Assembly (NCBI GenBank): GCA_016765265.1
Contig: JAESQG010000566.1
Coordinates: 1 to 34,528, forward strand
Source of the DNA: Pseudomonadales bacterium
GTDB lineage: Bacteria > Pseudomonadota > Gammaproteobacteria > Pseudomonadales > DC-out160
Reading direction: 5' to 3'
DNA: 34,528 nucleotides
Shown: positions 1-34,528 of the stretch, piece after piece
Layout of the letters: each line of letters begins with the position of its first letter
Position numbering within the stretch: the first letter of the stretch is position 1
Notes under the pieces: generated by a model
Database searches by the model: none
What the model was told of the DNA's origin: nothing
What the model saw: the letters and a program-made list of their open reading frames with translations, nothing else
Program-made: the position numbers and the translations under genes

Positions 1-1
1 A

Positions 2-382
2 GGCTCAAATGCCGTGGTCGTCAAAGGTGTCGAAGCTGGTGCCACTGTGGTGGGGGTGCCGGGCCGGGTTGTTTCACCCAAAAAAACAACGAGCAGTGAA
101 GAACAGCAACGGGCGGAAACGGCTAAAAAGCTTGGGTTTGATGCCTACGGAGCCACGAGTGATGCCCCGGACCCCGTGGCTAATGCCATTAACAGTCTAC
201 TGGATCACGTGCATGTTATGGATGGCAAAATGGCCTCCATGTGCGAGGCAATCAAACGGCTTGATGTAGAATTTAACGATGAAAAACTCCCGAACCTGGA
301 GAATTGCAGCATCAACCCCAGTGATGCCCCGCCGCAGGCTTCTTCCTCGTCAACCGGTGAAAATCAGGAAACTGAACGCTGA
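2..382 (+). CDS. cysE: serine O-acetyltransferase, C-terminal part (5' end lies off the window)
   Basis: The frame is open from the window edge. Hexapeptide-repeat-like GSNAVVVKGVEAGATVVGVPGRVV resembles the CysE C-terminus, followed by a long low-complexity tail. It lies directly upstream of iscR, a gene order known in pseudomonad-like gammaproteobacteria. Confidence 0.5.
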   Translation, partial: GSNAVVVKGVEAGATVVGVPGRVVSPKKTTSSEEQQRAETAKKLGFDAYGATSDAPDPVANAINSLLDHVHVMDGKMASMCEAIKRLDVEFNDEKLPNLENCSINPSDAPPQASSSSTGENQETER

Positions 383-487
383 ATTTGGTCGGTGCCAGAG
401 ACGGCTAATCACGAGCAAAGTAACCGTAGGCTGAATGAAATCAAGGTGTGCAGCCCATTTTTAGGCTGGAATGATGGTATTGCAACT

Positions 488-546
488 ATTACTTGACTAA
501 ACTTGTCGGATATAGATAATAGTACTTGACTAAATTTGTCGGATAT
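488..546 (+). promoter_or_regulatory. two tandem IscR type-1 operator-like sites within a 33-bp tandem duplication (490-522 and 523-555)
   Basis: TACTTGACTAAACTTGTCGGATAT (490-513) and TACTTGACTAAATTTGTCGGATAT (523-546) match about 21 of 24 positions of the IscR type-1 consensus as I recall it (ATASYYGACTRWWWYAGTCRRSTAT). The two 33-bp units differ only at position 502 (c) versus 535 (t). They lie upstream of iscR. Confidence 0.6.
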
Positions 547-801
547 AGATAATAGCAGATCAAATTGATCGGGTATTAGGGTGCGCAATTATTTTTCACC
601 CTACATTTTTCACCCTAAATAGATCAACAGGGAGAGCCTGGGAGAGACTGCTTGGGATTACATAGAATCCGGGTGGGTTTGACCAGAAAACGTAGCTTCG
701 GTAGGCTTCCGTTTAATTCCCGCGCTTTTAGTAAGCTTTAAGCGTTGATTGGTGGGCGGAGAGAGATCCGCCCCAACGTATGTAACCACTGAGGTGAAAT
801 T

Positions 802-1293
802 ATGAGATTGACGACCAAAGGCCGCTATGCCGTCACTGCAATGCTTGATCTGGCATTAAATGCTCAGGAACGGCCGATTACTCTGGCAGACATCTCCCAG
901 CGCCAGGGAATTTCTCTTTCCTATCTTGAGCAATTGTTTTCGCGCTTGCGCAAGCAAGGACTGGTGTCGAGCGCACGTGGCCCAGGGGGCGGATACCGCC
1001 TCAGTCGCGCTGCGAATGACATTAACATCGCTCAGATAATCGAAGCGGTTGACGAAAAAGTGTCAGTAACTCGTTGCGGCGGCAAGGGTGATTGTCAAAA
1101 TGGCGAATCTTGTTTAACCCATAAATTATGGTGCTCGTTAAGCGACCAGATTCACGGGTTTTTAGACAGCATTTCACTCGGAAGTCTGGTTGAAGAGGAA
1201 TATGTAAAAGTTGTCGCCGAGCGTCAGCTGAATGATACTCAGGAAGCGAATAGCCAGCCTGAAACAACGTTGCAGACCGCGACGAGCATGTAA
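802..1293 (+). CDS. iscR: Fe-S cluster assembly transcriptional regulator IscR (Rrf2 family)
   Basis: [19 protein letters not shown] is an Rrf2 winged-helix N-terminus. The cluster-ligand motif C-x5-C-x5-C-x2-H is present ([18 protein letters not shown]). A GAGGTG Shine-Dalgarno sequence precedes the ATG. Confidence 0.9.
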
Positions 1294-1355
1294 TTTTCGG
1301 GTAGCGAAGCGCACATAGTGCGTGCCGCTAATCAGACCCGAACGGGTGCAAATAC

Positions 1356-2579
1356 GTGACTTCATTCGACCACATATATCTCGACAACAATGCATCCACG
1401 CCGATAGATGAGCGTGTTTTAGAGACCATGCTGCCGTACCTGCGAGGGCAATATGGAAATCCTTCCAGTGTGTATCAGCTTGGGCGCATGGCACGGGCTG
1501 CCATCGACGTTGCGCGAGAACAAGTTGCCACATTGGTTAACGCACACCCCTCGCAAGTGGTATTTACCAGCGGGGGTACTGAGGCTAATAATTTAGCATT
1601 GAAAGGTGCCGCGGGAAGATTGCTCCCAGGCAGTCTGGCAATCAGTGCCGTTGAACATGGATCAGTACGTGCTCCGGCGCAGGCTTTACGAAAACAAGGC
1701 TGGGTACTGAGTGAAGTTGGCGTTGATACCCAAGGGCGCCTCGATATGATGCAACTCAATGAGGTGATTTCCAGTCATCACATGAGTACCGCCAGCACTG
1801 GCGTACCCGGTAAGAGCATGTCTGGCAAGAAAAAGCCTGGCAAGATCGTAGCGGTAATGTTGGCTAACAATGAAACCGGCGTCATTCATAATGTCGTTGA
1901 GGTCGCGGAACTGGCCCGAGAAAATGGCGCACTGTTATTTGTCGACGCCGTACAGGCTGCCGGTAAAATACCCGTCGATTTCAAGGTAACAGGCGCACAG
2001 ATGATGAGCTTGTCGGCGCATAAAATGTATGGTCCCAAGGGGGCTGGTGCTCTGATCGTCGACAAATCGACTGATATGGAGCCTTTGCTTCATGGCGGTG
2101 GGCACGAAAAAGGTCGGCGCACGGGAACTGAAAATGTCGCCGCCTTTGTCGGGTTTGGCAAGGCCGCAGAACTGGCAATGGCTGAAATGGAATTGCGACA
2201 CCAGCGTGTTCAGCCATTACGTGAACATCTCGAACAACGTGTGATGGCAGAAATGCCGGAAGTGAAGATATTTGCTCAAGAGGCAGAACGATTGCCCAAC
2301 ACCAGTTTTTTCGCGGTACCGGGTGTGGATGGAGAGACGCTGTTAATGAGTCTCGATCAGGCGGGTTTGGCCGTATCCAGTGGCTCCGCTTGTAGTACCG
2401 GTGAAACAGACCCCAGCCATGTGTTAATGGCGATGGGCGTGGATAAAGCACTGGCGCGAGGAGCCATTCGCGTAAGTTTGGGAAAAGATTCACAACGCAA
2501 TGAAATAGATCGTTTTGTGGATTGTCTTAAACAGCAGGTACAGGCATTACAACGCTTTGCTGCCGTTGCGTACGCGTAG
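1356..2579 (+). CDS. cysteine desulfurase, NifS/IscS-like class V aminotransferase (GTG start)
   Basis: PLP-lysine motif SAHKMYGPKGAGAL and catalytic cysteine loop SSGSACSTG are present, with an N-terminal YLDNNASTP motif. It carries a Ser/Lys/Gly-rich insert (SSHHMSTASTGVPGKSMSGKKKPGK). Confidence 0.85.
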   Translation: MTSFDHIYLDNNASTPIDERVLETMLPYLRGQYGNPSSVYQLGRMARAAIDVAREQVATLVNAHPSQVVFTSGGTEANNLALKGAAGRLLPGSLAISAVEHGSVRAPAQALRKQGWVLSEVGVDTQGRLDMMQLNEVISSHHMSTASTGVPGKSMSGKKKPGKIVAVMLANNETGVIHNVVEVAELARENGALLFVDAVQAAGKIPVDFKVTGAQMMSLSAHKMYGPKGAGALIVDKSTDMEPLLHGGGHEKGRRTGTENVAAFVGFGKAAELAMAEMELRHQRVQPLREHLEQRVMAEMPEVKIFAQEAERLPNTSFFAVPGVDGETLLMSLDQAGLAVSSGSACSTGETDPSHVLMAMGVDKALARGAIRVSLGKDSQRNEIDRFVDCLKQQVQALQRFAAVAYA

Positions 2580-2812
2580 GTTAGTGTTTGCGGCTGTAGG
2601 GCATCAATCGCGTATATGCCGTTTATAAGCTGTATTAATAGAGAGTTGTTAATAAGTTTTATAGCGCTTTGACAGTAATTATGAAACATAAGTTTTGATT
2701 CGAGCTAATTCTGGGCATTAGGTTTCATAACGAAAGCTTCAGCTAATAAGGGTTATGCAAGATTGTTTTTGAAATTGTGTATTGAAATTGTTTTAGAGAA
2801 AGGTAACAACAA

Positions 2813-3094
2813 ATGACAATCAGTAATGAACGCCCCATCTACATGGATTATGCGGCAACAACGCCAATGGATCCCCGCGTCGCGGAAAAAATGATGCAGT
2901 TTTTGACCCCGGACGGCGAGTACGGCAATCCGGCTTCGCGTTCGCATTCCTATGGCTGGAATGCAGAATCGGCTGTTGAAGAGGCACGCAAGCACGTTGC
3001 CAGTCTGGTGAATGCCAATCCCAAGGAAATTATCTGGACCTCGGGTGCGACGGAGTCTGACAATCTTGCTATCAAGGGTGTGGCGCATTTCTAT
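2813..3094 (+). pseudogene. iscS: iscS N-terminal fragment (first 94 codons only), truncated at the compositional breakpoint
   Basis: [24 protein letters not shown]...[19 protein letters not shown] is near-collinear with IscS residues 1 to about 94. After codon 94 the ORF reads [15 protein letters not shown] with no IscS similarity, in AT-rich DNA. The PLP lysine and catalytic cysteine regions are absent from the window. Confidence 0.8.
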
Positions 3095-3201
3095 AACTCT
3101 TTCGTGAGATATTTTTCTAGTGATAAAAATATTCACAAACCTTTGACTATCACTTTGACTAAATCTATTCGTATTCATAGCTACTCCAATCTATTCTTAA
3201 A

Positions 3202-4029
3202 TTATAAAACACAAGAAACGGCAGGTCTATACATTTCAAATTCTTCTTCTGTCCAAGAAGAATCTTTCCCTTTTAAGAACGCCATAACTTTATTTTGAGC
3301 CGCTTCACCATAAAAATTTCTAGCAAATCTTGGAATTTTTGAATCTCCATTATTTTTATTATCTCTAAACTTTTTAACTTGATTTGATAAATATTTTAGC
3401 GAAGTCGATAACAAAATCCCCGGACTACCATTAACTCTTTCGCAAGGTTTGGCTTCACCAATTTGCTGAAAACAAAATAGTTTAGTATAAAATTTTAAAT
3501 GTCTTGGGTGCACTTCTACAAGAAAGTCCGTTTGCTTCATATTGTGAAAAGCATGGATGAAAATAAAATGAAACATTCTCAACAAAATAGTCTTTGATGT
3601 TCTATATTCCGGTGCTATTGCTAGACGAGTAATCTCCGCTAATCGACGATTCATTTTTCTTAATGAAAATAATTCCTCATTAAAAATTTGATCACATGGT
3701 AGCCCGTCACCAGCTTCAAAATTTAAAGTTACAGTGCCAACGGCTTTTCCTTCTTTGGTTTCTACCAATAATGTAAAAACGTTTTTACCACCATCAAAAC
3801 TATTTACACAAACTTTATCTTCATTATGAATATATCCTGATTCGTTGTACACTTTGTAACCCAATTCATAGGCCTTTCGTCTAGAATCAATGTCCGTAGC
3901 GACAATAAAATTAAAATCTTCTTCATCATTTAAGTCAACTTTTAGCACAGGTTTTTTAGCAGTAGCGCTAATTATTTTTATGACTTGTGAAACAGCTGAA
4001 ATTCTTCTTTTTTTATTTGAAGCAATCAT
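3202..4029 (-). CDS. FeeM-type long-chain N-acyl amino acid synthase (NAS paralog A)
   Basis: GNAT-like motifs shared with the two other paralogs: [57 protein letters not shown]. The start is set at ATG 4029 because AGGAG lies 7 nt upstream. The ORF-track ATG at 4071 overlaps the predicted -12 promoter element. Confidence 0.7.
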
Positions 4030-4065
4030 TTTATTTCTCCTGTGATAATAAACATATTGAGTATA

Positions 4066-4082
4066 AAGCATTTAGTATGCCG
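4066..4082 (-). promoter_or_regulatory. sigma-54 (-24/-12) promoter candidate for NAS A
   Basis: The minus strand reads CGGCAT-ACTAA-ATGCTT. GG is at 4081/4080 and GC at 4069/4068, exactly 10 nt apart. The element lies about 40 nt upstream of ATG 4029, and a sigma-54 activator gene is divergent 150 bp away. Confidence 0.6.
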
Positions 4083-4223
4083 AATATTCACTATTTCATA
4101 AATACAGTATTTTCAATGGGTTAGAATATTACAGAGAAAAGATGGATAATTATTTTGACTTCAGTCGTTTAATTATTACTAATAATATCTCTATATTTTC
4201 TCTATTGATTATAGGCAATTATA

Positions 4224-6602
4224 ATGGCTTCAAAAAATAAAACGTATCATCCATTGATTGCCGCTTTTATTGAAAAGCTACATTGGTGGGACACCTTAGA
4301 AAAAATAAAAAAAAAGCTAGACACAGATGTATATAATATTTTCAAGCTACATGAAGATCTTCACAAGACACCTCGTGAAAATATAGAGCAATTAGCAGAG
4401 AAATTCAAAAAGGCCATTCCACTCTTTAACAATTTTCTTAAAAAAAAATGTGACCCAGACCTTCAGTTTTTATCGCTACTCTATTGGTTTGAGGACTGCA
4501 TGAAAGTTGGGACATTTATAGATGCAGATTTCGTAAAAAATCATTTAGAAAAAATTCTTAATAAAAATACTCCTGATGAATTGCAAAGTATTTTCTATGG
4601 ACATACTGGAGTTTATTATCGGAAAAAAGGAAATGCCTCTAAAGGAAATGAATATTTATTAAAATGTGTTCAATGCCTGAAACCAGATAATCCAAGATTC
4701 ATTCCCGTTTTAATTAATTATGGAAATATCACTAGCTATTTTGGTACGTATCCAAAAATTAAAAATGACATTGAGCTATATTTAAAAGATACAGACAAAG
4801 ATTTTAAACATTGGGGTGATCTATTACTATTTTTTTATTCTATTGAAATGGGTCATTTAAAACAAGCATGGGATGCCTTAAAAAATGTTCCAGAAAATGC
4901 ACCTGGAGTGCTATTTTATTATCATAAATTCAAAATTCATTCGTTTGCCATCGCTTTAAATAAAATGATTCAAAATTGGAATATCACTGATTTTTCAAAA
5001 GTTGAAAAACAGGAAATTGATGAATTCATTCGCGACAGGTATAATCCAGGGAGTTTCGATCGAGGGTATAATATAAAGATTGAAATATTAGATAATATCT
5101 ATTCAGGTAATAGCGATGAAGTAATTAAATTGACTCAAGAGGATAAATTAAGAAACAGAGATCATTGGGAATCAAGTTGGTTTTATTGCTCTCAAATTAG
5201 AATTGAACTCATGGCGGGCAATATTGAATCAGCCGAAATATTATTAAAAAATCTCATTTCAATTGGATATGAATTTATATGGAACGACTGGTTTATGACA
5301 CGAATTGAGCTAGCCAAAAAAAATATCGATGCTGCAAAATATTATTTTCAGAAATTATTAAAATCAGTACAAAAACATAATGCTGAAGATCGCTTTAACT
5401 TTGAGGTCAAAATAGCCCATGAAATAAAGGCAACCGATTTAATTCTATTATCAGACAATAAGAATTTAAAAATTAAAAAGCCCTCAAAGACCAAAATAAA
5501 TTTAGATATTGACAGAATGCCGGCAATCATTGGAATAAGCAAACAGGTAATTAAATTAAAAGAATCAATATCAAAAGTTGCCCCGCATGACATCAATGTT
5601 TTAATTCTAGGAGAGACAGGTACAGGTAAAGAGGTAGTCGCAAAATCACTGCACAATTTAGGCCCAAGAAAAAAAGAACCATACATTGCAATCAACTGTG
5701 CCGCCATTTCAGAAACATTACTTGAATCTGAATTATTTGGCCATCAGAAAGGTGCTTTTACGGGGGCAACAGAATACCATAAAGGTGTTTTTGAACAAGC
5801 GGGTAAGGGTACCGTTTTTTTGGATGAAATTGGTGAGATCAGCTCCAACATTCAAAGTGCTTTATTAAGAGTTTTAGAAACTAAAGATATTAAGCCGATC
5901 GGATCATCTAAATCTTTAAAAATTAATTGTCGTATCATCGCTGCAACTAATGCCAATCTAGAGTTGAAAGTAAAAAATAACGAATTTCGAATGGATCTTC
6001 TGCATCGCCTTAACAGAGTAGTCGTACATACAAATCCACTAAGAAAAAAAATCGAAGACATCCCCCACTTAAGCCAATATTTCTTAAATCAAAATCCGAA
6101 CTTCACAAAAGAAGCGAATCTAACCTTTGAGGCTATTGAAGCTTTAAAAAAATACCCGTGGCCAGGTAATGCTAGAGAACTTAAAAATGAAATGGAAAAC
6201 CTTCGGATTTTCAATTATGAGACATCCCTTTATGATCTTCAAGATTTAGATCCAAAATTTCATGGCCGAGCGGAATCCACTGAAAAAGCAGAAGCCCTAT
6301 CCCTTTCAAGTCTGCAAAGCTCCGAAAATAAACACGCGAAACCAACGGAGATAATTGATAGAGAACAAATCTTGGCAACTGAAGTTTTGTCAAACAATAA
6401 AATTTTCTTTCGAAGAATCGAAAAAATCAAAAAACTTTTTGATATTCATAACATATTAACACGAGCAGAATTAATAAAAATCATGGGAGTTTCTCACTTG
6501 ACAGTAACAAAAGATTTGAAGCTATTAATTGAACAAGACTATATTAAAAAAGTCATGCCGAGTAAATCTCCACGTTCACATTATTTTGAAAAACTACCTT
6601 AG
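4224..6602 (+). CDS. sigma-54-dependent transcriptional activator (bEBP 1) with a helical-repeat N-terminal domain and a winged-helix C-terminus
   Basis: Walker A GETGTGKE (about 5610-5633), GAFTGA (5751-5768), Walker B VFLDEIGE, and ESELFGH are present. There is no receiver, GAF or PAS signature in the roughly 430-aa N-terminus. The C-terminus LTRAELIKIMGVSHLTVTKDLKLLIEQDYIKKVMPSKSPRSHYF looks like a wHTH rather than a Fis-type HTH. Confidence 0.85.
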   Translation: MASKNKTYHPLIAAFIEKLHWWDTLEKIKKKLDTDVYNIFKLHEDLHKTPRENIEQLAEKFKKAIPLFNNFLKKKCDPDLQFLSLLYWFEDCMKVGTFIDADFVKNHLEKILNKNTPDELQSIFYGHTGVYYRKKGNASKGNEYLLKCVQCLKPDNPRFIPVLINYGNITSYFGTYPKIKNDIELYLKDTDKDFKHWGDLLLFFYSIEMGHLKQAWDALKNVPENAPGVLFYYHKFKIHSFAIALNKMIQNWNITDFSKVEKQEIDEFIRDRYNPGSFDRGYNIKIEILDNIYSGNSDEVIKLTQEDKLRNRDHWESSWFYCSQIRIELMAGNIESAEILLKNLISIGYEFIWNDWFMTRIELAKKNIDAAKYYFQKLLKSVQKHNAEDRFNFEVKIAHEIKATDLILLSDNKNLKIKKPSKTKINLDIDRMPAIIGISKQVIKLKESISKVAPHDINVLILGETGTGKEVVAKSLHNLGPRKKEPYIAINCAAISETLLESELFGHQKGAFTGATEYHKGVFEQAGKGTVFLDEIGEISSNIQSALLRVLETKDIKPIGSSKSLKINCRIIAATNANLELKVKNNEFRMDLLHRLNRVVVHTNPLRKKIEDIPHLSQYFLNQNPNFTKEANLTFEAIEALKKYPWPGNARELKNEMENLRIFNYETSLYDLQDLDPKFHGRAESTEKAEALSLSSLQSSENKHAKPTEIIDREQILATEVLSNNKIFFRRIEKIKKLFDIHNILTRAELIKIMGVSHLTVTKDLKLLIEQDYIKKVMPSKSPRSHYFEKLP

Positions 6603-6756
6603 TCCTCAACATTAACTTTTTTCAAATTAAGTATCTATATGTAAAACCGCTACAACTCATTCTGTTGTAATATTGTTTCCATACAACATATATATAGAAA
6701 CACCAAATTAGAAGACTAAACTTCTTTGAAAAGAATTCAATTTGAGAATATCTACC

Positions 6757-9700
6757 ATGCATATCTTTAATACTAAATTTTTTATAGTAATTTCGGCACA
6801 AATATTTTTACTTTTCATATCTATTCATTCTGAAGATTGGCCAATGTGGAAAGGTACCTCCGGACGCGGTGGAGTAAACAATGAGACATTACCCAGTAAA
6901 ATGAATTTGCTATGGACTCGTCAATTTCCAAAATCAAAACCAGCATGGGCTAATAACAAAAGCCAAGCAAAACTTCAGTTTGATGTATCCTTTCAACCAG
7001 TTGTTATGGGTAAAAGTATATTCGTACCTTCAAATGTTAATGATAGTGTAAGTGCATATGATACCGATAGCGGTAAGCAAAAATGGATTTTTTATTCTGA
7101 TGGCCCTGTAAGATTTGCACCCGTGGCCAATGATAATAAAGTTTATTTTGTATCGGATGACGGTTACTTGTATTGCCTCAATGCAGAATCAGGAAAACTA
7201 ATCTGGAAATATAATGGTGGACCTGAAAATAGGAAAATCCTTGGTCGTGATCGATTAATTTCTATCTGGCCAGCTCGTGGAGCACCAGTGCTAAAAAATA
7301 AAAAAATATTTTTTGCCGCCAGCATTTTCCCCTTTATGGGAACTTTCATTCATTGTGTGGATGCAAATTCAGGCAAAATGATTTGGAGAGATACAGGCAA
7401 CGGACCTAAATATTTTACGCAACCTCATGGTGCTGGATCTTTTGCTGGTCTTTCTCCTCAGGGATACCTTGCTGCAGGTGATAAATATTTAATCGTACCC
7501 GGAGGAAAATCTTTACCGGCTGTATATGACATTGAAACGGGGAAATTCTTATACTATTATTTGAACAGTAAGAAAGGCGGTTACAGTGTTCAAGCAGGTA
7601 AAAACTTTTATTTTACCGGTGGTTATGCCAATCAAATTAACAAAACAGAAAAAGGCTTTTCTATCATCAATGGTATATACGCCACTTACGGAAACACCTT
7701 AATTTCAGACAAGGCCATGTATCTTTTACATAATAGTATAATTACGGCTTACCGATTCAAGCCAGAATTTGAAATGAAGGTATATAAAAAAAATAGAAAA
7801 AAAGCTTATCTTACCATGCCAGTTTTGGGCGAATTCACAATTCCTTCGCCAAAAAGTGCTGTCAGGATCAAAGCCGGGAATCAAATTATTCTATATGAGC
7901 GTTACAAAAAACATCTTTACGCTGTTAAGCTACCAAATGAAGAAACACTATTAAAAGCAAAAGCCGGGGAATCTGTAAAACAAAACTTACCCACTATTTG
8001 GACTATCCCGACAGGAAAAAGCCCATGGTCTGTTATTGCTGCAGATAAAAAAGTTTTTGTGGTTACACACGAAGGACTATTATCTTGTTATGGTGCAAGC
8101 ACACAAGAGGTCCAAAAACATAACATTGCCTTAACTCCATTACCAGACACTTCAAACTCGGTTGCTAAATCATTGTTAGAAGTTTTAAAAGAATTGAAAA
8201 TTAAAGACGGCTATTGTGTTTTAGCAGGCTTAGGAAATGATAAATTAGCTGAAACGCTAATTAACAAAACAAACCTTTCTATAATTGCTGTCGATTCAGA
8301 TAAATCAAAAATAAATTCATTAAGACATTCAACTGATCAAGCTGGCTTTTATGGCAATAGAATGTCAGTACATGAAGGCGATCCCCTTTCATATCCACTC
8401 CCACCCTATTTCGCAAACATAATAATTATAACAAATTTAAGCAAACGTTTTTTATATAGTAAATCTAACTTAAAAACTTTATTTAATTCACTACGTCCTT
8501 ATGGTGGCACAGCTTTCTTTAAAGTATCTCCATCAGATATTGATAAAGTTAAAGCTCTATCTACAAAAGCAGGTCTTATTAATGCTGAAATAAAAGCTTC
8601 AAATGGATGGATGCTCTTAATTCGTAAGGGCGCACTTCCTGATTCTGCAGAATGGTCCCACCAGTATGCCGATTCATCAAATAGTATATTTGGCAAAGAT
8701 AAACTTGTCAAACTACCCCTAGGATTATTATGGTTTGGCGGTCCTCCAAATACAAATGTTCTACCAAGACATGGTCATGGTCCATCCCCTCAAGTGGCAG
8801 GCGGCAGAGTTATTATAGAAGGTCAGAATATGTTAAGGGCTGTTGATGCTTACACAGGCAGGTTACTTTGGGAACTTAAGTTAAAAAATCTAGGATATTA
8901 TTATCGACATACGGGCCATCATCCTGGTGCTAATGAAATTGGAGGAAATTACGTATCATTACAAGACACTATATATGTTGCTTATGGGAAAGATCTTTTA
9001 TTTTTAGAAGCAGCTACAGGCAATTTGTTAAAAAAAATAAATTACAAAGAAAATGATAGCGACAAAGAATCTAAAACATGGGGTCATATTTCTGTTCACA
9101 AAAATTATTTAATTACAACAACCTCACCAATTACATTTAAAATACAAAAAGATAAAACAGCTATAATAAATAAAAATGCAAAGTATTCTTCTGGAAGTGA
9201 ACAAATAATAGTACTTAATCGCAAGACGGGAAAAATACTCTGGAAACGAAAAGCCAAATTCAATTTTAGGCACAATGCCATATGCAGTGGCGATGGTGTC
9301 TTATTTTGCATTGACTCTTTCTCAAAAAGTAAATTTAATTATTTAAGAAACCAAGAAGAGAAAATCGGAAAACTATTAGCACTTGATATCAAAACTGGGA
9401 AAGAAATTTGGTCCAGTAATGAAAATATAACAGGAACCTTTTTAAATTATTCTGATAAACACAAAGTCCTTCTCCAGGCCGGTAGCTCCAACCGAGACAG
9501 GGCCAGAGATGAGACAAAAACAGGCATGATAGTTTATCAAGCTAAAGATGGAAAAGTAGTCTGGCAAAATTTAAAAATAAAATACGGAGGCCCATTAATT
9601 ATCCGACACAAAGAAATCATTACCAATGGTGGTGGTGGCACAGGAATTGATTTACTTTCAGGCAAAGCCACAAGTTTTAAGTGGAAACGAAACTACGGAT

Positions 9701-10446
9701 GCAACACCGCTATTAGTTCAGAACACCTACTGACCTTTCGATCAGGGGCAGCAGGTTTTTATGATTTAACTAATAGAGGCGGAACAGGAAACTTCGGTGG
9801 TTTTAAATCCAGTTGTACATCAAATCTTATTCCAGCTGATGGAATACTAAATGCTCCCGATTATACCAGATCTTGTTCATGTGCTTATCAGCTCACTGTC
9901 TCCTGTGCTTTGGTCCATATGCCTGATGTAGAGTACTGGACATTTAAAGCTGATGCTACTCCTGGAAAATGGGGATTCAATATTGCTGCATTAGGAGATA
10001 GGAAAGTCCCCAATGGTTCTTTGTGGCGAAAATTTGACATTTTAAAAAACAGAAAATATATACGATCAACTTCTGGCAAATTAACACCGTTCAGAGTTCA
10101 TTCAGGCTACGTTAAAGGAGAAAAGTTTAAATGGGTTGCTTCCTCTGGAGTAAAAGGTTTAACTGATTTAAACATCAATGTTAAGGGAGCTACCAAAGGT
10201 ACCGTTAGGCTAATTTTCATGGAACCAGACAAACTCAAAATAGGAGATAGAATCTTTGATATATCATTGCAGGGAAAAGAGTTAATTAAAGGGCTTGATA
10301 TAATCAAAGAATCTGGAGGACAAAATCATGTCCTGATCAAAGAATTTAAAGATATCGAATTAAACAATTCATTAAAAATTATATTTAAAGCATCCACAAA
10401 GAACCCACCTATTCTCAGCGGAATAGAAATTATCAAAACAAATTAG
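6757..10446 (+). CDS. secreted PQQ-like beta-propeller repeat protein with a central Rossmann/methyltransferase-like insert and a C-terminal malectin-like domain
   Basis: The N-terminus is hydrophobic (FFIVISAQIFLLFISIHS). BamB/PQQ-like repeats recur (SGKQKWIF, DGYLYCLNAESGKLIWKY, DANSGKMIW, DAYTGRLLWE, NRKTGKILWK, DIKTGKEIW). The C-terminus IFDISLQGKELIKGLDIIKESGG resembles malectin domains. The ORF track starts at TTG 6742; ATG 6757 is preferred. Confidence 0.6.
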   Translation: MHIFNTKFFIVISAQIFLLFISIHSEDWPMWKGTSGRGGVNNETLPSKMNLLWTRQFPKSKPAWANNKSQAKLQFDVSFQPVVMGKSIFVPSNVNDSVSAYDTDSGKQKWIFYSDGPVRFAPVANDNKVYFVSDDGYLYCLNAESGKLIWKYNGGPENRKILGRDRLISIWPARGAPVLKNKKIFFAASIFPFMGTFIHCVDANSGKMIWRDTGNGPKYFTQPHGAGSFAGLSPQGYLAAGDKYLIVPGGKSLPAVYDIETGKFLYYYLNSKKGGYSVQAGKNFYFTGGYANQINKTEKGFSIINGIYATYGNTLISDKAMYLLHNSIITAYRFKPEFEMKVYKKNRKKAYLTMPVLGEFTIPSPKSAVRIKAGNQIILYERYKKHLYAVKLPNEETLLKAKAGESVKQNLPTIWTIPTGKSPWSVIAADKKVFVVTHEGLLSCYGASTQEVQKHNIALTPLPDTSNSVAKSLLEVLKELKIKDGYCVLAGLGNDKLAETLINKTNLSIIAVDSDKSKINSLRHSTDQAGFYGNRMSVHEGDPLSYPLPPYFANIIIITNLSKRFLYSKSNLKTLFNSLRPYGGTAFFKVSPSDIDKVKALSTKAGLINAEIKASNGWMLLIRKGALPDSAEWSHQYADSSNSIFGKDKLVKLPLGLLWFGGPPNTNVLPRHGHGPSPQVAGGRVIIEGQNMLRAVDAYTGRLLWELKLKNLGYYYRHTGHHPGANEIGGNYVSLQDTIYVAYGKDLLFLEAATGNLLKKINYKENDSDKESKTWGHISVHKNYLITTTSPITFKIQKDKTAIINKNAKYSSGSEQIIVLNRKTGKILWKRKAKFNFRHNAICSGDGVLFCIDSFSKSKFNYLRNQEEKIGKLLALDIKTGKEIWSSNENITGTFLNYSDKHKVLLQAGSSNRDRARDETKTGMIVYQAKDGKVVWQNLKIKYGGPLIIRHKEIITNGGGGTGIDLLSGKATSFKWKRNYGCNTAISSEHLLTFRSGAAGFYDLTNRGGTGNFGGFKSSCTSNLIPADGILNAPDYTRSCSCAYQLTVSCALVHMPDVEYWTFKADATPGKWGFNIAALGDRKVPNGSLWRKFDILKNRKYIRSTSGKLTPFRVHSGYVKGEKFKWVASSGVKGLTDLNINVKGATKGTVRLIFMEPDKLKIGDRIFDISLQGKELIKGLDIIKESGGQNHVLIKEFKDIELNNSLKIIFKASTKNPPILSGIEIIKTN

Positions 10447-10478
10447 GCAACAGTCGTAGGTTGGGCTGCAGACTATTT

Positions 10479-11315
10479 TCAATCGCCAGAATCGATTAAA
10501 CCTACCGTGTCAATTCCCAGTAGTTGATTATCTAGCCACTGCATTACACTTGGCCACAATTTCTGTGTCCAATCGTTTTGAGGATTATAAAAAAATCCAT
10601 GGCCAGAATTGGGGCTAGGTATAAAAGTGACTGGTCTCTCATTTTTCATTAATGCGTTAGCAAGAATTAAGGATTGATCATAAGGAACCGTTTCATCAAA
10701 AGGATCGTGCACAATATACATAGGTGAAGAATTTTTATCAACATGCAATGCTGGAGAAGCTTGGACATATACTTCTTCAATTTCTTCAATGGTACCACCT
10801 AAGAAATGAGCTCTTTTATTTTTTGTTTTTTCATAATTATTTTCTAGATAAACAAAATCATGAACTCCATGAACATCAACCACACAATTAACTTTAGCAG
10901 AGACCCCATCATGCTCTTGGCCAAATACACCTAGGCAAGCAACTAGATGCCCTCCGGCAGAACTGCCGATGGCACCAATCTTATCAACACTGATTTTAAA
11001 GCGATCTGCATTTTTACGAAACCAAACAACAGCTGACTGACAATCGATTAAAGCAGCAGGAAACACAGCCACTTGGGATAGTCGATAGCTAATTGTACAA
11101 GCAACATAACCGTGTAAAGCAAGACGATGAGCATGCCATAAAAATTGATTTCGATCGCCAGCATTCCAGCCCCCGCCATGCACTAAGATGATACCGGCGC
11201 CATTTTGTTTTTTTTCACTAGGTAGGAATACATCTGCAGTAAGTTCTGTTTCGCCATAAATGGCAAAGACCTCGGAAAGATCGGGGTCAGGAAACTCTTT
11301 TTCGTAATATGTCAT
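10479..11315 (-). CDS. alpha/beta hydrolase (esterase/lipase-like)
   Basis: Oxyanion motif VHGGGW and nucleophile elbow GSSAGG are present, with a late GHGF histidine region. Confidence 0.75.
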   Translation of the reverse strand: MTYYEKEFPDPDLSEVFAIYGETELTADVFLPSEKKQNGAGIILVHGGGWNAGDRNQFLWHAHRLALHGYVACTISYRLSQVAVFPAALIDCQSAVVWFRKNADRFKISVDKIGAIGSSAGGHLVACLGVFGQEHDGVSAKVNCVVDVHGVHDFVYLENNYEKTKNKRAHFLGGTIEEIEEVYVQASPALHVDKNSSPMYIVHDPFDETVPYDQSLILANALMKNERPVTFIPSPNSGHGFFYNPQNDWTQKLWPSVMQWLDNQLLGIDTVGLIDSGD

Positions 11316-11351
11316 TTATAACTTTCTTCAGTAATACAATGAAAAATAAAC

Positions 11352-11367
11352 ACAAAGCATGCTTTGT
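11352..11367. promoter_or_regulatory. perfect 16-bp palindrome in a divergent promoter region
   Basis: ACAAAGCATGCTTTGT is its own reverse complement. It lies between the divergent esterase gene (start 11315) and the metallophosphoesterase gene (start 11445). Confidence 0.3.
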
Positions 11368-11444
11368 CTCTACAAAAATATATTGATAGATGATTCTCTC
11401 AAATATAATATGATTTCCAATAAATAACTTAAAGAAAAACGGCA

Positions 11445-12311
11445 ATGACAAAGTTCATCTATATTTCAGATACTCATTTTGGTGCCAATCCTATGAATTA
11501 TCATCAACAGGAAGGTTATCCAGAAAAGCTTCCAGAAATTATTTTAAAATTAAATGAATTCATCAAAAACAGAGACGATATAGATTTTGTTCTTCATGGT
11601 GGGGATATGATTGATAGTGTTTCTGAACAAACCATTTCAATGGCAAGCAAGTATTTTAAATTTGATGTTCCTATTTACCTTTGTCTTGGCAATCATGATT
11701 TAACCGAATTGAATTCGTTGGATCTTTGGCTCAAAATTGCTCCTCAATATTTTAACGATACAAATAAACCTATCTTCACTATTACAACAAAAGATTGCCT
11801 CATCCATGTCATCCCTAATCACTGGGAGGAAATCCCTTATTACTGGAGTGAAACTCAAGAGGCCTATTTATCGGAAGAACAAATTAATAATCTTTCACAC
11901 GAACTAAACAAATCAACCGATTTTCCTCATATCGTTTTAACACATAGTCCCATTTTTGGCTTACCCACTGAACAAACAGGACAAGAAGAAATATACCACT
12001 CCCCAAATGAAAATTTCAGGAAGACCTTAACTTCTCTAGCACAGAATCACAAGACTATCAAATGTATCCTTGGTGGTCACAACCATTTGAATATGAATTT
12101 AAAACATGAGAATGTTCAGTATGTTACAGCTAGTTCTTTTTCAGAAGCACCCTTTGACTTCAAACTTTTTGAAGTTTCAAAAAACTCAATCACAATGGAA
12201 ACAATAAACCTAGCTGACTCACTTGATTTTAATATTGAATACAACTCAGAAAAATCGTATGTTCAAGGTCGACCAATTGACCGAAAGTTCGCAATAAACT
12301 TTGATTTATGA
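11445..12311 (+). CDS. metallophosphoesterase (calcineurin-like)
   Basis: Ordered motifs are present: SDTHFG, GGDMID, GNHD, LTHSP, GGHNH. Confidence 0.8.
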   Translation: MTKFIYISDTHFGANPMNYHQQEGYPEKLPEIILKLNEFIKNRDDIDFVLHGGDMIDSVSEQTISMASKYFKFDVPIYLCLGNHDLTELNSLDLWLKIAPQYFNDTNKPIFTITTKDCLIHVIPNHWEEIPYYWSETQEAYLSEEQINNLSHELNKSTDFPHIVLTHSPIFGLPTEQTGQEEIYHSPNENFRKTLTSLAQNHKTIKCILGGHNHLNMNLKHENVQYVTASSFSEAPFDFKLFEVSKNSITMETINLADSLDFNIEYNSEKSYVQGRPIDRKFAINFDL

Positions 12312-13391
12312 ATTACCATAAATATGTTTCTTTTGGTCTGTATGATTTAACTCTACTCTGTTTTTCGAATCCATATTAATCGTACCAATAGCACTCATAA
12401 CAGTATTAGATGTTCCTCCATCTTTAGCACCAACATATACTAAATGATACTTCTCATCAATTAAAATTGAACTAGGAGATGCGAGTTCTTCAGAATCATT
12501 ATCATCCATTGAACCTCTAGCTAAAACATTTTTACTTTGGTGTGTAAGCGTAACACCATCATCGGCTAAATATATTTCATAAAGTTCAACAAAACGAGCC
12601 ATGCCTCCACTAGCTCTATTTCCAACTCCGCAGATTGCAGCATAACCGCCATCATCTAAGACTCGGATTGAATTCGGATCAAGCTCATGCCAAATAATCA
12701 TCCGATCTTCTTCAACTGATTGACCTTCAATAGGTTCTAATACATGAAGCCTTTTCCAGTTAATCGCATCATCAGAACCCCAAAGAGCTGAATAATAATC
12801 ATTCCCACCCCCATGAAGCGAATAACCAATATACTTATTTTCAATTCCAGAAAAAGGATTCTTACTCCAACGGAAATATCCGGTATGACCATCACCTGGA
12901 TCTTCATCCGGATTATATTTTAATATAACAGAATCCTCGTCGCCATTAATTCTAGAAAAACTAATACCATCATCTGAAGTAGCTAATAAAGTTGCCTGAC
13001 TTGGACCAATACCATTTTTGTGATAAGATAAAAATACTTTTCCATCAACTACATTGGCATGTGGTGTTTCCGTATGGCCATCTCCTTGTACATTATCAAA
13101 ATAAATCGGATTCGATAATGGCTTTATTGCAATGTGATCAAACGCACCTTCCCCTAAAACATCATCATAAGACTTCCAACTTTTCGCTTCAGATGGCACC
13201 CCATTACAAACATATAGCCAAATACCACCGTCTTTACTATTATGATCCGTTGAAAAATACATTGCATAATCAAACGGAAAGGTCTCAATGTTTTTCATGT
13301 CAATTAGTGTTGTATAATAAGGTCCTGGTGCCGGCATATCATCAGGGCGAAATATAATACTACCCACTTTTGAAAAGGTGTTATTACTCAT
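12306..13391 (-). CDS. beta-propeller glycosidase-like protein with Asp-box-like motifs; no signal peptide
   Basis: Two BNR/Asp-box-like motifs are present (TSDDGISFSR and GSDDAINWKR). The composition is beta-strand rich. Its stop overlaps the convergent metallophosphoesterase stop (TTATGA). It is probably co-transcribed with the upstream sulfatase. Family assignment is uncertain. Confidence 0.35.
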   Translation of the reverse strand: MSNNTFSKVGSIIFRPDDMPAPGPYYTTLIDMKNIETFPFDYAMYFSTDHNSKDGGIWLYVCNGVPSEAKSWKSYDDVLGEGAFDHIAIKPLSNPIYFDNVQGDGHTETPHANVVDGKVFLSYHKNGIGPSQATLLATSDDGISFSRINGDEDSVILKYNPDEDPGDGHTGYFRWSKNPFSGIENKYIGYSLHGGGNDYYSALWGSDDAINWKRLHVLEPIEGQSVEEDRMIIWHELDPNSIRVLDDGGYAAICGVGNRASGGMARFVELYEIYLADDGVTLTHQSKNVLARGSMDDNDSEELASPSSILIDEKYHLVYVGAKDGGTSNTVMSAIGTINMDSKNRVELNHTDQKKHIYGNS

Positions 13392-13421
13392 TTTATTCTT
13401 CTTTCTAAAATATTTGTCAAT

Positions 13422-15041
13422 CTATTTAACAATAAACTCAGCACTTGTCTCTTCGCTCTCCGCAAAACCAATTCGAATAGATTTAGTTCTAATTCGATAA
13501 CTACCTTTTTCTAACATTAAAGGTTCATGATACAATTGCCATTTAATATTTTCTCCATTTTCAAACGTGTAGGCAATTGAGGCTCCCTGAGTCATGCAAA
13601 CTAATTGAACTCGAGTTGGTGAAGAAAACTCTCCTCCCATTGGTGTCAATTCAGACTCTAACTTGTTTTTATCTAGCGGGAAAAATTTCACGACACTAGT
13701 TTGTGGTTGCTTACCATCAGGATACCAATTTCTTACCATTTCTTCTTCAGTTATTTTTCCTAAATCTCCAATATCAAACATCCATTGATCAAGAGCTTTA
13801 CGCAATCTTTTTATTTCAATTTTGTATTTAGAATCTTTTGCTAAATTATTGACTTCATGGGGATCTTCTACAATATCATATAATTCTTCTGAAGGTTTTT
13901 TTTCAAACATTAATTTCTGCACATCATTCAGCTCATCACTAAAATACAAACGATGCATCTCCTGAACTATGGGATGACGATTACAATAAGGTGTAAAAGG
14001 CAAATAAGGAGAATGAAGATCATAATGTCTCATATATTTAAATTTTTTATCTCGAACAGCTCTCACCATATCATAACTTTCATCGTGCCTATCCCGATGA
14101 GCAAAAATATATTCTCGGGCGTCCTCTTTTTCGTTTCCTAAGAACGCTTGGCCTTGCATATACTGAGGGATCTCTAGTCCTGCCAAGGACATCATCGTTG
14201 GTCCAAGATCAACTGAACTAATCAAGTCCTCATTTATTGAATCTGGCTTAACGTTCTCAGGATATCGAATGATCATAGGTATATGAATTCCAGAATCATA
14301 AGGCCAACGTTTACCGCGAGGCATTGGACCATGATCACTCCAATGTACTACGATGGTATTTTCAGCCAAGCCATCTTCGTCCAATTCTTTTAAAAGATTG
14401 CCTAATTGTTGATCCGCCCATTCAATGTTAGCATACATTTGAGTCATAGACTCTCTAACTTTTTTAGTATCAGGAAAATAAGGTGGCAAGACCATATCAT
14501 CAGGATTAAAATTATTTTCACACCATTTATTCTCTGGCCACATGCCACTTTCATGCGTTAACATCGGATTAAATACTGCGAAAAAAGGCTGTTCTGTATT
14601 CGGACGATTTCTCCAATGAGCCTCTTTTCCTAATTCATCCCAAGCCGTAACGGGTGATTCAAATTGATAATCAGTCTTATGATTATTAGTACAATAATAT
14701 CCGCTTGCTCTAAAATATTCTGTAAAACATTTTACATAATGAGGCAACTTAGCATCATAGGGCGTGGGAAGCTCTCTACAGTTATCATTATTATGTGTCG
14801 TTCGCATATGATGAGTACCAATAGAAGTCGGATACATCCCTGTGATTACCGCTGACCTTGACGGAGAACAAACACCCGATGGCGCGAATGCATTGGGCCA
14901 AATACAGCCATCTTTTGCAAGCTGATCAACTATTGGAGTACGGGCAACCTGATCACCATAACATCCATAAAATGGATTCGAATCTTCAAAAGATACCCAT
15001 AAGATATTCGGCCTGTTCTTAGCATTACTATTCTTACTCAT
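13422..15041 (-). CDS. sulfatase (formylglycine type) with a C-terminal beta-sandwich domain; no signal peptide
   Basis: PNILWVSFEDSNP followed by the CSPSRSAVITG C-x-P-x-R motif, then WSDHGP. The start is set at ATG 15041 (MSKNS); the ORF-track GTG at 15074 adds 11 residues. Confidence 0.85.
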   Translation of the reverse strand: MSKNSNAKNRPNILWVSFEDSNPFYGCYGDQVARTPIVDQLAKDGCIWPNAFAPSGVCSPSRSAVITGMYPTSIGTHHMRTTHNNDNCRELPTPYDAKLPHYVKCFTEYFRASGYYCTNNHKTDYQFESPVTAWDELGKEAHWRNRPNTEQPFFAVFNPMLTHESGMWPENKWCENNFNPDDMVLPPYFPDTKKVRESMTQMYANIEWADQQLGNLLKELDEDGLAENTIVVHWSDHGPMPRGKRWPYDSGIHIPMIIRYPENVKPDSINEDLISSVDLGPTMMSLAGLEIPQYMQGQAFLGNEKEDAREYIFAHRDRHDESYDMVRAVRDKKFKYMRHYDLHSPYLPFTPYCNRHPIVQEMHRLYFSDELNDVQKLMFEKKPSEELYDIVEDPHEVNNLAKDSKYKIEIKRLRKALDQWMFDIGDLGKITEEEMVRNWYPDGKQPQTSVVKFFPLDKNKLESELTPMGGEFSSPTRVQLVCMTQGASIAYTFENGENIKWQLYHEPLMLEKGSYRIRTKSIRIGFAESEETSAEFIVK

Positions 15042-15088
15042 TTTATTATTTCCAATTAAAATAATTGATATCACATGCTAGTAGTCAT

Positions 15089-15105
15089 ATGGTAGCACAA
15101 GCTTC
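15089..15105 (+). promoter_or_regulatory. 17-nt motif ATGGTAGCACAAGCTTC, copy 1 (divergent sulfatase intergenic region)
   Basis: It is identical to 30305-30321. A near-identical inverted copy lies at 15164-15180. Confidence 0.35.
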
Positions 15106-15163
15106 CAGCATGTAACTAAAATGCTGATTATAGAATATAATATGAAAAAATTCACAACAAGCT

Positions 15164-15180
15164 AGAAGCTTGTACTACAT
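15164..15180 (-). promoter_or_regulatory. inverted near-copy of the sulfatase-associated motif
   Basis: The minus strand reads ATGTAGTACAAGCTTCT. GTAGTACAAGCTTC matches GTAGCACAAGCTTC at 13 of 14 positions. It is oriented toward the minus-strand sulfatase. Confidence 0.3.
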
Positions 15181-15287
15181 AAATATTTCAATTTAAAATT
15201 TTATTATCAAGATTGAGACATTCATTGCAATCTATGAAATATCACTATAACCATTTATACTTTTGATCACAATAATGAGGAACAATC

Positions 15288-16655
15288 ATGTCGGAGAAAC
15301 CAAACATAATTTTAATCAATTGCGATGACCTAGGTTATGGTGACCTAGCCTGTTATGGATCAAAAGTTAATAAGACTCCAGCACTTGATAAGCTGGCAGC
15401 CGAAGGAATTAAATTCACTGATTTTTATATGACATCACCTGTCTGCTCACCTTCTAGAGGTTCCATGCTAACAGGCTGCTATCCTCCAAGAATAGGTTTT
15501 GGATCTTTTGTGAATGGCGGCTGGGTATTATTTCCAGGTGACGCATTAGGATTACATGAAGATGAAATTACGATTGCAAAATTATTAAAACAAGCAGACT
15601 ATCAAACTAAGATAGTTGGCAAATGGCACTGCGGAGACCAAAAAGAATTTCTACCAATACGACATGGGTTTGATAGTTATTATGGCATACCCTATAGTAA
15701 TGACATGGGACGCCAAAATGCCGATGATAAACAACCACCCCTACCTCTTTTAAAAGATGAAGAAGTCATCCAAGAACAACCAGATCAAAGAGGAATAACC
15801 GAGCGATACACCGAGGAATGCGTTTCTTTTATTCGAGATAATAAAGACAAACCATTCTTTTTATACCTAGCCCATATGTATGTTCATTTACCCATTTATG
15901 TACCAAAACAATTTCTCGATAAAGCTGAAAATGGACCTTATGGTGCTGCCGTTGAACACATTGATTGGGTTACTGCTGTTCTAATGGATGAACTTAAAAG
16001 GCAAGGCATAGACGATAATACATTAATCGTCTTTACCAGCGACAATGGATCTCGCGCTCAAGGGGAAGGTGGCAGCAATGCTCCACTAAGAGGACGTAAA
16101 ACCCAAACCTGGGAAGGTGGCCAAAGATTACCATGCATTATGCGTTGGCCAAGAAAAATAAAATCAGGTCTCGTCAATAAAGAAATCACCTCATCTATGG
16201 ATTTCTATAAAACATTCGCTGCCCTGGCAGGTGTAGAAATACCAACAGATAGAATTATTGATGGTAAAGATATTCGACCAATGCTTTTTAATGAGCCAGA
16301 TGCCAAAAGTCAATACGATGCTTTTTTTTATTATAAATGCAATGATTTAGAAGCCGTTCGCTCTGGAAAATGGAAGCTACATGTGTCAAGAGACAAAGTA
16401 AAGGTTGAAGAATTATACAATTTAGAGTCTGACATAGGCGAACAAACAAACCTCTTTAATCAAGAACCTGAAATAGTCAAAGACTTAATGATAAAAATTA
16501 AAGCATGTCAAAAAGATATCGGTGATGAAGCCGCTGGTATAAAAGGGGAGAATATACGCCCTATCGGAAAAGTTGACAGCCCTGATACGCTAACTCACTA
16601 CGATCCCGAGCATCCATACATTATTGCATTATACGATTTAAAAGAACGTGGTTAG
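15288..16655 (+). CDS. sulfatase (formylglycine type); no signal peptide
   Basis: PNIILINCDDLGYGD, the CSPSRGSMLTG motif, TSDNG and GGQRLP are present. A GAGGA Shine-Dalgarno sequence precedes the ATG. Confidence 0.9.
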   Translation: MSEKPNIILINCDDLGYGDLACYGSKVNKTPALDKLAAEGIKFTDFYMTSPVCSPSRGSMLTGCYPPRIGFGSFVNGGWVLFPGDALGLHEDEITIAKLLKQADYQTKIVGKWHCGDQKEFLPIRHGFDSYYGIPYSNDMGRQNADDKQPPLPLLKDEEVIQEQPDQRGITERYTEECVSFIRDNKDKPFFLYLAHMYVHLPIYVPKQFLDKAENGPYGAAVEHIDWVTAVLMDELKRQGIDDNTLIVFTSDNGSRAQGEGGSNAPLRGRKTQTWEGGQRLPCIMRWPRKIKSGLVNKEITSSMDFYKTFAALAGVEIPTDRIIDGKDIRPMLFNEPDAKSQYDAFFYYKCNDLEAVRSGKWKLHVSRDKVKVEELYNLESDIGEQTNLFNQEPEIVKDLMIKIKACQKDIGDEAAGIKGENIRPIGKVDSPDTLTHYDPEHPYIIALYDLKERG

Positions 16656-16720
16656 GACAATTCACTTAATTAAATATATTCGCTTCATATGTCAAGCCTA
16701 TGTGCATATGTTAATTCCAC

Positions 16721-17896
16721 CTAAGCAAGAACAAGTTCATGTTCAACACCAAAGTAACACATTTCATCTACACTCATTGGTCTACTTGATTCACGAATAA
16801 AATCACCAATATAGGCTTCCTGCATTTCTAAAACAAAATAGTTGTACAATGTTTTTCTCCCAACTCTTGCTGTTGTATTTCTACCAGCAATTATTTTTTC
16901 TTCAGCTTTACCAAGATCTAGTTTTAATAAGACGGCAGGAGCTCCTTGAACCCTTCCACAAGGCTTAGAGTCACCAATTACTTCAAAACATAAAAGTCTT
17001 TTGTAATAGCCAACATGTCGAGGGTTAACCTCAATCAACATATGATCAGATGCAAGGTTTTTATATGCATGTATATAAACAAAGTTCATAAGATTTTTAA
17101 TTAGGTTTCGAGAGTTCCTATAGCTTTCATCAACAACCAATCGAGTTATCTCCACCATTTTTTTATTTTGATTATTCAACTCACTTAATTCGTCTTTAAA
17201 TATTTTCTGACAAGGAATATCGCCATGAACATTTGACACTACTGAAATAGAAGCCACAGAATTTCCATTTTCGTCTTCTGCTAAAAAAGTAATTGTATCC
17301 GGCCTTGCATCGTCACTATTAACAAATAATTTATTTCGATCTTGAGATGAATAGCCACACTGACCATATACTTTTTGAGATAATTGATAAACTTTCTCTC
17401 TATCAACTCGATTAGAAGCCACACTAATTCTAAAGTTGATCTTTTCAGATATCTCCCATTTTGGAGAACCAATTTCTACTTCTTCTTTTAATACCCATAG
17501 TGCTTGAGAAGTTGCTGAACGTTTTTTCTCTTTGATTTGATGCTTTTTCTCAATCTCATCTCGCACTTCAATTTTTTCACTCTTCAATACCTGTTTTAAT
17601 TTTCCGCCTGAGAGAAAAATATCCTCTCTATCCTTTGCACCCAATTGAATTAAAAAATCATGAACAATACATTTATCAGATATAGAAGTTAACACTAATG
17701 AAAGACTAACGACTAAAGCTCCCAAATTCCAATAAGGGTTGTACATACTCATGAGTAGAAAAATAGAAATTAAAAACCCACTGATTAGTCTTCCATATCT
17801 ATCCACACTCCAGTGACTAAAACTTTTAGACAAAGCTGCTTTAAAACCATTTAAATGATTGTTCAGTTTTGGGGTCTGAATCGCTGAAATACTCAT
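16721..17896 (-). CDS. membrane-anchored FeeM-type N-acyl amino acid synthase (NAS paralog B): DUF2892/YgaP-like two-helix N-terminus plus NAS domain
   Basis: The N-terminus has VDRYGRLISGFL (the DRxxRxxxG signature), two hydrophobic helices, and SDKCIVHDFLIQLG. The C-terminal part carries NAS motifs INFRISVASNRVDREKVYQLSQKVY, VEITRLVVDESYR and EVNPRHVGYYKRLLCFEVIG. A GGGAGA Shine-Dalgarno sequence precedes the ATG. Confidence 0.7.
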   Translation of the reverse strand: MSISAIQTPKLNNHLNGFKAALSKSFSHWSVDRYGRLISGFLISIFLLMSMYNPYWNLGALVVSLSLVLTSISDKCIVHDFLIQLGAKDREDIFLSGGKLKQVLKSEKIEVRDEIEKKHQIKEKKRSATSQALWVLKEEVEIGSPKWEISEKINFRISVASNRVDREKVYQLSQKVYGQCGYSSQDRNKLFVNSDDARPDTITFLAEDENGNSVASISVVSNVHGDIPCQKIFKDELSELNNQNKKMVEITRLVVDESYRNSRNLIKNLMNFVYIHAYKNLASDHMLIEVNPRHVGYYKRLLCFEVIGDSKPCGRVQGAPAVLLKLDLGKAEEKIIAGRNTTARVGRKTLYNYFVLEMQEAYIGDFIRESSRPMSVDEMCYFGVEHELVLA

Positions 17897-17935
17897 TGTC
17901 TTTCTCCCATTAAATATCTGAATTAAATCTTCTAA

Positions 17936-17951
17936 TGCAAATCACAAGCCA
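17936..17951 (-). promoter_or_regulatory. sigma-54 (-24/-12) promoter candidate for NAS B
   Basis: The minus strand reads TGGCTT-GTGAT-TTGCA, close to the consensus TGGCAC-N5-TTGCW. GG is at 17950/17949 and GC at 17938/17937, 10 nt apart. The element is about 40 nt upstream of ATG 17896. Confidence 0.7.
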
Positions 17952-18030
17952 AATTTCAATAAATCGTAAGTTCCTAATTTTAAAAGAGTTATGATAAATG
18001 CTCAACATTTAGCACTGGAAATAATTGACT

Positions 18031-18066
18031 TATATAGATCAATTAAAACTTAAATTGATCTATATA
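18031..18066. promoter_or_regulatory. perfect 14-bp inverted repeat; candidate enhancer (UAS) for bEBP 2
   Basis: TATATAGATCAATT (18031-18044), an 8-nt spacer, then AATTGATCTATATA (18053-18066). Its centre is about 100 nt upstream of the -24 element of the NAS B promoter and about 75 nt upstream of the bEBP 2 ATG. Confidence 0.45.
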
Positions 18067-18124
18067 GATTATTACAATTCCTAATATACAATAAGTAATA
18101 AAAATTAAACCAAGGAAAGTAGCG

Positions 18125-20422
18125 ATGAGTTTTATTGATGCATGGTTAAATGAGGATCAAACAGCCATGGACAATCTCCTAAAAAAGAGTTCCAAAAATA
18201 AAAAACTCCACCAAGCTTACGAGGCAATAATAAATTCCAACAATTCAGATTCATTGAAATTCAAATCGTTAATCAATGTTATTGAAGACCCACCTGATGA
18301 CCTTGAAATTTATTCTCTTCTACTTTACTTAGCAGCAGACGTGGCCTATGCCACCAACAATTTTTCCGAATTAAATAGAATAATTCAAATCTATCAAAAT
18401 CTAGATCTTTCAAAAATAAAAAGCATATGTAAAAGTCTATTTTACTTATCATTAGCACGCCTAGAATTATCTAAAAATATGTCTGACCAACAACTTGAAT
18501 CAGAAATAAAAGCAGAAAGTCTATATCCAAAAGGGTCAATACGGTGGTATAAAATGAAGGCGAAAGTGACCTTAGGATGCATACTCCACAAAAAGGAATA
18601 CGATATTTCAAAGGCAATTAAAATATTAAAAGGATACCCTCAATTCTCTGAATCAACCTTTCCACCTGAATACCTTCAAGCAAGATATTATGAATCAATT
18701 GGAAAGTTATCATTGGCCTATCAGGAAATTAACAAGATTAAAAACATAGCCATATTTGGAAAGTTTGGAGAAAATATATTCTCACAAAAAGTAAAACTTT
18801 TGTGGAGAGCTGGAAAAATTGAAGAAGGTGATATAGAGCTAGAAAAATATTTGAACATGTACCCAGAATTAATCGGCAATAGATCCGGCAAGTTTTTATT
18901 AGCAGAAAGAAGCATGCTATTAAATGATTCAAATGGTACAAAACAGCATTTAAAGGAAATCTTAGCTGACAAAAAGGTTTTATCGCTTAGTAGATTTTGG
19001 GCGAATTATTTATTGCTTTGCGCAGAGTTAGCTCAACGACAAACAGTATCCGCTCGCAGAATATTAAATACAATGGATCCAGAAGGAACCAATAAGGGAC
19101 TTTTTACAGAGTGGGTAAGATTATATACTCAGGAAGACAATTACAGAAAAGCAGCCTATTATTTCAAGAAGATGCAAGAAGATCGTCCAAATTATCTTTT
19201 AGAGTTTCATTATGCTCACGAAATGAGAGCTTCACAGATCACAAAATTAATATTGACGATCAATGATGAAGAGTTCAATGAAGTAAAGAGTGTTATAGAA
19301 AAACCACACTATAAAATCGATGACACTAAAGACTCTTTTGAAAATTTCATAGGAACCTCAGAAAGTATTAACACCGTAAAAGAAAACATACAGAAATATG
19401 CCAATCAATCAGCACCCGTTTTAATTACAGGCGCAACTGGTACAGGAAAAGAAGAAACAGCCAAACTACTTCATAAACTTTCTGATAGGTCAAAAGAACC
19501 TTTTATTCCTGTCAACTGTGGAGCCATATCCAACACCTTAATGGAAGCAGAATTATTTGGCTATAAAAAAGGAGCATTTACAGGTGCCATGAAAGATCAT
19601 AAAGGTCTCTTTGAATCTGCAGGCAAAGGCACCATTTTTCTTGATGAGATCAGCTCTATGCCCATGCCCTTACAAGCTTCTCTTTTACGAGTATTAGAAA
19701 ATATGATCGTCAGACCAGTAGGAAGTACAAAATTTATTCCTATTGAGGCAAGAGTTATTGCGGCGACAAATATTAGCCTGGAAATATTATTAGAACAAAA
19801 AACATTTCGCATGGATCTTTACTTTCGCCTTAATAGATTACAAATCAATCTACCTTCTCTTCAAGATAGAAGAGATGACATTCCTCTTTTAATTCAACAC
19901 TTTTTGGGCCATCATTTTAATCTTTCAGACACAACCATAGATAAAAATTTATTGGATGCAATGCAAGAGCATTCTTGGCCTGGTAATATCAGAGAATTAA
20001 AAAATGAAATCGAAAGAATGGCCATTATTACCGGCAATAATAAATTGATTACAAATGAGCTTGTAAATTTTAAGAGTTCCGAAATAAAAGAGAATATTGC
20101 ACCAATTGATATAAAACAAAAATCCTTCGTTTCAGATGAGAATAAAATCACTCCAATGACACAAGAAAATATTTATTCGCCACCTAATATCTCTTTAGAA
20201 AAAGGTGTGAAAAATTATAGCGAATATAGAAGGCAAGAATTACGACAATTATTCCAACAACACCGCTTATTAACACGAGCTATGGTTGTTCGGTTTTTAG
20301 GATGTGCTGCCAATACTGCTGCGAAAGACTTGAAGAGTTTAGAAACAGCAGGTTACTTAAAAAAGGTAATTCCTACCGATTCTCCAAGATCTTCCTATTA
20401 CATATTAAATGATAAAAATTAA
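18125..20422 (+). CDS. sigma-54-dependent transcriptional activator (bEBP 2), same architecture as bEBP 1
   Basis: Walker A GATGTGKE (about 19430-19453), GAFTGA (19571-19588), IFLDEISS, and EAELFGY are present. The C-terminus LTRAMVVRFLGCAANTAAKDLKSLETAGYLKKVIPTDSPRSSYY aligns with the bEBP 1 tail. The N-terminal domain is helical. Confidence 0.85.
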   Translation: MSFIDAWLNEDQTAMDNLLKKSSKNKKLHQAYEAIINSNNSDSLKFKSLINVIEDPPDDLEIYSLLLYLAADVAYATNNFSELNRIIQIYQNLDLSKIKSICKSLFYLSLARLELSKNMSDQQLESEIKAESLYPKGSIRWYKMKAKVTLGCILHKKEYDISKAIKILKGYPQFSESTFPPEYLQARYYESIGKLSLAYQEINKIKNIAIFGKFGENIFSQKVKLLWRAGKIEEGDIELEKYLNMYPELIGNRSGKFLLAERSMLLNDSNGTKQHLKEILADKKVLSLSRFWANYLLLCAELAQRQTVSARRILNTMDPEGTNKGLFTEWVRLYTQEDNYRKAAYYFKKMQEDRPNYLLEFHYAHEMRASQITKLILTINDEEFNEVKSVIEKPHYKIDDTKDSFENFIGTSESINTVKENIQKYANQSAPVLITGATGTGKEETAKLLHKLSDRSKEPFIPVNCGAISNTLMEAELFGYKKGAFTGAMKDHKGLFESAGKGTIFLDEISSMPMPLQASLLRVLENMIVRPVGSTKFIPIEARVIAATNISLEILLEQKTFRMDLYFRLNRLQINLPSLQDRRDDIPLLIQHFLGHHFNLSDTTIDKNLLDAMQEHSWPGNIRELKNEIERMAIITGNNKLITNELVNFKSSEIKENIAPIDIKQKSFVSDENKITPMTQENIYSPPNISLEKGVKNYSEYRRQELRQLFQQHRLLTRAMVVRFLGCAANTAAKDLKSLETAGYLKKVIPTDSPRSSYYILNDKN

Positions 20423-20430
20423 AGTGATGT

Positions 20431-21615
20431 TTATTCAGTAGTTATTTTGTAATGTTCAATTCTAGATCTAGAGGTTGTCGCAGAACCTTGCTTATCCATC
20501 TCATCATAGACAACATAAATATCATCATCGACCGTTTGGGTCATGACTCTAAAAGCTTTATTTGACTCATTGATTTGAATAGTTTTTAACGACTTCCAAT
20601 TGGCATCATATATTTCAATGTAACTAGGACCAAGCTCTAGGCCATCTGGCCCACCCATATCACCTTCAAAGTTTTCCTTAGAATAGCCGACCACCCAAAG
20701 TTGGTGCTTTACATTAAATGAGGGTCCCGTTGGGAAATAAATATCAAGATCTTGTTCTGCAATATCTTTTGAAGAACCAGTAATAAACTTCATTTCCATA
20801 TCTACTCCAAAAGTAAATATCCCAATTCGATTTACGTTCCCGTAATCTTTATTGGCAGAGAAACTTTGAAGACGATCCTCGGTAAAACCCATTTGTCCTT
20901 TAGGAACAAAGACAACGCCAGTACCACTGTTAAAAGTTCCACCATCTGGATAAAGAATACCACTCTTTCCTAAAACTAAATCAGTAGAAATTTGATAAAT
21001 TGAAGCACCCCAGTCTGTTTCAGGCACATCCCCTTTCTTATAATAAAATTGAGCATAGACACTGGTTCCATCATTGGTGAAGCCCATATCAAGTTGAGCT
21101 TCAACTTCTTTATCGCCGACTCCGATAAACAAGGGTTCCGCCAAAAGAGTAAAAGATTTATCGAATTTTAAAATACCTCCAACTTCCTGACCTCTTATAA
21201 TGGCAATCATGAAGATATTATCCCCTAATAAAGTAACTTTATGATCGCCCAAATCTCCTTGAAAATCAATTAAGGAACTAGTCGCGTTGACATCAATTGC
21301 GTATTTTTGAGGAGTAAGCTCAACCAAATCGCGATCAAAGGTTTTATAATAAAGAGATTTATTTTCACTGATTGTATCAGCAGGTGCGATTTGATAAGTA
21401 GCAATTAATGTTTGACCATCAACCATTATATTTGAAAAGAGACCACGACCTGAATCGTTCAAATCGATTGGCCCAGTTGTAAGCTTAAAGCTAAAACTTG
21501 TGGTAGCTTCTGTTGTTGATGTACTGCTACTATCGCTACTACTCCCACAACTAATTATTGTAAATGAAGAAAAACAAATAACTAACAACCAAATTGAAAA
21601 AGAAAGTATTTTCAT
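20431..21615 (-). CDS. lipoprotein of unknown function
   Basis: A signal peptide with a lipobox-like FTIISCGSS is followed by a Ser/Thr-rich linker. The remainder is beta-rich. I recognise no family. Confidence 0.55.
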   Translation of the reverse strand: MKILSFSIWLLVICFSSFTIISCGSSSDSSSTSTTEATTSFSFKLTTGPIDLNDSGRGLFSNIMVDGQTLIATYQIAPADTISENKSLYYKTFDRDLVELTPQKYAIDVNATSSLIDFQGDLGDHKVTLLGDNIFMIAIIRGQEVGGILKFDKSFTLLAEPLFIGVGDKEVEAQLDMGFTNDGTSVYAQFYYKKGDVPETDWGASIYQISTDLVLGKSGILYPDGGTFNSGTGVVFVPKGQMGFTEDRLQSFSANKDYGNVNRIGIFTFGVDMEMKFITGSSKDIAEQDLDIYFPTGPSFNVKHQLWVVGYSKENFEGDMGGPDGLELGPSYIEIYDANWKSLKTIQINESNKAFRVMTQTVDDDIYVVYDEMDKQGSATTSRSRIEHYKITTE

Positions 21616-21670
21616 AATAGTAAGAATCCAAACTAAATAATAATTTTGATTCTAAAATGAAACAAAAATA

Positions 21671-21695
21671 AAGCTAGAACTATGCCTAGCTTTTT
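21671..21695. terminator. stem-loop terminator-like element (second of a tandem pair downstream of tRNA-Asn)
   Basis: AAGCTAG (21671-21677), an 8-nt loop, then CTAGCTT (21686-21692), flanked by an A-rich run on one side and a T-run on the other. Confidence 0.4.
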
Positions 21696-21714
21696 AAGCT
21701 ACCACTACTGGATT
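21690..21714 (-). repeat. partial duplicate of the tRNA-Asn 3' end plus its flank
   Basis: CTTTTTAAGCTACCACTACTGGATT aligned with CTTTTTAAGCTCCCCCGACTGGATT (21777-21801) matches at 22 of 25 positions. The two copies are offset by 87 nt. Confidence 0.5.
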
Positions 21715-21750
21715 TCCGCCTTCGGCGGATAGGTGAACCTTTTTCGCCAC

Positions 21751-21782
21751 AAAAAAAAAGCCGGCGCAATGGCCGGCTTTTT
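21751..21782. terminator. bidirectional rho-independent terminator downstream of tRNA-Asn
   Basis: An A-run (9 nt) is followed by GCCGGC (21760-21765), loop GCAATG, GCCGGC (21772-21777) and TTTTT. Confidence 0.6.
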
Positions 21783-21785
21783 AAG

Positions 21786-21857
21786 CTCCCCCGACTGGAT
21801 TCGAACCAGTGACCAAGTGATTAACAGTCACCTACTCTACCGCTGAGCTACAGGGGA
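21786..21857 (-). tRNA. tRNA-Asn (anticodon GTT)
   Basis: The reverse complement folds as a cloverleaf: acceptor UCCCCUG/CGGGGGA, D stem GCUC/GAGU, anticodon stem GGUGA/UCACU with loop CUGUUAA, T arm ACUGG-UUCGAAU-CCAGU, discriminator G. It closely resembles E. coli tRNA-Asn. CCA is not encoded. Confidence 0.9.
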
Positions 21858-22222
21858 ATATGAGACATTTTAGAGAATAAAATGACTCAAAATAGTGGCC
21901 GAAATTTTACTTTAATTCGTGTATTGTAAACATTTTTCTCTTTAAAATCTGAAAATACATCCTTTTTAAAATGCCGGCAAATAATGGAATTAAATATAGT
22001 TAAATTATCCAATGAAAAAGCTGTTTAGCTTTTAAAGGGCTTTTCAGCACCTTTTAAGCTAGTAAATTATTTTTAATGGATTCTCAAAAACAATCAATTA
22101 TTGAGCAACAAACCCTCTCTTGAGGAGCTTTTTCATCATATTTTTAGTTCAATTTGACAAAAAATGGATAAACTATCGCGCCTTTTAAAGACTACACTAA
22201 GAAATATAAAACCAAGTAGAGA

Positions 22223-23461
22223 ATGAATCAACTTCCAAGAATTGTTATAACTGGCATTGGCTTAACGGCACCAAACGGCAATCAACTAGACGAATATAGA
22301 AATAATATCCTCGCAGGGAAATCAGGGGTTACCACAATTGATACTCATTACATGGGTGAATTAATTGCTGGGTGTTGCGATTTCGACACATTCCAATACC
22401 AAAAGAAAAAAGAAGTAAGAAGAGGTACTCGTGCTGGGTCCATTTCCATTTTCTGTGCAAATGAAGCGATTAAAAATGCTACCATTCAATTCGAAAATAT
22501 TGATAAAAGTAGAGTCGGTGTTTATATAGGAATTACCGAACATGGAAATGTAGAAACAGAAAACGAAATTTATAATATATCCCAATTTGGTTATGACACT
22601 AAATTTTGGTCACATCATCACAACCCTAGAACTGTTGCTAATAGCCCTGCTGGAGAAGTCACTTTAAATTTAGGGATTACAGGGCCACATTATTGTCTCG
22701 GTGCTGCATGTGCCGCAGGAAATATTGGACTAATTCAAGGGGCTCAAATGTTACAATTGGGCGAAGTCGATTTAGCATTAGCCGGAGGTGTATCAGAAAG
22801 TGTGCATACCTTTGGAATTTTTGCTGCCTTTAAAAGTCAAGGTGCCCTTGCTGAAAATGATGATCCTGAAAAAGCTAGTCGACCTTTCGATGTTGACCGA
22901 AATGGAATTGTTGTTTCAGAAGGCGGCTGCATCTATACTCTAGAAAGATTGGATGATGCGCTAAAAAGAAATGCACATATTTACGGCGAAATAGTTGGTC
23001 ATGCAATCAACAGTGATGCCACAGATTTTGTTTTGCCAAATCCCAAAAGACAAGGCGAATGCGTACAGTTAGCTCTGAATAAAGCCGGTTTAACTCCGAA
23101 TGATATTAATATAGTAAATACTCATGCCACATCAACTCCTCAAGGAGATATTCAAGAATGTGAAATGATTCGTAAGATATTTGGAAATAGTCCAAACACA
23201 TTCATCAATAATACAAAAAGTTTCATTGGCCATTGCATGGGCGCAGCTGGAACATTAGAATTAGCCGGAAATTTGCCCTCATTTGAGGATAATTTAGTTC
23301 ATCAGACAATCAATGTTGATAATTTAGATCCAGCATGTAATATTCAGAACTTAGTTATAAATGAACCCAGAAAAGTTGATAGCGTCAATTATATTCTAAA
23401 TAATTCATTTGGAATGGTCGGTATTAATTCTGTGTTAATTATTAAAAATTATAAAGAATAA
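22223..23461 (+). CDS. beta-ketoacyl-ACP synthase, KAS I/II (FabF/FabB-like, Cys-His-His type)
   Basis: RIVITGIGLTAPNG N-terminus, active-site Cys in LGAACAAGNIG, and His motifs NTHATSTPQGD and GHCMGAAG. Confidence 0.85.
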   Translation: MNQLPRIVITGIGLTAPNGNQLDEYRNNILAGKSGVTTIDTHYMGELIAGCCDFDTFQYQKKKEVRRGTRAGSISIFCANEAIKNATIQFENIDKSRVGVYIGITEHGNVETENEIYNISQFGYDTKFWSHHHNPRTVANSPAGEVTLNLGITGPHYCLGAACAAGNIGLIQGAQMLQLGEVDLALAGGVSESVHTFGIFAAFKSQGALAENDDPEKASRPFDVDRNGIVVSEGGCIYTLERLDDALKRNAHIYGEIVGHAINSDATDFVLPNPKRQGECVQLALNKAGLTPNDINIVNTHATSTPQGDIQECEMIRKIFGNSPNTFINNTKSFIGHCMGAAGTLELAGNLPSFEDNLVHQTINVDNLDPACNIQNLVINEPRKVDSVNYILNNSFGMVGINSVLIIKNYKE

Positions 23462-23494
23462 GAGTAATTTAATTCCAAGAAAGGTTTAAGTCAA

Positions 23495-23746
23495 ATGACA
23501 GAAGAAGAGGTTCGGTCAGCAGTTGTTAAAATCATTGAAGATGTTGCCCCAGATGAAGATTTATCAGAAATTGACGATAATAAAGCCTTACGTGATCAAA
23601 TCGAATTGGACTCAATGGATTTTCTAGACATTGTTATGGAACTAAGAAAACGTTACAGCGTTGAAGTCCCGGAAGCAGAATACCCCGAATTAAATTCTCT
23701 CGCAAGTTGTGTTACATATTTAACACCAAAATTAAAAGACAAATAA
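23495..23746 (+). CDS. acyl carrier protein
   Basis: It is 83 aa and acidic, with the phosphopantetheine-attachment motif IELDSMDFLDIV. Confidence 0.85.
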   Translation: MTEEEVRSAVVKIIEDVAPDEDLSEIDDNKALRDQIELDSMDFLDIVMELRKRYSVEVPEAEYPELNSLASCVTYLTPKLKDK

Positions 23747-23802
23747 TTACTAGCAGCCGGCAAGCATTTAACTTACCGGCAACCTTAACTAAATAAATTA
23801 GC

Positions 23803-25197
23803 ATGCACTATGACGCCATAATCATTGGAGCAGGAATGTCCGGGATAGCTGCCGGAATTCGCTTAGCAATGTTTGATAAAAAGGTGTGCATATTAGAAAG
23901 CCATTATGTGATTGGCGGACTAAACTCCTTTTATAATATGAAAGCTCGAAAATTTGATGTTGGTTTACATGCCGTCACAAACTATGTACCTAGAGGCACC
24001 AAGGGTGCGCCACTAACTAAGTTATTTCGCCAGTTAAGAATTCCATATGAAGATTTTAAATTAAAACCTCAAAATTATTCAGAAGTTGTTTTCCCAAATA
24101 AGAGGATAACTTTTACAAATGATCCTAAACATCTGGAAGAATCTATTGCTAAAGAATTCCCTCATCAGATAGATCAATATATCAAACTTATCGAATTTAT
24201 TTTAAGTTATGATAATTTGACACTTGATAAAGTAGAGACACAAACAGCGCGAGAGTTCTTAAATGAAGTCTTTACCGACCAGACCCTCATTGAGATGATT
24301 CTATGCCCATTAACCTATTATGGCAGTGCCATAGAAAACGATATGGAATTAGGCCAATTTGTGACTATGTATAAAAGTATTCTCCTAGAAGGCTTTGCTA
24401 GACCAGATGAAGGCGTTAGACAAATATTAAAAGTTTTGAAAAAAAAATACAAAGAAGTTGGCGGTGAACTTAAATTAAGAAATGGCGTTACTAAATTAAT
24501 TAGAAAAAATGAATTAATTACAGAAATACATACCGAAAAAGAGGAAATTCTCACGGCTGATTTAATCATTTCTTCGGCTGGTTACCTTAATACTTTAAAT
24601 TTAATAGATGGCTATGAACCCCAAACCCCTCAAAAGTTTACCGGCATGATGAGTTTCATGGAAAGCATATCTTGTCTTTCAAAGCCACAAACAGACTTTA
24701 ACTATGATGCTTCCATTACATTTTTTAATACCCGTGAAAATTATTTATATGAAGACGCCAAGGATTTCATTGATCCCTGTAGTGGAGTTATCTGCAGCCC
24801 AGGAAACTATCAACTGGATAAACCCATCGATGAGCCAGTGATCCGCATCACCAATATTGCAAATTTTAAATTATGGGAAGATTTAAAAACAAATGATATT
24901 GATAAATATTATCATCAAAAAGAAGACTCGTACCAAAGATCGTTAAAAGAAGTTTTTAAATTTAAAGATGATTTCACAAGTGCTGTAACCTTCACTGATA
25001 TTTTTACTCCTCATACTATTAAAAGATATACGGGCCACATCAACGGAGCCGTATATGGCTCACCGGTTAAAACCAAAACGGGTAAAACCCCCTTCGATAA
25101 TCTAGTAATTTGCGGAACTGACCAAGGGTTTCTTGGCATTATTGGGGCTATCCTAAGTGGCATATCAATCTCTAACTTATATGGTCTTGTGAAATAA
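23803..25197 (+). CDS. FAD/NAD(P)-dependent oxidoreductase, phytoene-desaturase (CrtI)-like family
   Basis: N-terminal dinucleotide fold YDAIIIGAGMSGIAAGIRLA...ILESHYVIGG. Its length of about 460 aa is typical of amine-oxidase/CrtI-like flavoproteins. Confidence 0.7.
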   Translation: MHYDAIIIGAGMSGIAAGIRLAMFDKKVCILESHYVIGGLNSFYNMKARKFDVGLHAVTNYVPRGTKGAPLTKLFRQLRIPYEDFKLKPQNYSEVVFPNKRITFTNDPKHLEESIAKEFPHQIDQYIKLIEFILSYDNLTLDKVETQTAREFLNEVFTDQTLIEMILCPLTYYGSAIENDMELGQFVTMYKSILLEGFARPDEGVRQILKVLKKKYKEVGGELKLRNGVTKLIRKNELITEIHTEKEEILTADLIISSAGYLNTLNLIDGYEPQTPQKFTGMMSFMESISCLSKPQTDFNYDASITFFNTRENYLYEDAKDFIDPCSGVICSPGNYQLDKPIDEPVIRITNIANFKLWEDLKTNDIDKYYHQKEDSYQRSLKEVFKFKDDFTSAVTFTDIFTPHTIKRYTGHINGAVYGSPVKTKTGKTPFDNLVICGTDQGFLGIIGAILSGISISNLYGLVK

Positions 25198-25497
25198 TTA
25201 GTTAATCACCTCTAAGTTAATCTTAAAATCAGAATAGTTACAACCTCTCAATTCACAGCCTATAAAAAGATACAGACTTATCATATATTAACGAATTAAA
25301 AAATTCATATATAAGGTCTCCCCTAAATAGAAATATTTCATGATGCGTTTTAATCTATGTAAAAAAATGAAAACTAATTATTAATTTATACAGCACTCTC
25401 GTTGCATCCTAAATTATTGATATAAATAGAGTTAGGATACAATCATCAGTATTTTCTATTTGAAATCTATTGTCTTTGATATTTTAAAAATTAAACG

Positions 25498-25537
25498 AAA
25501 TAATAGTCAGGATTCCACTATTAATATCCTTATAGTT
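25498..25537 (+). promoter_or_regulatory. candidate ECF-type promoter of the sigma/anti-sigma operon (shared motif, copy 1)
   Basis: AAATAATAGTCAGGAT-N13-TCCTTATAGTT ends 25 nt before ATG 25563. It has the same sequence and spacing as 27797-27835. Confidence 0.5.
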
Positions 25538-25562
25538 AAAAGAGAAACCTCTCAAGTAGAAA

Positions 25563-26075
25563 ATGATGACCAAAAGAGCTCAAATATTAAACAAGTTCAT
25601 GAAGGATCAGGCAAAATTCAAAGCATTTGCTTATACCATGACATTAGACTGGTCAATTGCAGAAGATGCAACTCAGGAAACAGCCGTTTATATTTGTGAT
25701 CACTGGGAAAAATTCAAACTGGGCACCAATTTTAATGCCTGGGCACGCACACTTATCAAAAACAGATGTCGAGAGTTATTACGTAAAGAATACATGGAGC
25801 AGAAAAAGATTCATAAGATCGCCGAAGTAATAGAAGACACTGTCTGGGATCAAGTTGAAAATATTGATGGAGAAAAAATAAATGCTTTACATAGTTGTGT
25901 AGAAAAACTTCCGGCAAAAACAAAAAAAGTGTTCATGATGTTTTATCAAGAAAAAATTAAATGCCAGATAATTTCTGACTTTTTAAAAATAACTGAAGAA
26001 GCGACATATAAGATATTAAGTCGCACAAGGCGAAGTCTAAAAACCTGTATTACAAATCAAATGAAAGAGCTTTAG
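25563..26075 (+). CDS. ECF-family RNA polymerase sigma factor
   Basis: Region 2 (DATQETAVYICDHWEKF...FNAWARTLIKNRCRELLRKE) and region 4 (LPAKTKKVFMMFYQEKIKCQIISDFLKITEEATYKILSRTRRSL) are both present. Confidence 0.85.
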   Translation: MMTKRAQILNKFMKDQAKFKAFAYTMTLDWSIAEDATQETAVYICDHWEKFKLGTNFNAWARTLIKNRCRELLRKEYMEQKKIHKIAEVIEDTVWDQVENIDGEKINALHSCVEKLPAKTKKVFMMFYQEKIKCQIISDFLKITEEATYKILSRTRRSLKTCITNQMKEL

Positions 26076-26080
26076 AGAAA

Positions 26081-27631
26081 ATGAATAACCAAACAGAATA
26101 TTTCAACCTACTATTAGAAAAATATATTGCGAATGATCTATCAGATAATGAAAGTCTGAAACTAAAAAAATTGCTTTCAAACAATATGAATTATCAAAAG
26201 AAATTTGCAGAGGCGCTAACTTTCGAAGCAACCATACAAAATGTTATGAATGACAAAAATGCTGCTCTGAAAGAAGCTGAACAAAATGGAAAAATAATTC
26301 CATTTAAAAGCAAAACAAAACATCGAAGTAGAAGATTTCAAAATCAAAAACAAGAATCTAAAACAAATAAAATTCTAATTGCCATAGCAGCAATATTTGC
26401 AATATGTATTACTGGATGGATATACAAAGACACTCTAACTCAATACAACAATATAGCTATGGATGTTAAAATTGATGCCATAGGACAAGTGCAATTCACA
26501 AGAAATAATAAAAACACAAATTTATATTCCTTATCTCAATTAAAACCAGGCGATATTTTAGAAACAAAACAAAGCGAATATATAAAAATTATGACTAAAG
26601 ATGGCTCTAGCATTTTAGTCAATGAAAACACAAAAATTGTTGTGGGTGAAACTCGTTTAAATGTCCTAAAAGGTGATATTTACGCTAATATACAAAAAGG
26701 TGAAATAAATTATTTTAAAAATTATAGTACCGATCAGCAGCACTCATTTTCCATTCAAGGTACTATTTTTGAGATTTCAAATGATACACAAAATAATACT
26801 TCTAGACTTTCAGTTGAAGAGGGGCAAGTTTTATTCGCAAGAAATAAACAACACAAAATTATATCAAGCAGATATTCAATCATATCGAATAGCTTAAATG
26901 GATTTGGAGAAAAAAGAAAACTTCTAAAAAATGAAATTATTGCACCTTGGATAAGCTACTATTCTTATTTAAAAAATTCTGACGTTATTTTTATTGATAA
27001 TTTTGATTCAAAATCAATTAGAAAGGACTGGACCATTACTAAAACCGGTCAGTGTGAAATAACATATCCAAAATTTAAATCTGTTGCAGAGTTAAAGGTT
27101 AAAGGCTTATCAAAAATAATAATATCTTCGCCAATTATTAAGCTAGATGATCAACCAATGCATATACGTTTTAGTGAGGATCAAATATATGGAGAAGGTC
27201 CTTTTGAATATGGCTTTGCTATTTATATGAATGGAGAATTACAATTGGAACAATCTATAAGGGTTAAAAGAAAATCAAACAATAAATTTCACTTCATTGA
27301 AGTTATTATAGTAAATGGTGAAAAACAAAAGGGGAAGGGATCATTAGTAAGCGCCCAACTGCCAATAATTGAGACATCTTTTCATATATCACCTAGGCCA
27401 AAAGACGACACTGTTGATAAAAAAGTAACCATAGATTATAAACAATCAATCAGTATGCCCGAGATTACGAGCATTATCAAGGGTGAAAATATTCAAATTA
27501 AATACTTCCTAAAGGGGCTTTCAAAAGACGCAAAAGCAAATTTTGGTTTAGATGCTTTTATAGTTACAAAAAGTAAAAAGCTAACCAACAAAATTATCGC
27601 TGAGTTTATACCCTATATCAAAATTGAATAA
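26081..27631 (+). CDS. FecR-type transmembrane anti-sigma factor with an additional C-terminal domain of unknown function
   Basis: It starts 5 nt after the sigma gene stop. It has an N-terminal anti-sigma helix region, one TM segment (ILIAIAAIFAICITGWIY), and a FecR-like beta region (GDILETKQSEYIKIMTKDGSSILVNENTKIVV ... FSIQGTIFEISN ... VEEGQVLF). About 230 further residues are unassigned. Confidence 0.7.
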   Translation: MNNQTEYFNLLLEKYIANDLSDNESLKLKKLLSNNMNYQKKFAEALTFEATIQNVMNDKNAALKEAEQNGKIIPFKSKTKHRSRRFQNQKQESKTNKILIAIAAIFAICITGWIYKDTLTQYNNIAMDVKIDAIGQVQFTRNNKNTNLYSLSQLKPGDILETKQSEYIKIMTKDGSSILVNENTKIVVGETRLNVLKGDIYANIQKGEINYFKNYSTDQQHSFSIQGTIFEISNDTQNNTSRLSVEEGQVLFARNKQHKIISSRYSIISNSLNGFGEKRKLLKNEIIAPWISYYSYLKNSDVIFIDNFDSKSIRKDWTITKTGQCEITYPKFKSVAELKVKGLSKIIISSPIIKLDDQPMHIRFSEDQIYGEGPFEYGFAIYMNGELQLEQSIRVKRKSNNKFHFIEVIIVNGEKQKGKGSLVSAQLPIIETSFHISPRPKDDTVDKKVTIDYKQSISMPEITSIIKGENIQIKYFLKGLSKDAKANFGLDAFIVTKSKKLTNKIIAEFIPYIKIE

Positions 27632-27796
27632 AATTAATCATTTCTTAAGGCTTGTCCTAAGCATTGAAATACTAAACCAATGAGGGGCACAATTGTTTCA
27701 CAATTTAAATACTAGCTACATTCTTTAGCCAAACAAAATATTAGTTTCGTATTGTTAATAATATTGCCGATTTCAAAATATATAAAAATTTTAAGC

Positions 27797-27835
27797 AAAT
27801 AATGGTCAGGATCTACCCTCAACTTTCCTTTAGTT
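27797..27835 (+). promoter_or_regulatory. candidate ECF-type promoter of the NAS-oxidase fusion gene (shared motif, copy 2)
   Basis: AAATAATGGTCAGGAT-N13-TCCTTTAGTT ends 36 nt before ATG 27872. Confidence 0.5.
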
Positions 27836-27871
27836 TATGTAAGAGGAATTTAATTTAGCTGAGGAAATCAA

Positions 27872-30301
27872 ATGACATCATTCGAAAAACAATCAGTCAC
27901 TAGCCATGTTGCTTCAGGAAATCAATTAAATAGACGATCGTCAAAAAGACCATCATCCGTCAGCTCAATCATAAAAAAGTTTGAGCTCGATGAATACTCA
28001 ACTAATATAATTGAAAAAGATAAATTCAATTTCTCAATTACTTCCAATAAAGAAGATCGAAAAAAATGCTATGAACTTGTCACAGATGTATACATGAAAA
28101 AAGGTTTTTTAATCGATAACGATTATCACTCTGTTATTTCTAATTATGACAACCAAATAACAACCGTTATCGTTTCCGCAAAGGACTCTTTAAATAATGT
28201 CATTGCCACCGTAACAATCGTACTAAATATTTCTGATTTACCTTGCTTCCAAACTTTTCCTAACGAAACAGAAAAATTAAAAGACAAAACTCTTGCTGAA
28301 GTTACTAGACTTGTCATTCATGATGATTACCGACAAAGTAAAGATCTTTTAATAGGTCTATTTAATTATGTATTTATCTATGCTTATAAAGTTTTCAAAT
28401 GTGATCACACATTAATAGAAGTTAACCCAAGACATGTACAATATTATAAACGATTTCTTTATTTCAGACCACTGTCTGACAAACAAGAATGTGCTAGAGT
28501 ACAAAATGCACCTGCCATTCTTTCTATCATTGATTGGGATACATTGAATACAATAGAAAATTTTCCACACAAAATTAAAAACTTAAAAAGATCCTTCTAT
28601 AGTGGATTACATTTACAAAAAACAAAATTAAATTCCATAGAAGAAGATATCAAAGAAGCAACTAAATTTAAAAAATATCAAACATCTAAAATCCAGAAAG
28701 ACATCTTTCAAAAATTCTATGACATCGTCGGCTTCGAAAATGTTAAAATAGATTTAGATACACGTTTTGAATATGGAAGAAGTACACTCGAATCAGGAAC
28801 TCTTCCTAAATTAATCATCCAGCCTGAAAATCATGATCAAGTAAAAGAAATCATGTCTCTTGCGAACGAAATTGTATGGGAAGTCCATCCCATCAGTACA
28901 GGTAAAAACTGGGGTTATAGTGATGCTTGTGCATTAAACAATGGAGTCGTTTTATTAGACTTAAAAAGAATGAATAAGATCTTTTCCTTCGATGCAGAAT
29001 TAGGAACAGTAGTCGTAGAGCCAGGGGTAACACAAGGTCAAGTGGCTAAATTTCTTGAAGACAATAATCATCCATTCATTATGGATGCTACCGGAGCTGG
29101 ACCAGACACAAGCTTGATTGGCAATACAGCCGAAAGAGGTTTTGGCCATAGTCCAAATGGTGACCGCTTTGCTAATAGTTGTGGCTATGAAATCGTTTTG
29201 GCAAACGGAGAAGTTCTTCAGACAGGTTTTGGTAGTTTCGAAAACTCTAAAGTGACTGACGTTTATAAATGGGGTGTTGGTCCTAGTCTTGATGGTTTAT
29301 TCACACAATCAAACTTAGGTGTCATCACTAAAATGACTTTTTGGTTAATGCCAAAACCAGAATGTTTCAAAGTGGCTTACTTCATGTTAAAGAACAATTC
29401 AGATATCGCTGAATTCATTGACCGCATTAGACCTTTGAGAATGGATGGCACATTAAAATCCGTCATTCATATTGGTAATGATCTTAGAATACTTTCTATG
29501 TCACAATCATATCCATGGGAAGAAATGAAAGGCGCTACTCCATTGGCTCCGAAATTAAGAGAGAAAATGATTGAAAGAAATGGTCTTGGTGCTTGGTCTG
29601 GAACAGCTGGGCTTTATGGATCAAAAGAACAAGTTAAAGCTGATATTAAAAAATTAAAAAAAGCTTTGAAATCTTTCAAAGGCATGAAAAAAATGATTAT
29701 TCTCGGCGAGAAACAAGTTAACTTGATCTCAGCAATTGGCCAAAAAATAAAAGACTATTCTTTTGGAAAAAAACTACACACTATTTCACATAAAATAAAA
29801 ATGGCTTTTGATCTATTAAAAGGTCAAAGTCCTGAAACATGCGTACAAGGTGGATTATGGCGCGTAAAAGATCAAAAGAAAAAAGACTCTATCAATTCAA
29901 GCAATCCATTAGATTATAAAGCTGGCTTTTATTGGATCTCTCCAATATTGCCAATGAAAGGTTCACACGTAACAGCCTTACAAAATTTAGTAGAGCCAAT
30001 TTTTAACTCATATGGATTTGATCTTCAACAAACATTAAGCATGACAAACGAAAGATCATTAAGTTCAGTGATGACAATTTCATTTGATAAGAAAAATAAA
30101 CAAGAAGCCTCAAATGCACGAAAATGTCATGATCAAGTTGTTGATGCCTTAACTGAAGCAGGATATATTATTTATAGAGCTGGTAACCACACAATGAAAA
30201 AACTTGATTGCCGAAAAGATGCATATCAGTCAGTTCTATCATCAATTAAGAATGCCTTAGATCCAAATAACATTCTAAGCCCAGGTAAATATAATATGTA
30301 A
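27872..30301 (+). CDS. fusion protein: FeeM-type N-acyl amino acid synthase (NAS paralog C, about aa 50-235) plus VAO/PCMH-type FAD-linked oxidase (about aa 290-809)
   Basis: NAS motifs: FNFSITSNKEDRKKCYELVTDVY, AEVTRLVIHDDYR, EVNPRHVQYYKRFLYF. Oxidase motifs: HPISTGKNWGYSDA, VVVEPGVTQGQV, LIGNTAERGFGHSPNGDRF, EIVLANGEVLQTGFG. These run collinear with the vanillyl-alcohol oxidase FAD-binding region as I recall it (ISIGRNSGYGG ... GNAVERGVGYTPYGDH ... VVLANGELLRTGMG). Confidence 0.75.
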   Translation: MTSFEKQSVTSHVASGNQLNRRSSKRPSSVSSIIKKFELDEYSTNIIEKDKFNFSITSNKEDRKKCYELVTDVYMKKGFLIDNDYHSVISNYDNQITTVIVSAKDSLNNVIATVTIVLNISDLPCFQTFPNETEKLKDKTLAEVTRLVIHDDYRQSKDLLIGLFNYVFIYAYKVFKCDHTLIEVNPRHVQYYKRFLYFRPLSDKQECARVQNAPAILSIIDWDTLNTIENFPHKIKNLKRSFYSGLHLQKTKLNSIEEDIKEATKFKKYQTSKIQKDIFQKFYDIVGFENVKIDLDTRFEYGRSTLESGTLPKLIIQPENHDQVKEIMSLANEIVWEVHPISTGKNWGYSDACALNNGVVLLDLKRMNKIFSFDAELGTVVVEPGVTQGQVAKFLEDNNHPFIMDATGAGPDTSLIGNTAERGFGHSPNGDRFANSCGYEIVLANGEVLQTGFGSFENSKVTDVYKWGVGPSLDGLFTQSNLGVITKMTFWLMPKPECFKVAYFMLKNNSDIAEFIDRIRPLRMDGTLKSVIHIGNDLRILSMSQSYPWEEMKGATPLAPKLREKMIERNGLGAWSGTAGLYGSKEQVKADIKKLKKALKSFKGMKKMIILGEKQVNLISAIGQKIKDYSFGKKLHTISHKIKMAFDLLKGQSPETCVQGGLWRVKDQKKKDSINSSNPLDYKAGFYWISPILPMKGSHVTALQNLVEPIFNSYGFDLQQTLSMTNERSLSSVMTISFDKKNKQEASNARKCHDQVVDALTEAGYIIYRAGNHTMKKLDCRKDAYQSVLSSIKNALDPNNILSPGKYNM

Positions 30302-30304
30302 TGA

Positions 30305-30321
30305 ATGGTAGCACAAGCTTC
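30305..30321 (+). promoter_or_regulatory. 17-nt motif ATGGTAGCACAAGCTTC, copy 2 (upstream of a sulfatase gene)
   Basis: It is identical to 15089-15105. It begins 4 nt after the stop of the NAS-oxidase gene and 107 nt before the sulfatase ATG at 30428. TAGCAC within it can pair with GTGCTA at 30327-30332. Confidence 0.35.
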
Positions 30322-30427
30322 TGACTCGTGCTATCCTTATATCAGAAACAATTCTCAATCACCCTACCATATTAAGATATTTTCGATAAGATGTGGCTCT
30401 TTCATTAATTAAATAAAGAGGCATCAC

Positions 30428-31960
30428 ATGAGCAAAAAACCTTTAAATTTTATTATTATTACATCAGACCAACAACGTTGGGATTGTTTAGGGAAATTAA
30501 ATTCCTTAGTTCCAACACCTAATTTAGATAAATTAGCTGATGATGGAATACTTTTTACCGATGCCTACTGCCCTAGCCCAACCTGTACTCCATCAAGAGC
30601 CTCACTATTAACAAGTCAATTACCATCAAGACATGGTGCCTACAATATAGGTACATCCTTGGATATTGATACAAAAGGGATCGCGCATCAGTTCAATGAA
30701 AATGGCTATGCAACTTCATTAATTGGCAAAGCTCATTTCCAACAGTGTCATGGATGCCCAGATAGTTTAGAATCTGAACCTAAAGTTCATAACTGGGATT
30801 TTTTTCAAAACTGGAATGGCCCTTATTATGGATTCGAACATGTTGAATTATGTATTGGCCATACAAACGAAAAAAAATCCGGCGGCATGCACTTTGGTCT
30901 TTGGTTAAAAGAGCAAGGCATTGATTTAGAAAAATATTTTAATTACGGACAATTCGATGCCTTCTTTGGTCATGGTAAGTGGGATCTACCAGAAGAATTT
31001 CATAATTCAAAATGGATCGCGGACAAATCCATTGAATTCATTGATAAACAAATTGAAGCCGACAAATCATTTTTACTGTGGTCTAGTTTTCAAGACCCTC
31101 ATGCTCCATGTTGGGTTTCTTCACCATGGGATACAATAGTCAATCCTGATGATATCCCATTGCCAAAACAATTTCCAGATGATGCCAAAAACAAACCACC
31201 CTTCTATGCGCCGTTAGATAGCGAAGAAAAAAATGGGTATCCTGCTTACGACAAGGATGAAACAACCAAATGGAATCATAATTTTGGAATTCCCCATAGC
31301 TGGTTTAATGTTTTTAAAGAGCCTGAAGAAATAAAAAAAATCACCGCGCTTTACTATGGGATGATTGCCCTCATGGATCATCATATTGGTCGAATGATAG
31401 ATGCTTTAAAAGAAAAAGGGATCTACGACAATACCGTCATTGTTTTCACTTCAGACCATGGAGATTATTTAGGACATCATAATTTATGGAATAAAGGCCT
31501 TCACGCTTACGATGATATTCAAAAGGTACCTTTCATTGCCAAGGTACCTGGCAATAAAACCAAAGGCAAACAAAGCACTACTCTTCAAAATTTAATGGAT
31601 ATCGCACCTACCTTCAGTTCACTAGCCAACTTTGACATAAATCGAAACTATGAAGGTGTTGATCAATCAACTGTTTGGTCAGGCGAAAATAAAAAAGTTC
31701 AAGATTGGACCATGTGTGAGTTTCGTCCCAATGAAATGGATTATCTCCAACGAACATTTATCACTGACGAATACAAGCTTGTAGTTTATATGAAAAAAGA
31801 ATATGGTGAGTTATATGACCGCATCGAAGATCCTGATCAACAAAACAATCTTTGGGATCAATCTGATTTTCAAATATTAAAAGGAAAGCTACTTTTGAGA
31901 ATGGCATCAGCCGATATGGAACGGGAGCGACATTATCAGCCCAGGACATCCGGTGCATAA
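30428..31960 (+). CDS. sulfatase (formylglycine type); no signal peptide
   Basis: LNFIIITSDQQRWD, the CTPSRASLLTS motif and TSDHGD are present. Confidence 0.9.
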   Translation: MSKKPLNFIIITSDQQRWDCLGKLNSLVPTPNLDKLADDGILFTDAYCPSPTCTPSRASLLTSQLPSRHGAYNIGTSLDIDTKGIAHQFNENGYATSLIGKAHFQQCHGCPDSLESEPKVHNWDFFQNWNGPYYGFEHVELCIGHTNEKKSGGMHFGLWLKEQGIDLEKYFNYGQFDAFFGHGKWDLPEEFHNSKWIADKSIEFIDKQIEADKSFLLWSSFQDPHAPCWVSSPWDTIVNPDDIPLPKQFPDDAKNKPPFYAPLDSEEKNGYPAYDKDETTKWNHNFGIPHSWFNVFKEPEEIKKITALYYGMIALMDHHIGRMIDALKEKGIYDNTVIVFTSDHGDYLGHHNLWNKGLHAYDDIQKVPFIAKVPGNKTKGKQSTTLQNLMDIAPTFSSLANFDINRNYEGVDQSTVWSGENKKVQDWTMCEFRPNEMDYLQRTFITDEYKLVVYMKKEYGELYDRIEDPDQQNNLWDQSDFQILKGKLLLRMASADMERERHYQPRTSGA

Positions 31961-32011
31961 AGATTAAAAGCTTTGGAGCGTATCAAGACAATGAAGCGCT
32001 ATAGGGTATTA

Positions 32012-32803
32012 TTAATTTTTAAAAAAATCTGTAAAATGTTTCTTATAGGCTTCACTGGCCTTATTAAAGACCTCATCAGAAGTTTTATTACTAAAAGCCA
32101 TATAAGGCTCACTTTCAAATGCAAGTAATACCATTTCTAATTTGCCTGAAGGAACATTTGTATTTTTGAGAATTGCACTCAAGGAATCTTCATGCTTCAC
32201 TATTAAATCGATTTGCCCATCAAGGAGATGCTTAACTGTTGCTTCATGAGGACTAATCAACGTTATATTTTTAAATTGATTGTTCTGTAAAAATATATGT
32301 TTATTACTCAATTGACCAGCACCAACTCGTAACTCTTTAAGATCATCAATTGTTTTTGCCGAAATATCTTTTCTTGATTTTAATTTATAGAAAAATACTC
32401 TATCAGATTTTGCTACAGGGCCAACCCATCTAAAAAGATTTTCTCTTTCTTTCGTTCGAACAATTGCAAAAATTAAAACATTTGGCTCACTCAAAGCTAA
32501 TTTATAAGATCTTGCCCATGGATATAAATTCATGCTATAGGACATCGAACTTTGATCAAGAACTGTCCTCACAATATTTGTTGCAGAACCTTTAATCACA
32601 TCATTTTCAATAAAGCTAAATGGCTTCCAGTCTTCTGTTACGACCTTGATGGTTTCATTAGTTTCTGGTGAAATCGATACATCTGAATCATCTGATTCAT
32701 AATCAATATCATAGGGTAGAGTTTTCTTTTCAAAACTTATATAAGAAAAGCCAACTACTCCAAGGATTAATAAAATTAAAAGGACGTTTGTCTTCATAGG
32801 CAA
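32012..32803 (-). CDS. periplasmic solute-binding protein, family 3 (orphan; no permease or ATPase gene in the window)
   Basis: It has an N-terminal signal/anchor (VLLILLILGVVGF) and SBP_bac_3-like features (WKPFSF, YPWARSYKLA, LIFAIVRTKERE). Confidence 0.65.
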   Translation of the reverse strand: MPMKTNVLLILLILGVVGFSYISFEKKTLPYDIDYESDDSDVSISPETNETIKVVTEDWKPFSFIENDVIKGSATNIVRTVLDQSSMSYSMNLYPWARSYKLALSEPNVLIFAIVRTKERENLFRWVGPVAKSDRVFFYKLKSRKDISAKTIDDLKELRVGAGQLSNKHIFLQNNQFKNITLISPHEATVKHLLDGQIDLIVKHEDSLSAILKNTNVPSGKLEMVLLAFESEPYMAFSNKTSDEVFNKASEAYKKHFTDFFKN

Positions 32804-32973
32804 TAATGTTACAAGTTTAAGAACTAGTATTTATGTAATAAGATTCGTACTCTATTATATCCTACAATTCTTACCATAATATGACCGATAATTAGATTAT
32901 TGACAACTTCACAGGGCAATACTTAGGATAGTAGATTATTTTTATTTGCATAATATGACTTCCTATTGAATTC

Positions 32974-34476
32974 CTAGGCATCAACTTTAAAAGTAGCCGA
33001 TTTTACCTCTTCTCCAGTAAAATAATTCAATATTGATGGTGCATAACCATCTTTTGGTCTTGGTCGAAACACACCACCCTTAAACCCCAATTTAGCTTTA
33101 TTATTCCATGGTCGTTTTTCCCAACAGGGACCCCGCATCGGATCACGCTGTTTATAAAAATAATCAATTAATTCATCAAGCATAGCATCTCGTATATCAG
33201 AAAAATTTTCATCAAGAATAAGGTTTATTAATTCAGCTGAATCATTTTTTAAATCGTACAACTCATCCACATCATCAAGCAAATTAATTGATAACTTGTA
33301 ATCACCTTTAACAATACACCTAATAGGATGAAACCCATTCAATCCATCATGATCAACTTCAAAACGATTAAATTCAATAAATACCGATCGCTTTTCTTCT
33401 TCTTTTAATGTGGAGACAAGGCTCTTACCAGCAAAAATATCCGGGATATCAAGGTCGGCTAGCTCCAACATAGTCGGCAAAATATCAACATGACTAACAA
33501 GAGTATTGTTCTCCTGACAAAAGGAACCCCTATCAGGAAATTTAATCAGCAAAGGAATATGAGTAATCTCTTCATACATGACTGGACCTTTACCTTTTAA
33601 TCCATGCGCAGACATCATATCACCATGGTCTGAAGTGAAAATTATAATCGTATTATCTTTTGCATGTTGATCAATCGCCTTTAAAACCCTACCAATTTCA
33701 TTGTCAACAAAACTATTGCAACCAAAATACATTGGTTTCTTAACCTTTTTATTTCGTTCCGATACACCGGCATGTACGGCCCAATCTTTTTGTAATTGCG
33801 GTTTGCCTTCTAAAGAATCAAAGGCACCATCACCAATGTCATACTCAAACTCTTCAAATGATTCCACATATTCTGACGGACATGTAAATGGACCATGAGG
33901 CTCATCATAAGAGACCACTAATAAAAAAGGGTCTTCTTGACCATCTTGTTTACTTAGGAAATCAATCGCTCGATTACTAACTTGATGACCCCATGTCCAT
34001 TCGGATTTTATCGAATTCTCTTTTAAATCTGTCAAAGAATTTAATTGTTCTCGCCATAGTTTTTTTTCATTTTGACTTAACAAATTCATATGGTTACGAC
34101 CATCATACCAGTATTCATTATCCCACCCATCCGGACAAATTCCGCTTCCATAATAATCATGAGCGTCCAAGTGCCATTTACCTGTATAGGCTGTTTTATA
34201 GCCACCGTCACGAAAACGCTGACCCATCGTTTTTATATTATCCCCAATTGCTAAATGATTCGCCCAAGCGCCATTAAAATTACCATAATTTCCCGTAAAC
34301 AAAGCGCTTCGGGCTGGTGTACATAATGGACAAGTCGTATATGCCCTATTAAATTTAATGCCATCGGAAGCTAATTTATCCAAATTAGGAGTCATTAACC
34401 CTTTTTTTGCATAGGACTCCACCATGTTAACCCCTTGGGTATCAGTCATAATAAATACAAAATTAGGCTTCTTCAT
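32974..34476 (-). CDS. sulfatase (formylglycine type); no signal peptide
   Basis: PNFVFIMTDTQG, the CTPARSALFTG motif and TSDHGD are present. An AGGA sequence lies upstream of the ATG. Confidence 0.9.
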   Translation of the reverse strand: MKKPNFVFIMTDTQGVNMVESYAKKGLMTPNLDKLASDGIKFNRAYTTCPLCTPARSALFTGNYGNFNGAWANHLAIGDNIKTMGQRFRDGGYKTAYTGKWHLDAHDYYGSGICPDGWDNEYWYDGRNHMNLLSQNEKKLWREQLNSLTDLKENSIKSEWTWGHQVSNRAIDFLSKQDGQEDPFLLVVSYDEPHGPFTCPSEYVESFEEFEYDIGDGAFDSLEGKPQLQKDWAVHAGVSERNKKVKKPMYFGCNSFVDNEIGRVLKAIDQHAKDNTIIIFTSDHGDMMSAHGLKGKGPVMYEEITHIPLLIKFPDRGSFCQENNTLVSHVDILPTMLELADLDIPDIFAGKSLVSTLKEEEKRSVFIEFNRFEVDHDGLNGFHPIRCIVKGDYKLSINLLDDVDELYDLKNDSAELINLILDENFSDIRDAMLDELIDYFYKQRDPMRGPCWEKRPWNNKAKLGFKGGVFRPRPKDGYAPSILNYFTGEEVKSATFKVDA

Positions 34477-34528
34477 TTTTATTTTTCCTACAATAATTGA
34501 ATGACAAATTAAACTTCACATAGAAGAT

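Follow-up and report, generated by a model that had tools for sequence, protein, structure and literature searches.

The window analyzed here, a whole deposited contig of 34,528 nucleotides, is in our judgment very probably (about 93%) a non-biological chimera of two phyla, being neither a genomic island nor a case of iscS loss. By comparison with independently assembled sequences, 3,094 bp of a gammaproteobacterial locus (cysE'-iscR-nifS-like-iscS') would have been fused, by a blunt join, to 31,434 bp of the AT-rich chromosome of a second organism. We refer to the source of the left segment (positions 1-3094), an Ectothiorhodospiraceae/Gammaproteobacteria MAG population, as parent A and to that of the right segment (positions 3095-34528), a MAG population deposited as 'Planctomycetota bacterium', as parent B; by their NCBI names the two belong to different phyla. 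The original prediction, made from the sequence of the window alone, had named a chimeric assembly or an artificial join as the simplest explanation, and this was borne out in that each half is ~100% identical to a different organism which continues natively past the break.

Composition changes abruptly within iscS

The GC content of 500-nt windows was 0.48-0.53 up to position 2500 and 0.27-0.40 from position 3001 to the end of the window, and in 100-nt windows it fell from 0.50-0.58 (2825-3099) to 0.28-0.36 (3050 onward). Overall, the GC content is 49.5% in 1-3094 and 34.1% in 3095-34528. Third codon positions gave the same picture, the GC3 of the ORF at 2813-3298 being 0.59 in 2813-3094 vs 0.26 in 3095-3298. 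A two-segment likelihood fit to positions 1-8000 placed the change point after base 3086, only 8 nt off the true join, which BLASTN alignment to independent contigs put exactly between 3094 and 3095. The proposal of an abrupt compositional breakpoint in iscS, with G+C-rich DNA up to 3094 and A+T-rich DNA for all of the remainder, was thus confirmed by the GC windows and GC3 and, through BLASTN, to the base. Note that a GC dip (0.30-0.33) at about 2600-2800 is separate from the break and represents the native intergenic DNA that separates the nifS-like gene from iscS in the GC-rich organism.

Sliding-window GC and tetranucleotide profiles and separate BLAST and taxonomic assignment of 1-3094 and 3095-34528 had been proposed as checks. 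The profiles of the two halves differ, each matching its own parent, and the separate assignments gave two different organisms. The tetranucleotide correlation (r) was 0.99 between the right part and parent-B flanks and 0.78 between the left part and parent-A flanks, vs 0.39 between the left and right parts.

The left segment matches a gammaproteobacterium with an intact isc locus

Positions 1-3094 are 99.92-100% identical to 10 independent contigs (L084-L093), and every parent-A alignment that reaches the break stops at 3094. The exact IscR protein of the window is found on 17 public contigs, 10 of which were those aligned. One of these is NVUB02000215.1 of the NCBI assembly GCA_002401775.2, whose accession is within the range assigned to the MAGs of Tully et al. 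2018. Six parent-A contigs carry on past 3094 with CATAAGAAAGG / CATAAGAAAGGCAAGCAC, their IscS protein reading ...FY-HKKGKHIITSKTEH and being an intact protein of 408 residues. The intact iscS is followed by iscU, iscA, hscB, hscA, fdx, and iscX in contigs L084 and L085, and contig L087 extends only to hscA. As read from these assemblies, the isc operon of the real gammaproteobacterium is complete. The parent-A IscS is named 'Ectothiorhodospiraceae bacterium' at NCBI (MBL1278133.1). When the IscS fragment was compared with genome contigs, the best among the at least 600 matches listed had 78% amino-acid identity, which places the left part in the Gammaproteobacteria at that level only.

The window opens within a gene encoding a CysE-like hexapeptide-repeat acetyltransferase (Pfam Hexapep), of which the 3' part is present on the plus strand at 1-382, the remainder having been cut off by the contig end. 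The gene is intact in parent A (270 aa; contig L084, 8769-9581), and the window start corresponds to position 9200 of that contig. It is followed by iscR on the plus strand (802-1293, 163 aa), which scored 213.5 bits against the TIGR02010 IscR model (cut-off 207.55). A repeat search found a tandem 33-nt direct repeat on the plus strand at 478-543, about 260 nt upstream of iscR, the 21-nt core of which, TACTTGACTAAAYTTGTCGGA, occurs twice vs 0 occurrences expected by chance. The repeat belongs to parent A and has no connection with the break; we take it to be a probable pair of IscR autoregulatory operators, by analogy with the E. coli iscR promoter. Between iscR and iscS lies a plus-strand gene (1356-2579) for a class V cysteine desulfurase paralog, for which TIGR03402 NifS was the best model at 421 bits, a score below its cut-off. 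This NifS-like protein has 383 or 401 residues as called in the parent contigs, and the longest ORF has 407.

Some parent-A assemblies end within iscS. In two independent assemblies, Logan SRR5988126 and ENA MEYE16-2 (L086 and L088), the contigs stop 140-170 bp past the equivalent of position 3094. In these communities there seems to be a hotspot of assembly breaks in the conserved part of iscS, and this may have produced a loose end of a parent-A contig close to 3094.

The right segment is collinear with the chromosome of parent B

The right segment was aligned to contigs L081-L083 and L094-L098 and has the character of ordinary parent-B chromosome. Identity is 99.98-100% over 3095-14029 and 21217-34528, and 100% for 21821-34528. 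The end coordinates on parent-B scaffold_2, 322255 to 290822, span 31,433 bp, exactly the span in the window, which indicates that the right part is collinear with parent B with no net indel; for 14030-21216 the scaffold coordinate match is the sole source of this collinearity, the rest of the right part having been aligned directly.

The gene for a FeeM-like N-acyl amino acid synthase on the minus strand at 3202-4071 (275 aa, 3202-4029, or 289 aa as called) lies close to the break. The 275-aa call occurs on three contigs, ENA ERZ23499281 scaffold_2 (469,956 bp), Logan SRR5988120_1045 (71,001 bp), and JGI 3300029925 Ga0315560_103027 (4,076 bp), and all three begin to match the window at exactly 3095, with 99.9-99.98% identity from there on. 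Before the equivalent of that position all three read AATCCTACC. To the left, native parent B carries the rest of a gene encoding a 111-aa protein, an asd/argC-like gene, recJ, a gene for an FHA/SpoIIE protein, and rlmN. The same native arrangement is found in GenBank as the consecutive entries PCJ62253 to PCJ62256, named 'Planctomycetota bacterium'. The 111-residue product is a YgaP-like membrane protein (PCJ62256.1), and its gene is intact in parent B (contig L081, 10852-11187). In the window only the first 28 codons are present, on the minus strand at 3095-3178, the gene being cut by the junction.

In addition to FeeM-like N-acyl amino acid synthases, the right part encodes two large sigma-54 activators, a 1234-aa PQQ-like beta-propeller protein, an esterase, a metallophosphoesterase, KAS/ACP proteins, an amine oxidase, and an ECF sigma factor with a FecR-like partner. 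The tRNA search returned a single tRNA for the entire window, a tRNA-Asn at 21785-21857, far from the break. No mobile-element genes were found in the right part, the content of which is ordinary chromosomal. At least four sulfatase genes lie within the 31 kb of parent B (13422-16655 and 30428-34476), and these are consistent with the PVC-type lifestyle implied by the 'Planctomycetota' label, which is the depositor's. The 34% GC of parent B is low for Planctomycetota.

Two divergent, paralogous gene pairs are present in parent B at 3202-6602 and 16721-20422, each composed of a FeeM-like N-acyl amino acid synthase (minus strand) and a sigma-54 activator (plus strand). The paired activators are of about 770-790 aa and have a long N-terminal region that is not a receiver domain. 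Comparison of one pair with the other gave 38% identity over 486 aa for the activators and 34% over 207 aa for the FeeM-like proteins. A third FeeM domain (27872-30301) is fused to an FAD-linked oxidase and lies downstream of the ECF sigma factor/FecR-like pair (25563-27631). In a search of 5.8 billion proteins the FeeM-like protein of 3202-4071 had two matches besides itself, at no more than 33% identity. These genes may represent a family of modules for lipid signals or N-acyl amino acids that is controlled by sigma-54.

The original prediction had offered as its alternative that the AT-rich DNA is a very large foreign insertion, such that more than 31 kb of parent-B DNA was truly inserted into a gammaproteobacterial iscS gene with the NifS-like paralog compensating. 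We consider this extremely improbable. It would fit the interrupted iscS of the deposited sequence and the presence of a second cysteine desulfurase upstream, and because of private SNPs (given below) the consensus of the window does differ from the other assemblies. However, the supposed insert is plain, collinear parent-B chromosome that carries tRNA-Asn along with genes for sulfatases, KAS/ACP, sigma-54 activators, and sigma factors. At the join it breaks off within a gene of parent B, beyond the right end of the window it continues natively, and neither microhomology nor a direct repeat, integrase, IS, or tRNA target was found. The intact isc locus is found at 99.97% identity in six contigs, and in every parent-A contig the NifS-like gene stands upstream of an intact iscS, and it is thus an ordinary member of that locus rather than a compensating paralog. 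The 3' portion of iscS, which a genuine insertion would have left at the far end of the AT-rich block, was looked for and was absent from the window; beyond the right end the parent-B contigs run on with their own genes.

The join is blunt and lacks homology

Three-way alignment of the window with the two parents gave a blunt join of the genomes between 3094 and 3095 with 0 nt of microhomology. Base 3094 is T in the window vs C in parent B, and base 3095 is A vs C in parent A. Across the break the identity to the wrong parent, in register, is ~25% on both sides, a random level, and no ambiguous or mosaic bases are present at the join. An overlap-based merge as the cause was judged unsupported on these two grounds, the dissimilarity of the parents in register and the clean bases of the join.

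Both junction genes are cut mid-ORF, iscS (plus strand) after codon 94 and the gene for the 111-aa protein (minus strand) after codon 28. Read from 3178 to 3095, the window encodes MNTNRF...ISHERV and then enters antisense iscS; the protein has ...HERV|IEMRHTL... in the window where the native sequence continues |GRILAGV.... The repeat search found no direct or inverted repeats bracketing the break, and no integrase, IS, tRNA, or mobile-element genes were found at the break, where the neighbors are the FeeM-like acyltransferase and a sigma-54 activator. The earlier statement that an IS end, integrase, tRNA, and direct repeat are lacking at the break therefore stands by tRNA, repeat, and profile searches, and a repeat, an IS, or a tRNA was discarded as the cause of the break, none being found there.

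Classical repeat-induced mis-assembly through sequence common to both genomes has, in our estimate, next to no chance of being the origin of the join. The high conservation of iscS speaks for it, as do the nearby ends of contigs L086 and L088, which suggest graph complexity in the gene. The join itself speaks against it: the overlap is 0 nt, the in-register identity is random on both sides, and parent B has no iscS-like sequence at the join. As the parents have no k-mer in common there, it is unlikely that a repeat induced an ordinary de Bruijn mis-join.

Three private single-base differences set the window apart from all other assemblies, one in the parent-A part (2145) and two in the parent-B part (3702 and 9871). 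The difference at 2145 alters the NifS-like protein and that at 9871 alters a 1229-aa protein; exact-protein look-up found neither variant protein on any other contig. The three differences could be consensus errors or minor alleles, and they indicate that the population, sample, or consensus behind the window differs slightly from that of the other assemblies; a real rearrangement in it is conceivable, though improbable.

The iscS reading frame runs by chance into parent-B DNA

Only codons 1-94 of iscS are present, on the plus strand at 2813-3094. The ORF that contains them (2813-3298) encodes 161 aa, of which residues 1-94 (...AIKGVAHFY) are identical to the same residues of the intact 408-aa parent-A IscS (MBL1278133.1), and residues 95-161 differ from the native HKKGKHIITSKTEH. 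A textbook IscS N-terminus up to codon 94 had been predicted, and this was correct. So was a chance continuation of 68 codons devoid of IscS similarity, which comprises 67 sense codons plus the stop codon and arises where the iscS frame runs on into parent-B DNA in antisense (plus strand, 3095-3298). Of all entry points in the parent-B part, 13.9% run for at least 67 codons (six frames, with genuine coding frames counted in), so that the length of the continuation does not discriminate. IscS family models match the fusion ORF only to about residue 113 (profile position ~110 of ~400). The fusion ORF is known from a single contig, in NCBI and nr.

Functional IscS has a full-length class V aminotransferase fold of about 400 aa with PLP-lysine and catalytic cysteine regions. 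The window, with residues 1-94 of 408 only, lacks that full-length fold. A tblastn search over the whole window found no further iscS and no iscU, iscA, hscB, hscA, fdx, or iscX, in agreement with the reported lack of the rest of iscS and of iscU/iscA/hscBA. The mis-join would account for the truncation of iscS, for the 161-aa fusion ORF, and for the absence of iscU/iscA/hscBA.

Both parents occur together and continue natively elsewhere

Both organisms live in one and the same set of subseafloor fluid samples from North Pond. JGI metagenome 3300029925 contains both parents (L083 for parent B and L091 for parent A), as does the TULL18-1 sample series. In the JGI metagenome parent A is present only as a 1.5-kb contig, which suggests low coverage there. 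Every other assembly that crosses a breakpoint has the native continuation, six for parent A and three for parent B. A junction 40-mer had 0 matches in the metagenome contig collection, as did a control 42-mer of parent B alone that is present in Ga0315560_103027.

These assemblies bear on the converse possibility, that a strain of parent B took up at least 3.1 kb of gammaproteobacterial DNA by illegitimate recombination into the gene for the 111-aa protein. We regard this as highly improbable. The left end of the window is the contig end and the other boundary would thus be out of sight, a blunt homology-free join is compatible with illegitimate recombination, and the parent-B part has two private SNPs. 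Nevertheless, the gene is uninterrupted in three assemblies and in the GenBank MAG annotation. Moreover, the parent-A fragment is 99.97% identical to a co-resident organism with no sign of amelioration, begins and ends mid-gene, and is joined to parent B on the one contig recorded with the fusion ORF, and the prior odds strongly favor an artefact in low-biomass, multi-round assembly. More generally, that the junction is real, arising from inter-phylum illegitimate recombination in either direction in one North Pond subpopulation with ~zero divergence from both donors, is very unlikely.

Discussion

Inter-genome chimeric contigs in metagenomes and MAGs are a form of contamination that GUNC or CheckM are meant to flag. 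The window resembles these in that its halves are of different phyla, each matched at ~100% identity by a co-occurring genome with its own native continuation past the break, and in its abrupt composition switch and the genes cut on both sides; its fusion ORF is on record from one contig only. It differs from most de Bruijn chimeras, which cross at a shared repeat or conserved k-mer, in that the join is blunt with no shared base. Chimeras also arise during library preparation, through fragment-to-fragment ligation or PCR-mediated template switching in low-input libraries. Like those, the window as assembled has a blunt, homology-free join of unrelated fragments. As in genomic islands, GC and codon usage change abruptly and a host gene is interrupted. 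In contrast to islands, neither cargo-like content nor an integrase, IS, tRNA, or attachment repeats at the boundary were found, and the 'island' would be the plain chromosome of a co-resident organism at ~100% identity, which is itself cut short at the boundary.

A standard de Bruijn assembler alone does not yield a blunt join without a shared k-mer. We therefore infer the step at which the join was made: a chimeric template or contig joining is more likely than a repeat-induced de Bruijn crossover. In the first of these, two sheared fragments would have been ligated during low-input library construction and the chimeric template later duplicated by PCR, and the assembler would then have followed it where parent-A coverage ended. 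Alternatively, a contig-joining or secondary-assembly step could have made the join. A study of low-biomass fluids used NuGEN Ovation Ultralow libraries with 175-bp inserts and IDBA-UD assembly of each sample followed by permissive Geneious re-assembly of the pooled primary contigs (PMC5739024). If the contig stems from that study, the ultralow-input libraries and two-round assembly would be the setting of the join.

The 34.5-kb chimera and the 161-aa IscS fusion protein sit in NCBI and nr. Taken at face value, the contig would imply loss of an essential Fe-S assembly operon or a giant inter-phylum transfer, and would give a wrong taxonomic or metabolic assignment to a MAG that contains it. 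The finding brings no new biology and is a matter of data quality in the public record: a blunt, homology-free chimera can reach deposited records from low-biomass, multi-round assemblies.

Follow-up and report, generated by a model that had tools for sequence, protein, structure and literature searches.

Do the three genes for N-acyl amino acid synthases (NAS) in this stretch of DNA (34,528 nucleotides; the window) form a signalling system that controls the sulfatase and glycan genes lying between and around them, as the original prediction proposed, or do they belong to separately regulated modules with the sulfatases as bystanders? We consider the second answer likely: three separate N-acyl amino acid lipid modules, each with its own alternative-sigma promoter and neighbouring regulator. 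From position 3095 onward, the window is a 99.98% match to a public 470-kb scaffold, and bases 1-3094 have no match to the same scaffold; the window thus contains a chimeric join at 3094/3095, and bases 1-3094 are foreign to the rest of it. Position 3095, at which the originally described region also begins, is exactly this assembly junction. Bases 3095-34528 belong to the chromosome of a marine, low-GC bacterium in the PVC group, probably one of the Planctomycetota.

Pfam identified FeeM domains (PF21926) in three ORFs that span 27.1 kb and share 28-30% pairwise identity, in agreement with the predicted three NAS domains within 27 kb, and it likewise found the predicted four sulfatases (all with CxPxR), malectin protein and esterase (Table 1). 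A word-index search of 5.8 billion proteins returned only 3 matches to NAS1; with so rare a NAS lineage, such clustering can hardly be due to chance. Other predicted features fared less uniformly: NAS2 is membrane-tethered and NAS3 oxidase-fused as proposed, but NAS1 is not simply 'soluble', as a gene for a YgaP-like transmembrane (TM) partner follows it; the solute-binding protein does resemble SBP_bac_3, but at 25.6 bits falls just below the 26.4 cut-off; and the Asp-box propeller was not recovered, the candidate ORFs (12306-13391 and 20431-21615) having neither a Pfam match, even at E ≤ 1, nor a strict Asp-box motif.

Table 1 Features of the window from position 3095 onward.
Feature	Position	Strand	Evidence or remark
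YgaP-like (DUF2892) membrane protein, first 28 codons only	3095-3178	-	Truncated by chimeric join
NAS1, FeeM-family N-acyl amino acid synthase	3202-4029 (ORF 3202-4071)	-	PF21926, E = 7 × 10−42; 275-aa form, ATG at 4029 with GGAG ribosome-binding site in front
Sigma-54 type −24/−12 element, CGGCAT-N5-ATGCT	4067-4082	-	37 nt upstream of NAS1 start codon
bEBP1, sigma-54 activator	4224-6602	+	Sigma54_activat; AAA+ core with GAFTGA and Walker A; divergent from NAS1
PQQ-propeller/malectin protein	6742-10446		Pfam
BD-FAE esterase	10479-11315		Pfam
Sulfatase 1	13422-15074	-	Pfam, CxPxR
Sulfatase 2	15288-16655	+	Pfam, CxPxR
NAS2, FeeM NAS with fused N-terminal YgaP-like two-helix membrane domain	16721-17896	-	PF21926, E = 2 × 10−40
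Sigma-54 type −24/−12 element, TGGCTT-N5-TTGCA	17936-17951	-	39 nt upstream of NAS2 start codon
Candidate enhancer (UAS)	18031-18071	.	Inverted pair of ATATAGATCA and third near-copy
bEBP2, sigma-54 activator	18125-20422	+	Sigma54_activat; GAFTGA and Walker A
KAS II-like	22223-23461	+	Pfam
ACP	23495-23746	+	DSM serine motif
CrtI/amine-oxidase-like flavoprotein	23803-25197	+	Pfam
Candidate ECF promoter, GTCAGGAT-N14-CCTT	25506-25531	+	Ends 31 nt before ECF sigma start codon (autoregulation)
ECF sigma	25563-26075	+	Pfam
Single-pass FecR-domain protein, anti-sigma candidate	26081-27631	+	Pfam
Second exact copy, GTCAGGAT-N14-CCTT	27805-27830	+	Ends 41 nt before NAS3 start codon
NAS3, FeeM NAS (residues ~50-260) and VAO/PCMH flavoenzyme (~290-809)	27872-30301	+	PF21926, E = 8 × 10−35; FAD_binding_4
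Sulfatase 3	30428-31960	+	Pfam, CxPxR
SBP_bac_3-like solute-binding protein	32012-32803	-	
Sulfatase 4	32974-34476	-	Pfam, CxPxR

The spacers that separate NAS1 and NAS2 from their divergent sigma-54 activators each hold a −24/−12 element. The element background is 1-5 × 10−4 per position-strand; a match within the first 100 nt upstream of any one gene has a chance of ~0.019, and matches for both NAS1 and NAS2 one of ~4 × 10−4, although the NAS1 element matches the consensus at only 8 of 11 positions. Across seven spacers of this bEBP family (including five homologous loci), a sigma-54 element precedes the divergent gene, by 35-53 nt in six and by 324 nt in the seventh. A divergent bEBP–NAS pair was found in 5 of the 8 family members examined (the other 3 do not adjoin a NAS), with the same promoter placement also in loci L165, L170 and L172, the first of which combines the pair with ThiF and nitroreductase genes. 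The candidate enhancer lies ~80-120 nt upstream of the NAS2 element, and the L170, L167 and L171 spacers carry its 10-mer too, so that it is conserved in four bEBP2-type spacers. On the native scaffold, NAS1 is followed after 23 nt by a gene for a 111-aa YgaP-like TM protein, which is complete in L001, L002 and L003; this protein is homologous to the N-terminal domain of NAS2 (28% identity, E = 3 × 10−10), itself a weak YgaP-like_TM match in Pfam.

The structural model of bEBP2 matches sigma-54 AAA+ activators and consists of an all-alpha repeat solenoid (residues 1-390), an AAA+ core (410-650) and a winged helix (698-761). The C-terminal region of bEBP1 is homologous to this winged helix, and its long N-terminal domain, for which Pfam gave no match, can in part be aligned with the helical-repeat domain in the bEBP2 model. 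We propose that one sigma-54 promoter would drive NAS1 together with the small membrane protein, with bEBP1 as activator, and that a second would drive NAS2, with its fused membrane domain, under bEBP2; the ATATAGATCA repeats ~100 bp upstream are probably the target of the bEBP2 winged helix, and signal input is likely to come through the large helical-repeat domain at the N terminus.

The same layout might reflect autoinduction, with the helical-repeat domain of each bEBP binding the lipid of its divergent NAS in a LuxI/LuxR-like, sigma-54-dependent positive feedback independent of the sulfatases. The conserved divergent synthase–regulator pair, in which the synthase has the sigma-54 promoter, would fit, as would a large sensor domain without a known ligand and the presence in one locus of two diverged paralogous pairs (38% identity between the bEBPs and 30% between NAS1 and NAS2), as expected for orthogonal signal–receptor pairs. 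However, proteins, rather than lipids, are the usual ligands of TPR-like solenoids, and the close bEBP homologues in L167 and L171, which share the UAS and promoter, stand opposite a methyltransferase-like membrane protein instead of a NAS; because of these homologues, the bEBP family is not tied to NAS products. Although a quorum-sensing role of planctomycetal N-acyl tyrosines has been speculated (PMC7293339), we regard autoinduction at this locus as unlikely.

NAS3 appears to belong to an ECF circuit. The only two exact matches to GTCAGGAT-N14-CCTT in the window precede the ECF sigma gene and NAS3, and any exact match arose in 0 of 200 shuffles. In locus L093, where the ECF/FecR pair is orthologous (60% and 27% identity, respectively), the motif precedes the genes for the ECF sigma, NAS and FAD oxidase (two sites at ≤1 mismatch, versus 0.05 expected; 0 of 200 shuffles), although it is unlike textbook ECF promoters. 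ECF-type sigma genes lie within 3 kb of a NAS in 17 of 29 PVC-type loci, compared with 0 of 135 others. Promoter elements, conserved layout and the shared ECF motif together support the prediction that the NAS genes are under two bEBPs and one ECF pair, with each module transcribed from an alternative-sigma promoter governed by the adjacent regulator, as far as sequence can indicate. In the proposed circuit, the FecR-type membrane anti-sigma would hold the ECF sigma until an envelope or extracellular cue frees it to transcribe its own operon and NAS3.

The product of NAS3 may be read from its fused oxidase. The fusion is a single gene call in an independent scaffold too, and a 70%-identical protein has the same arrangement; it is rare, only P0209 and the divergent P0301 having been recovered among 1.84 billion representatives, and a NAS adjoins this oxidase type in 23 of 160 related loci. 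Judged by similarity to PchF (E = 2 × 10−80) and a conserved Tyr/Tyr-Arg phenolate triad, the oxidase domain is a 4-phenol-oxidising VAO/PCMH flavoenzyme of the FeeG/CndG type; FeeG and CndG, from the same subgroup, oxidatively decarboxylate N-acyl-tyrosines (PMC11350588, PMC11959600). The fusion therefore points to N-acyl-tyrosine-derived products, as known from Stieleria and eDNA clusters, and it is solely from this oxidase that we infer tyrosine as the NAS3 substrate. NAS3 would join an acyl-ACP chain to tyrosine, after which the flavoenzyme would oxidise the 4-hydroxybenzyl side chain, by way of a quinone methide, to an enamide (oxidative decarboxylation) or to a dehydro/hydroxy derivative, dehydrogenation or hydroxylation being as possible as decarboxylation. 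The KAS–ACP–desaturase-like genes upstream (22223-25197), a probable operon dedicated to acyl-chain supply and desaturation, may provide a special acyl chain. The genes of this supposedly private set are confirmed, whereas their tie to the NAS genes is only inferred: the set was seen beside a NAS in 0 of 160 related loci, and its genes have neither the ECF nor the sigma-54 motif.

Most likely, the outcome would be a specialised lipid, secreted or membrane-associated, comparable to the stieleriacines. Alternatively, the NAS enzymes might make membrane aminolipids, with the ECF/FecR and sigma-54 regulators as envelope-stress circuits that tune membrane composition. Aminolipids are established constituents of bacterial membranes, envelope cues elicit responses from ECF/FecR pairs and many sigma-54 regulons, and both NAS2 and the NAS1 partner protein are membrane-anchored. 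However, the FeeG/CndG-type oxidase is known from specialised-metabolite pathways and not from bulk membrane lipid synthesis, and specialised products fit three differently regulated paralogs better than housekeeping lipids do. Stieleriacines, which are characterised planctomycetal NAS products, alter biofilm formation of other bacteria when supplied in purified form (PMC7293339), which also argues against envelope remodelling, a role that we find quite unlikely.

The original prediction, by comparison, cast N-acyl amino acids as diffusible quorum-type signals that coordinate costly sulfated-glycan degradation, a public good, via the interleaved genes. Four sulfatases do lie within 31 kb, versus none in the 10 kb flanking the window on either side, and the interval from NAS3 to sulfatase 3 has no predicted terminator, such that sulfatase 3 alone could be read through from NAS3. 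Furthermore, the FeeM fold is described as resembling LuxI-type synthases, an L093 sulfatase adjoins the FAD oxidase, and GH42, GH123, PL8 and SASA genes surround L165. However, this possible read-through is the sole physical link of the sulfatases to the NAS circuits, and the sulfatase, malectin and esterase genes all lack both promoter motifs in their upstream regions. The proposed co-localisation was borne out across genomes for the bEBP–NAS and ECF–NAS pairings but not for the sulfatases, which lie within 10 kb of a NAS in only 3 of the 29 PVC-type loci, with neither gene order nor orientation conserved. Adjacency to a NAS is in any case weak evidence, because PVC genomes are generally rich in sulfatase and glycan genes, and since signal peptides are absent from the longest ORFs of all four sulfatases, these are not obvious shared extracellular goods. 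Lipo-amino-acid control of sulfated-glycan degradation is thus very unlikely in our view, and the sulfatases and other glycan genes would be ordinary neighbours of the three lipid modules.

Several known systems resemble parts of this locus. The PEP-CTERM/exosortase-associated NAS (TIGR03694) with its PrsK/PrsR sigma-54 system, reportedly described by Craig et al. in 2011, likewise links a FeeM-like acyltransferase to sigma-54-dependent regulation, and the NAS genes of the window could accordingly be imagined as part of the exopolysaccharide-linked protein-sorting system of Gram-negative NAS genes. NAS1 is a weak match to TIGR03694, more distant homologues come from Betaproteobacteria in which that system is known, strong −24/−12 elements lying upstream of several of them, and a PEP-CTERM/exosortase link has been cited for Stieleria (PMC7293339). 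However, NAS1 scores 32 bits against a cut-off of 112, no window ORF has a PEP-CTERM tail, no exosortase domain occurs in the window or its 10-kb flanks, and the bEBPs are not response regulators, having no PrsR receiver domain and matching TIGR02915 in the AAA+ core only, below cut-off; such a role is extremely improbable. LuxI/LuxR-type acyl-homoserine lactone quorum sensing is similar in that an acyl-ACP-dependent acyltransferase gene adjoins a dedicated activator that drives the synthase promoter, an arrangement apparently present here as two paralogous pairs in one locus, but in place of a LuxR there is a sigma-54 AAA+ activator that combines a helical-repeat sensor and a winged helix, and close bEBP homologues control non-NAS genes.

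The fee cluster from soil eDNA (FeeM NAS, FeeL ACP and FeeG oxidative decarboxylase), CndG of chondrochloren and HyeB of hyellamide share with the window a FeeM-family NAS (2G0B being the only solved homologue of those here), a 4-phenol-oxidising VAO/PCMH flavoenzyme, a dedicated ACP and a predicted conversion of N-acyl-tyrosine to a hydroxystyryl enamide, whereas in the window NAS and oxidase are one polypeptide, under an ECF sigma/FecR circuit. The stieleriacine (N-acyl dehydrotyrosine) cluster of Stieleria maiorica and S. neptunia (PMC7293339, PMC12479983) is, like the window, a locus from the Planctomycetota that carries several FeeM/NasY-type NAS paralogs (1, 3 or 4 genes in stieleriacine clusters); it also contains a fatty-acid desaturase, a transcriptional regulator and a KAS II adjoining a NAS (a precedent for the KAS set here), and yields N-acyl tyrosine derivatives whose side chain is modified. 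Unlike that cluster, the window has no ThiF/TyzB-like, nitroreductase/TyzC-like, methyltransferase, PEP-CTERM or efflux-pump genes, and side-chain oxidation would instead use the fused VAO/PCMH flavoenzyme. Sigma-54 bEBP and ECF regulation is undescribed in either report ('sigma' is absent from PMC12479983, and PMC7293339 mentions ECF sigma factors only in a general remark). The locus is a planctomycetal multi-NAS locus, a known kind, and its regulation is the new part.

Annotation of the window with Pfam and NCBIfam recovered the core of the original prediction, NAS (N-acyl amino acid synthase) paralogs accompanied by alternative-sigma regulators, together with almost everything in its gene list. 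The predicted orphan solute-binding protein survived as a borderline SBP_bac_3 match, and the predicted 'Asp-box propeller' was not recovered (the 361-aa and 394-aa orphan ORFs had no Pfam or NCBIfam match). The 361-aa ORF overlaps the end of the metallophosphoesterase gene by 6 nt, and the 394-aa ORF has a lipoprotein-like signal. An Rfam scan of the window found tRNA-Asn alone; rRNA as the source of the high-GC left end was ruled out, that end being a foreign cysE/iscR/iscS block. Specifically, positions 1–3094 (50% GC) encode the C-terminal end of CysE, IscR and an IscS/NifS-like protein, as well as a second IscS that is present for ~95 codons from its start, until its frame loses sense at about 3096; everything from 3095 onward has 30–37% GC and is 99.98% identical to a 469,956-bp metagenomic scaffold (ENA ERZ23499281, TULL18-1_SAMN07571245_METAG-scaffold_2) in which positions 1–3094 have no match. 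The sample probably came from North Pond crustal fluid, judging by the scaffold name 'TULL18' and by P0091, a protein on contigs of the run (SRR5988120) and JGI metagenome (3300029925) that also contain the scaffold of the window, with COA79, a North Pond MAG tag, as its locus tag; a check of PMC5739024 did not turn up the accession numbers. In three assemblies (the ERZ23499281 scaffold, Logan SRR5988120 and JGI 3300029925), NAS1 is followed downstream by a gene for a 111-aa YgaP-like membrane protein and then by asd, recJ and an FHA-SpoIIE gene; the 3094/3095 junction breaks both iscS and this membrane-protein gene, of which only 28 codons are left in the window. Given the GC step, the missing scaffold match and the two broken genes, the left 3.1 kb therefore looks like an assembly chimera, and the start of the originally predicted region is the chimeric junction.

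Features of the window, with coordinates, strand and annotation source
Feature	Coordinates	Strand	Source
NAS1, FeeM family	3202-4029	-	Pfam/NCBIfam
bEBP1	4224-6602	+	Pfam/NCBIfam
PQQ-propeller/malectin protein	6742-10446	+	Pfam/NCBIfam
BD-FAE esterase	10479-11315	-	Pfam/NCBIfam
Metallophosphoesterase	11445-12311	+	Pfam/NCBIfam
361-aa orphan, without Pfam family	12306-13391	-	
Sulfatase 1	13422-15074	-	Pfam/NCBIfam
Sulfatase 2	15288-16655	+	Pfam/NCBIfam
NAS2 with fused YgaP-like TM domain	16721-17896	-	Pfam/NCBIfam
bEBP2	18125-20422	+	Pfam/NCBIfam
394-aa lipoprotein-like orphan	20431-21615	-	
tRNA-Asn(GTT)	21785-21857	-	Rfam
KAS II-like, ACP, CrtI-like flavoprotein	22223-25197	+	Pfam/NCBIfam
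ECF sigma and FecR-domain protein	25563-27631	+	Pfam/NCBIfam
NAS3 fused to FAD-linked oxidase	27872-30301	+	Pfam/NCBIfam
Sulfatase 3	30428-31960	+	Pfam/NCBIfam
SBP_bac_3 protein, borderline	32012-32803	-	Pfam/NCBIfam
Sulfatase 4	32974-34476	-	Pfam/NCBIfam

All three synthases exceeded the curated PF21926 cut-off of 27 bits (NAS1, 143; NAS2, 138; NAS3, 120), and their NAS domains share 28–30% pairwise identity and common invariant motifs. A five-sequence alignment shows no variation at the AEITRL glutamate, whose counterpart in the structure of FeeM (PDB 2G0B, the sole solved homologue) is the LAEVV glutamate, reportedly the catalytic residue (Van Wagoner & Clardy 2006). Judged by sequence, NAS1, NAS2 and NAS3 are FeeM-family N-acyl amino acid synthases, with acyl-ACP-dependent N-acylation as their predicted activity. 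Two of the synthases are membrane-associated, NAS1 together with the 111-aa partner protein and NAS2 with a homologous domain fused to it (28% identity to the partner, E = 3e-10); the same TM gene adjoins NAS in L004, L006, L007, L008 and L085 (L-numbers denote the related loci and contigs compared). An exact-protein look-up with a 289-aa NAS1 ORF was empty, the real gene being the 275-aa form. The closest NAS relatives in metagenome and genome scans reached about 41% identity, with none nearer, so no true orthologous locus was comparable for the whole of modules 1 and 2 (NAS1/bEBP1 and NAS2/bEBP2). One metagenomic FeeM protein from the database searches (P0088) carries precomputed SBP_bac_3 and Lig_chan-Glu_bd matches, and the borderline SBP_bac_3 gene of the window lies two genes downstream of NAS3; an amino-acid-binding connection is possible.

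NAS1 and NAS2 each diverge from a gene for a sigma-54 activator (bEBP1 and bEBP2, respectively). Both activators have a Sigma54_activat AAA+ domain (E = 1e-64 and 6e-63) with Walker A (GTGKE) and GAFTGA motifs, and they share 38% identity from about residue 315 to the end. A scan for GG-N10-GC elements resembling TGGCAC-N5-TTGCW gave only 12 matches on both strands of 3095–34528, including CGGCAT-N5-ATGCT 37 nt before the NAS1 ATG and TGGCTT-N5-TTGCA 39 nt before the NAS2 ATG, each on the NAS strand and followed by a good ribosome-binding site (by chance, a given gene would have a match in its upstream 100 nt with a probability of ~0.019, and both genes with ~4e-4). A further match (21687–21672), in front of the gene for the 394-aa lipoprotein, falls within a terminator-like hairpin and was discarded for that reason. 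Two such hairpins (21782–21755 and 21693–21670) follow the tRNA-Asn(GTT) gene within 21670–21857 and set module 2 apart from the KAS operon. In the AlphaFold model of bEBP2 (mean pLDDT 80), an all-alpha repeat solenoid (residues 1–390) precedes the AAA+ core, which a disordered linker connects to a winged helix at the C-terminus (residues 698–761). Foldseek with this model returned FleQ and NtrC1 as top matches, along with DmpR, the search being dominated by the AAA+ core and uninformative on the N-terminal domain. The Fis-type HTH (PF02954, HTH_8) is absent from the bEBPs, which show a weak DeoR-like match instead; about 20 database proteins, one labelled Planctomycetota, have the same full-length architecture, likewise without PF02954.

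Whether this pairing could be seen elsewhere depended on the direction of the search: tblastn of 160 NAS-centred loci placed no bEBP directly beside NAS, and bEBP–NAS pairs emerged only in searches started from the bEBP side. Among the six bEBP homologues for which genomic context was looked up, three are divergent from a FeeM NAS (L165, L170 and L172), those in L167/L168 and L171 face a methyltransferase-like membrane protein, and that in L169 faces a YjbQ gene. A TGGC-N7-TTGC element occurs on the strand of the divergent gene in seven of seven spacers (two in the window and five in other loci, with L169 left out), 35–53 nt from the start codon in six of them and 324 nt in L172. In addition, the exact 10-mer ATATAGATCA is found in all four bEBP2-type spacers, 120–165 nt from the start of the divergent gene, and forms an inverted pair in the window; the L165 spacer has three copies of ATAGACGCAA in its place. 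Element and repeats together have, at the sequence level, the anatomy expected of enhancer-dependent sigma-54 promoters, kept across organisms, and this conservation (seven of seven spacers, plus the ATATAGATCA repeats) gives good support to the original proposal of a dedicated bEBP for each of NAS1 and NAS2. In L172 (5189–5691), the long interval between the sigma-54 element and the annotated NAS start may encode a small hydrophobic or TM protein, possibly a membrane partner.

Close bEBP2 homologues (44% identity) in L167 (5583–8927) and L171 (49–3417) have ATATAGATCA repeats and a sigma-54 element, and the protein that they face is a 285–293-aa SAM-methyltransferase-like membrane protein rather than a NAS, followed by a 577-aa FAD_oxidored gene. 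Since these activators face non-NAS genes, the bEBP2-type regulator family probably also controls non-NAS targets. The 285-aa gene of L167 was considered as a diverged NAS and rejected; it had no BLAST match to NAS1, NAS2 or NAS3, and, read by eye, its protein sequence has a SAM-binding-type motif rich in glycine and is hydrophobic at the C-terminus. Near-consensus sigma-54 elements (for example, TGGCATAGATATTGCT) also lie upstream of betaproteobacterial NAS homologues (L057, L059, L074, L078 and L082); sigma-54 control of FeeM-type genes may therefore reach beyond PVC bacteria, possibly via the PEP-CTERM PrsR system.

The third module joins an ECF sigma/FecR pair to NAS3. The ECF protein scored above cut-off for Sigma70_r2 and just below it for Sigma70_r4_2 (24.8 versus 25.7 bits), and the candidate anti-sigma has a FecR domain (26.5 bits) and a hydrophobic segment at about residues 106–125; the two genes are co-oriented and 5 nt apart, with TIGR02989, below its cut-off, as the best NCBIfam match. 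The upstream regions of the ECF gene and NAS3 have in common AAATAATrGTCAGGAT-N14-CCTT, and the window has just two exact copies of the 12 specified bases of GTCAGGAT-N14-CCTT. Both lie on the + strand, one ending 31 nt ahead of the ECF start and the other 41 nt ahead of that of NAS3 (exact match in 0 of 200 shuffles). The metagenomic contig L093 has the same gene order of ECF (60% identical), FecR-like (27%) and NAS genes, plus a separate FAD oxidase (61% identical). Its two best matches to the motif, with one mismatch each, are upstream of the ECF and NAS genes (two observed with at most one mismatch versus 0.05 expected; 0 of 200 shuffles reached two), and the oxidase gene, on the other strand, has a copy with two mismatches upstream of it. 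We read this as a candidate ECF regulon under its own control, made up of the sigma/anti-sigma operon, NAS and oxidase; a candidate promoter motif common to the ECF gene and NAS3, and kept in L093, supports the earlier suggestion of a dedicated ECF sigma/anti-sigma pair.

Such adjacency extends across the lineage. A purpose-built HMM located an ECF-type sigma gene within 3 kb of NAS, usually at 100–200 nt, in 17 of the 29 PVC-type loci and in none of 135 other, mostly betaproteobacterial loci (1.7 Mb), where an HMM made from PVC sequences may be less sensitive. In L010, from a Planctomycetota MAG, three NAS genes, the oxidase and two ~500-aa ECF-like sigma genes lie within 14 kb. The pairing of FeeM-type NAS with alternative-sigma regulators is therefore a lineage trait, not a peculiarity of the window. 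The original prediction had called for comparative genomics of NAS–regulator co-localisation, and on that side it was upheld, both by the ECF adjacency and by the bEBP–NAS pairs in L165, L170 and L172.

The oxidase half of NAS3 points to a specific chemistry. Its C-terminal 520 residues match p-cresol methylhydroxylase PchF (E = 2e-80; 1dii/1wve) and, at E about 1e-50, vanillyl-alcohol oxidase (VAO) and eugenol oxidase, with an FAD_binding_4 fold. The Tyr/Tyr/Arg triad aligns with PchF Y95, Y473 and R474, which we take from the VAO/PCMH literature to bind the phenolate. The 4-phenol-oxidising VAO/PCMH subgroup includes FeeG, from the eDNA-derived fee cluster, and CndG (chondrochloren), which convert N-acyl-tyrosines to hydroxystyryl enamides by oxidative decarboxylation via a quinone methide (PMC11350588, PMC11959600, PMC8762209). 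By its PchF/VAO similarity and triad, the oxidase half of NAS3 is predicted to be a 4-phenol-oxidising flavoenzyme of the FeeG/CndG type; the substrate of NAS3 would be tyrosine and the product an enamide or dehydro form. Among 80 genome loci and 80 metagenome loci, 9 and 14, respectively, also have this oxidase near NAS, spread over Planctomycetota and Betaproteobacteria, and NAS3 is thus a Rosetta-stone fusion of a recurrent neighbour pair. The fusion was called as a single 809-aa gene in an independent scaffold, and among 1.84 billion representative proteins other FeeM–oxidase fusions were limited to P0209 (70% identical) and the divergent P0301. The same 4-phenol-oxidase family also appears in fusions (P0230, P0235, P0284 and P0275) with a 7TM (HisKA_7TM) domain and a methyltransferase, with a methyltransferase alone, or at the end of an NRPS C-A-T-TE module. 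The KAS–ACP–flavoprotein set of the window was beside NAS in no relative examined, and its genes have neither a sigma-54 nor an ECF motif upstream.

The original prediction went further, proposing that NAS lipids coordinate degradation of sulfated glycans by the neighbouring sulfatase and glycan genes, much as quorum sensing controls public goods. Glycan-degrading genes do surround related modules (in L093, and in L165 as GH42, GH123, PL8 and SASA), and the stretch from NAS3 to sulfatase 3 has no predicted terminator. However, glycan-degrading genes are abundant in these genomes anyway, and a scan of the intergenic regions found neither a sigma-54 nor an ECF motif upstream of the sulfatase, malectin, esterase or phosphoesterase genes of the window. 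A sulfatase lies within 10 kb of NAS in only 3 of the 29 PVC-type loci (L006, L018 and L093), with no conserved order, and the 10 kb on either side of the region contain none, so the comparative genomics went against the sulfatase part of the prediction. Each of the four sulfatases carries a Cys-type formylglycine motif (CxPxR). Even in the longest ORF, the catalytic domain of each begins with the very first residues and no signal peptide precedes it, which predicts a cytoplasmic location or some unrecognised export route and fits poorly with the public-goods analogy. With no shared promoter motif, rare co-localisation and no signal peptides, the coordinating role was not borne out, and we assign a low probability to a functional tie between NAS lipids and sulfated-glycan degradation.

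Dedicated alternative-sigma circuits for the NAS genes are, by contrast with that tie, well supported by the sequence comparisons. New in this analysis are a bEBP family (helical-repeat sensor, AAA+ and winged helix) paired with NAS genes, an apparent ECF regulon taking in NAS and a FeeG-type oxidase, lineage-wide NAS–ECF sigma adjacency and a rare FeeM–FeeG-type fusion. Few planctomycetal natural products have been characterised, and N-acyl amino acids such as the stieleriacines are among them; the Stieleria papers only speculate on a signalling role and leave the regulators undescribed (PMC7293339, PMC12479983). A lipid-signal role is made testable by the regulatory parts, namely a sigma-54 promoter that is conserved together with its UAS, a bEBP family of distinctive build that occurs in at least five loci, an ECF motif kept across two organisms and the NAS–ECF adjacency. 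A much bolder reading, which we regard as improbable, is that the bEBPs (TPR-like/AAA+/winged-helix) are receptors for the product of the divergent NAS, giving two orthogonal pairs and a third, ECF-gated channel; if true, FeeM-type synthase and sigma-54 activator would form an unrecognised class of cell–cell signalling pairs in PVC bacteria, analogous to LuxI/LuxR. The circuits also suggest that silent NAS clusters could possibly be activated through overexpression of the matching sigma factor or bEBP, and the fusion, which puts two enzymatic steps into one protein, has a potential direct use as a single-gene biocatalyst for N-acyl-tyrosine-derived enamides.

Multi-NAS regions are already known in Planctomycetota, and the window locus is one of these: Stieleria maiorica has four NAS genes with KAS II, desaturase, ThiF-like, oxidoreductase, PEP-CTERM protein and 'DegU' regulator genes (PMC7293339), and the KAS–ACP–flavoprotein set of the window is similar to the KAS II and desaturase found in the stieleriacine cluster. 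Sigma-factor control is described in neither Stieleria paper (PMC7293339, PMC12479983), and the literature searched held no paper combining 'N-acyl amino acid synthase' with 'sigma-54'. A link to PEP-CTERM/exosortase-associated acyltransferases (TIGR03694) was rejected (NAS1 scored 32 bits against a cut-off of 111.95, with no match for NAS2 or NAS3); PEP is absent from the final 40 residues of every window ORF, and neither the window nor its flanks yielded an exosortase domain. The trio proposed for N-acyl dehydrotyrosines, NasY with ThiF/TyzB-like and nitroreductase/TyzC-like proteins (PMC12479983), differs from the window, which has no ThiF-family or nitroreductase gene, whereas both accompany the bEBP–NAS pair of L165. 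There (6605–12478), a TM-fused NAS (36% identity to NAS2), a bEBP (44% to bEBP2) and nitroreductase-like and ThiF genes adjoin one another among the GH42, GH123 (two copies), PL8 lyase and SASA genes, in the same sample as the window. Of a LuxI/LuxR-like pair, the window shows the adjacency of synthase and regulator and a promoter on the synthase.

Follow-up and report, generated by a model that had tools for sequence, protein, structure and literature searches.

Divergent pairs of FeeM-type N-acyl amino acid synthase and sigma-54 activator genes form a conserved module of uncultured bacteria, probably an on-switch for lipoamino-acid biosynthesis

A gene for a FeeM-type synthase of N-acyl amino acids (NAS) and a gene for a sigma-54 activator stand divergently in the DNA analysed here, and this pairing is a conserved module that recurs in many uncultured bacteria. 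The window, that is, the whole stretch of 34,528 nucleotides from a Pseudomonadales bacterium, contains the module twice. With a probability of about 0.7, we consider it to be a switch, complete in itself and based on sigma-54, for the expression of a small operon of lipoamino-acid biosynthesis; the pairing probably serves as a dedicated on-switch by which the synthesis of a lipid-like compound is started.

Results

The synthase gene of the first cassette (NAS1; 275 aa) occupies 3202..4029 on the minus strand, and a strong Shine-Dalgarno sequence AGGAG (4041-4037, minus strand) lies 7 nt 5' of its ATG at 4029, in accordance with the preliminary description, which had recognised a NAS-type gene with this start. 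With the Pfam model of FeeM (PF21926; cut-off 27) the protein obtained 143.5 bits (E = 6.4e-42), the match extending over profile positions 1-156 of 158, and PF13444, which also includes aminolipid N-acyltransferases, was matched as well (E = 4.5e-7); a search with both models had been proposed beforehand. FeeM itself (2G0B) was the sole PDB match (E = 3e-5), with ~25-30% identity over 110 aligned residues. The Glu of the motif RLAEITRL was invariant across NAS1, NAS2, NAS3 and P0002 and paired in the alignment with the Glu of KLAEVVQF in FeeM; we take this residue and its FeeM counterpart to be the catalytic base. NAS1 is a FeeM-type NAS, resembling FeeM in the strong Pfam match, in having it as sole solved relative and in the aligned Glu, and differing from it in its association with a YgaP-like membrane module and its location behind a predicted sigma-54 promoter. 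A GNAT/LuxI-like acyltransferase fold is expected for it. The exosortase-linked NAS type (TIGR03694), also suggested for comparison, was discarded for NAS1 because its score (32.2 bits) was far under the cut-off of 111.95.

On the other strand, 4224-6602 encodes bEBP1 (792 aa), for which the earlier reading of a GAFTGA-containing AAA+ activator divergent to NAS1 was borne out. The Sigma54_activat domain (PF00158) matched residues 435-601 (E = 9.7e-65), followed by AAA_lid (PF25601) at 607-690, both within the AAA+ sigma-54 interaction domain plus lid at 5526..6293, and Walker A (GETGTGKE), the GAFTGA loop and Walker B (FLDEIGE) can be read in the translation. The family alignment places a C-terminal winged-helix DNA-binding domain, with the signature P-x-x-SPRSHYF, at 6399..6602. 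By its AAA+ and C-terminal DNA-binding domains, as predicted from sequence, bEBP1 is a bacterial enhancer-binding protein (bEBP). Its N-terminal domain (aa 1-430; 4224..5513) was matched by no Pfam or NCBIfam model, and AlphaFold2 predicted for it an all-alpha TPR-like solenoid of 22 helices (pLDDT 70.5, pTM 0.62). Foldseek matches to this model were generic TPR proteins alone, the best at E = 0.01; Rap chains appeared among them at ranks 12, 22, 29, and 38 (TM 0.40-0.46), and with E 0.03-0.07 and TM 0.36-0.46 overall the Rap matches were no better than those of the TPR domains of APC/C or OGT. The modelled domain is presumed to be a sensory or regulatory input.

The activator family was defined by an N-domain search, which gave 78 relatives, nearly all of 700-830 aa, together with a family alignment. 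The SPR[ST]HYF-type C-terminal signature was kept in 56 members, and the C-terminal helix-turn-helix/winged-helix of ~65 aa was conserved across the family, HTH_DeoR weakly matching bEBP2, the paralogue from the second cassette. The Fis-type HTH_8 (PF02954) was absent from bEBP1 and P0004 and present in generic bEBP matches. Mean pairwise identity was 0.20 and 0.33 in the N1 and N2 parts, 0.55 in AAA+, and 0.45 in the winged helix. The activators apparently constitute a family of ~780 aa (TPR-like N-domain, AAA+, winged helix) undescribed so far.

Upstream of NAS1, the sequence CGGCAT-ACTAA-ATGCTT at 4082-4066 (minus strand), 39 nt from the NAS1 ATG and 142 nt from the start codon of bEBP1, corresponds to a predicted sigma-54 (-24/-12) promoter with a transcription start at ~4056. 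The GG stands at 4081-4080 and the GC at 4069-4068, and therefore the spacing is exact, as had been claimed. Sites were scored with a weight matrix that is an approximation of the published consensus TGGCAC-N5-TTGCW and an untrained model; the cassette 1 site obtained 12.9 bits and rank 2 of the 62,838 strand-positions of the native window. This result of the matrix scan, which the preliminary description had advised, upheld the site, whereas the GG-N10-GC pattern by itself was not discriminating, as it occurred at chance frequency in the window (98 matches vs. 97.1 expected), as did GGC-N8-TGC (8 vs. 7.0). The promoter deviates from the consensus in C for T before GG and in ATGC for TTGC, and is weaker than that of cassette 2 in the same window. 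A paralogous cassette in locus L017 presented TGGCAC-TAGAA-ATGCTT at the equivalent position, and the -12 element ATGCTT was found in two L017 promoters. No sigma-70-type consensus match was present in 4030-4223. Judged on its sequence, the cassette 1 promoter is a good sigma-54 element.

Alignment of the intergenic regions of cassette 1 and L017 displayed three conserved islands. AACC(C/T)A(T/C)TGAAAA, at 4110..4122 (minus strand, ~-60), is a candidate IHF or activator site, and AGTCAAAATAATT(A/G)TC, at 4145..4160 (minus strand, ~-97), a candidate activator-binding site (UAS) bracketed by a 14-nt inverted repeat with 86% complementarity (4133-4146 / 4190-4203). Coming from an alignment of two sequences, the regulatory role of both islands is suggestive.

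The GC content falls from 0.48-0.51 to 0.28-0.37 at ~3.1 kb, and a chimeric join sets window positions 1-3094 apart from the native DNA. An assembly from our searches, L004, matched window 3095-14029 at 99.98% identity, with L005 and L006 concurring, and the continuation into 1-3094 was absent from all three. This foreign segment of ~50% GC lies outside the module and carries a cysE-like gene, Rrf2/IscR, an IscS-like gene, and another IscS-like gene that breaks off near codon 94 (Rrf2 and Aminotran_5 in Pfam). Because of it, only the first 28 codons (3178-3095, minus strand) survive of a gene for a YgaP-like two-helix membrane protein (PF11127/DUF2892; YgaP-like_TM E = 1.6e-5), which starts 24 bp past the NAS1 stop and is 111 aa long in L004 (10852-11187), L005, and L006. 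No terminator-like site was found between the two genes. The cassette had previously been ended at 3202; according to these three assemblies, the transcription unit goes on into the ygaP-like gene. YgaP-like domains also adjoin NAS genes in L021, L028, and L012. Among the other long ORFs of the window were those for sulfatases, a PQQ propeller, an esterase, a metallophosphatase, a KAS, a flavoprotein, ECF sigma/FecR and a solute-binding protein.

In cassette 2, NAS2 (16721..17896, minus strand; 391 aa) consists of a YgaP-like transmembrane domain fused N-terminally to a FeeM domain (PF21926 E = 2.3e-40), the match to PF11127 being weak (E = 0.0035; 17.9 bits, under the cut-off of 25.3). Its predicted sigma-54 promoter, TGGCTT-GTGAT-TTGCA (TGGCTTGTGATTTGCA; 17951-17936, minus strand), lies 41 nt 5' of the ATG and, with 16.8 bits, took rank 1 of the 62,838 strand-positions of the native window. 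An inverted repeat with 17-nt arms, 94% complementary (TATATAGATCAATTAAA / TTAAATTGATCTATATA, 18031..18066), is a candidate UAS, a role that we infer from its sequence. The divergent gene (18125..20422, plus strand) encodes bEBP2 (765 aa), which has the domain layout of bEBP1 and 38% identity to it over 486 aa (E = 1e-88). A third NAS gene (27872..30301, plus strand), in which Pfam recognised a FeeM domain fused to an FAD-linked oxidase, was preceded by genes for an ECF sigma factor (25563-26075) and a FecR-like protein (26081-27631), not by a bEBP gene. The L017 paralogue of this fusion carries a sigma-54 site on a 41-nt insertion, which the window copy does not have.

A neighbourhood survey, also proposed in the preliminary description, revealed that the pairing is conserved, with two cassettes in the window and others in L017. 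Of 15 metagenome loci retrieved by the activator C-terminal motif alone, 10 were informative (GC 34-73%), and 9 of these had a FeeM gene adjoining the activator. On the opposite strand, 70-180 nt away from the start of the activator, 14 of 16 distinct cassettes presented a sigma-54 site that scored 12 bits or more and faced the target operon, as compared with 1.9% of random 200-nt strand-specific stretches. The three best matrix matches of L017 preceded an NMO-NAS operon, a gene for an FAD oxidase, and a gene for a NAS-FAD-oxidase fusion. The window has 2 synthase-activator cassettes in tandem, L017 2-3, and L021 4, and the sigma-54 target operons often included a glycosyltransferase, methyltransferase, epimerase, NmrA, KASIII, NMO or FAD oxidase. 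Some members of the activator family faced an FAD oxidase, methyltransferase or nucleotidyltransferase gene, not a NAS gene.

The closest relatives of NAS1, in eight Planctomycetota MAG loci, had no bEBP gene within 10 kb and mostly an ECF sigma factor of ~500 aa beside or near the NAS; the coupling is therefore a property of the activator family and not of the NAS clade. Similarities of paired synthases and activators were correlated (Mantel r = 0.59, p = 0.0014). The closest activator paralogues were bEBP1 and P0004 (normalised score 0.45), whose NAS partners were not close (0.20) and whose operons differed (NAS-ygaP-like vs. NMO-NAS). No rpoN gene was found in the ~0.4 Mb of loci searched.

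Discussion

Since the operons often carry tailoring enzymes, the module resembles a pathway-specific activator of small lipoamino-acid clusters, and the sigma-54 operons have the appearance of small biosynthetic clusters that include a cluster-situated regulator. We infer the following course of events. The winged helix of bEBP1 would bind sites in the ~140 bp that separate the -24/-12 promoter from the bEBP1 start codon, and its AAA+ ring would touch the sigma-54 holoenzyme at 4082-4066 through the GAFTGA loops, ATP leading to promoter opening. The transcript would begin at ~4056 and cover NAS1 and then the ygaP-like membrane gene. NAS1 would move a fatty acyl group onto an amino acid, with acyl-ACP as donor by analogy with FeeM, probably at the membrane, since a YgaP-like transmembrane module is encoded alongside the synthase or as part of it. 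The TPR-like N-domain, which evolves faster than the rest of the activator, would hold the AAA+ domain inactive until a cue arrives, which may be a ligand or a protein partner.

By analogy with LuxI/LuxR, the topology of the cassette would also fit autoinduction, in which the NAS1 product, or a tailored derivative, is released, builds up, binds the N-domain of bEBP1 and lifts its inhibition, closing a quorum-sensing-like loop. The synthase is the direct predicted target of an adjoining dedicated activator, tandem paralogous cassettes in the window, L017, and L021 resemble a set of several signal/receptor pairs, divergence is far quicker in the N-domain than in the AAA+ and DNA-binding domains, the similarities of paired synthases and activators are correlated, and stieleriacines, which are planctomycete N-acyl tyrosines, cut the lag phase of their producer and change how other bacteria form biofilms (PMC7293339). 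We nevertheless regard this reading as unlikely. Rap-type peptide-pheromone receptors do appear among the TPR structural matches of the N-domain, but these matches are all generic, with E of at least 0.01, and a TPR-like solenoid binds proteins or peptides more often than lipids. The Mantel correlation could arise from co-inheritance alone, and the closest activator paralogues have dissimilar NAS partners and operons. Furthermore, the target operons resemble tailoring gene clusters, some activators face genes other than NAS, related NAS genes rely on ECF sigma factors, and neither LuxI nor LuxR family models match.

Quite unlikely, in our opinion, is a stress-controlled remodelling of membrane lipids, in which the NAS product would be a membrane aminolipid (cf. 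ornithine/glycine lipids), sometimes glycosylated, with no secreted signal, and a protein that partners the TPR-like domain would let the activator answer a cue from the envelope or from nutrients. Proteins are the typical binding partners of TPR domains, as is established (Haft et al. 2006, PMC1569441), NAS comes with a YgaP-like transmembrane module, from a separate gene or as a fusion, several operons contain glycosyltransferase and sugar-nucleotide genes, and NAS1 matches PF13444. However, multiple divergent paralogous cassettes per genome would be odd for a housekeeping lipid pathway, an OlsA-type O-acyltransferase partner was not seen, and characterised FeeM-type enzymes release long-chain N-acyl amino acids (PMC7293339). 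A fortuitous -24/-12 match, with NAS1 transcribed by another sigma factor and the activator controlling other genes, would agree with the chance frequency of both bare patterns in the window and with the two off-consensus positions of cassette 1, yet it is highly improbable: the two NAS promoters are the two top matrix matches of the native window, the arrangement far exceeds its background among the cassettes, the site is kept in the paralogous intergenic region of L017, and 4030-4223 lacks a sigma-70 consensus match.

Divergent pairs of a bEBP gene and its sigma-54 operon include NorR-norVW, RtcR-rtcBA, PrpR-prpBCDE, and XylR-Pu. The cassettes share with them the divergent arrangement of activator and target, the intergenic DNA between the two as the expected place of the UAS, and a regulatory domain at the N-terminus that would gate the AAA+ ATPase. 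They differ in that the N-domain of bEBP1 is a predicted TPR-like solenoid of ~400 aa, not GAF, PAS, V4R or a receiver, in that DNA binding is assigned to a winged helix instead of a Fis-type HTH, and in having a NAS operon as target. A TPR-type solenoid as the sensory domain of a regulator is likewise found in RRNPP receptors (Rap, NprR, PlcR, PrgX); their ligands, in contrast, are peptides and they have no AAA+ domain, no small peptide gene was evident here, and, as described above, the Rap matches were generic. With LuxI/LuxR the common topology is that of an acyl-transfer synthase adjoining its own dedicated transcription activator, and FeeM is structurally related to LuxI-type synthases according to Van Wagoner and Clardy 2006, as cited in PMC7293339, whereas here both the class of activator and the sigma factor differ, as presumably does the chemistry. 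Autoind_synth (PF00765), Autoind_bind (PF03472), and GerE were absent from the Pfam matches of NAS1 and bEBP1 at E ≤ 0.01.

The PEP-CTERM/exosortase-associated NAS (TIGR03694) occurs with the regulators PrsK/PrsR/PrsT, according to Haft 2006 (PMC1569441) and to Craig 2011 as cited in PMC7293339. That system likewise combines a NAS-type enzyme, a sigma-54 activator, sigma-54 promoters, and a TPR protein. Here, however, the neighbourhood has no histidine kinase, the TPR-like part belongs to the activator polypeptide and is not a lipoprotein, and the predicted sigma-54 target is the synthase operon itself. With the PrsR model (TIGR02915), bEBP1 obtained 251.3 bits, under the cut-off of 502.6 and over the AAA+ part only, and showed no Response_reg match. 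The low TIGR03694 score of NAS1 agrees with the absence of an exosortase link, and the earlier statement that no exosortase is present held among the Pfam-annotated long ORFs of the window: across the native DNA (31 kb), Pfam scans or the Pfam annotation of L004 pointed to no exosortase (EpsH) or PEP-CTERM gene, the ORFs at 15288-16655, 30428-31960, and 32974-34476 being judged by eye only, as sulfatase-like.

The putative stieleriacine cluster of the planctomycete Stieleria maiorica (BGC0002080) groups several NAS paralogues with genes of oxidoreductase and ThiF-like type, and the paper mentions just a "putative transcriptional regulator," without analysis (PMC7293339). The nearest genome relatives of NAS1, in Planctomycetota, similarly displayed NAS+ThiF, NAS+FAD-oxidase, and NAS+glycosyltransferase combinations; as compared to the window, they carried mostly the ~500-aa ECF sigma factor in place of a bEBP within 10 kb.

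Synthase and activator of cassette 1

The minus-strand gene at 3202-4029 (NAS1) starts with an ATG at 4029, preceded 7 nt upstream by AGGAG, and encodes 275 amino acids. Its identification in the preliminary description as an FeeM-type synthase of N-acyl amino acids (NAS) was borne out by a clear match to the Pfam FeeM model PF21926 (143.5 bits, E = 6.4e-42); the GNAT model PF13444 matched more weakly, and FeeM (2G0B) was the only solved structure matched by sequence (E = 3e-5). A Glu residue that aligned with a Glu of FeeM was invariant in the window's three NAS paralogues and in the nearest database relative. The score with the exosortase-associated model TIGR03694 was 32 bits, below the cut-off of 112. 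A PEP-CTERM/exosortase affiliation was rejected, as both the HMM scores and the gene neighbourhood were against it. A word-indexed protein search with NAS1 returned only the self-match and one relative.

The divergent gene bEBP1 (4224-6602, plus strand; 792 aa) encodes a sigma-54 activator (bEBP) with a Sigma54_activat AAA+ domain (E = 1e-64) and an AAA lid, and the Walker A, GAFTGA and Walker B motifs were legible in the translation. The C-terminus was a winged-helix-type domain and not the usual Fis-type HTH, and the first ~430 residues matched none of the Pfam and NCBIfam models. An AlphaFold2 model of this N-domain, built on a three-sequence alignment, was an all-alpha solenoid of 22 helices (pLDDT 70.5, pTM 0.62). 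Foldseek against the PDB retrieved generic TPR proteins only, none with E < 0.01, and for this reason no specific fold family was given to the N-domain; APC/C subunits and the OGT TPR domain headed the list, and Rap pheromone receptors appeared at ranks 12, 22, 29, and 38 (TM 0.36-0.46). Mean pairwise identity within the activator family was 0.20 for the first 300 residues, 0.33 for the next 125, 0.55 for the AAA+ domain and 0.45 for the winged helix, thus indicating that the input domain is the fast-evolving part of these proteins.

Promoter and intergenic region

The sigma-54 promoter attributed to NAS1 in the preliminary description (CGGCAT-ACTAA-ATGCTT, 4082-4066, minus strand) lies 39 nt before the gene, with GG and GC spaced exactly 10 nt. 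The GG-N10-GC criterion on which it had been recognized was worthless on its own in this DNA: the window contained 98 such motifs vs. 97 expected, and 8 GGC-N8-TGC motifs vs. 7 expected, and both counts, being at chance, were dropped as evidence. The window's native portion (62,838 strand-positions) was therefore scored throughout with a weight matrix, which is our own approximate rendering of TGGCACG-N4-TTGCW and not a trained model. By this measure the promoter claim held, the cassette 1 site ranking second of 62,838; the first rank corresponded to TGGCTTGTGATTTGCA at 17951-17936 (minus strand), 41 nt before NAS2, the synthase gene of cassette 2. No match to the sigma-70 consensus was found in 4030-4223. 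Alignment of the cassette 1 intergenic region with that of P0004, a bEBP1 relative, displayed three islands conserved between these two sequences: the promoter, a 16-mer near -97 (AGTCAAAATAATT(A/G)TC), and, near -60, AACC.A.TGAAAA.

A family of activators paired with NAS genes

A word-indexed search with the bEBP1 N-domain (4224-5513) gave zero matches and missed even an identical database protein, whereas exhaustive HMMER with residues 1-430 recovered 78 representatives, nearly all of 700-830 aa. The empty result was therefore treated as a tool artefact, and negatives of the indexed search are unreliable for this low-complexity, AT-rich-encoded domain. The aligned family shared the N-domain, whose last ~120 residues were the best conserved, the AAA+ core, and, at the C-terminus, a domain bearing the signature P-x-x-SPR[ST]HYF. 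Its members are annotated only as hypothetical proteins or generic sigma-54 regulators, and the named sources were Planctomycetota.

When metagenome contigs were scanned with the C-terminal motif only, taken from a 12-sequence alignment, 15 loci with GC contents from 34% to 73% were obtained, five of which were too short to be judged. In nine of the remaining 10 informative loci an FeeM homologue adjoined the activator, so that the pairing of synthase and activator noted at the outset is conserved among loci found through the activator motif alone. The weak FeeM match in one of these loci (L029) was confirmed by Pfam (E = 2e-17). Tandem arrays were frequent, with up to four activators per 20 kb. 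In 14 of 16 distinct full-length cassettes, the strand opposite the activator gene had its best sigma-54 site, of at least 12 bits, 70-180 nt from the activator start codon; when 200-nt strand-specific stretches were taken at random from these loci, only 1.9% attained 12 bits. Target operons consisted of a NAS gene alone or with a ygaP-like module; others added EryCIII/UDPGT-type glycosyltransferases, an epimerase, a 2-oxoacid-dehydrogenase-type acyltransferase, methyltransferases, an NmrA-like reductase, KASIII, NMO, or an FAD oxidase.

Some individual loci presented further features. Within the 20-kb metagenome locus L021, two NAS copies (6503-7318 and 16192-17007) were identical and their paired activators only moderately similar (normalised score 0.55), reflecting either a recent duplication or conversion, or an assembly artefact; locus L024, from a sister sample, repeated the 17-19.5 kb region of L021. 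Another locus (L018, 8879-10213) encoded a 444-aa protein with the AAA+ domain of the family and an SPRSHYF winged helix; with neither the TPR-like N-domain nor a NAS gene nearby, it may be a naturally constitutive or orphan member.

NAS relatives with another regulator

The reverse scan, in which the NAS alignment was run against one genome per species, yielded eight loci from Planctomycetota MAGs (33-39% identity, 59-68% GC) and two betaproteobacterial loci. No bEBP was found within 10 kb of the NAS gene in any of the 10 loci, so that the pairing does not hold for the entire NAS clade. Six of the eight Planctomycetota loci had, beside or near NAS, an ECF sigma factor of ~500 aa that carries a C-terminal extension, and ThiF-like, FAD-oxidase, and glycosyltransferase genes were common neighbours. 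Similar neighbours are seen in Stieleria maiorica, whose putative stieleriacine cluster has four NAS genes together with an oxidoreductase and a ThiF-like dehydratase (PMC7293339). The ECF sigma-NAS arrangement looks like a second conserved regulator-NAS pairing. Activators of the bEBP1 family are thus tied to NAS operons, but the synthases of this clade employ two or more types of dedicated regulator. In five high-GC Planctomycetota loci (L007, L009, L012, L013, and L014) the gene for the ~500-aa ECF sigma factor, with its long C-terminal extension, directly adjoined NAS.

Probably chimeric 5' end and extent of the operon

At about 3.1 kb the GC content of the window fell from ~0.50 to ~0.33. 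Positions 3095-14029 were 99.98% identical to a 470-kb ENA scaffold, with which two more independent assemblies agreed, and none of the three extended into 1-3094. This ~50% GC segment, foreign to the ~33% GC remainder, contained a cysE-like gene, an Rrf2/IscR gene (802-1293), a class-V aminotransferase gene (1356-2579), and a second IscS-like gene truncated at about codon 94; on the other side of the 3094/3095 junction a ygaP-like gene was cut after 28 codons. Since both junction genes are broken, 1-3094 most likely reflects a chimeric assembly. NAS1 was followed in all three assemblies, after 24 bp, by an intact gene for a 111-aa ygaP-like (PF11127) membrane protein and then by housekeeping genes that NCBI names "MAG: Planctomycetota bacterium"; the continuation in these assemblies and in the NCBI MAG ran through the ygaP-like gene, an argC-like gene, recJ, and others. 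The true unit therefore consists of the promoter, NAS1 and the ygaP-like gene. The ygaP-like transmembrane module was also fused to the N-terminus of NAS2 and adjoined NAS genes in L012, L021, and the metagenome locus L028; its fusion to NAS2 argues that the synthase would work at the membrane.

Proposed mode of action

The analysis established what the genes encode, how good the promoter is and that the arrangement is conserved; the best-supported reading of the module is a pathway-specific sigma-54 switch. The activator would bind upstream sites within the ~190 bp between the two genes and remodel the sigma-54 holoenzyme at 4082-4066, its ATPase presumably being gated by the TPR-like domain; we infer the DNA-binding sites and this gating, as well as the cue and the product. 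No RpoN-box was found in six-frame translations of ~0.4 Mb of loci, a scope at which such a result is uninformative.

The LuxI/LuxR-like autoinduction put forward in the preliminary description is compatible with the divergent topology, the tandem paralogous cassettes, and the fast-evolving input domain, and stieleriacines alter the lag phase of their producer and the biofilms of other species (PMC7293339). We nevertheless consider it unlikely: the target operons resemble tailoring clusters, some members of the activator family face non-NAS genes, and bEBP1 and P0004, the most similar pair of activator paralogues (normalised score 0.45), sit beside NAS genes whose products share little similarity (0.20). 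Similarity of NAS and of activators was correlated (Mantel test, r = 0.59, p = 0.0014), but the correlation is explicable by co-inheritance, which this test cannot separate from ligand-receptor co-evolution. Were autoinduction true, the ~780-aa TPR-AAA+-winged-helix activators would be receptors for the (tailored) N-acyl amino acids of the adjacent FeeM-type synthases, the tandem cassettes would be parallel, chemically distinct autoinducer channels, and Planctomycetota, with probably further uncultured lineages, would possess a previously unrecognised sigma-54-run quorum-sensing architecture.

Divergent bEBP/sigma-54 operon pairs are commonplace and NAS enzymes are known. FeeM-type synthases have repeatedly been found in metagenomes and in Planctomycetota. 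The proteobacterial PEP-CTERM system presents a looser NAS/sigma-54/TPR association through PrsR, PrsK, and PrsT (PMC1569441). In contrast, the NAS and the activator described here both fail the family models of that system, the module has neither receiver domain nor kinase, the activator carries the TPR-like part as a fusion and binds DNA through a winged helix, and it is the synthase operon itself that sigma-54 serves. In the literature searched, no paper combined a synthase of N-acyl amino acids with sigma-54 or an enhancer-binding protein; within that literature, neither the coupling nor the activator family thus appears to have been described. NAS genes are now linked to a dedicated activator family and an identified promoter, and the SPR[ST]HYF winged helix provides a genomic marker for finding such clusters, which, when silent, could be switched on by an N-domain-less or constitutively active activator in a sigma-54-bearing host. 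The cassette is also a compact system for testing long-chain N-acyl amino acids as autoinducers, and a direct test is feasible because this two-gene, one-promoter system can be moved into E. coli.

Paralogous cassettes

Cassette 2 comprised NAS2 (16721-17896, minus strand), with its fused ygaP-like transmembrane domain, and the activator gene bEBP2 (18125-20422, plus strand), the intergenic region carrying a 17-nt inverted repeat (18031-18066). The third synthase, NAS3 (27872-30301), was an FeeM domain fused to an FAD-linked oxidase, located behind an ECF sigma/FecR pair (region 25563-30301). P0004, the only full-length bEBP1 relative from the word-indexed search (47% identity, 100% coverage), is encoded in locus L017, probably another contig of the same MAG, given the shared sequencing run and PCJ accession series. 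The gene order in L017 was an FAD oxidase (minus), a 747-aa activator (plus), a duplicated activator N-terminus fragment, an FeeM NAS and an NMO gene (both minus), P0004 (plus), and a NAS-FAD-oxidase fusion (plus). Its three best sigma-54 matrix matches were TGGCACTAGAAATGCT before NMO-NAS, TGGCTTGAAAATTGCC before the FAD oxidase, and CGGCATATGAAATGCT before the fusion gene.

In L017 (8878-9157), the paralogue of NAS3 carried, just 5' of its ATG, a 41-nt insertion with the sigma-54 site CGGCATATGAAATGCT, absent from the NAS3 copy of the window, a difference by which these paralogues appear to have swapped regulatory input. A 123-aa ORF of L017 (3898-4269, plus strand) duplicated the first ~90 residues of P0004; this activator N-terminus remnant overlapped the 3' end of the NAS gene and suggests recombination between cassettes. 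The stretch separating cassette 2 from the NAS3 region encoded a FabF-type ketoacyl synthase (22223-23461) and, at 23803-25197, an amine-oxidase-like flavoprotein; these two may supply or modify the acyl chain. Around the cassettes there were also four sulfatase-like genes (13422-16655, 30428-31960, 32974-34476), a gene for a 1234-aa PQQ-propeller/malectin protein (6742-10446), and esterase and metallophosphatase genes, a gene content typical of polysaccharide-degrading Planctomycetota.

Follow-up and report, generated by a model that had tools for sequence, protein, structure and literature searches.

What does a sigma-54 activator control, and what controls the activator, when both of its ends depart from the usual design? 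[quoted passage not shown] The window analysed here, which is the whole stretch of 34,528 nucleotides from a Pseudomonadales bacterium, encodes two activators, bEBP1 and bEBP2, that share another layout and are alignable to each other only from about residue 315 on (38% identity). The features of the window are collected in Table 1.

Table 1. Positions of the two activators, their domains and motifs, the neighbouring synthase genes and the predicted intergenic elements in the window.
Feature	Position	Strand	Details
bEBP1	4224..6602	+	792 aa; TPR sensor, sigma-54 AAA+ core, winged-helix tail
bEBP1 N-terminal TPR-like superhelix	4251..5453	+	residues ~10-410
bEBP1 AAA+ sigma-54 core and lid	5526..6293	+	Pfam Sigma54_activat E 9.7e-65, AAA_lid_14 E 5e-16
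bEBP1 motifs	Walker A 5610-5633; GAFTGA 5751-5768; Walker B 5817-5831	+	
bEBP1 C-terminal winged helix, presumed DNA-binding domain	6375..6599	+	residues ~718-790
bEBP2	18125..20422	+	765 aa; same layout as bEBP1
bEBP2 parts	TPR ~18125-19300; AAA+ core 19349-19846; lid 19865-20062; winged helix ~20192-20404		
bEBP2 motifs	Walker A 19430-19453; GAFTGA 19571-19588; Walker B 19637-19651	+	
FeeM-family N-acyl amino acid synthase no. 1	3202..4029	-	Pfam FeeM PF21926 E 6.6e-42, 143.4 bits (cut-off 27)
Predicted sigma-54 -24/-12 promoter, synthase no. 1	4067..4082	-	CGGCATACTAAATGCT (minus strand 5'-3'); GG-N10-GC spacing
Conserved intergenic blocks	4110-4122; 4148-4160	.	TTTTCAATGGGTT; AATTATTTTGACT; pairwise alignment with L001
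FeeM-family N-acyl amino acid synthase no. 2	16721..17896	-	391 aa; catalytic domain residues 169-327; Pfam FeeM E 2.3e-40
RBS of synthase no. 2	17900-17907	-	GGAGAAAG
Predicted sigma-54 promoter, synthase no. 2	17936..17951	-	TGGCTTGTGATTTGCA (minus strand 5'-3'); ~40 nt upstream of ATG
Candidate upstream activating sequence, bEBP2	18023..18069	.	two AATTGAYYTATATAGAT copies 30 bp apart

The centre of both proteins is conventional. The Pfam profile Sigma54_activat matched residues 435-601 of bEBP1 (E ~1e-64, 217.8 bits) and residues 409-574 of bEBP2 (E 6e-63, 211.9 bits; cut-off 20.2), as well as 24 of 24 relatives, and AAA_lid_14 was matched in both window proteins. Walker A is intact (GETGTGKE in bEBP1, GATGTGKE in bEBP2), Walker B reads FLDEI, GAFTGA occupies residues 510-515 and 483-488, respectively, and the positions of all three motifs are invariant across the family alignment. 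Judged by these features, bEBP1 and bEBP2 are bacterial enhancer-binding proteins, that is, sigma-54 activators. Neither protein gave a match to HTH_8, REC, GAF or PAS (Pfam, E<=1), the same four domains lay outside the 25 families most often matched by the 24 relatives (E<=0.1), and no NCBIfam equivalog matched bEBP1 or bEBP2 at its cut-off. There was no histidine kinase among the window ORFs of at least 100 aa. A sequence-only reading of this DNA had described a canonical AAA+ sigma-54 core, the lack of receiver, GAF and PAS domains, a winged helix instead of a Fis-type HTH and the lack of an adjacent sensor kinase, and each of these points stood; the profile check that had been set beforehand, for HTH_8 and for a cryptic receiver or GAF domain, was run and found neither. 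Its placing of control in the N-terminal domain, by direct binding of a ligand or partner, is reasonable, since there is neither a receiver domain nor a kinase. The NtrC-type response-regulator class was rejected on the same grounds: no Response_reg match at E<=1, an all-helical N-terminal model and no kinase in the window.

The N-terminus of bEBP1 matched no Pfam domain, and its AF2 model (pLDDT 85.8, pTM 0.85) consisted of 22 helices and 0 strands. The family profile of this region matched consensus TPR proteins (8bu0 at E 1.5e-10), and all Foldseek matches listed for the model were helical-repeat structures, mostly of the TPR type. The best TM-scores were obtained with Rap-CSF (4gyo, 0.50/0.59) and MalT domain III (1hz4, 0.49/0.56), although these are generic TPR likenesses with E>1e-3 for all matches. 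The superhelix of tandem helices and the profile match to consensus TPR place the domain among TPR-repeat proteins; the repeats themselves are divergent at the sequence level, since single Pfam TPR models recognise just 3 of 24 family members. Over their full length the N-terminal domains of paralogues are 14-21% identical (37% for one close homologue), and the residues conserved family-wide (R360, E328, L329, A371, E394, E400 and L409) cluster in the last helices, beside the AAA+ core.

At the other end, the bEBP1 tail (~75 aa) was modelled with a helix-helix-helix-strand-strand topology (AF2, pLDDT 90.5), for which the top Foldseek matches were AdcR, MarR, ZitR and HsmR-DNA (TM 0.65-0.73), and it superposed on the DNA-bound MarR-family domains of HsmR (8zde), MarR (5h3r) and ZitR (5yi3). 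When compared with the PDB, the C-terminal family profile likewise found the winged helices of MarR-type AdcR/ZitR (AdcR E 1.3e-5) and of CRP (2e-4). Of 24 family members, 14 have an HTH_DeoR match (best E 1.4e-5) and 10 an HTH_11 match; in the window proteins themselves HTH_DeoR stayed below its cut-off of 21 bits (bEBP1, E 0.018, 15.2 bits; bEBP2, E 0.002, 18.2 bits). With this sub-threshold match in both proteins and no DeoRC, membership of the DeoR family was rejected, and the likeness is one of HTH type only. The Fis-type (HTH_8) class was rejected as well, as there was no HTH_8 match and the fold of the tail is that of a winged helix, beta wing included. The three-part layout proposed by the sequence-only reading was thus upheld by Pfam, AF2 and Foldseek, with the expected 400-430 aa all-helical, TPR-like region measuring about 410 aa and the expected tail of about 70 aa, said to resemble DeoR, being of DeoR/MarR type. 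The putative recognition helix, S-x-TATKDLK-x-L, is strongly conserved family-wide and the candidate sites described below vary by clade; this pairing is odd for a specificity determinant and counts against the explanation that we prefer below.

Compared with the classical bEBPs (NtrC, NifA, NorR, XylR and PspF; PF00158), the two activators have in common the AAA+ domain with Walker A, Walker B, GAFTGA and lid, the regulatory/catalytic/DNA-binding layout, and the divergent -24/-12 target promoter with upstream repeats. They differ in carrying a TPR superhelix of ~400 aa where the classical proteins have REC, GAF, PAS, V4R or ACT, and a DeoR/MarR-type winged helix where those have a Fis-type, three- or four-helix-bundle HTH_8. 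The LevR/CelR-type PRD activators of Firmicutes, which join a DeoR-like or HTH_11-like winged helix to a sigma-54 AAA+ core, set a precedent for a bEBP whose DNA-binding domain is not of the Fis type. In LevR, however, the winged helix is N-terminal and the C-terminal PRD/EIIA domains are phosphorylated by the PTS, whereas here the winged helix is C-terminal, there is no PRD and the sensor is an N-terminal TPR domain. With no PRD or PTS match in Pfam searches of the window proteins and 24 relatives, the LevR-like class was rejected.

The layout is not a peculiarity of the source genome. Exhaustive HMMER searching of 1.84 billion proteins with the N-terminal-domain profile gave 531 clusters (50% identity) at E<=1e-3 and 176 at E<=1e-30, and among the matches listed nearly all were 740-830 aa long, with the domain at residues 1-400. 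A word-indexed search with the N-terminal 432 aa alone returned no match, not even the query's own protein, and was taken as a prefilter false negative, since the query itself was missed and the exhaustive search found 531 clusters. A scan of genome contigs by full-length alignment, driven by the AAA+ core motifs, recovered 80 ordinary bEBPs (L012-L091) and no family member. In metagenome loci, the TPR domain and AAA+ core were found together in 15 of 15 cases and the winged-helix profile in 14, the exception ending at a contig edge. Full-length relatives comprised one close homologue of bEBP1 (P0002, 47% identity, from a Planctomycetota MAG) and four relatives of bEBP2 (P0122-P0125, 44-46%), and one related locus (L010) holds three tandem activator paralogues. 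By these profile and alignment data, the combination of TPR, AAA+ and winged helix defines an uncharacterised and widespread family, not confined to the source genome, whose members carry no specific annotation and are mislabelled by pipelines as, for example, 'response regulator' or 'PAS, ATPase and Fis domain'.

[quoted passage not shown] The window contains three FeeM genes in all (143.4, 138.4 and 120.3 bits against a Pfam cut-off of 27), along with a KAS gene (22223-23461) and FAD oxidases. For synthase no. 1 the predicted sigma-54 promoter spans the mechanical ORF start (4071), so the true start is probably Met15 at 4029. This promoter is a weak match, with 4 mismatches to TGGCAC-N5-TTGCA, and scored 18.0 of 21.5 in a weighted scheme, a value reached by 0.15% of shuffles; the orthologous locus L001 retains it in its intergenic region (TGGCACTAGAAATGCT; block TAAAGCATTT..TGCC), although the proteins are only 47% identical. 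The promoter of synthase no. 2 has two mismatches to the consensus and scored 19.0 (reached by 0.1% of shuffles), and L003 and L005 both retain it at the aligned position. Both promoters hence persist between orthologous intergenic regions at 44-47% protein identity. Across related loci, a sigma-54 promoter facing outward, from the activator toward the divergent gene, was found in 17 of 21 and was absent from 4: nine of 10 regions in the first set (each P<=0.005; about 0.18 of 10 expected by chance) and eight of 11 in the second. No comparable motif was found downstream of the activators. Scanning the whole window with the plain TGGCAC-N5-TTGCA consensus gave 78 matches against 77 expected, which is no enrichment; the sigma-54 signal is informative only in a position- and strand-specific comparison across loci. 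These comparisons make synthase no. 1 the likely target gene of bEBP1, and synthase no. 2 the likely target of bEBP2.

The same intergenic regions hold candidate sites for the activators. Upstream of bEBP1, the block at 4148-4160 is identical to L001 at 13 of 13 positions, and the blocks within 4110-4160 are a candidate activator-binding region and/or the activator's own -35 element (TTGACT); an imperfect inverted repeat has its arms at 4133-4146 and 4190-4203. Upstream of bEBP2, the repeat copies occupy 18023-18039 and 18053-18069, the second containing a perfect palindrome, ATCTATATAGAT (18058-18069); the candidate site as a whole is 70-130 bp upstream of the sigma-54 promoter. Related repeats with a TCTAT core recur in orthologous regions, with three direct copies and one inverted copy of ATTGCGTCTAT in L003 and two copies of ATCTATATGGGTTAA in L005. 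These repeats are short and AT-rich and their statistical support is modest, which, like the weak promoter match at synthase no. 1 and the four loci without an outward promoter, counts against the explanation preferred below; 18023-18069 is put forward as a candidate binding site of bEBP2.

A FeeM gene occupied the divergent unit at 10 non-redundant loci, both window loci included. NAS genes were present in about half of the surveyed family loci, and the other half had none within 5-8 kb; at these the activator faces methyltransferases, S8 peptidases, or small coiled-coil and giant proteins. The divergent unit was the sole recurring neighbour of the activators in related loci. The closest relative of synthase no. 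2 among the paired synthases is the one beside the bEBP2 orthologue in L003 (233 bits). Sigma-54 activator, TPR protein and FeeM-like acyltransferase also occur in one neighbourhood in the PrsK-PrsR-PrsT system of PEP-CTERM/exosortase loci (Haft 2006, PMC1569441), and a link between NAS (TIGR03694) and PEP-CTERM has been cited (PMC7293339). The first synthase showed a weak, sub-threshold TIGR03694 match. In that system, however, the activator PrsR is of the REC-AAA-Fis response-regulator type and is paired with a histidine kinase, and the TPR repeats reside in a distinct lipoprotein, PrsT. In the window, TPR and AAA+ belong to one polypeptide, no histidine kinase was found, and neither exosortase nor PEP-CTERM genes were seen. 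The stieleriacine N-acyl tyrosine cluster of Stieleria maiorica (BGC0002080; Planctomycetota), whose NAS products alter biofilms, resembles the window in having several NAS genes, a KAS and oxidoreductases, but its annotated regulator is DegU-like and not a sigma-54 activator. Our literature searches turned up no paper in which NAS genes are tied to sigma-54 or given a dedicated activator, and nothing specific on bEBPs containing TPR or winged-helix domains. To our knowledge, no link of NAS genes to sigma-54 or a dedicated activator has been described.

Overall, these results indicate that bEBP1 and bEBP2 are probably dedicated, TPR-gated sigma-54 activators of the divergent NAS operon. The winged-helix tails would, as dimers, bind repeats within the 150-230 bp that separate the divergent genes, and the AAA+ ring, through ATP and its GAFTGA loops, would open the -24/-12 promoter oriented away from the activator gene. 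The opened promoter would drive the adjoining FeeM-type synthase gene; the promoter and its orientation come from comparison of loci, and activation is suggested by them. The TPR domain would stand in for receiver, GAF or PAS, with its conserved last helices contacting and gating the AAA+ core and its first 300 residues, which are highly variable, binding a signal directly, with no kinase. The best functional analogy is MalT, in which an inducer on a helical-repeat sensor licenses oligomerisation. The STAND regulators with TPR sensors (MalT/LAL, AfsR-type SARPs) similarly combine an NTPase switch, a TPR-like superhelix and an HTH, but theirs is a STAND NTPase that serves sigma-70 recruitment; here a clade-6 sigma-54 AAA+ domain serves sigma-54 remodelling in a reversed domain order, and homology extends to generic TPR only. 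The RRNPP receptors (Rap, NprR, PlcR and PrgX) also sense signals directly in the cytoplasm by means of a TPR superhelix of comparable size, the likeness being at the fold level only (E>1e-3; Rap-CSF as the best match, and phi3T Rap, 8rst). They have no ATPase, carry an N-terminal XRE-type HTH or none, and bind ribosomal peptides from an adjacent small ORF. Membership of RRNPP was rejected, there being no small ORF between or beside the genes here and an AAA+ core being present.

What the TPR domain binds is the point on which the main alternatives turn. Most TPR domains bind peptides or proteins, anti-activators are known for other bEBPs (PspA for PspF, HrpV for HrpS) and RRNPP receptors are a precedent for signalling peptides. 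An anti-activator protein or a signalling peptide, and not a lipid, may accordingly occupy the domain, with the synthase as mere output, which we consider possible, if on balance doubtful. The fold matches to APC subunits, kinesin light chain and Rap fit such a partner, members that have no NAS neighbour retain the TPR domain, and the tandem paralogues of L010 suggest hetero-oligomer regulation; however, no conserved small ORF or candidate partner gene adjoins the activators in the window, and none does so consistently in related loci.

Alternatively, the product of the adjacent FeeM protein, an N-acyl amino acid, may itself be the TPR ligand, giving a LuxI/LuxR-like pair that works through sigma-54, with positive feedback or cell-cell signalling as the outcome; we regard this as unlikely. 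The head-to-head synthase/activator pairs at 10 loci speak for it, as do the two pairs in one genome whose sensors are unalignable over their first 300 residues, as signal-specific receptors would be, and as in RRNPP systems a receptor gene would then adjoin a signal-making gene. FeeM is reportedly related in structure to LuxI-type synthases, as Van Wagoner and Clardy are said to have found in 2006. Among the best-scoring global folds are Rap, which is a peptide-pheromone receptor, and the domain by which MalT binds its inducer, but these are the generic matches noted above. Some synthase/activator pairs co-vary (win2/L003, L008/L092 and L010/L097), yet the overall correlation between synthase and sensor-domain similarity was weak and non-significant (Spearman 0.28, Mantel P 0.09). 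The orthologues bEBP1 and P0002 adjoin non-orthologous synthases (103 bits vs 288 bits), and the half of the surveyed loci that lack NAS also count against this reading. That the pairs form a new class of autoinduction or cell-cell circuit, with the N-acyl amino acid read directly by the TPR domain, appears slightly less likely again.

A further alternative concerns the tail, which might serve dimerisation or ligand sensing and bind no enhancer, the activators acting from solution or through another surface. FlgR and CtcC are precedents for activators that lack a DNA-binding domain. Such bEBPs have been reviewed (PMC7175178), and the near-invariance of the recognition helix across clades whose intergenic repeats differ is in keeping with this. 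Nevertheless, we judge it quite improbable: the model is that of a confident, canonical winged helix that superposes on DNA-bound MarR-family domains, it is placed where the DNA-binding domains of bEBPs normally sit, and repeats and palindromes lie at the classical distance of upstream activating sequences. That the adjacency is coincidental, with the activators acting on distant targets or on other genes, of which the PQQ-propeller/malectin gene lying downstream is an example, is hardly credible. In its favour, downstream neighbours vary between orthologous loci, so that context is fluid (the ORF at 20431-21615 downstream of bEBP2 is unrelated to the gene at the matching place in the orthologous locus), and the single-motif scans of the whole window show no enrichment, but the outward promoter recurs far above chance, is kept between orthologues and has no counterpart downstream.

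If bEBP1 and bEBP2 are TPR-gated activators of the divergent synthases, as we favour, they belong to a family of hundreds of sequence clusters that swaps both ends of the bEBP at once and needs no kinase. The family would offer a concrete regulator/promoter pair for turning on silent NAS genes, and a defined candidate receptor domain for lipid sensing. Should the synthase product prove to be the ligand, this would be the first bacterial receptor for N-acyl amino acid lipids and a LuxI/LuxR-like system built on sigma-54, in which several orthogonal pairs per genome would mirror the multiple LuxI/R pairs.

By all testable criteria, the two sigma-54 activators of the window, bEBP1 and bEBP2, are bona fide bEBPs. 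Both matched the Pfam Sigma-54 interaction domain (E 1e-64 for bEBP1 and 6e-63 for bEBP2) and AAA_lid_14, and Walker A, GAFTGA and Walker B were all intact, confirming the canonical AAA+ core described in the sequence-only reading of this DNA. Matches to NCBIfam models (NifA, NorR, NtrC, PrdR, and others) were confined to this core, with scores far under all equivalog cut-offs. A Pfam search of both proteins at E<=1 matched neither HTH_8 nor Response_reg, GAF or PAS, as that reading had also proposed, and none of these four was among the 25 families most often matched in 24 relatives (E<=0.1). The two activators could not be aligned before about residue 315; from there to the C-terminus, their identity was 38%.

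The D domain of bEBPs is described in reviews as a Fis-type helix bundle (PMC7175178). In the tails of bEBP1 and bEBP2, HTH_DeoR was matched below threshold (E 0.018 and 0.002, respectively), and across the family HTH_DeoR was found in 14 of 24 members and HTH_11 in 10. An alignment of the last ~78 residues of family members was used as a profile and as AlphaFold2 input. The profile matched the winged helices of the MarR-type proteins AdcR/ZitR (E 1e-5) and of CRP (2e-4), the model (pLDDT 90.5) showed three helices followed by a two-stranded wing, and its best Foldseek superpositions were AdcR, MarR and ZitR together with DNA-bound HsmR, MarR and ZitR (TM 0.65-0.73). On these profile matches, predicted topology and superpositions, the tail is modeled as a DeoR/MarR-like winged helix and not a Fis-type bundle, as first suggested from the sequence.

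The N-terminal region of bEBP1 matched no Pfam domain, while its family profile matched consensus TPR proteins (E 1.5e-10) and the TPRs of kinesin light chain. The AF2 model (pLDDT 85.8, pTM 0.85) contained 22 helices and zero strands, in line with the helical-repeat, TPR-like N-terminus proposed earlier, and Foldseek returned TPR superhelices only, every match at E>1e-3. Globally, the Rap-CSF pheromone receptor (4gyo) and MalT domain III (1hz4) superposed best. Taken together, these matches and the predicted fold indicate a TPR superhelix that is divergent, generic in type and without a specific homologue whose function is known. Identity to bEBP1 over the whole N-domain was 14-21% in all members except P0002 (37%). 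In the family alignment, R360, E328, L329, A371, E394, E400 and L409 were invariant or nearly so and lie in the last TPR helices, adjoining the AAA+ core.

A single close full-length relative of bEBP1 was found, P0002, which shares 47% identity and comes from a Planctomycetota MAG (the source label of two relatives). For bEBP2 there were about 20 relatives, 655-866 aa in length, and HTH_8 and REC were absent from all of them. An exhaustive HMMER search of 1.84 billion cluster representatives with the N-terminal profile yielded 531 proteins at E<=1e-3, 306 at <=1e-10 and 176 at <=1e-30; among the matches listed, nearly all were 740-830 aa with the N-domain at residues 1-400. A metagenome scan using a motif from the end of the TPR domain recovered 15 loci; HMMs detected the N-terminal domain and the AAA+ core in all of them and the tail in 14, the exception (L108) reaching a contig end. 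The relatives were annotated as 'hypothetical protein' or with generic, inaccurate labels. A word-indexed search with the 432-aa N-terminal query gave zero matches, missing even the identical parent protein; prefilter negatives are unreliable for low-complexity helical repeats, and relatives were found by full-length query and exhaustive profile. Locus L010 (3733-10612) has a tandem array of three paralogous members of the TPR/AAA+/winged-helix family (760, 762 and 761 aa) opposite a glycosyltransferase-FeeM-hexapeptide acyltransferase operon, which, by analogy with HrpR/HrpS, hints at hetero-oligomeric activators. Another locus, L001, has a second family-size bEBP (747 aa) 3 kb away from the first.

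Predicted features of the window
Feature	Position	Strand	Remark
Synthase no. 1 (FeeM)	3202-4071	-	head-to-head with bEBP1; Pfam far over cut-off
-24/-12 element CGGCATACTAAATGCT	4082-4067	-	points at synthase no. 1
bEBP1	4224-6602	+	792 aa, long ORF
PQQ-beta-propeller/malectin protein	6742-10446		1234 aa
Four sulfatase genes	13422-16655, 30428-31960, 32974-34476
Synthase no. 2 (FeeM)	16721-17896	-	head-to-head with bEBP2; Pfam far over cut-off
-24/-12 element TGGCTTGTGATTTGCA	17951-17936	-	points at synthase no. 2
bEBP2	18125-20422	+	765 aa, long ORF
tRNA-Asn (GTT)	21785-21857	-	between bEBP2 locus and KAS/FeeM3 cluster
KAS	22223-23461
Amine-oxidase-like flavoprotein	23803-25197
ECF sigma	25563-26075
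FecR-type anti-sigma	26081-27631
Third FeeM domain fused to FAD_binding_4 oxidase	27872-30301		809 aa

[quoted passage not shown] The TGGCTTGTGATTTGCA element lies 40 nt 5' of the ATG of synthase no. 2, which has a good RBS. Since CGGCATACTAAATGCT overlaps the mechanical ORF start of synthase no. 1 (4071), the true start is probably Met15 (4029), with a leader of ~27 nt. When the weighted sigma-54 scan used on the window was also run on the DNA that separates each relative from its divergent neighbour, an outward-facing site was found in nine of 10 regions of the first set (0.18 of 10 expected), each score being attained by no more than 0.5% of shuffles, and in 8/11 of the second; orthologous intergenic regions retained the promoter despite 44-47% protein identity. 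FeeM was in the divergent unit at 10 non-redundant loci (two in the window, L001, L003, L008, L010, L092, L097, L098 and L105) and just downstream at L102, its operon partners including an NMO-type oxidoreductase, glycosyltransferases, a hexapeptide acyltransferase, a GMC oxidoreductase and an NmrA-like protein. The remaining half of the loci have other genes opposite the activator: some a methyltransferase-like gene, some an S8 peptidase, and some a small coiled-coil protein with a giant one behind it. In the subfamily with the last arrangement (L009, L011, L099/L100, L104 and L107), the coiled-coil-like protein has 110-220 aa and no known family, the giant protein has >1000 to >2000 aa (an S8 peptidase/NHL protein in L009), and most units are also preceded by an outward sigma-54 promoter; these targets have no relation to NAS. 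Near two family members, nitroreductase-like (SagB-type?) proteins are encoded (L003, 10433-12478, with a ThiF-like gene; L008, 12898-13962), a possible set for RiPP or thioamide-type modification. The window has no such counterpart, ORF 20431-21615 being unrelated and without a Pfam match.

Two copies of AATTGAYYTATATAGAT are located 30 bp apart 5' of the bEBP2-side promoter, the second containing the perfect palindrome ATCTATATAGAT, and TCTAT-core motifs are repeated in the orthologous regions of L003 and L005. On the bEBP1 side, blocks 4110-4122 and 4148-4160 are kept in L001; the latter has TTGACT and may be bEBP1's own -35. Judging from sequence, the repeats and conserved blocks are candidate activator binding sites, the short repeats having weak significance because the DNA is 25% GC.

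This analysis established the architecture, the family, the promoter motif, its orientation and its conservation, and the frequent NAS partner. In the mechanism that we propose, the tail would bind the intergenic repeats and the AAA+ ring would activate the sigma-54 promoter of the synthase. Since a receiver domain and, in the window, a kinase are absent, the TPR/AAA+ junction is conserved and MalT-type and RRNPP proteins offer an analogy, the TPR domain would gate the ATPase on a directly bound signal. The lipo-amino acid of the neighbouring synthase, earlier proposed as this ligand, is possible and consistent with the paired, paralogous synthase/activator arrangement, but half of the family loci surveyed have no NAS neighbour, which weakens the proposal; in addition, synthase and sensor similarity were weakly correlated (Spearman 0.28, Mantel P 0.09), and the orthologues bEBP1 and P0002 adjoin non-orthologous synthases.

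Elsewhere in the window, 22223-30301 is possibly a cluster for N-acyl amino acid biosynthesis that is controlled differently, resembling the stieleriacine cluster in its KAS and oxidoreductases; no convincing sigma-54 promoter was found before it, GGGCACAATTGTTTCA at 27685 lacking the -12 GC. The sulfatase and PQQ-beta-propeller/malectin genes flank the activator loci, a content that, along with the relatives labelled Planctomycetota, fits a polysaccharide-degrading bacterium of the PVC group. The tRNA was the sole Rfam/ARAGORN match. Region 1-3100 (~50% GC, compared to 30-36% elsewhere) carries an Rrf2 regulator, a NifS/IscS-like gene and an IscS fragment, the second cysteine-desulfurase gene (2813-3100), with an IscS-type N-terminus of ~95 aa and an abrupt stop near 3095, where GC drops from ~0.5 to 0.28. 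An independent JGI contig with the same sequence begins at ~4188. The leftmost 3.1 kb may have been misjoined in assembly, or the break may be the true edge of a rearrangement or insertion; the synthase no. 1/bEBP1 pair is entirely on its low-GC side.

bEBP1 and bEBP2 belong to none of the NtrC, Fis-tail, LevR, DeoR or RRNPP groups. Among bEBPs, LevR-type activators are a precedent for a winged helix in place of the Fis-type bundle, but theirs is N-terminal and accompanied by PRD domains, whereas that of bEBP1 and bEBP2 is C-terminal. MalT and AfsR likewise combine a TPR sensor, an NTPase and an HTH, although their ATPase is of another class. In the sole planctomycete NAS cluster to have been characterised, the regulator is of DegU type, and our literature search turned up no report of a link between NAS genes and sigma-54. 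Given these differences in arrangement and ATPase and the outcome of that search, we conclude that the proteins form a bEBP family that lacks annotation, in which sensor and DNA-binding domains are combined in a new way and the recurrent target class had not been reported before.

Follow-up and report, generated by a model that had tools for sequence, protein, structure and literature searches.

How is the gene for a synthase of N-acyl amino acids controlled when it lies back to back with the gene of a sigma-54 activator, and why would one stretch of DNA carry two such pairs? The stretch in question (the window, 34,528 nucleotides of contig JAESQG010000566.1 from a Pseudomonadales assembly) holds the synthase genes NAS A, NAS B and NAS C and the activator genes bEBP1 and bEBP2. 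It is likely, judging from sequence comparison, that NAS B and bEBP2 (cassette 2) form a sigma-54 transcription switch, complete in itself, that controls a lipid-amino-acid synthase. What the switch responds to is a separate question, for which two main readings are weighed below.

The Synthase NAS B

NAS B occupies positions 16721–17896 of the minus strand and encodes 391 amino acids, identified from the open reading frame list, Pfam and a match to the solved FeeM sequence. The FeeM-type catalytic domain (PF21926) spans aa 169–327 (16916–17392, minus strand; E 2.3e-40) and aligns to the corresponding parts of NAS A, of NAS C and of the NAS genes of related loci. All three proteins of the window score far above the Pfam cut-off of 27 (NAS B 138.4 bits, NAS A 143.4 and NAS C 120.3), and solved FeeM (2G0B) aligns with NAS B over aa 156–325, that is, across the catalytic domain (E 5.6e-5). 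The subfamily model TIGR03694 gave no match to NAS B, and NAS A, with 32 bits against a cut-off of 111.95, falls outside it.

NAS B differs from FeeM in its dedicated sigma-54 activator, a conserved C-terminal extension and an N-terminal two-helix membrane domain of the YgaP-like/DUF2892 type (17612–17812, minus strand; about aa 29–95, WSVDRYGRLISG...NKC.VHDFLI.LGAK.RED). The Pfam match of this domain (17.9 bits) is under threshold, but in the related NAS genes at loci L001 and L065 its conservation is strong. By its sequence, NAS B belongs to the FeeM family of N-acyl amino acid synthases; its membrane anchor is conserved, and its enzyme activity is predicted. A ribosome-binding site, GGGAGAAAG, can be read at 17900–17908 (minus strand), 3 nt ahead of the ATG. 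The sulfatase gene downstream (15288–16655) is convergent and NAS B is apparently a single-gene transcription unit.

The Activator bEBP2

bEBP2 (18125–20422, plus strand, 765 aa) is a one-component sigma-54 activator. Its AAA+ sigma-54 interaction domain and lid (aa 405–645, 19337–20059, plus strand) contain the Walker A motif GATGTGKE, the GAFTGA loop and the Walker B motif FLDEI, the set by which a bEBP is recognized in a Sigma54_activat AAA+ domain. Pfam assigns Sigma54_activat (E 6e-63, 211.9 bits) and AAA_lid_14, and Foldseek retrieves FleQ, NtrC1, PspF and others for this part at E 1e-15 to 1e-18. The original prediction of a second synthase/sigma-54 activator cassette is thereby borne out at the level of both reading frames and their Pfam domains.

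The ends of the protein are less usual. In the AlphaFold2 model (mean pLDDT 80), aa 1–385 (18125–19279, plus strand) form a TPR-like, all-helical solenoid, the presumed sensor, of which aa 1–290 are hypervariable and aa 291–385 more conserved (family-wide identity 18.5% vs. 31%). Foldseek returned generic TPR superhelices at E ~1e-4 and no RRNPP-type receptor among the fold matches; a PDB profile search matched the TPR of kinesin light chain (E 5e-4), and no Pfam or NCBIfam model covers the ~385-aa region. At the other end, a winged helix-turn-helix (aa 698–761, 20216–20407, plus strand), presumed to bind DNA, is recognized from the order of helices and strands in the model and from conservation throughout the family. 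The match to HTH_DeoR at aa 702–748 is below threshold (18.2 bits, cut-off 21), so that it is model topology and conservation that speak for DNA binding by the tail. The Fis-type HTH_8, common in sigma-54 activators yet not obligatory, has no Pfam match in bEBP2, where the winged helix takes its place. bEBP2 is thus a sigma-54 activator with an uncommon set of parts: its GAFTGA-bearing AAA+ domain is preceded by a TPR-like region and followed by a winged helix instead of the usual Fis-type HTH. No earlier case was found in which a TPR domain gates the AAA+ domain of a sigma-54 activator.

Which known regulators does it resemble? Like the DmpR/XylR, NorR, PrpR and TyrR type, bEBP2 joins a sensor, a GAFTGA AAA+ domain and a C-terminal DNA-binding domain in a single polypeptide, with binding sites upstream, roughly between -100 and -140, and an adjacent, often divergent, target. 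It differs from them in the long TPR-like sensor and in the winged helix, and it was rejected as PrsR (TIGR02915), NtrC, DmpR/MobR or any other named equivalog, all of which match the AAA+ region only and lie far under their cut-offs (PrsR 260 vs. 502). The PEP-CTERM/exosortase system PrsK/PrsR/PrsT combines sigma-54 promoters, a sigma-54 activator and a TPR protein (PMC1569441) with, going by the family name of TIGR03694, an NAS-like acyltransferase in one functional neighborhood, a combination resembling the one seen here. However, bEBP2 has neither a receiver domain nor a kinase, its TPR is fused to the activator rather than being a lipoprotein, and the window contains no PrsT match and no exosortase. 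TPR receptors of the RRNPP/AimR type also fuse a cytoplasmic TPR sensor to a DNA-binding output, but they carry an N-terminal HTH, sense peptides, act at sigma-70 promoters and show no specific structural match to bEBP2.

The Gap Between the Two Genes

bEBP2 had been described as divergent from NAS B and close to it, and the intergenic gap indeed measures 228 bp. It had also been proposed to contain a near-consensus -24/-12 element, which holds for spacing, position and conservation. The element, TGGCTTGTGATTTGCA, lies at 17936–17951 on the minus strand, with GG at 17950–17949 and GC at 17938–17937; the GG-N10-GC spacing is correct, two -24 positions depart from the consensus (TGGCTT vs. TGGCAC), and the 3′ end lies 40 nt before the NAS B ATG at 17896. 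Transcription would start near 17925.

Could the element be a chance match, NAS B being transcribed from a sigma-70 promoter while bEBP2 acts on genes elsewhere? About 0.9 sites matching 9 of 11 positions are expected by chance on both strands of the whole AT-rich part of the window, so the match by itself is not exceptional. Sites of this quality are expected about once per 63 kb scanned, and a weak sigma-70-like site (9/12) lies at 18005–17977 on the NAS B strand. What goes beyond chance is the position and strand of the element within the gap, the lack of comparable elements at other genes and the conservation in related loci. No comparable element was found upstream of the 12 other window genes checked, and GG-N10-GC is absent from the bEBP2-sense strand and from the region upstream of most other window genes. 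Four related loci that have diverged (L001, L065, L003 and L066) carry equivalent elements at this position. More widely, a sigma-54 element faces the NAS gene in 12 of 13 non-redundant divergent NAS/activator pairs (7–9 of 11 consensus positions), the exception, with none, being locus L044. The per-locus shuffle p ranges from 0.005 to 0.4, with nine at ≤0.04, and the opposite strand has weaker or no sigma-54 matches in 11 of the 12.

The gap also holds two candidate activator-binding sites. The proximal one is the near-palindrome AATTGACTTATATAGATCAATT (18023–18044, centered at about -108); the distal one, AATTGATCTATATAGATTATT (18053–18073, centered at about -138), lies 30 bp from it and 52–72 nt upstream of the bEBP2 start codon. 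The palindrome has two matches in the window against 0.05 expected, both of them in this gap, and their positions are as expected for activator binding sites. At the equivalent place L065, L003 and L066 have a TATAGAT-type repeat and L001 a diverged ATAGACGCAA variant, and the same layout recurs in all four bEBP2-clade relatives: repeats, 70–110 nt, sigma-54 promoter, ribosome-binding site, divergent target. Cassette 2 thus has both a -24/-12 promoter and upstream candidate sites at the target gene, as befits a bEBP. With promoter and repeats kept in place in diverged loci and a palindrome confined to this gap, the absence of any functional link between the two genes is extremely improbable.

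Cassettes 1 and 2 as Old Paralogues

Cassette 1 has the same arrangement. bEBP1 (4224–6602, plus strand, 792 aa) is built like bEBP2 and faces NAS A (3202–4029, minus strand), whose start is revised here from Pfam and sequence. The listed ATG at 4071 falls within the -12 element of CGGCATACTAAATGCT, and translation most probably begins at the ATG at 4029, which has AGGAGA ahead of it. CGGCATACTAAATGCT (4067–4082, minus strand) is a sigma-54-like element with near-identical counterparts upstream of the NAS genes that adjoin the relative of bEBP1 in the NORP49 MAG. Some 60 nt upstream of its -24 element, a conserved 16-mer, AGTCAAAATAATTATC (4145–4160, minus strand), is a candidate binding or architectural site specific to cassette 1, present once in the window and, among 71 loci, only in both copies of the NORP49 relative (L067 and L068). 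NAS C (27872–30301, plus strand) is a FeeM domain fused to a FAD-linked oxidase; no family activator adjoins it, and it is preceded by genes for an ECF sigma factor (25563–26075) and a FecR-like protein (26081–27631).

Are the two cassettes redundant, in that they yield one and the same product and either activator can stand in for the other? They have their architecture and enzyme family in common, and the motifs listed earlier as shared are largely there: GAFTGA and the tail LTR...KDLK.L...P..SPRS.Y are present, with small deviations elsewhere (EVTRL for EITRL in NAS C, HPRH..FY for NPRH..YY in NAS A). However, bEBP1 and bEBP2 are 15% identical in the sensor region, 47% in the AAA+ domain and 37% in the winged-helix tail. 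Their C-terminal 485 aa taken together are 38% identical, and BLASTP detects no similarity across the first ~290 aa. NAS A and NAS B share 34% identity (B/C 41%, A/C 32%), the membrane domain of NAS B is absent from NAS A, and the upstream repeats are unlike. Each activator is also closer to a relative in another genome than to its partner (bEBP2 46% to P0002, bEBP1 47% to P0134). Redundancy is therefore highly improbable, and pairwise comparison upholds the view of diverged paralogues rather than a recent duplication. By sequence, the cassettes are old paralogues with differing candidate binding sites, a difference that fits insulation at the DNA level.

A Rare Activator Family

The activators belong to an unnamed family, defined here by the N-terminal domain profile, the AAA+ domain and the tail motif LT[RK]-x12-T-x3-DL-x2-L-x13-[ST]-x4-Y[FY], all of which are found in bEBP1 and bEBP2. 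This TPR-AAA+-winged-helix family is rare: the N-terminal profile recovers 340 clusters among 1.84 billion protein representatives, nearly all of 740–830 aa. A DNA pattern built on the winged-helix tail found 56 genome loci, all 56 of them true members and nearly all in MAGs labelled as PVC phyla, with up to ~11 copies per genome. Among 28 activators of the NAS-linked clades, 14 have a divergent NAS gene, five more have one nearby, four have none and five could not be judged; the 20 members of a sister clade have no NAS nearby. The nearest relatives rank alike for NAS B and bEBP2 (L065, then L001), and the sequences support inheritance of cassette 2 as a unit. NAS and activator identities co-vary over 16 pairs (r = 0.73, Mantel p = 2e-4), a correlation confounded by species relatedness. 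Taken at sequence level, the comparative evidence argues strongly for a link between synthase and activator.

What Would the Proposed Switch Respond To?

In the mechanism proposed here, bEBP2 would act in the cytoplasm as a one-component activator whose winged helix binds the two palindromes (18023–18044 and 18053–18073). The TPR-like domain would serve as the input module and, by analogy with other one-component sigma-54 activators, the AAA+ domain would be held off until a ligand or partner binds. The AAA+ ring would then open the promoter at 17951–17936 by means of ATP and its GAFTGA loops, giving a single-gene NAS B message. As inferred at family level, membrane-anchored NAS B would take a long acyl chain from acyl-ACP and attach it to an amino acid, yielding an N-acyl amino acid. 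bEBP2 probably also controls its own gene, since the binding sites lie 52–102 nt upstream of its start codon, although this step is speculative.

One reading, to which we give not quite an even chance, is that the cue sensed by bEBP2 is cytoplasmic and has nothing to do with the NAS product (it could be a metabolite, a stress signal or a partner protein), and that the lipid made by NAS B is a working one, for instance an aminolipid of the membrane, a surfactant or an N-acyl amino acid that is antibiotic-like; paralogous pairs would wire different conditions to different lipids. The membrane anchor of NAS B is consistent with this, as are the fold matches of the sensor, which are TPR domains of protein complexes (LGN, APC/C, kinesin light chain). 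Targets appear swappable within one activator clade: in two of the four bEBP2 relatives the target is a SAM-methyltransferase-like gene, not an NAS gene. Relatives of these NAS genes come after ECF-type sigma factors at other loci, in sigma/anti-sigma sensor arrangements of the envelope type, and NAS genes are found alongside KAS/ACP/oxidase or PKS-type genes, as is usual in clusters for lipid natural products. In the planctomycete Stieleria maiorica, a PVC bacterium, stieleriacines (N-acyl tyrosines) act on biofilms of other species; their cluster likewise brings several NAS genes together with a regulator and a KAS II gene, the regulator being annotated as DegU-type rather than a sigma-54 activator, and the authors raise a signalling role (PMC7293339). 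A working lipid does not by itself explain the fast evolution of both synthase domain and sensor or the inheritance of the pairs as units, and up to ~11 such regulators per genome are many for structural lipid synthesis.

Alternatively, the TPR domain of bEBP2 would have as its ligand the N-acyl amino acid that NAS B produces, or something derived from it, in a LuxI/LuxR-like, cell-density-type positive feedback, with cassette 1 as a second insulated channel. As in LuxI/LuxR systems, the gene of an acyl-transferring synthase adjoins that of the dedicated regulator driving it, a genome may hold many diverged pairs, and the NAS-less activators would resemble LuxR solos. Van Wagoner and Clardy reportedly noted in 2006 that the FeeM fold resembles LuxI-type synthases. 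No other part of the activator evolves nearly as fast as the sensor (mean identity 18.5% vs. 54% for AAA+), NAS C and its NORP49 counterpart share 49% identity in the NAS domain but 84% in the fused oxidase domain, synthases and activators co-vary, and the candidate binding sites of the two cassettes are distinct. The differences are that the output is sigma-54-dependent and ligand sensing hypothetical; Autoind_synth, Autoind_bind and GerE domains were sought with Pfam in NAS B and bEBP2 and not found, so that membership in the LuxI/LuxR family was rejected. Sigma-54 promoters have very low basal activity, with which such a loop sits awkwardly. Sensors of the methyltransferase-linked relatives are no more diverged from bEBP2 than those of the NAS-linked ones (30–34% identity in all cases), the fold search with the sensor returned only generic TPR superhelices, and related NAS genes stand under other regulators (ECF-type here, DegU-type in Stieleria). 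To our knowledge, none of the TPR superhelices matched binds lipids or amphiphiles. Autoinduction is accordingly a tentative and rather unlikely reading.

The claim of two orthogonal signal/receptor channels fares accordingly: its DNA side is favored by the 16-nt motif of cassette 1 and the palindrome of cassette 2, while the methyltransferase-like targets with equally similar sensors, the sister clade and the ECF-linked NAS genes are neutral or slightly contrary to its signal side. The NAS B product is one candidate for the input of bEBP2, and cassette 2 is one of a family of modules, confined almost entirely to PVC-labelled MAGs and present in many divergent copies per genome.

Genes and promoter of cassette 2

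NAS B (16721-17896, minus strand) encodes a protein of 391 aa with a Pfam FeeM match at aa 169-327 (E 2.3e-40). It diverges from bEBP2 (18125-20422, plus strand; 765 aa), where Pfam recognizes Sigma54_activat (E 6e-63), AAA_lid_14 and a sub-threshold HTH_DeoR match (aa 702-748), while the first ~400 aa are covered by no Pfam model. ORF translations and alignments recover all the NAS and activator motifs quoted in the original prediction, with minor deviations, and confirm its observation of a second NAS/sigma-54 activator pair with its promoter.

The promoter lies in the 228-bp gap between the two genes. The -24/-12 element, TGGCTTGTGATTTGCA (17951-17936, minus, the NAS B strand), has its GG and GC 10 nt apart, as a -24/-12 promoter requires, and ends 40 nt before the NAS B start codon; it is followed by a ribosome-binding site, GGGAGAAAG (17908-17900, minus), and the ATG at 17896. 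By sequence alone the element is not beyond chance: on both strands of the 31.5-kb AT-rich part of the window, ~0.9 sites matching 9/11 consensus positions are expected and one is seen. It is lifted beyond chance by its context, that is, by gap, strand, distance and scarcity elsewhere. The only 9/11-type site of the AT-rich part falls in the right gap and on the right strand, and no GG-N10-GC element is present on the bEBP2-sense strand of the gap, nor before the majority of the other genes checked. Such elements do occur before the lipoprotein gene, where the site is embedded in a hairpin, and as weak 6/11 matches before the beta-ketoacyl synthase (KAS) gene and NAS C.

Upstream of the promoter, two near-palindromes form candidate activator-binding sites, AATTGACTTATATAGATCAATT (18023-18044) and AATTGATCTATATAGATTATT (18053-18073), with centres 30 bp apart, at about -108 and about -138 relative to the inferred start of transcription. 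The motif TTGATCTATATAGATCAA, allowing up to three mismatches, occurs in the window solely at those two sites (0.05 expected). As both precede the start codon of bEBP2, by 52-102 nt, it is possible that bEBP2 also regulates its own expression.

Conservation of the layout among bEBP2 relatives

The four closest relatives of bEBP2, 44-46% identical to it, are P0002 (locus L065), P0003 (L001, from the related MAG NORP49), P0004 (L003) and P0005 (L066). In L065 and L001 the divergent gene is a NAS with the N-terminal DUF2892/YgaP-like membrane domain of NAS B, and this domain is better conserved between NAS B and the two relatives than the catalytic domain. In L003 and L066, the sigma-54-driven position is taken, in place of NAS, by a SAM-methyltransferase-like gene (L003 5583-6440, L066 49-930; 285-293 aa, 82% identical to each other), and a FAD oxidoreductase of 577 aa is encoded downstream of the activator. 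The methyltransferase-like protein carries hydrophobic C-terminal segments.

The layout is kept in all four relatives: repeats, a spacing of 70-110 nt, sigma-54 promoter, AAGGAG-type ribosome-binding site and divergent target. The promoters read TGGTCTTTGTTTTGCA (L065), TGGCATGTGCCTTGCG (L001), TGGCTTAAAACTTGCC (L003) and TGGCTCATTAATTGCC (L066). Inverted repeats of the CATATAGAT/ATCTATATG type are found in L065, L003 and L066, and L001 has a diverged variant with the core TTGCGTCTAT/ATAGACGCAA. This conservation across the clade is the strongest evidence that promoter and repeats are likely to be functional and to belong to the adjacent activator. A regulatory link from the activator to NAS B is highly probable. 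Furthermore, NAS B and bEBP2 rank their relatives alike, L065 above L001, and cassette 2 is therefore inherited as a unit.

The membrane domain also occurs unfused. At L070 (629-6935), in another genome, a YgaP-like membrane protein has a gene of its own, overlapping with the 5' end of a FeeM gene, which is followed by genes for an AMP-ligase, an ACP, a PKS ketosynthase and an HMG-CoA synthase. The overlap suggests that the membrane domain and NAS may form a functional pair, sometimes fused as in NAS B.

A family of one-component sigma-54 activators

A homologue search returns about 20 full-length relatives of bEBP2, behind which come many ordinary NtrC-type proteins that match the AAA+ domain only. 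The aligned family shares a ~400-aa N-terminal region, an AAA+ domain with GAFTGA and a tail with the motif LT[RK]-x12-T-x3-DL-x2-L-x13-[ST]-x4-Y[FY]; its alignment contains no Fis-type HTH. In the AlphaFold2 model of bEBP2 (mean pLDDT 80), an all-helical solenoid (aa 1-385) is followed by the AAA+ domain, which a disordered linker (aa 651-696) connects to a winged helix (aa 698-761). In structural searches the full-length model matches AAA+ structures alone. The N-terminal domain modelled separately (pLDDT 83) matches generic TPR superhelices (LGN, APC/C subunits, OGT) at E about 1e-4, with no RRNPP, MalT or other receptor-specific structural match, and its sequence profile finds kinesin light chain TPRs at E 5e-4. 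No NCBIfam model matches this domain, PrsT included, and the N-terminus of bEBP1 used alone as a homologue query gives no matches. Among 1.84 billion clusters at 50% identity, the N-terminal profile detects 340 representatives, of which 257 reach E <= 1e-10. Their length is 740-830 aa in almost every case, and the domain is therefore essentially confined to the bEBP2 architecture. Mean pairwise identity in the family is 18.5% for TPR aa 1-290, 31% for TPR aa 291-385, 54% for the AAA+ domain and 42% for the winged helix; the family thus has a hypervariable input, a conserved junction and motor, and a moderately variable DNA reader.

How widespread is this architecture? Contigs representing one genome per species were searched with a degenerate 174-nt DNA pattern based on the tail, and an HMM confirmed all 56 matched stretches as genuine members of the family. 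Their genomes are MAGs labelled Planctomycetota, Lentisphaerae, Victivallales, Kiritimatiellae or Verrucomicrobia, a few labelled just "uncultured bacterium", and three contigs come from MAGs labelled Bdellovibrio (two) and Gemmatimonadales (one). Several copies can be present per genome: NORP49 has 8, CALGYR01 has about 11, and two further MAGs have 5 apiece. NORP49, a MAG from subseafloor-aquifer samples, is the closest relative of the window, with 80% nucleotide identity across part of NAS C.

Clustering of 48 full-length members gives two groups. The NAS-linked clades comprise 28 members, with a divergent NAS in 14, a NAS nearby in 5, none in 4 and 5 not assessable. The sister clade of 20 members has no divergent or nearby NAS (17 without NAS, 3 not assessable), and its neighbour genes are mostly unannotated. 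A sigma-54 element faces the NAS in 12 of 13 non-redundant divergent pairs, with the consensus YGGCAT-N5-TTGCT; shuffling gives p values per locus of 0.005 to 0.4, at most 0.04 in nine of the 12, and on the activator-sense strand sigma-54 matches are weaker or absent in 11 of the 12. Taken together, this is a new family of predicted one-component sigma-54 activators, tied to NAS genes in one large subgroup. At locus L008 (3733-10612), three tandem family activators (760-762 aa) lie opposite a glycosyltransferase-FeeM-hexapeptide-transferase operon.

In its mode of work bEBP2 resembles other one-component sigma-54 activators (DmpR/XylR, NorR, PrpR), but it falls outside all the named families. 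Both its sensor and its DNA-binding domain are different. NAS B is a clear member of the FeeM family and, according to NCBIfam, lies outside the PEP-CTERM-associated acyltransferase subfamily. Craig et al. reportedly drew a link between NAS and PEP-CTERM in 2011; here that link rests on the family name of TIGR03694. The proteobacterial PEP-CTERM system combines sigma-54 promoters, the activator PrsR, the TPR protein PrsT and a NAS-like acyltransferase (PMC1569441). Differently from the present case, its TPR protein is a separate lipoprotein and its activator a phosphorylated response regulator. The literature search found no paper that links N-acyl amino acid synthases to sigma-54 or to enhancer-binding proteins, and no description of a TPR-AAA+-winged-helix architecture.

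Divergence between the cassettes

The NAS enzymes share 34% (A/B), 41% (B/C) and 32% (A/C) identity. The two activators are 38% identical over their C-terminal 485 aa, with no detectable similarity in the first ~290 aa; by region, the N-terminal domain is 15%, the AAA+ domain 47% and the tail 37% identical. In cassette 1 the sigma-54-like element CGGCATACTAAATGCT spans 4082-4067 (minus), so that the listed NAS A start (4071) falls inside the promoter, and the start is most likely the ATG at 4029, behind AGGAGA. The best bEBP1 relative is P0134 of NORP49, with 47% identity over the whole protein and 62% in its C-terminal half. It has NAS genes on both flanks: CTGGCACTAGAAATGCT precedes a divergent NMO-FeeM operon, and CGGCATATGAAATGCT, an element almost identical to the NAS A promoter of the window, precedes a downstream FeeM-oxidase fusion that corresponds to NAS C. 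Cassette 1 and the NORP49 relative also have a 16-mer in common, AGTCAAAATAATTRTC, which in each lies about 60 nt upstream of the -24 element; it occurs at one place in the window and, among the 71 loci, just in the two copies of the NORP49 locus.

When these conserved upstream elements, the sensors and the synthases are compared, all differ between cassettes 1 and 2, which would fit insulation between them. The original prediction had read the two pairs as two orthogonal signal/receptor channels. That interpretation is supported in part: the evidence speaks strongly for old paralogy and for a dedicated sigma-54 switch; the channels themselves are a plausible hypothesis.

In NAS C (27872-30301), a FeeM domain is fused to a FAD-linked oxidase, and the two parts have evolved at strikingly different rates: compared with the NORP49 counterpart (L040/L067), identity is 49% for the NAS domain and 84% for the oxidase domain. 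The upstream regions of the two do not align. In NORP49 the gene comes immediately after that of the bEBP1 relative, behind a sigma-54 element; in the window NAS C comes after genes for an ECF sigma factor and a FecR-like protein, and has just a weak GG-N10-GC element (27648-27663) upstream. This looks like regulatory rewiring between NORP49 and the window.

Neighbouring genes

Between cassette 2 and NAS C, genes for a KAS (22223-23461), an acyl carrier protein (23495-23746) and a FAD amine-oxidase/desaturase-like protein (23803-25197) could supply or tailor acyl chains for NAS; the NAS cluster of Stieleria also holds a KAS II gene. Cassette 2 and the neighbouring lipoprotein gene are separated from the KAS/ACP genes by a tRNA-Asn (GTT; 21785-21857, minus), the only Rfam hit, flanked by strong terminator-like hairpins (21755-21782 and 21670-21693). 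Genes for ThiF-like and nitroreductase-like proteins recur close to NAS genes (L001, L007, L071).

After bEBP1 comes a gene for a 1234-aa PQQ-like beta-propeller and malectin protein (6742-10446, TTG start), with no sigma-54 element upstream; in NORP49 a different activator of the family has a gene for a 953-aa PQQ_2 beta-propeller protein divergently beside it (L033 4819-7677). Four sulfatase-like genes stand amid the cassettes (13422-16655, 30428-31960 and 32974-34476), as is typical of marine PVC polysaccharide degraders.

The first 3.1 kb of the window, with an Rrf2 regulator (802-1293) and a NifS/IscS-like gene (1356-2579), have a GC content of about 50%, which falls to about 33% after position 3100. 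A second class-V aminotransferase ORF begins at 2813, and its homology ends abruptly at ~3097, exactly at the drop. The boundary marks either a chimeric join in the assembly or one end of an insertion or deletion.

What activates bEBP2?

One reading is autoinduction, with bEBP2 sensing the NAS product. In its favour, a synthase is paired with a dedicated regulator, there are many diverged pairs as well as activators without a nearby NAS, and both sensors and NAS domains evolve fast (in NAS C, 49% against 84% for the fused oxidase). NAS and activator identities also co-vary (r = 0.73, Mantel p = 2e-4), a correlation confounded by species relatedness and of little weight. However, sensor identity in the bEBP2 clade is 30-34% in all comparisons and does not track target type, so that the swap to a methyltransferase-like target came without extra sensor divergence; the sister clade lacks NAS, and the TPR fold is generic. 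Moreover, related NAS genes are coupled to sensors of other types. NAS C is preceded by an ECF sigma factor (25563-26075) and a FecR-like protein (26081-27631), the NAS relatives of L069 (3438-6100) and L071 (3543-5849) lie directly downstream of ~480-aa sigma-70/ECF-like proteins with a transmembrane segment, and a DegU-type regulator is found in the stieleriacine cluster of Stieleria. On balance, autoinduction seems a rather doubtful explanation.

The C-terminal domain of the L069 and L071 sigma-like proteins is of no recognised type, and a similar 488-aa protein is encoded ~3 kb downstream of the activator in another NAS locus (L007 11164-12630). The idea of one NAS-linked sensor shared between the systems was rejected, because the segments that extend these ECF-like sigma factors at the C-terminus show no homology to the TPR domain.

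A broader proposal would be that long-chain N-acyl amino acids serve PVC-group bacteria (Lentisphaerae, Planctomycetes-like) as autoinducers and are detected in the cytoplasm by the TPR-AAA+-winged-helix sigma-54 activators, with up to ~ten insulated synthase/receptor channels per genome plus solo receptors, and with cassettes 1 and 2 as two such channels. We consider it improbable. To our knowledge, the PVC group has no established quorum sensing or cell-cell signalling system.

The activator family was previously undescribed, with a sensor that lacks a database model and a non-canonical DNA-binding domain, and a subset of it is tied to NAS genes through conserved promoters and candidate binding sites. 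If the cassettes proved to be insulated, they would be a source of tightly controlled, mutually non-interfering switches. N-acyl amino acids are lipids made by many bacteria, and little is known of what they do natively or how they are regulated; the cassette offers a compact circuit of one promoter, two candidate sites, one activator and one enzyme, in which it can be asked whether these lipids are signals.

Follow-up and report, generated by a model that had tools for sequence, protein, structure and literature searches.

Autoregulated pairs of an ECF sigma factor and a membrane anti-sigma factor with an adjacent target gene follow the logic of the SigW/RsiW and SigE/RseA-type systems, and a classification of ECF sigma factors was reportedly set up by Staron in 2009. 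In ECF groups in general, the extent to which promoter motif and gene neighbourhood are conserved follows the phylogeny of the sigma factor (Casas-Pastor 2021, PMC7826278). The fecIR genes are not autoregulated (PMC9249621). [quoted passage not shown] For stieleriacine, an N-acyl dehydrotyrosine of the planctomycete Stieleria, PMC12479983 proposes a dehydrogenation route through an adenylyltransferase/cyclase and a nitroreductase. The two stieleriacine papers (PMC7293339, PMC12479983) do not describe how the clusters are regulated. Judged by title and abstract, none of the papers found to mention NAS together with sigma factors was apparently concerned with NAS regulation.

We analysed a stretch of 34,528 nt (the window) in which an ECF sigma factor, its anti-sigma factor and a NAS-oxidase fusion are encoded one after the other on the same strand. 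The motif and the genes associated with it are:

25498-25537, + strand: putative promoter motif copy 1, of the sigma/anti-sigma operon, made up of AAATAATAGTCAGGAT (25498-25513), the 13-nt spacer TCCACTATTAATA and TCCTTATAGTT (25527-25537); an exact core match, with the upstream block GTCAGGAT at 25506-25513 (likely the −35 region) and the downstream block TCCTT at 25527-25531 (likely the −10 region); homologous blocks stand at equal spacing upstream of the sigma orthologs in loci L006/L007, L008 and L128/L133
25563-26075, + strand: ECF (group 4) sigma factor, 170 aa (Pfam Sigma70_r2 2.4e-11, Sigma70_r4_2 1.7e-5)
26081-27631, + strand: FecR-type single-pass anti-sigma factor, 516 aa (Pfam FecR, PF04773, 26.5 bits, cutoff 24)
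27797-27835, + strand: putative promoter motif copy 2, of the NAS-oxidase gene, made up of AAATAATGGTCAGGAT (27797-27812), the 13-nt spacer CTACCCTCAACTT and TCCTTTAGTT (27826-27835); core blocks GTCAGGAT at 27805-27812 and TCCTT at 27826-27830; the top match of matrices from external sites or from sigma promoters only
27872-30301, + strand: NAS-oxidase fusion, 809 aa, the proposed regulon target (Pfam FeeM 8.3e-35, FAD_binding_4 2.6e-23, FAD-oxidase_C)

The core GTCAGGAT-N13-TCCTT had exactly two matches in the 34.5-kb window when both strands were searched with two mismatches allowed, and both were exact. Both copies are oriented with the coding strand, 31 nt 5′ of the sigma start codon and 41 nt 5′ of the NAS-oxidase start codon. 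The full motif ends 25 nt before ATG 25563 in copy 1 and 36 nt before ATG 27872 in copy 2, and a GAGGAAA ribosome-binding site lies ahead of the latter. The two copies were thus found where the original prediction had placed them, with upstream blocks identical at 15 of 16 positions and the same 13-nt spacing. The centres of GTCA and CCTT are about 22 bp apart. We infer which block is the −35 and which the −10 element, and transcription would be predicted to start at about 25538-25541 for copy 1 and about 27837-27840 for copy 2. Against the ECF reading, the motif has neither the AAC at −35 nor the CGT at −10 that mark the promoters of many ECF groups. No Rfam family was detected in the scanned region, and therefore a riboswitch or other RNA leader does not serve as an explanation. 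A possible sigma-54 relic 5′ of the NAS-oxidase gene (GGGGCACAATTGTTTCA, ~27683-27699) was rejected, as it departs from GC at −12 and a consensus search did not pick it up.

The sigma protein possesses Sigma70_r2 at residues 18-76, Sigma70_r4_2 at residues 107-159 and no other domains, which is the ECF architecture, and it scored 65.2 bits with the sigma70-ECF model TIGR02937 (cutoff 42.9). Its best NCBIfam model was TIGR02989, of the Rhodopirellula/Verrucomicrobium family. Since its 99 bits were under the cutoff of 124.55, we treated the protein as a relative and not as a member of this family. The anti-sigma gene begins 5 nt past the sigma stop codon, and the same pairing was found in L006, L128 and L133. 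L129 and L137 encode long ECF sigmas that had been candidates for fused versions of the window pair, but BLAST detected no similarity to the window sigma or anti-sigma, and these proteins form a separate class.

The anti-sigma factor is colinear with its L006 and L128 orthologs and consists of an N-terminal helical anti-sigma region, a FecR domain (residues 159-250) and a conserved C-terminal beta-sandwich domain (residues ~270-516). A long helix predicted at residues 95-122, with a hydrophobic run at about 104-121, was read as the membrane span. An extra extracytoplasmic domain of about 230 aa had been claimed for this protein, and the conserved C-terminal domain, of about 245 aa and beyond the FecR domain, agrees with that claim. 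It had no Pfam match and no PDB sequence match, and was shared by only five other clusters among 1.84 billion representatives. With the anti-sigma profile A3, a search for homologs found nothing but the query itself. The AF2 model, built from a six-sequence alignment, had a pLDDT of 68 (a single-sequence model, with a pLDDT of 35, was unusable). In a Foldseek search with this model, the FecR part resembled the Parabacteroides anti-sigma structures 4m0h/4m0n and the C-terminal part resembled CBM and lectin beta-sandwiches. The domain architecture suggests that the NAS-oxidase gene is under envelope-signal control.

The fusion combines an N-terminal FeeM-type N-acyl amino acid synthase with a C-terminal VAO/PCMH-type FAD oxidase. 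Its FeeM match (PF21926, residues 65-218) reached 120.3 bits against a cutoff of 27, and NAS activity is predicted from it. FAD_binding_4 and FAD-oxidase_C (the C-terminal cap domain) scored 82.7 and 21.5 bits, respectively. The best PDB match of the oxidase half was p-cresol methylhydroxylase PchF (1wve/1dii, 2e-80), followed by vanillyl-alcohol and eugenol oxidases. The synthase probably yields an N-acyl aromatic amino acid, which the fused 4-alkylphenol-type flavin oxidase would then oxidise. In-frame stops upstream and an N-terminus that aligns with the paralogs P0001 and P0002 confirmed the start codon at 27872. P0002 (L002), 68% identical to the fusion, is without the motif; in its place are a sigma-54 promoter and a divergently encoded enhancer-binding protein. 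The motif therefore tracks the sigma/anti-sigma pair and not the enzyme family, and the difference between the two paralogs suggests promoter rewiring.

Outside the window, three further sigma lineages keep both blocks and the 13-nt spacing 5′ of the sigma gene, with unrelated spacer sequences. The sites upstream of the sigma genes of L006/L007, L008 and L128/L133 read GTCAGGAT/GTCAGAAT/GTCAAGAT-N13-TCCTT/ACCTT/CCCTT, and the encoded proteins are 79%, 62% and 60% identical to the window sigma, respectively. Six aligned sites from four sigma lineages have GTCArrwT-N13-nCCTT in common. The distance to the start codon is 31-41 nt in five of the six (31-33 nt at the sigma sites elsewhere); the exception is the sigma site of L128, with 113 nt between it and the called ATG. 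In L128/L133 a FeeM-type standalone NAS gene stands after the anti-sigma gene and is preceded by GGTCAGGTT-N13-TCCTTTAAG, 35 nt before its ATG. Two standalone oxidases, P0015 (L133/L134) and P0019 (L131/L132), match the oxidase part of the window fusion at 60-61% identity and carry GTCAGATT/GTCAGGTT-N13-TCCTTA just 5′ of their starts. The motif-bearing oxidase of L133 (61% identical) is encoded on the strand opposite to that of the NAS gene, at a distance of about 6 kb. As the NAS and the oxidase of L128/L133 each bear the motif, the genes fused in the window are separate motif-bearing genes elsewhere. NAS and oxidase are apart in L133, each with the motif, adjacent in L137 and a single gene in the window. 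This split-versus-fused comparison supports a common pathway for the predicted NAS and the VAO-type oxidase.

The claim that a shared ECF-type promoter links the sigma/anti-sigma operon to the NAS-oxidase gene is supported by this footprint in four sigma lineages, and the order sigma, anti-sigma, NAS with the motif before sigma and NAS recurs in a second lineage, where an oxidase bears it too. With 31% identity, the L128 NAS stands no nearer to the NAS part of the window fusion than do the paralogs encoded in the window itself; thus the link between sigma and NAS may have arisen more than once rather than been inherited. It could be checked in two of the sigma lineages, the contigs of L006 and L008 ending too early (in L006, 185 nt past the anti-sigma gene, in low-complexity sequence). 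The closest paralogs were labelled Planctomycetota MAG.

Base-composition arithmetic, which is not tool output, gave a chance of about 1e-8 per position for an exact occurrence of the 13-base core, so that a 5-Mb genome would hold roughly 0.1 copies by chance. With a matrix trained solely on sites from other contigs, window position 27805 ranked first (25.6 bits) and 25506 second, the highest score in 100 shuffles being 23.0 bits and the mean of the maxima 13.5. Using only sigma-gene promoters, 27805 again ranked first (25.1 bits; best of 30 shuffles, 17.6), and the top matches outside the training set were target sites, with L128 8479 and L133 18675 (18.5 bits) after 27805. The oxidase sites L133 9926 (16.3 bits) and L131 9651 (15.6 bits) fell inside the range of shuffled maxima and derive their weight from position and recurrence. 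The control loci L002, L129 and L137 reached 11.7 bits at most. The window has only two core matches, both exact, which are also the two best sites for the matrix from other contigs; the match is therefore far beyond chance. The explanation that the similarity is a chance or repeat-derived coincidence, without regulatory meaning, is close to refuted. AT-rich intergenic DNA does yield many partial matches, and AATRGTCAGGAT-N13-TCCTT, a 16.5-base version, gave at least 119 single matches scattered over unrelated phyla when unrelated genomes were searched. However, about 140 are expected by chance in ~1.2e12 bases (our own estimate), so these matches are at chance level and uninformative rather than contrary. 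Across ~170 kb of related loci the motif was found almost only ahead of sigma, NAS and oxidase genes, and the window site outscored every shuffle.

It is unlikely, though less so, that the motif is a genuine cis-element read by something else, either a paralogous ECF sigma or a transcription factor with a bipartite operator. PVC genomes hold dozens of paralogous ECF sigmas, and the motif is unlike textbook ECF promoters. Copy 1 also includes a short inverted repeat, AGGAT-N12-ATCCT, but this is missing from the other five aligned sites. The motif travels with this sigma gene in the four lineages even though the genes flanking the sigma differ among them, and its fixed orientation, its fixed and unconserved 13-nt spacer and its similar distance from the start codon in most sites fit a promoter better than an operator. 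Another explanation is that the NAS-oxidase gene is expressed mainly by read-through, as the third gene of the sigma/anti-sigma transcript, and that copy 2 is a weak or vestigial duplicate. We consider this very unlikely. All three genes are on one strand, and the two copies in the window are unusually alike 5′ of the core, as duplication predicts. A scan of the 240-nt gap between the anti-sigma and NAS-oxidase genes gave no terminator-like site, and its RNA fold was no more stable than that of shuffled sequence (z = −0.3); hence read-through also contributes or could suffice. Against it, copy 2 is the window's best match to the cross-lineage consensus, L128/L133 likewise retain a second copy ahead of their NAS gene, and the distant opposite-strand oxidase of L133 is beyond the reach of read-through.

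The explanation that we hold to be highly probable is that the motif copies are promoters for RNA polymerase carrying the ECF sigma of 25563-26075, which is released by its anti-sigma factor, regulates its own operon and has the NAS-oxidase gene as a target. GTCAGGAT would serve as the −35-side element and TCCTT(T) as the −10-side element. Under non-inducing conditions the FecR-type anti-sigma (26081-27631) would hold the sigma by its cytoplasmic N-terminus. An extracytoplasmic cue, sensed by the FecR domain and the rare C-terminal beta-sandwich domain, would then set the sigma free, probably through regulated proteolysis, the route taken in other systems of the FecR and RseA type. Once free, the sigma would transcribe its own operon, giving positive feedback, and also the adjacent NAS-oxidase gene from that gene's own promoter copy.

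The other NAS genes of the window and the genes directly 5′ of the sigma gene are:

3202-4071, − strand: NAS1, with a divergent sigma-54 enhancer-binding protein at 4224-6602 (+)
4066-4084, − strand: GG-N10-GC element of NAS1, tCGGCATACTAAATGCTt, recognised in the sequence; the NAS2 promoter is the stronger of the two
16721-17896, − strand: NAS2, with a divergent sigma-54 enhancer-binding protein at 18125-20422 (+)
17936-17952, − strand: predicted sigma-54 promoter of NAS2, TTGGCTTGTGATTTGCA, an exact match to YTGGC-N7-TTGCW
22223-25197, + strand: FabF-like ketoacyl synthase, acyl carrier protein and phytoene-desaturase-like FAD enzyme, directly 5′ of the sigma gene

Both enhancer-binding proteins carry Sigma54_activat domains. 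The view that these two NAS genes are under sigma-54 control was borne out in so far as putative GG-N10-GC promoters and divergent enhancer-binding proteins were found at both. The FabF-like synthase, acyl carrier protein and FAD enzyme may supply or modify the acyl chain; no motif copy was found ahead of these genes, the matrix having no match in that region. The neighbourhood is rich in sulfatases.

A wider reading, which we regard as rather doubtful, is that the module of ECF sigma, anti-sigma and NAS(-oxidase) is a signal-production switch, one of several interchangeable pairs of a regulator and a NAS. The other pairs would be a sigma-54 enhancer-binding protein with a NAS, and a long ECF sigma bearing a C-terminal extension with a NAS/oxidase, and by analogy they would function like multiple LuxR/LuxI pairs. 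The CBM-like anti-sigma domain could sense a surface glycan, which would fit the abundance of sulfatases nearby. Alternatively, the cue could be the module's own lipoamino-acid product, giving an ECF-based autoinduction loop. Gene duplication would have been followed by an exchange of sigma-54 and ECF promoters among the paralogous synthases.

The promoter reading provides a testable consensus, GTCArrwT-N13-TCCTTw, for a small and so far undescribed clade of ECF sigmas from marine bacteria that are uncultured and low in GC, and a possible means by which N-acyl amino acid synthase genes are regulated. The sigma, together with both promoters, would also make a compact orthogonal switch for turning on this silent pathway in a heterologous host.

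Among the known systems, the locus resembles the sigma-54/NAS pairs in that a FeeM-type NAS has an adjoining dedicated regulator, and two such pairs are present in the window and one at the paralogous fusion of L002. However, the regulator of the window fusion is an ECF sigma/anti-sigma pair with a different promoter type. The window NAS proteins scored weakly with the exosortase-associated model TIGR03694 (32 bits, cutoff 112). As in the stieleriacine clusters (PMC7293339, PMC12479983), a PVC-type bacterium has several NAS paralogs and tailoring genes, in that case a desaturase, a methyltransferase and an oxidoreductase. A comparable set, with NAS, oxidase, PhyH, methyltransferase and desaturase genes, is present in the related locus L129. 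Unlike the proposed stieleriacine route, the window would use a VAO/PCMH flavoprotein as its candidate enzyme.

With FecI/FecR/FecA of E. coli and Pseudomonas relatives the locus shares the FecR domain and a target directly 3′ of the anti-sigma gene with its own predicted sigma-specific promoter. In E. coli, GGAAAAT-N17-TCCTTTT is found between fecR and fecA, at about 50 nt from the start of fecA. Its downstream block, presumably the −10 element, resembles the TCCTT(T) of the window, a likeness that serves as a lead only. Unlike the Fec system, the window has no TonB-dependent transducer: the receptor families were missing from the Pfam matches of 25 window ORFs (nearly all long ORFs) and from the precomputed annotation of L128 and L133. 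The anti-sigma has the additional rare beta-sandwich domain, the sigma operon carries the motif, whereas fecIR is not autoregulated, and the best model for the sigma is that of the PVC family TIGR02989 and not a FecI model. The closest likeness is to the autoregulated ECF pairs, in which a two-domain sigma is predicted to be co-transcribed with a single-pass anti-sigma and a bipartite promoter of fixed spacing stands at the operon and at its neighbour. Here, we could not assign GTCAGGAT-N13-TCCTT to a described group, in a comparison made without ECF-group models, and the proposed target, instead of serving envelope stress or transport, encodes a synthase for a natural product or signal. It is well supported that the window pair is a member of this autoregulated kind, with an undescribed motif and target class.

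[quoted passage not shown] Both copies lay at the positions given by the original prediction, and the likeness it described was confirmed, with 15 of 16 upstream-block positions identical and 13 nt between blocks in each copy. The features concerned were as follows.

25498-25537, plus strand: motif copy 1, sigma operon; upstream block AAATAATAGTCAGGAT (25498-25513), spacer TCCACTATTAATA, downstream block TCCTTATAGTT (25527-25537)
25563-26075, plus strand: ECF sigma factor, 170 aa, Sigma70_r2 and r4_2
26081-27631, plus strand: anti-sigma factor, 516 aa, FecR domain at residues 159-250, beginning 5 nt past the sigma stop
27797-27835, plus strand: motif copy 2, NAS-oxidase; upstream block AAATAATGGTCAGGAT (27797-27812), spacer CTACCCTCAACTT, downstream block TCCTTTAGTT (27826-27835)
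27872-30301, plus strand: NAS-oxidase
3202-4071, minus strand: NAS gene with a GG-N10-GC promoter
16721-17896, minus strand: NAS gene with a GG-N10-GC promoter

The core GTCAGGAT-N13-TCCTT had only two matches across both window strands with up to two mismatches allowed, and both were exact. From the end of the core it was 31 nt to the sigma ATG (25563) and 41 nt to that of NAS-oxidase (27872). The latter start codon is secure: its reading frame has stops upstream of it, and the N-terminus can be aligned with those of two paralogs. The top NCBIfam model for the sigma factor was the PVC-type TIGR02989, below cutoff (99 bits against 124.55).

The sigma factor had few close homologs. One, P0122 (79% identical), occurred at L006 and L007, two loci that come from other samples and have differing neighbour genes; it carried TAATGGTCAGGAT-TAAGGTATTTATG-TCCTTTATA 31 nt 5′ of its ATG. 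P0123 (62%, locus L008) was preceded by TGTCAGAAT-N13-ACCTTTAGT at 33 nt, and a sigma gene found when metagenomes were scanned with an alignment of the sigma sequences (60%, locus L128) had GGTCAAGAT-N13-CCCTTTCTT upstream. The two blocks and the 13-nt spacing were thus conserved in all four sigma lineages, the window included, while the spacer sequences were unrelated, as expected of a promoter read via two short elements. We infer that the blocks are the −35 and −10 elements of a promoter, with a predicted transcription start downstream of them. The L128 motif (6135) was 113 nt from the called ATG (6274), as in L133, and those of the other three lineages were at 31-33 nt; either a long leader or a mis-called start codon would account for this distance. 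The L006 contig terminated in CT/GT-rich low-complexity sequence (10040-10106) whose first bases, TGTCTCAGGAT, nearly match the upstream block.

In L128 and the syntenic loci L133 and L134, a standalone FeeM NAS came next after the anti-sigma gene, with GGTCAGGTT-N13-TCCTTTAAGTT 35 nt 5′ of its ATG. On the opposite strand of L133/L134, about 6 kb from this NAS gene, GTCAGATT-N13-TCCTTAAGG preceded a standalone oxidase, P0015, which shares 61% identity with the oxidase half of the fusion. A related lineage thus encodes, as separate genes that each carry the motif, the two enzymes that are joined in the window. P0019 (L131/L132), another orthologous oxidase, had GTCAGGTT-N13-TCCTTAGGC in front of it. 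A position matrix built solely from the four sigma-gene promoters ranked these sites and window 27805 highest outside its training set.

Matches to the matrix outside its training set
window 27805: 25.1 bits, NAS-oxidase promoter (best of 30 shuffles 17.6)
L128 8479: 18.5 bits, NAS promoter
L133 18675: 18.5 bits, NAS promoter
L133 9926: 16.3 bits, oxidase promoter
L131 9651: 15.6 bits, oxidase promoter

The control loci L002, L129 and L137 gave no hit (at most 11.7 bits), and with a matrix from non-window sites alone the two window sites ranked first and second. A motif scan of genome contigs gave, among the matches listed, only chance-level matches in unrelated genomes. L128 and L133/L134 represent one lineage, so two of the four sigma lineages, rather than all, showed the NAS link; the L006 and L008 contigs end too early to show what follows the anti-sigma gene. 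Identity between the L128 NAS and the NAS half of the fusion was just 31%, which is no higher than for the paralogs within the window; convergence or gene replacement may therefore underlie the sigma-NAS link.

The fusion had only two full-length relatives, P0001 (70%) and P0002 (68%), both of which carry the name of one Planctomycetota MAG. The locus of P0002 (L002) comes from the same metagenome as the window; there the gene adjoined a divergent sigma-54 enhancer-binding protein, had a textbook TGGCTAGCCTATTGCTA promoter and lacked an ECF motif copy, so the motif tracks the sigma/anti-sigma pair and not the enzyme family. Judging from their promoters, synthases this closely related are under different types of sigma factor. 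The prediction that the other two NAS genes are under sigma-54 control agrees with their GG-N10-GC promoters and divergent enhancer-binding proteins. All three NAS genes of this kind (window 3202-6602 and 16721-20422; L002 7495-12469) were divergent from their own enhancer-binding protein, and each such pair has the look of a regulator dedicated to its synthase. In the three regulators, the N-terminal ~400 aa gave no Pfam match and were only weakly conserved.

An unrelated class of ECF sigmas was repeatedly found beside NAS, oxidase and fatty-acid desaturase genes (L129 4369-21391, L136 1008-11677, L137 7495-11671, also L138 and L139). At 478-529 aa these proteins were long; sigma-2 and sigma-4 fell within the first ~190 aa, and a C-terminal extension of ~300 aa followed. 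L129 held three tandem units of a long sigma with such neighbours, and in L137 the NAS and oxidase genes were adjacent, the oxidase coming second after a gap of 26 nt. Every long-sigma gene, like every target gene, was preceded by a shared motif, TGAAGAAww-N~15-CGTTACA/CATAATA/GGTTAwTA, suggesting the same regulatory logic as in the window with a different sigma and motif.

The anti-sigma factor was colinear with its orthologs: an N-terminal helical region, a predicted long helix (95-122) that we read as a membrane span, the FecR domain, and a conserved C-terminal domain of ~245 aa, which corresponds to the extra extracytoplasmic domain originally proposed. This domain (window 26900-27631) had no Pfam or PDB sequence match, and only five other proteins among 1.84 billion representatives matched via it. 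In an AF2 model from a six-sequence alignment (mean pLDDT 68), the FecR part resembled a Parabacteroides anti-sigma structure (4m0h/4m0n) by Foldseek, and the predicted C-terminal beta-sandwich matched carbohydrate-binding modules (CBM22, CBM61 and one that binds porphyran), calreticulin and MAM domains, pointing with moderate reliability to a generic lectin-like fold. The window also held four sulfatase genes (13422-16655, 30428-31960, 32974-34476), and in L133 another lay immediately upstream of the oxidase; they are in keeping with a PVC-type bacterium that lives by degrading polysaccharides and may be connected with the CBM-like sensor domain.

The occurrence of the motif in four sigma lineages, and before NAS and oxidase genes in a second one, supports a shared ECF-type promoter linking the sigma operon to NAS-oxidase. 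A putative extracytoplasmic cue would inactivate the anti-sigma factor, and the released sigma would transcribe its own operon and NAS-oxidase from the two promoters with the motif. The operon promoter possibly feeds NAS-oxidase as well, by read-through: a scan of the 240-nt gap after the anti-sigma gene found no terminator-like site, and its predicted RNA fold was no more stable than shuffled sequence. The enzyme would make an N-acyl aromatic amino acid and then oxidise its 4-alkylphenol side chain; the nearest solved structures to the oxidase half were p-cresol methylhydroxylase PchF (2e-80), vanillyl-alcohol oxidase and eugenol oxidase.

Immediately 5′ of the sigma gene was an apparent operon (22223-25197) of a FabF-like ketoacyl synthase, an acyl carrier protein and a phytoene-desaturase-like FAD enzyme, whose products may supply or modify acyl chains for NAS. 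It lacked the ECF motif and was not kept beside the sigma gene in L006 or L128. A tRNA gene (Rfam RF00005, 67.9 bits; 21786-21857, minus strand) lay between it and a 394-aa ORF of unknown function. The window is part of a 470-kb metagenomic scaffold (ENA ERZ23499281 scaffold_2). Positions 1-3100 had ~50% GC against ~33% over the rest, and encoded IscR (802-1293), a full IscS-like gene (1356-2579) and a second, truncated Aminotran_5 ORF (2813-3298). The segment is not E. coli DNA; it could have been acquired horizontally or reflect chimeric assembly at a conserved gene.

Planctomycete NAS clusters produce N-acyl dehydrotyrosines (stieleriacines), and neither of the two stieleriacine papers says how the clusters are controlled (PMC7293339, PMC12479983). 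Judged by title and abstract, none of five papers naming both ‘sigma factor’ and ‘N-acyl amino acid synthase’ seems to deal with the regulation of NAS. Members of an ECF group typically have a promoter motif and gene neighbourhood in common (PMC7826278). In E. coli, fecIR is not autoregulated and its target is the transporter gene fecA (PMC9249621); the fecR-fecA spacer has a TCCTTTT block like the TCCTT of the window, a resemblance only. Unlike classical FecIRA, the window system has no TonB-dependent transducer encoded nearby and so is not of that type. We place it in the well-known class of autoregulated ECF sigma/anti-sigma systems, where its motif is undescribed, its putative sensor domain rare and its target class unusual.

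Follow-up and report, generated by a model that had tools for sequence, protein, structure and literature searches.

A natural fusion of a FeeM-family N-acyl amino acid synthase with a 4-phenol-oxidizing VAO/PCMH-type flavoenzyme, a candidate single-polypeptide route to N-acyl-4-hydroxystyrylamines

Introduction

What would be made by a polypeptide in which an N-acyl amino acid synthase (NAS) is joined to a flavin-dependent oxidase of the vanillyl alcohol oxidase/p-cresol methylhydroxylase (VAO/PCMH) family? This question is raised by a single gene in the window, i.e., the whole stretch of DNA that was analyzed (34,528 nucleotides, contig JAESQG010000566.1, assigned to a Pseudomonadales bacterium). 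The initial annotation of the gene proposed an N-acyl-tyrosine intermediate and its benzylic oxidation via a quinone methide, both of which are logical and represent the expected chemistry. It also treated the pairing of the two activities as unprecedented, a view that has to be given up, as FeeG (from FeeM's own fee cluster), CndG and, as proposed, HyeB act on N-acyl-tyrosine.

FeeG and CndG belong to the VAO/PCMH family's 4-phenol-oxidizing subgroup and catalyze the oxidative decarboxylation of N-substituted tyrosine via a quinone methide (PMC11350588, PMC8762209). HyeB is a FeeG/CndG homolog that was proposed, from gene-cluster context, to generate the eneamide of hyellamide; a single FeeG homolog was reported in the Hyella patelloides genome, and HyeB shares 32% identity with FeeG according to the HyeB authors (PMC11959600). 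As the FeeM/FeeG, CndG and HyeB pairings are known as separate genes, the fusion is a rare version of a known lipid pathway rather than new chemistry.

Architecture of the fusion gene and its acyltransferase half

The fusion gene (27872..30301; this and all other features described here lie on the forward strand) runs from ATG to stop without interruption and encodes 809 amino acids. The ORF listing, Pfam, full-length homologs and an AlphaFold model (mean pLDDT 81) delineate an NAS domain, a helical linker and a 4-phenol-type VAO/PCMH flavoenzyme. The claim that an NAS and a FAD_binding_4 oxidase share one 809-aa ORF is thereby borne out, and the three oxidase motifs that had been quoted for it (PISTGKNWGY, GNTAERGFGHSPNGDR and VLANGEVLQTGFG) are all located in its translation.

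The GNAT-like NAS domain (aa 65-218, 28064..28525) matches PF21926 (FeeM) with an E value of 8e-35 and a score of 120.3 bits (gathering cut-off 27) over positions 1-155 of the 158-position profile. Standalone NAS genes of 277 aa that adjoin an oxidase gene in another locus (L003) can be aligned with it, and E143 and R146 are invariant in all nine NAS sequences compared. FeeM itself (2g0b) is only distantly related (phmmer E 0.36), and 'LAEVTRLVI' of the NAS half aligns with 'LAEVVQFAM' of FeeM. NCBIfam PRK14852 also matches this half weakly. Divergent acyltransferases of this kind were caught by Pfam and hhalign and missed by a narrow NAS HMM. In the AlphaFold model, the NAS half is confident over aa 50-180 and poor over aa 184-220. 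A Foldseek search with the full model, which was dominated by the oxidase half, did not return the FeeM structure among its matches. By its profile match and alignments, the NAS half is a FeeM-family N-acyl amino acid synthase. Its amino acid substrate is probably tyrosine, as suggested solely by the phenol-specific oxidase to which it is fused.

Assignment and active site of the oxidase half

Two Pfam domains define the oxidase half, namely FAD_binding_4 (aa 312-451, 28805..29224, E 3e-23) and FAD-oxidase_C (aa 734-806, 30071..30289), the latter barely exceeding its cut-off; no nitroreductase or ThiF domain was found in the ORF by Pfam or NCBIfam. When aa 287-809 were compared with the PDB by phmmer, PCMH was the top match (E 7e-81), ahead of nsVAO, VAD, eugenol oxidase and VAO (E 1e-50), with D-lactate dehydrogenase at 2e-14 and alkyl-DHAP synthase at 2e-5. 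A profile search gave 2.8e-122 for PCMH against 3.6e-27 for D-lactate dehydrogenase, and the first 47 Foldseek matches of the AlphaFold model were all 4-phenol oxidoreductases (1dii, TM 0.90). The oxidase half belongs to the 4-phenol-oxidizing VAO/PCMH subgroup, and the subfamily call of the initial annotation was correct. Clustering with D-lactate/glycolate or alkyl-DHAP-type enzymes, which that annotation had named as a refuting outcome, was not seen, PCMH being far ahead. Assignment to the D-lactate/glycolate oxidase or alkyl-DHAP synthase type was also rejected on the NCBIfam GlcD score (72 bits, the cut-off being 568).

The initial annotation proposed to check the phenolate-binding Tyr/Tyr/Arg residues and the covalent-FAD His. 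The former are all kept: Y349 in the GKNWGY motif of FAD_binding_4 and Y768-R769 in FAD-oxidase_C, the latter pair aligned to PCMH Y473-R474, correspond to Y108/Y503/R504 of VAO and Y95/Y473/R474 of PCMH, and this triad is invariant in 97 of 97 members of the oxidase clade described below. The check for the His was negative, since Phe686 stands at the VAO/eugenol oxidase-type position and the PCMH-type Tyr384 is also replaced (Gly661); neither residue occurs in any of the 97 clade members. Near flavin N5 there is likewise no acidic residue of the kind represented by VAO Asp170, the Glu of EPO or PCMH Glu380, with G408 at the position of the catalytic Asp170 and C657 at that of Glu380; across the clade, the former is Gly and the latter Cys, Phe or Pro. 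The lack of an acid/base at these positions would fit a reaction that proceeds without water activation or Cα deprotonation. According to alignments with PCMH, nsVAO and VAD, the N5-contact pair is Gly408-Ala409, which fits the signature of neither oxidases nor dehydrogenases, and a clade-specific His426 replaces PCMH Tyr172. A cap-domain segment (aa 602-683, 29675..29920) with clade-specific insertions spans 83 residues, whereas residues 347-390 of PCMH account for 43; Cys657 and Gly661 fall inside it, and Phe686 follows shortly downstream. In the model the segment is ordered, with a strand at 605-612 and helices at 613-625 and 630-649 (pLDDT 82-97), and it is shared with HyeB, which also lacks the covalent-FAD residues.

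These features place the protein at some distance from the characterized enzymes. PchF, eugenol oxidase and VAO, which rank among the top PDB matches by sequence, have the same fold (TM 0.88-0.90) and Tyr/Tyr/Arg triad, whereas the window protein lacks equivalents of Tyr384/His422 and of Asp170/Glu380, carries His for PCMH Tyr172 and has the cap insertion. A classical PCMH flavocytochrome was rejected as an assignment because Tyr384 and a neighboring cytochrome c gene are both absent: no cytochrome c gene was found near the fusion gene, in contrast to a PCMH-type locus (L009) that contains such genes, and the oxidase is linked to amide-forming enzymes instead of aromatic catabolism genes. nsVAO from Novosphingobium sp. 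(9FFK/9FGE), a naturally occurring 4-phenol oxidoreductase, binds FAD non-covalently and still works as an oxidase, which indicates that the covalent link, a common but not universal trait of these enzymes, may be lost without harm to that function; nsVAO differs in belonging to the eugenol hydroxylase clade, with a Thr-Val N5 pair, no cap insertion and vanillyl alcohol as a substrate.

Authenticity and rarity of the fusion

This pair usually exists as two genes, the stop codon of one overlapping the start codon of the other, and a suspicious GC break occurs in the window at about position 3100, so that a frameshift or assembly chimera of two separate genes had to be considered. Such an artefact is extremely improbable and was rejected: full-length homologs of identical architecture exist (P0001, 812 aa, 70% identity; P0002, 822 aa, 68%), P0002 is found on contigs from two archives (ENA and JGI), the linker (aa 244-286, 28601..28729) is alignable across all three fusions and forms one continuous long helix in the AlphaFold model (DSSP), and the GC break lies far from the fusion gene, along which, as along its flanks, GC content is even. 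The fusion is thus natural, and the frameshift that the initial annotation had named as a possible refutation did not materialize. A search for encoding contigs returned no record for P0001 or for the Massilia umbonata oxidase P0469.

The NAS-oxidase fusion is rare, a single cluster having been found in a set of 1.84 billion representatives. Two paralogous NAS-oxidase fusions are encoded by a related low-GC Planctomycetota MAG, together with an unfused cassette of ECF sigma factor, FecR, NAS and oxidase. The description as a single polypeptide accordingly holds for this ORF and does not hold as a general state, the single-polypeptide form being the exception because two adjacent genes are the common arrangement. 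The fusion would have arisen from a translationally coupled NAS-oxidase gene pair, as in the unfused ECF, FecR, NAS and oxidase cassette (L011), in which the NAS stop codon is overlapped by the oxidase start codon.

The oxidase clade and its amide-forming partners

HyeB (P0163, from Hyella patelloides) shares 40% identity with the oxidase half over 520 aa in a nearly gapless alignment (E 5e-148); among the decarboxylases, only HyeB was compared by sequence, FeeG and CndG being likened by description. HyeB and the window oxidase fall in the same clade of a neighbor-joining tree calculated without support values. The clade is marked by the absence of a covalent-FAD residue, the Gly-Ala N5 site, His for PCMH Tyr172 and a cap insertion of 32-40 residues. 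As judged from these sequences, FeeG/HyeB-like oxidases are a large and distinct clade, to which FeeG itself is likened by description.

Members of the clade are repeatedly linked to amide-forming enzymes in Oxalobacteraceae, Planctomycetota, Cyanobacteria, Acidobacteria and sulfate reducers. Among the matches listed, a FeeM-type NAS gene lies within 200 bp of the oxidase gene in 38 of 80 genome loci, a sample that leaves out the fused genes of the NORP49 MAG, and the NAS gene directly adjoins the oxidase gene in every Massilia-group locus with full flanks. Split oxidase-NAS pairs occur in L003, and cyanobacterial loci contain a GNAT/FeeM-like gene upstream of the oxidase gene. Further fusions, each independent, link the oxidase with a second FeeM-type NAS (P0328), with a family that is remotely GNAT-like (P0238), with a GNAT at the C terminus (P0337) and with the C-A-T-TE termination module of an NRPS (P0302). 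This NRPS fusion parallels CndG, which acts on an NRPS-made acyl-tyrosine, although CndG, like HyeB, is a standalone enzyme. The code of the P0302 A-domain was read as DGSCIGAIGK. Methyltransferases and a 7TM domain are further fusion partners of the oxidase. In a large Hydrogenedentota subclade, the NAS neighbor is absent and CbiX stands in its place; therefore, not all members of the clade need act on N-acyl-tyrosine.

Proposed biosynthetic pathway

We favor, with modest confidence, a bifunctional enzyme that would perform two consecutive FeeM/FeeG-type steps and yield N-acyl-4-hydroxystyrylamine by oxidative decarboxylation, based on sequence and on analogy with the fee system. In the first step, the NAS, as expected for its family, would move a long acyl chain, probably from acyl-ACP, onto the amino group of tyrosine to generate N-acyl-tyrosine. 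The conserved residues and the related enzymes suggest that the flavoenzyme would then hold the phenolate via Tyr349, Tyr768 and Arg769, and a p-quinone methide would form as a hydride passes from the benzylic (β) carbon to the non-covalent FAD. By analogy with FeeG, CndG and HyeB, this quinone methide would serve as an electron sink and the α-carboxylate would be lost as CO2; the resulting long-chain N-acyl-4-hydroxystyrylamine would be an enamide 46 Da lighter than N-acyl-tyrosine. The reduced FAD would probably be re-oxidized by O2.

The fee cluster, the long-chain N-acyl-tyrosine/enol ester cluster from eDNA, offers a close likeness, in that N-acyl-tyrosine is made by an NAS of the FeeM family and oxidized by a VAO/PCMH flavoenzyme of the 4-phenol type (FeeG); the difference is that FeeM and FeeG are encoded by separate genes of a 13-gene cluster, whereas one polypeptide carries both functions here. 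For HyeB, an SGNH/GDSL enzyme and not an NAS was proposed as the acyltransferase partner. TyzA/TyzC/TyzB and OxzA/OxzB likewise start with an NAS, proceed via N-acyl-tyrosine and include a flavin oxidation that depends on O2, and domain fusions also occur among them (e.g., OxzB and TrzS), but their oxidase is an FMN enzyme of the nitroreductase superfamily, and the carboxyl carbon is retained in the dehydrotyrosine or oxazolone that they make.

Alternative products and readings

The sequence would be compatible with a quinone methide that loses either CO2 or the α-proton. The initial annotation had expected products with mass shifts of -2 or +16 Da; either may be formed, but both are less supported, the documented relatives FeeG, CndG and HyeB giving the -46 Da enamide.

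The main rival to N-acyl-4-hydroxystyrylamine is N-acyl-α,β-dehydrotyrosine (-2 Da), a compound of the thalassotalic/kyonggic acid or stieleriacine type that would arise by loss of the α-proton and would make the oxidase an alternative to the proposed TyzC-like nitroreductase desaturase. VAO-type enzymes dehydrogenate 4-alkylphenols to alkenes, and an NAS-oxidase operon is present in essentially all of the Oxalobacteraceae loci fetched. Dehydrotyrosine lipids are known from Planctomycetota and Massilia, and their desaturase was assigned by comparative genomics alone, not by experiment (PMC12479983). We nevertheless consider this outcome unlikely, since all the described relatives that act on N-acyl-tyrosine yield decarboxylated enamides and no obvious base exists in the clade at the Asp170 and Glu380 positions. 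Massilia umbonata was reported to make saturated kyonggic acids only (PMC12479983), yet it encodes the oxidase (P0469), a weak piece of evidence in the same direction. A ThiF-nitroreductase gene is also present on the same contig as the L007 locus, which indicates that both systems occur side by side and that neither takes the place of the other. An extension of the dehydrotyrosine proposal, in which the clade (the Massilia-group NAS-oxidase operon and the fused form) is the overlooked true desaturase for carboxylate-retaining N-acyl-dehydrotyrosines such as kyonggic acids and stieleriacine-like lipids, is distinctly unlikely. If it were right, the nitroreductase assignment would be overturned, and the ECF sigma/FecR-controlled fusion could be a self-contained signal-lipid synthase in marine Planctomycetota.

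It is improbable that the two halves do not act in sequence, with the NAS acylating a non-aromatic amino acid or the oxidase using another phenol (e.g., a 4-alkylphenol in free form or a compound of the 4-hydroxyphenylglycine or tyramine type) and the fusion reflecting only co-regulation. NAS specificity is not predictable from sequence, and the Hydrogenedentota subclade and the methyltransferase and 7TM partners would fit such a reading; against it stand the repeated independent fusion or adjacency to amide-forming enzymes (FeeM-type NAS twice, GNAT-like, GNAT and NRPS C-A-T-TE), the invariant phenolate triad and the direct precedent of FeeM/FeeG.

Addition of water to the quinone methide, giving N-acyl-β-hydroxytyrosine (+16 Da) as PCMH and VAO do with 4-alkylphenols, is quite improbable: hydration is the default outcome for those two enzymes (PMC7617285), but Gly and Cys take the place of VAO Asp170 and PCMH Glu380, the residues linked to water activation and acid/base chemistry, hydroxylation is not reported for any N-acyl-tyrosine-modifying relative, and, on chemical grounds, a free α-carboxylate beside the quinone methide should readily decarboxylate.

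Genomic surroundings and regulation

Upstream of the fusion gene are genes for an ECF-type sigma factor (25563..26075, Pfam Sigma70_r2 and r4_2), probably its dedicated regulator, and a FecR-like protein (26081..27631, Pfam FecR), a putative anti-sigma factor or sensor. This adjacent pair would probably control expression of the fusion gene. The sigma factor is 43% identical to the ECF sigma factor at the equivalent position in L011, and the FecR-like protein has homologs both at the equivalent position of L011 and next to the L007 NAS gene. A promoter scan around the gene gave 19 promoter-like sites compared with 27 in shuffled sequence, and a terminator scan of the same region gave nothing convincing. 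An Rfam scan detected one tRNA only and no rRNA, and no other fee-like genes were found near the fusion ORF.

Conclusions

If the assignment to N-acyl-4-hydroxystyrylamine formation is right, one gene would be enough to convert acyl-ACP and tyrosine into a styryl-enamide lipid and would thereby offer a convenient means of heterologous production and of enzymological study. According to a 2024 review, no crystal structure is available for this class of oxidative decarboxylases (PMC11350588); a naturally fused and well-modelled member would therefore be a useful target. The ECF/FecR and sigma-54 regulators found beside each NAS gene suggest that such lipids are produced in response to specific signals. 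With our findings, a pathway that had been described in a single eDNA clone, a single myxobacterium and a single cyanobacterium would become a widespread cassette. They also bring to light an NAS-oxidase operon of Massilia that is as yet unexamined, although N-acyl-tyrosine biosynthesis in this genus is under active study.

The fusion protein and its oxidase subfamily

The fusion ORF (27872..30301, + strand) is uninterrupted and encodes 809 aa, in which Pfam recognises a FeeM-type NAS domain (aa 65-218, E 8e-35), FAD_binding_4 (aa 312-451, E 3e-23) and, weakly, FAD-oxidase_C (aa 734-806); this single ORF, its domains and all three (3/3) motifs quoted in the initial annotation are as first described. 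The mean pLDDT of its AlphaFold2 model is 81, with most of the oxidase half above 90. The assignment of that half to the VAO/PCMH subfamily was also correct. When all PDB sequences were searched by phmmer with aa 287-809 as the query, the p-cresol methylhydroxylase (PCMH) flavoprotein ranked first (E 7e-81) and nsVAO, VAD, eugenol oxidase and VAO came next (E ~1e-50); the feared grouping with D-lactate/glycolate or alkyl-DHAP enzymes was not seen, since D-lactate dehydrogenase reached only E 2e-14 and alkyl-DHAP synthase only 2e-5. A profile search gave the same family ranking, and in a fold search with the AlphaFold2 model, 47 4-phenol oxidoreductase chains outranked every other family (1dii, TM 0.90). 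A GlcD identity was rejected, as the NCBIfam match is weak (72 bits; cut-off 568) and reflects the common FAD domain only.

FeeG, from the fee cluster that is the namesake source of FeeM, and CndG of chondrochloren biosynthesis belong to the 4-phenol-oxidising VAO/PCMH subgroup and convert an N-substituted tyrosine into a hydroxystyryl enamide by oxidative decarboxylation via a p-quinone methide; no enzyme of this class has a solved structure (PMC11350588, PMC8762209). HyeB, the sole FeeG homolog in Hyella patelloides, is proposed to catalyze this reaction on the way to hyellamide (PMC11959600). FeeG and CndG are likened to the window oxidase by their descriptions, whereas the sequence comparison was made with HyeB (identified as homolog P0163), which shares 40% identity with the oxidase half across 520 residues; because this alignment is almost gapless, the cap insertions are common to both, and the two fall in the same clade of a neighbor-joining tree without support values. 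Judged by sequence, the window oxidase belongs to a large, distinctive clade of FeeG/HyeB-like flavoenzymes. The NAS/oxidase pairing, initially presented as new, therefore has precedent in FeeM/FeeG, CndG and HyeB, and papers from 2002-2010 had already set out the core idea, an NAS that supplies a 4-phenol oxidase with its substrate. Apart from the fee case, neither a fusion nor an operon of NAS and VAO/PCMH genes is mentioned in the literature searched. The fusion ORF is a genuine, rare one-polypeptide form of a known two-enzyme step.

Active site and proposed reaction

Reference sequences of PCMH, nsVAO and VAD were reconstructed from printed alignments, bridged by a PCMH homolog from Novosphingobium, and aligned with 97-120 homologs (clade counts, n=97). 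The phenolate triad (PCMH Y95/Y473/R474; VAO Y108/Y503/R504) is retained as Y349, Y768 and R769 and is invariant in the clade (97/97), as the initial annotation had anticipated. The covalent-FAD His that it also named is missing: the position of VAD H387 (VAO H422 type) is F686, with His in 0/97 members, and that of the covalent Tyr, PCMH Y384, is G661 (Tyr 0/97). The loss of this link is no argument against activity, because nsVAO naturally binds FAD non-covalently and is still functional (PMC7617285). VAO Asp170 is replaced by G408 (clade Gly 94, Ala 3), PCMH Glu380 by C657 (Phe 40, Pro 17, Cys 13, Ser 8 and never Glu among the members displayed) and PCMH Tyr172 by H426 (His 97/97). In PCMH, residues 347-390 span 43 aa; the clade counterpart extends to 75-83 aa, and this enlarged segment is modelled by AlphaFold2 as ordered, with one strand and two helices. 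The N5-site signature is Asp/Glu-Leu in oxidases and Ala/Thr-Pro/Ile in dehydrogenases (PMC7617285); the Gly-Ala pair of the clade fits neither.

In the proposed reaction, the NAS domain would acylate tyrosine, as its family and phenol-specific partner domain suggest. The conserved residues point to an oxidase half that would hold the phenolate by Y349, Y768 and R769 and pass the benzylic hydride to non-covalent FAD, forming a quinone methide. By analogy with FeeG, CndG and HyeB, the alpha-carbon would then lose CO2 to give N-acyl-4-hydroxystyrylamine (M-46, in Da relative to N-acyl-Tyr), a step that is consistent with the lack of any acid/base residue where Asp170 and Glu380 would lie. The electron acceptor is probably O2, because no cytochrome c gene was found near the fusion ORF in the window, whereas the PCMH-type locus L009 carries cytochrome c genes. 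The main rival is that the quinone methide sheds the alpha-proton to yield N-acyl-dehydrotyrosine (M-2). Such carboxylate-retaining products are currently assigned to TyzC-like nitroreductases and ThiF proteins (PMC12479983, PMC12856293). The fusion ORF has neither domain. The presence of the oxidase (P0469) in Massilia umbonata, a reported maker of saturated kyonggic acids only, argues weakly against M-2. A hydroxylated product (M+16) is the least likely.

Rarity and origin of the fusion

A database search for the same fusion found, among 5.8 billion clustered proteins, only two full-length matches, P0001 (812 aa, 70% identity) and P0002 (822 aa, 68%), both from one Planctomycetota MAG (NORP49, COA79 locus tags); P0002 is present on contigs from two archives. 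When 1.84 billion representatives clustered at 50% identity were scanned exhaustively with HMMER, both halves were covered by one cluster only, against 1264 oxidase-only matches at E <= 1e-30. In the neighbor-joining tree (no support values), the three fusions form a monophyletic group whose sister is the standalone oxidase of locus L011, from the NORP49 MAG. The order at L011 is ECF sigma, FecR-like, NAS and oxidase, with the NAS stop overlapped by the oxidase start, and that of the window is ECF sigma, FecR-like and NAS-oxidase fusion; the two ECF sigma factors are 43% identical, and GC is 0.32-0.34 across the window fusion, fusion-homolog and L011 loci. Because the sister cassette matches the window order and shows this stop/start overlap, the fusion originated from a translationally coupled NAS-oxidase pair within a conserved, regulator-linked cassette. 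This ancestry, together with the fused homologs P0001 and P0002, excludes the frameshift artefact, joining two separate genes, about which the initial annotation had worried.

Other oxidase fusions comprise P0238 (835 aa; acidobacterial unannotated GNAT-like family plus oxidase), P0328 (788 aa; a second, divergent FeeM domain), P0337 (727 aa; C-terminal GNAT), P0302 (1644 aa; NRPS C-A-T-TE termination module), P0257 and P0262 (~1000 aa; 7TM and methyltransferase) and P0311 (789 aa; UbiE-type methyltransferase). The clade signature is found in most long fusions; P0328 and P0311 deviate at some positions.

Other features of the window

Two further NAS genes, one of 289 aa (3202..4071, - strand) and one of 391 aa (16721..17896, - strand) whose product is extended at the N-terminus by ~165 aa, are divergently paired with sigma-54 enhancer-binding proteins (4224..6602 and 18125..20422, + strand), so that the 34-kb window holds three NAS genes, each with its own regulator beside it; the fusion paralog P0002 (loci L001/L002) is likewise divergent from a sigma-54 activator. 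GC falls abruptly near 3100, from ~0.50 in 1..3100 to 0.34 elsewhere, which could mark a chimeric assembly or the junction of a horizontal transfer. In the GC-rich part lie genes for an Rrf2 regulator (802..1293) and a cysteine desulfurase (1356..2579), followed by the N-terminus of a second, truncated Aminotran_5 gene (2813..~3100). The window also encodes four sulfatases (13422..15074, 15288..16655, 30428..31960, 32974..34476) and a 1234-aa PQQ-propeller/malectin protein (6742..10446). This content is characteristic of Planctomycetota-like marine bacteria that degrade polysaccharides, and it probably has no connection with the lipid genes.

NAS-oxidase linkage in other genomes

Among the 80 loci listed, retrieved with an oxidase profile, an NAS called by our own HMM lies <=200 bp from the oxidase in 38, including all full-flank Massilia, Pseudoduganella, Rugamonas and Duganella loci, in which the NAS invariably precedes the oxidase on the same strand. 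In nearly all loci of this group, the stop codon of the NAS gene overlaps or directly adjoins the start of the oxidase gene (L013, L014, L017, L019, L021, L023, L031, L039-L045, L048, L051-L059, L062, L065, L067, L069, L075, L077, L085). The Massilia operon is absent from the text of a 2025 comparative-genomics paper on kyonggic acids. Metagenome contig L003 (2369..17548) carries two tandem oxidase-NAS pairs, each downstream of a sigma-70-family gene (489-521 aa), a third NAS, and PhyH-family dioxygenase and O-methyltransferase genes, which suggest further tailoring of the phenol lipid. Another contig (L007/L008; 1..1945 and 15760..17680) combines an OxzB/TrzS-like fusion of ThiF and nitroreductase with a standalone clade oxidase and an NAS beside a FecR-like gene; nitroreductase-type and VAO-type N-acyl-tyrosine tailoring thus coexist in one organism.

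In cyanobacterial loci, an Acetyltransf_5/FeeM/autoinducer-synthase-like GNAT lies upstream of the oxidase. In acidobacterial loci (L061, L066, L074, L076, L089; alignment A2), this place is taken by a conserved 264-290-aa family, duplicated in some loci, which has no Pfam match and resembles NAS/LuxI proteins only remotely (hhalign E 6e-5, probability 66%; LasI E 6.5e-4); it may be an undescribed acyltransferase family. A Hydrogenedentota subclade (L018, L024, L028, L029, L032, L033 and others) has a small CbiX-like (chelatase-fold) gene upstream and no NAS neighbor, and its substrate may be different; peroxiredoxin-like and Gfo/Idh/MocA-like genes recur near these oxidases. The broad NAS-oxidase cassette, above all that of Massilia, and the absence of a structure for the class are worth following up.
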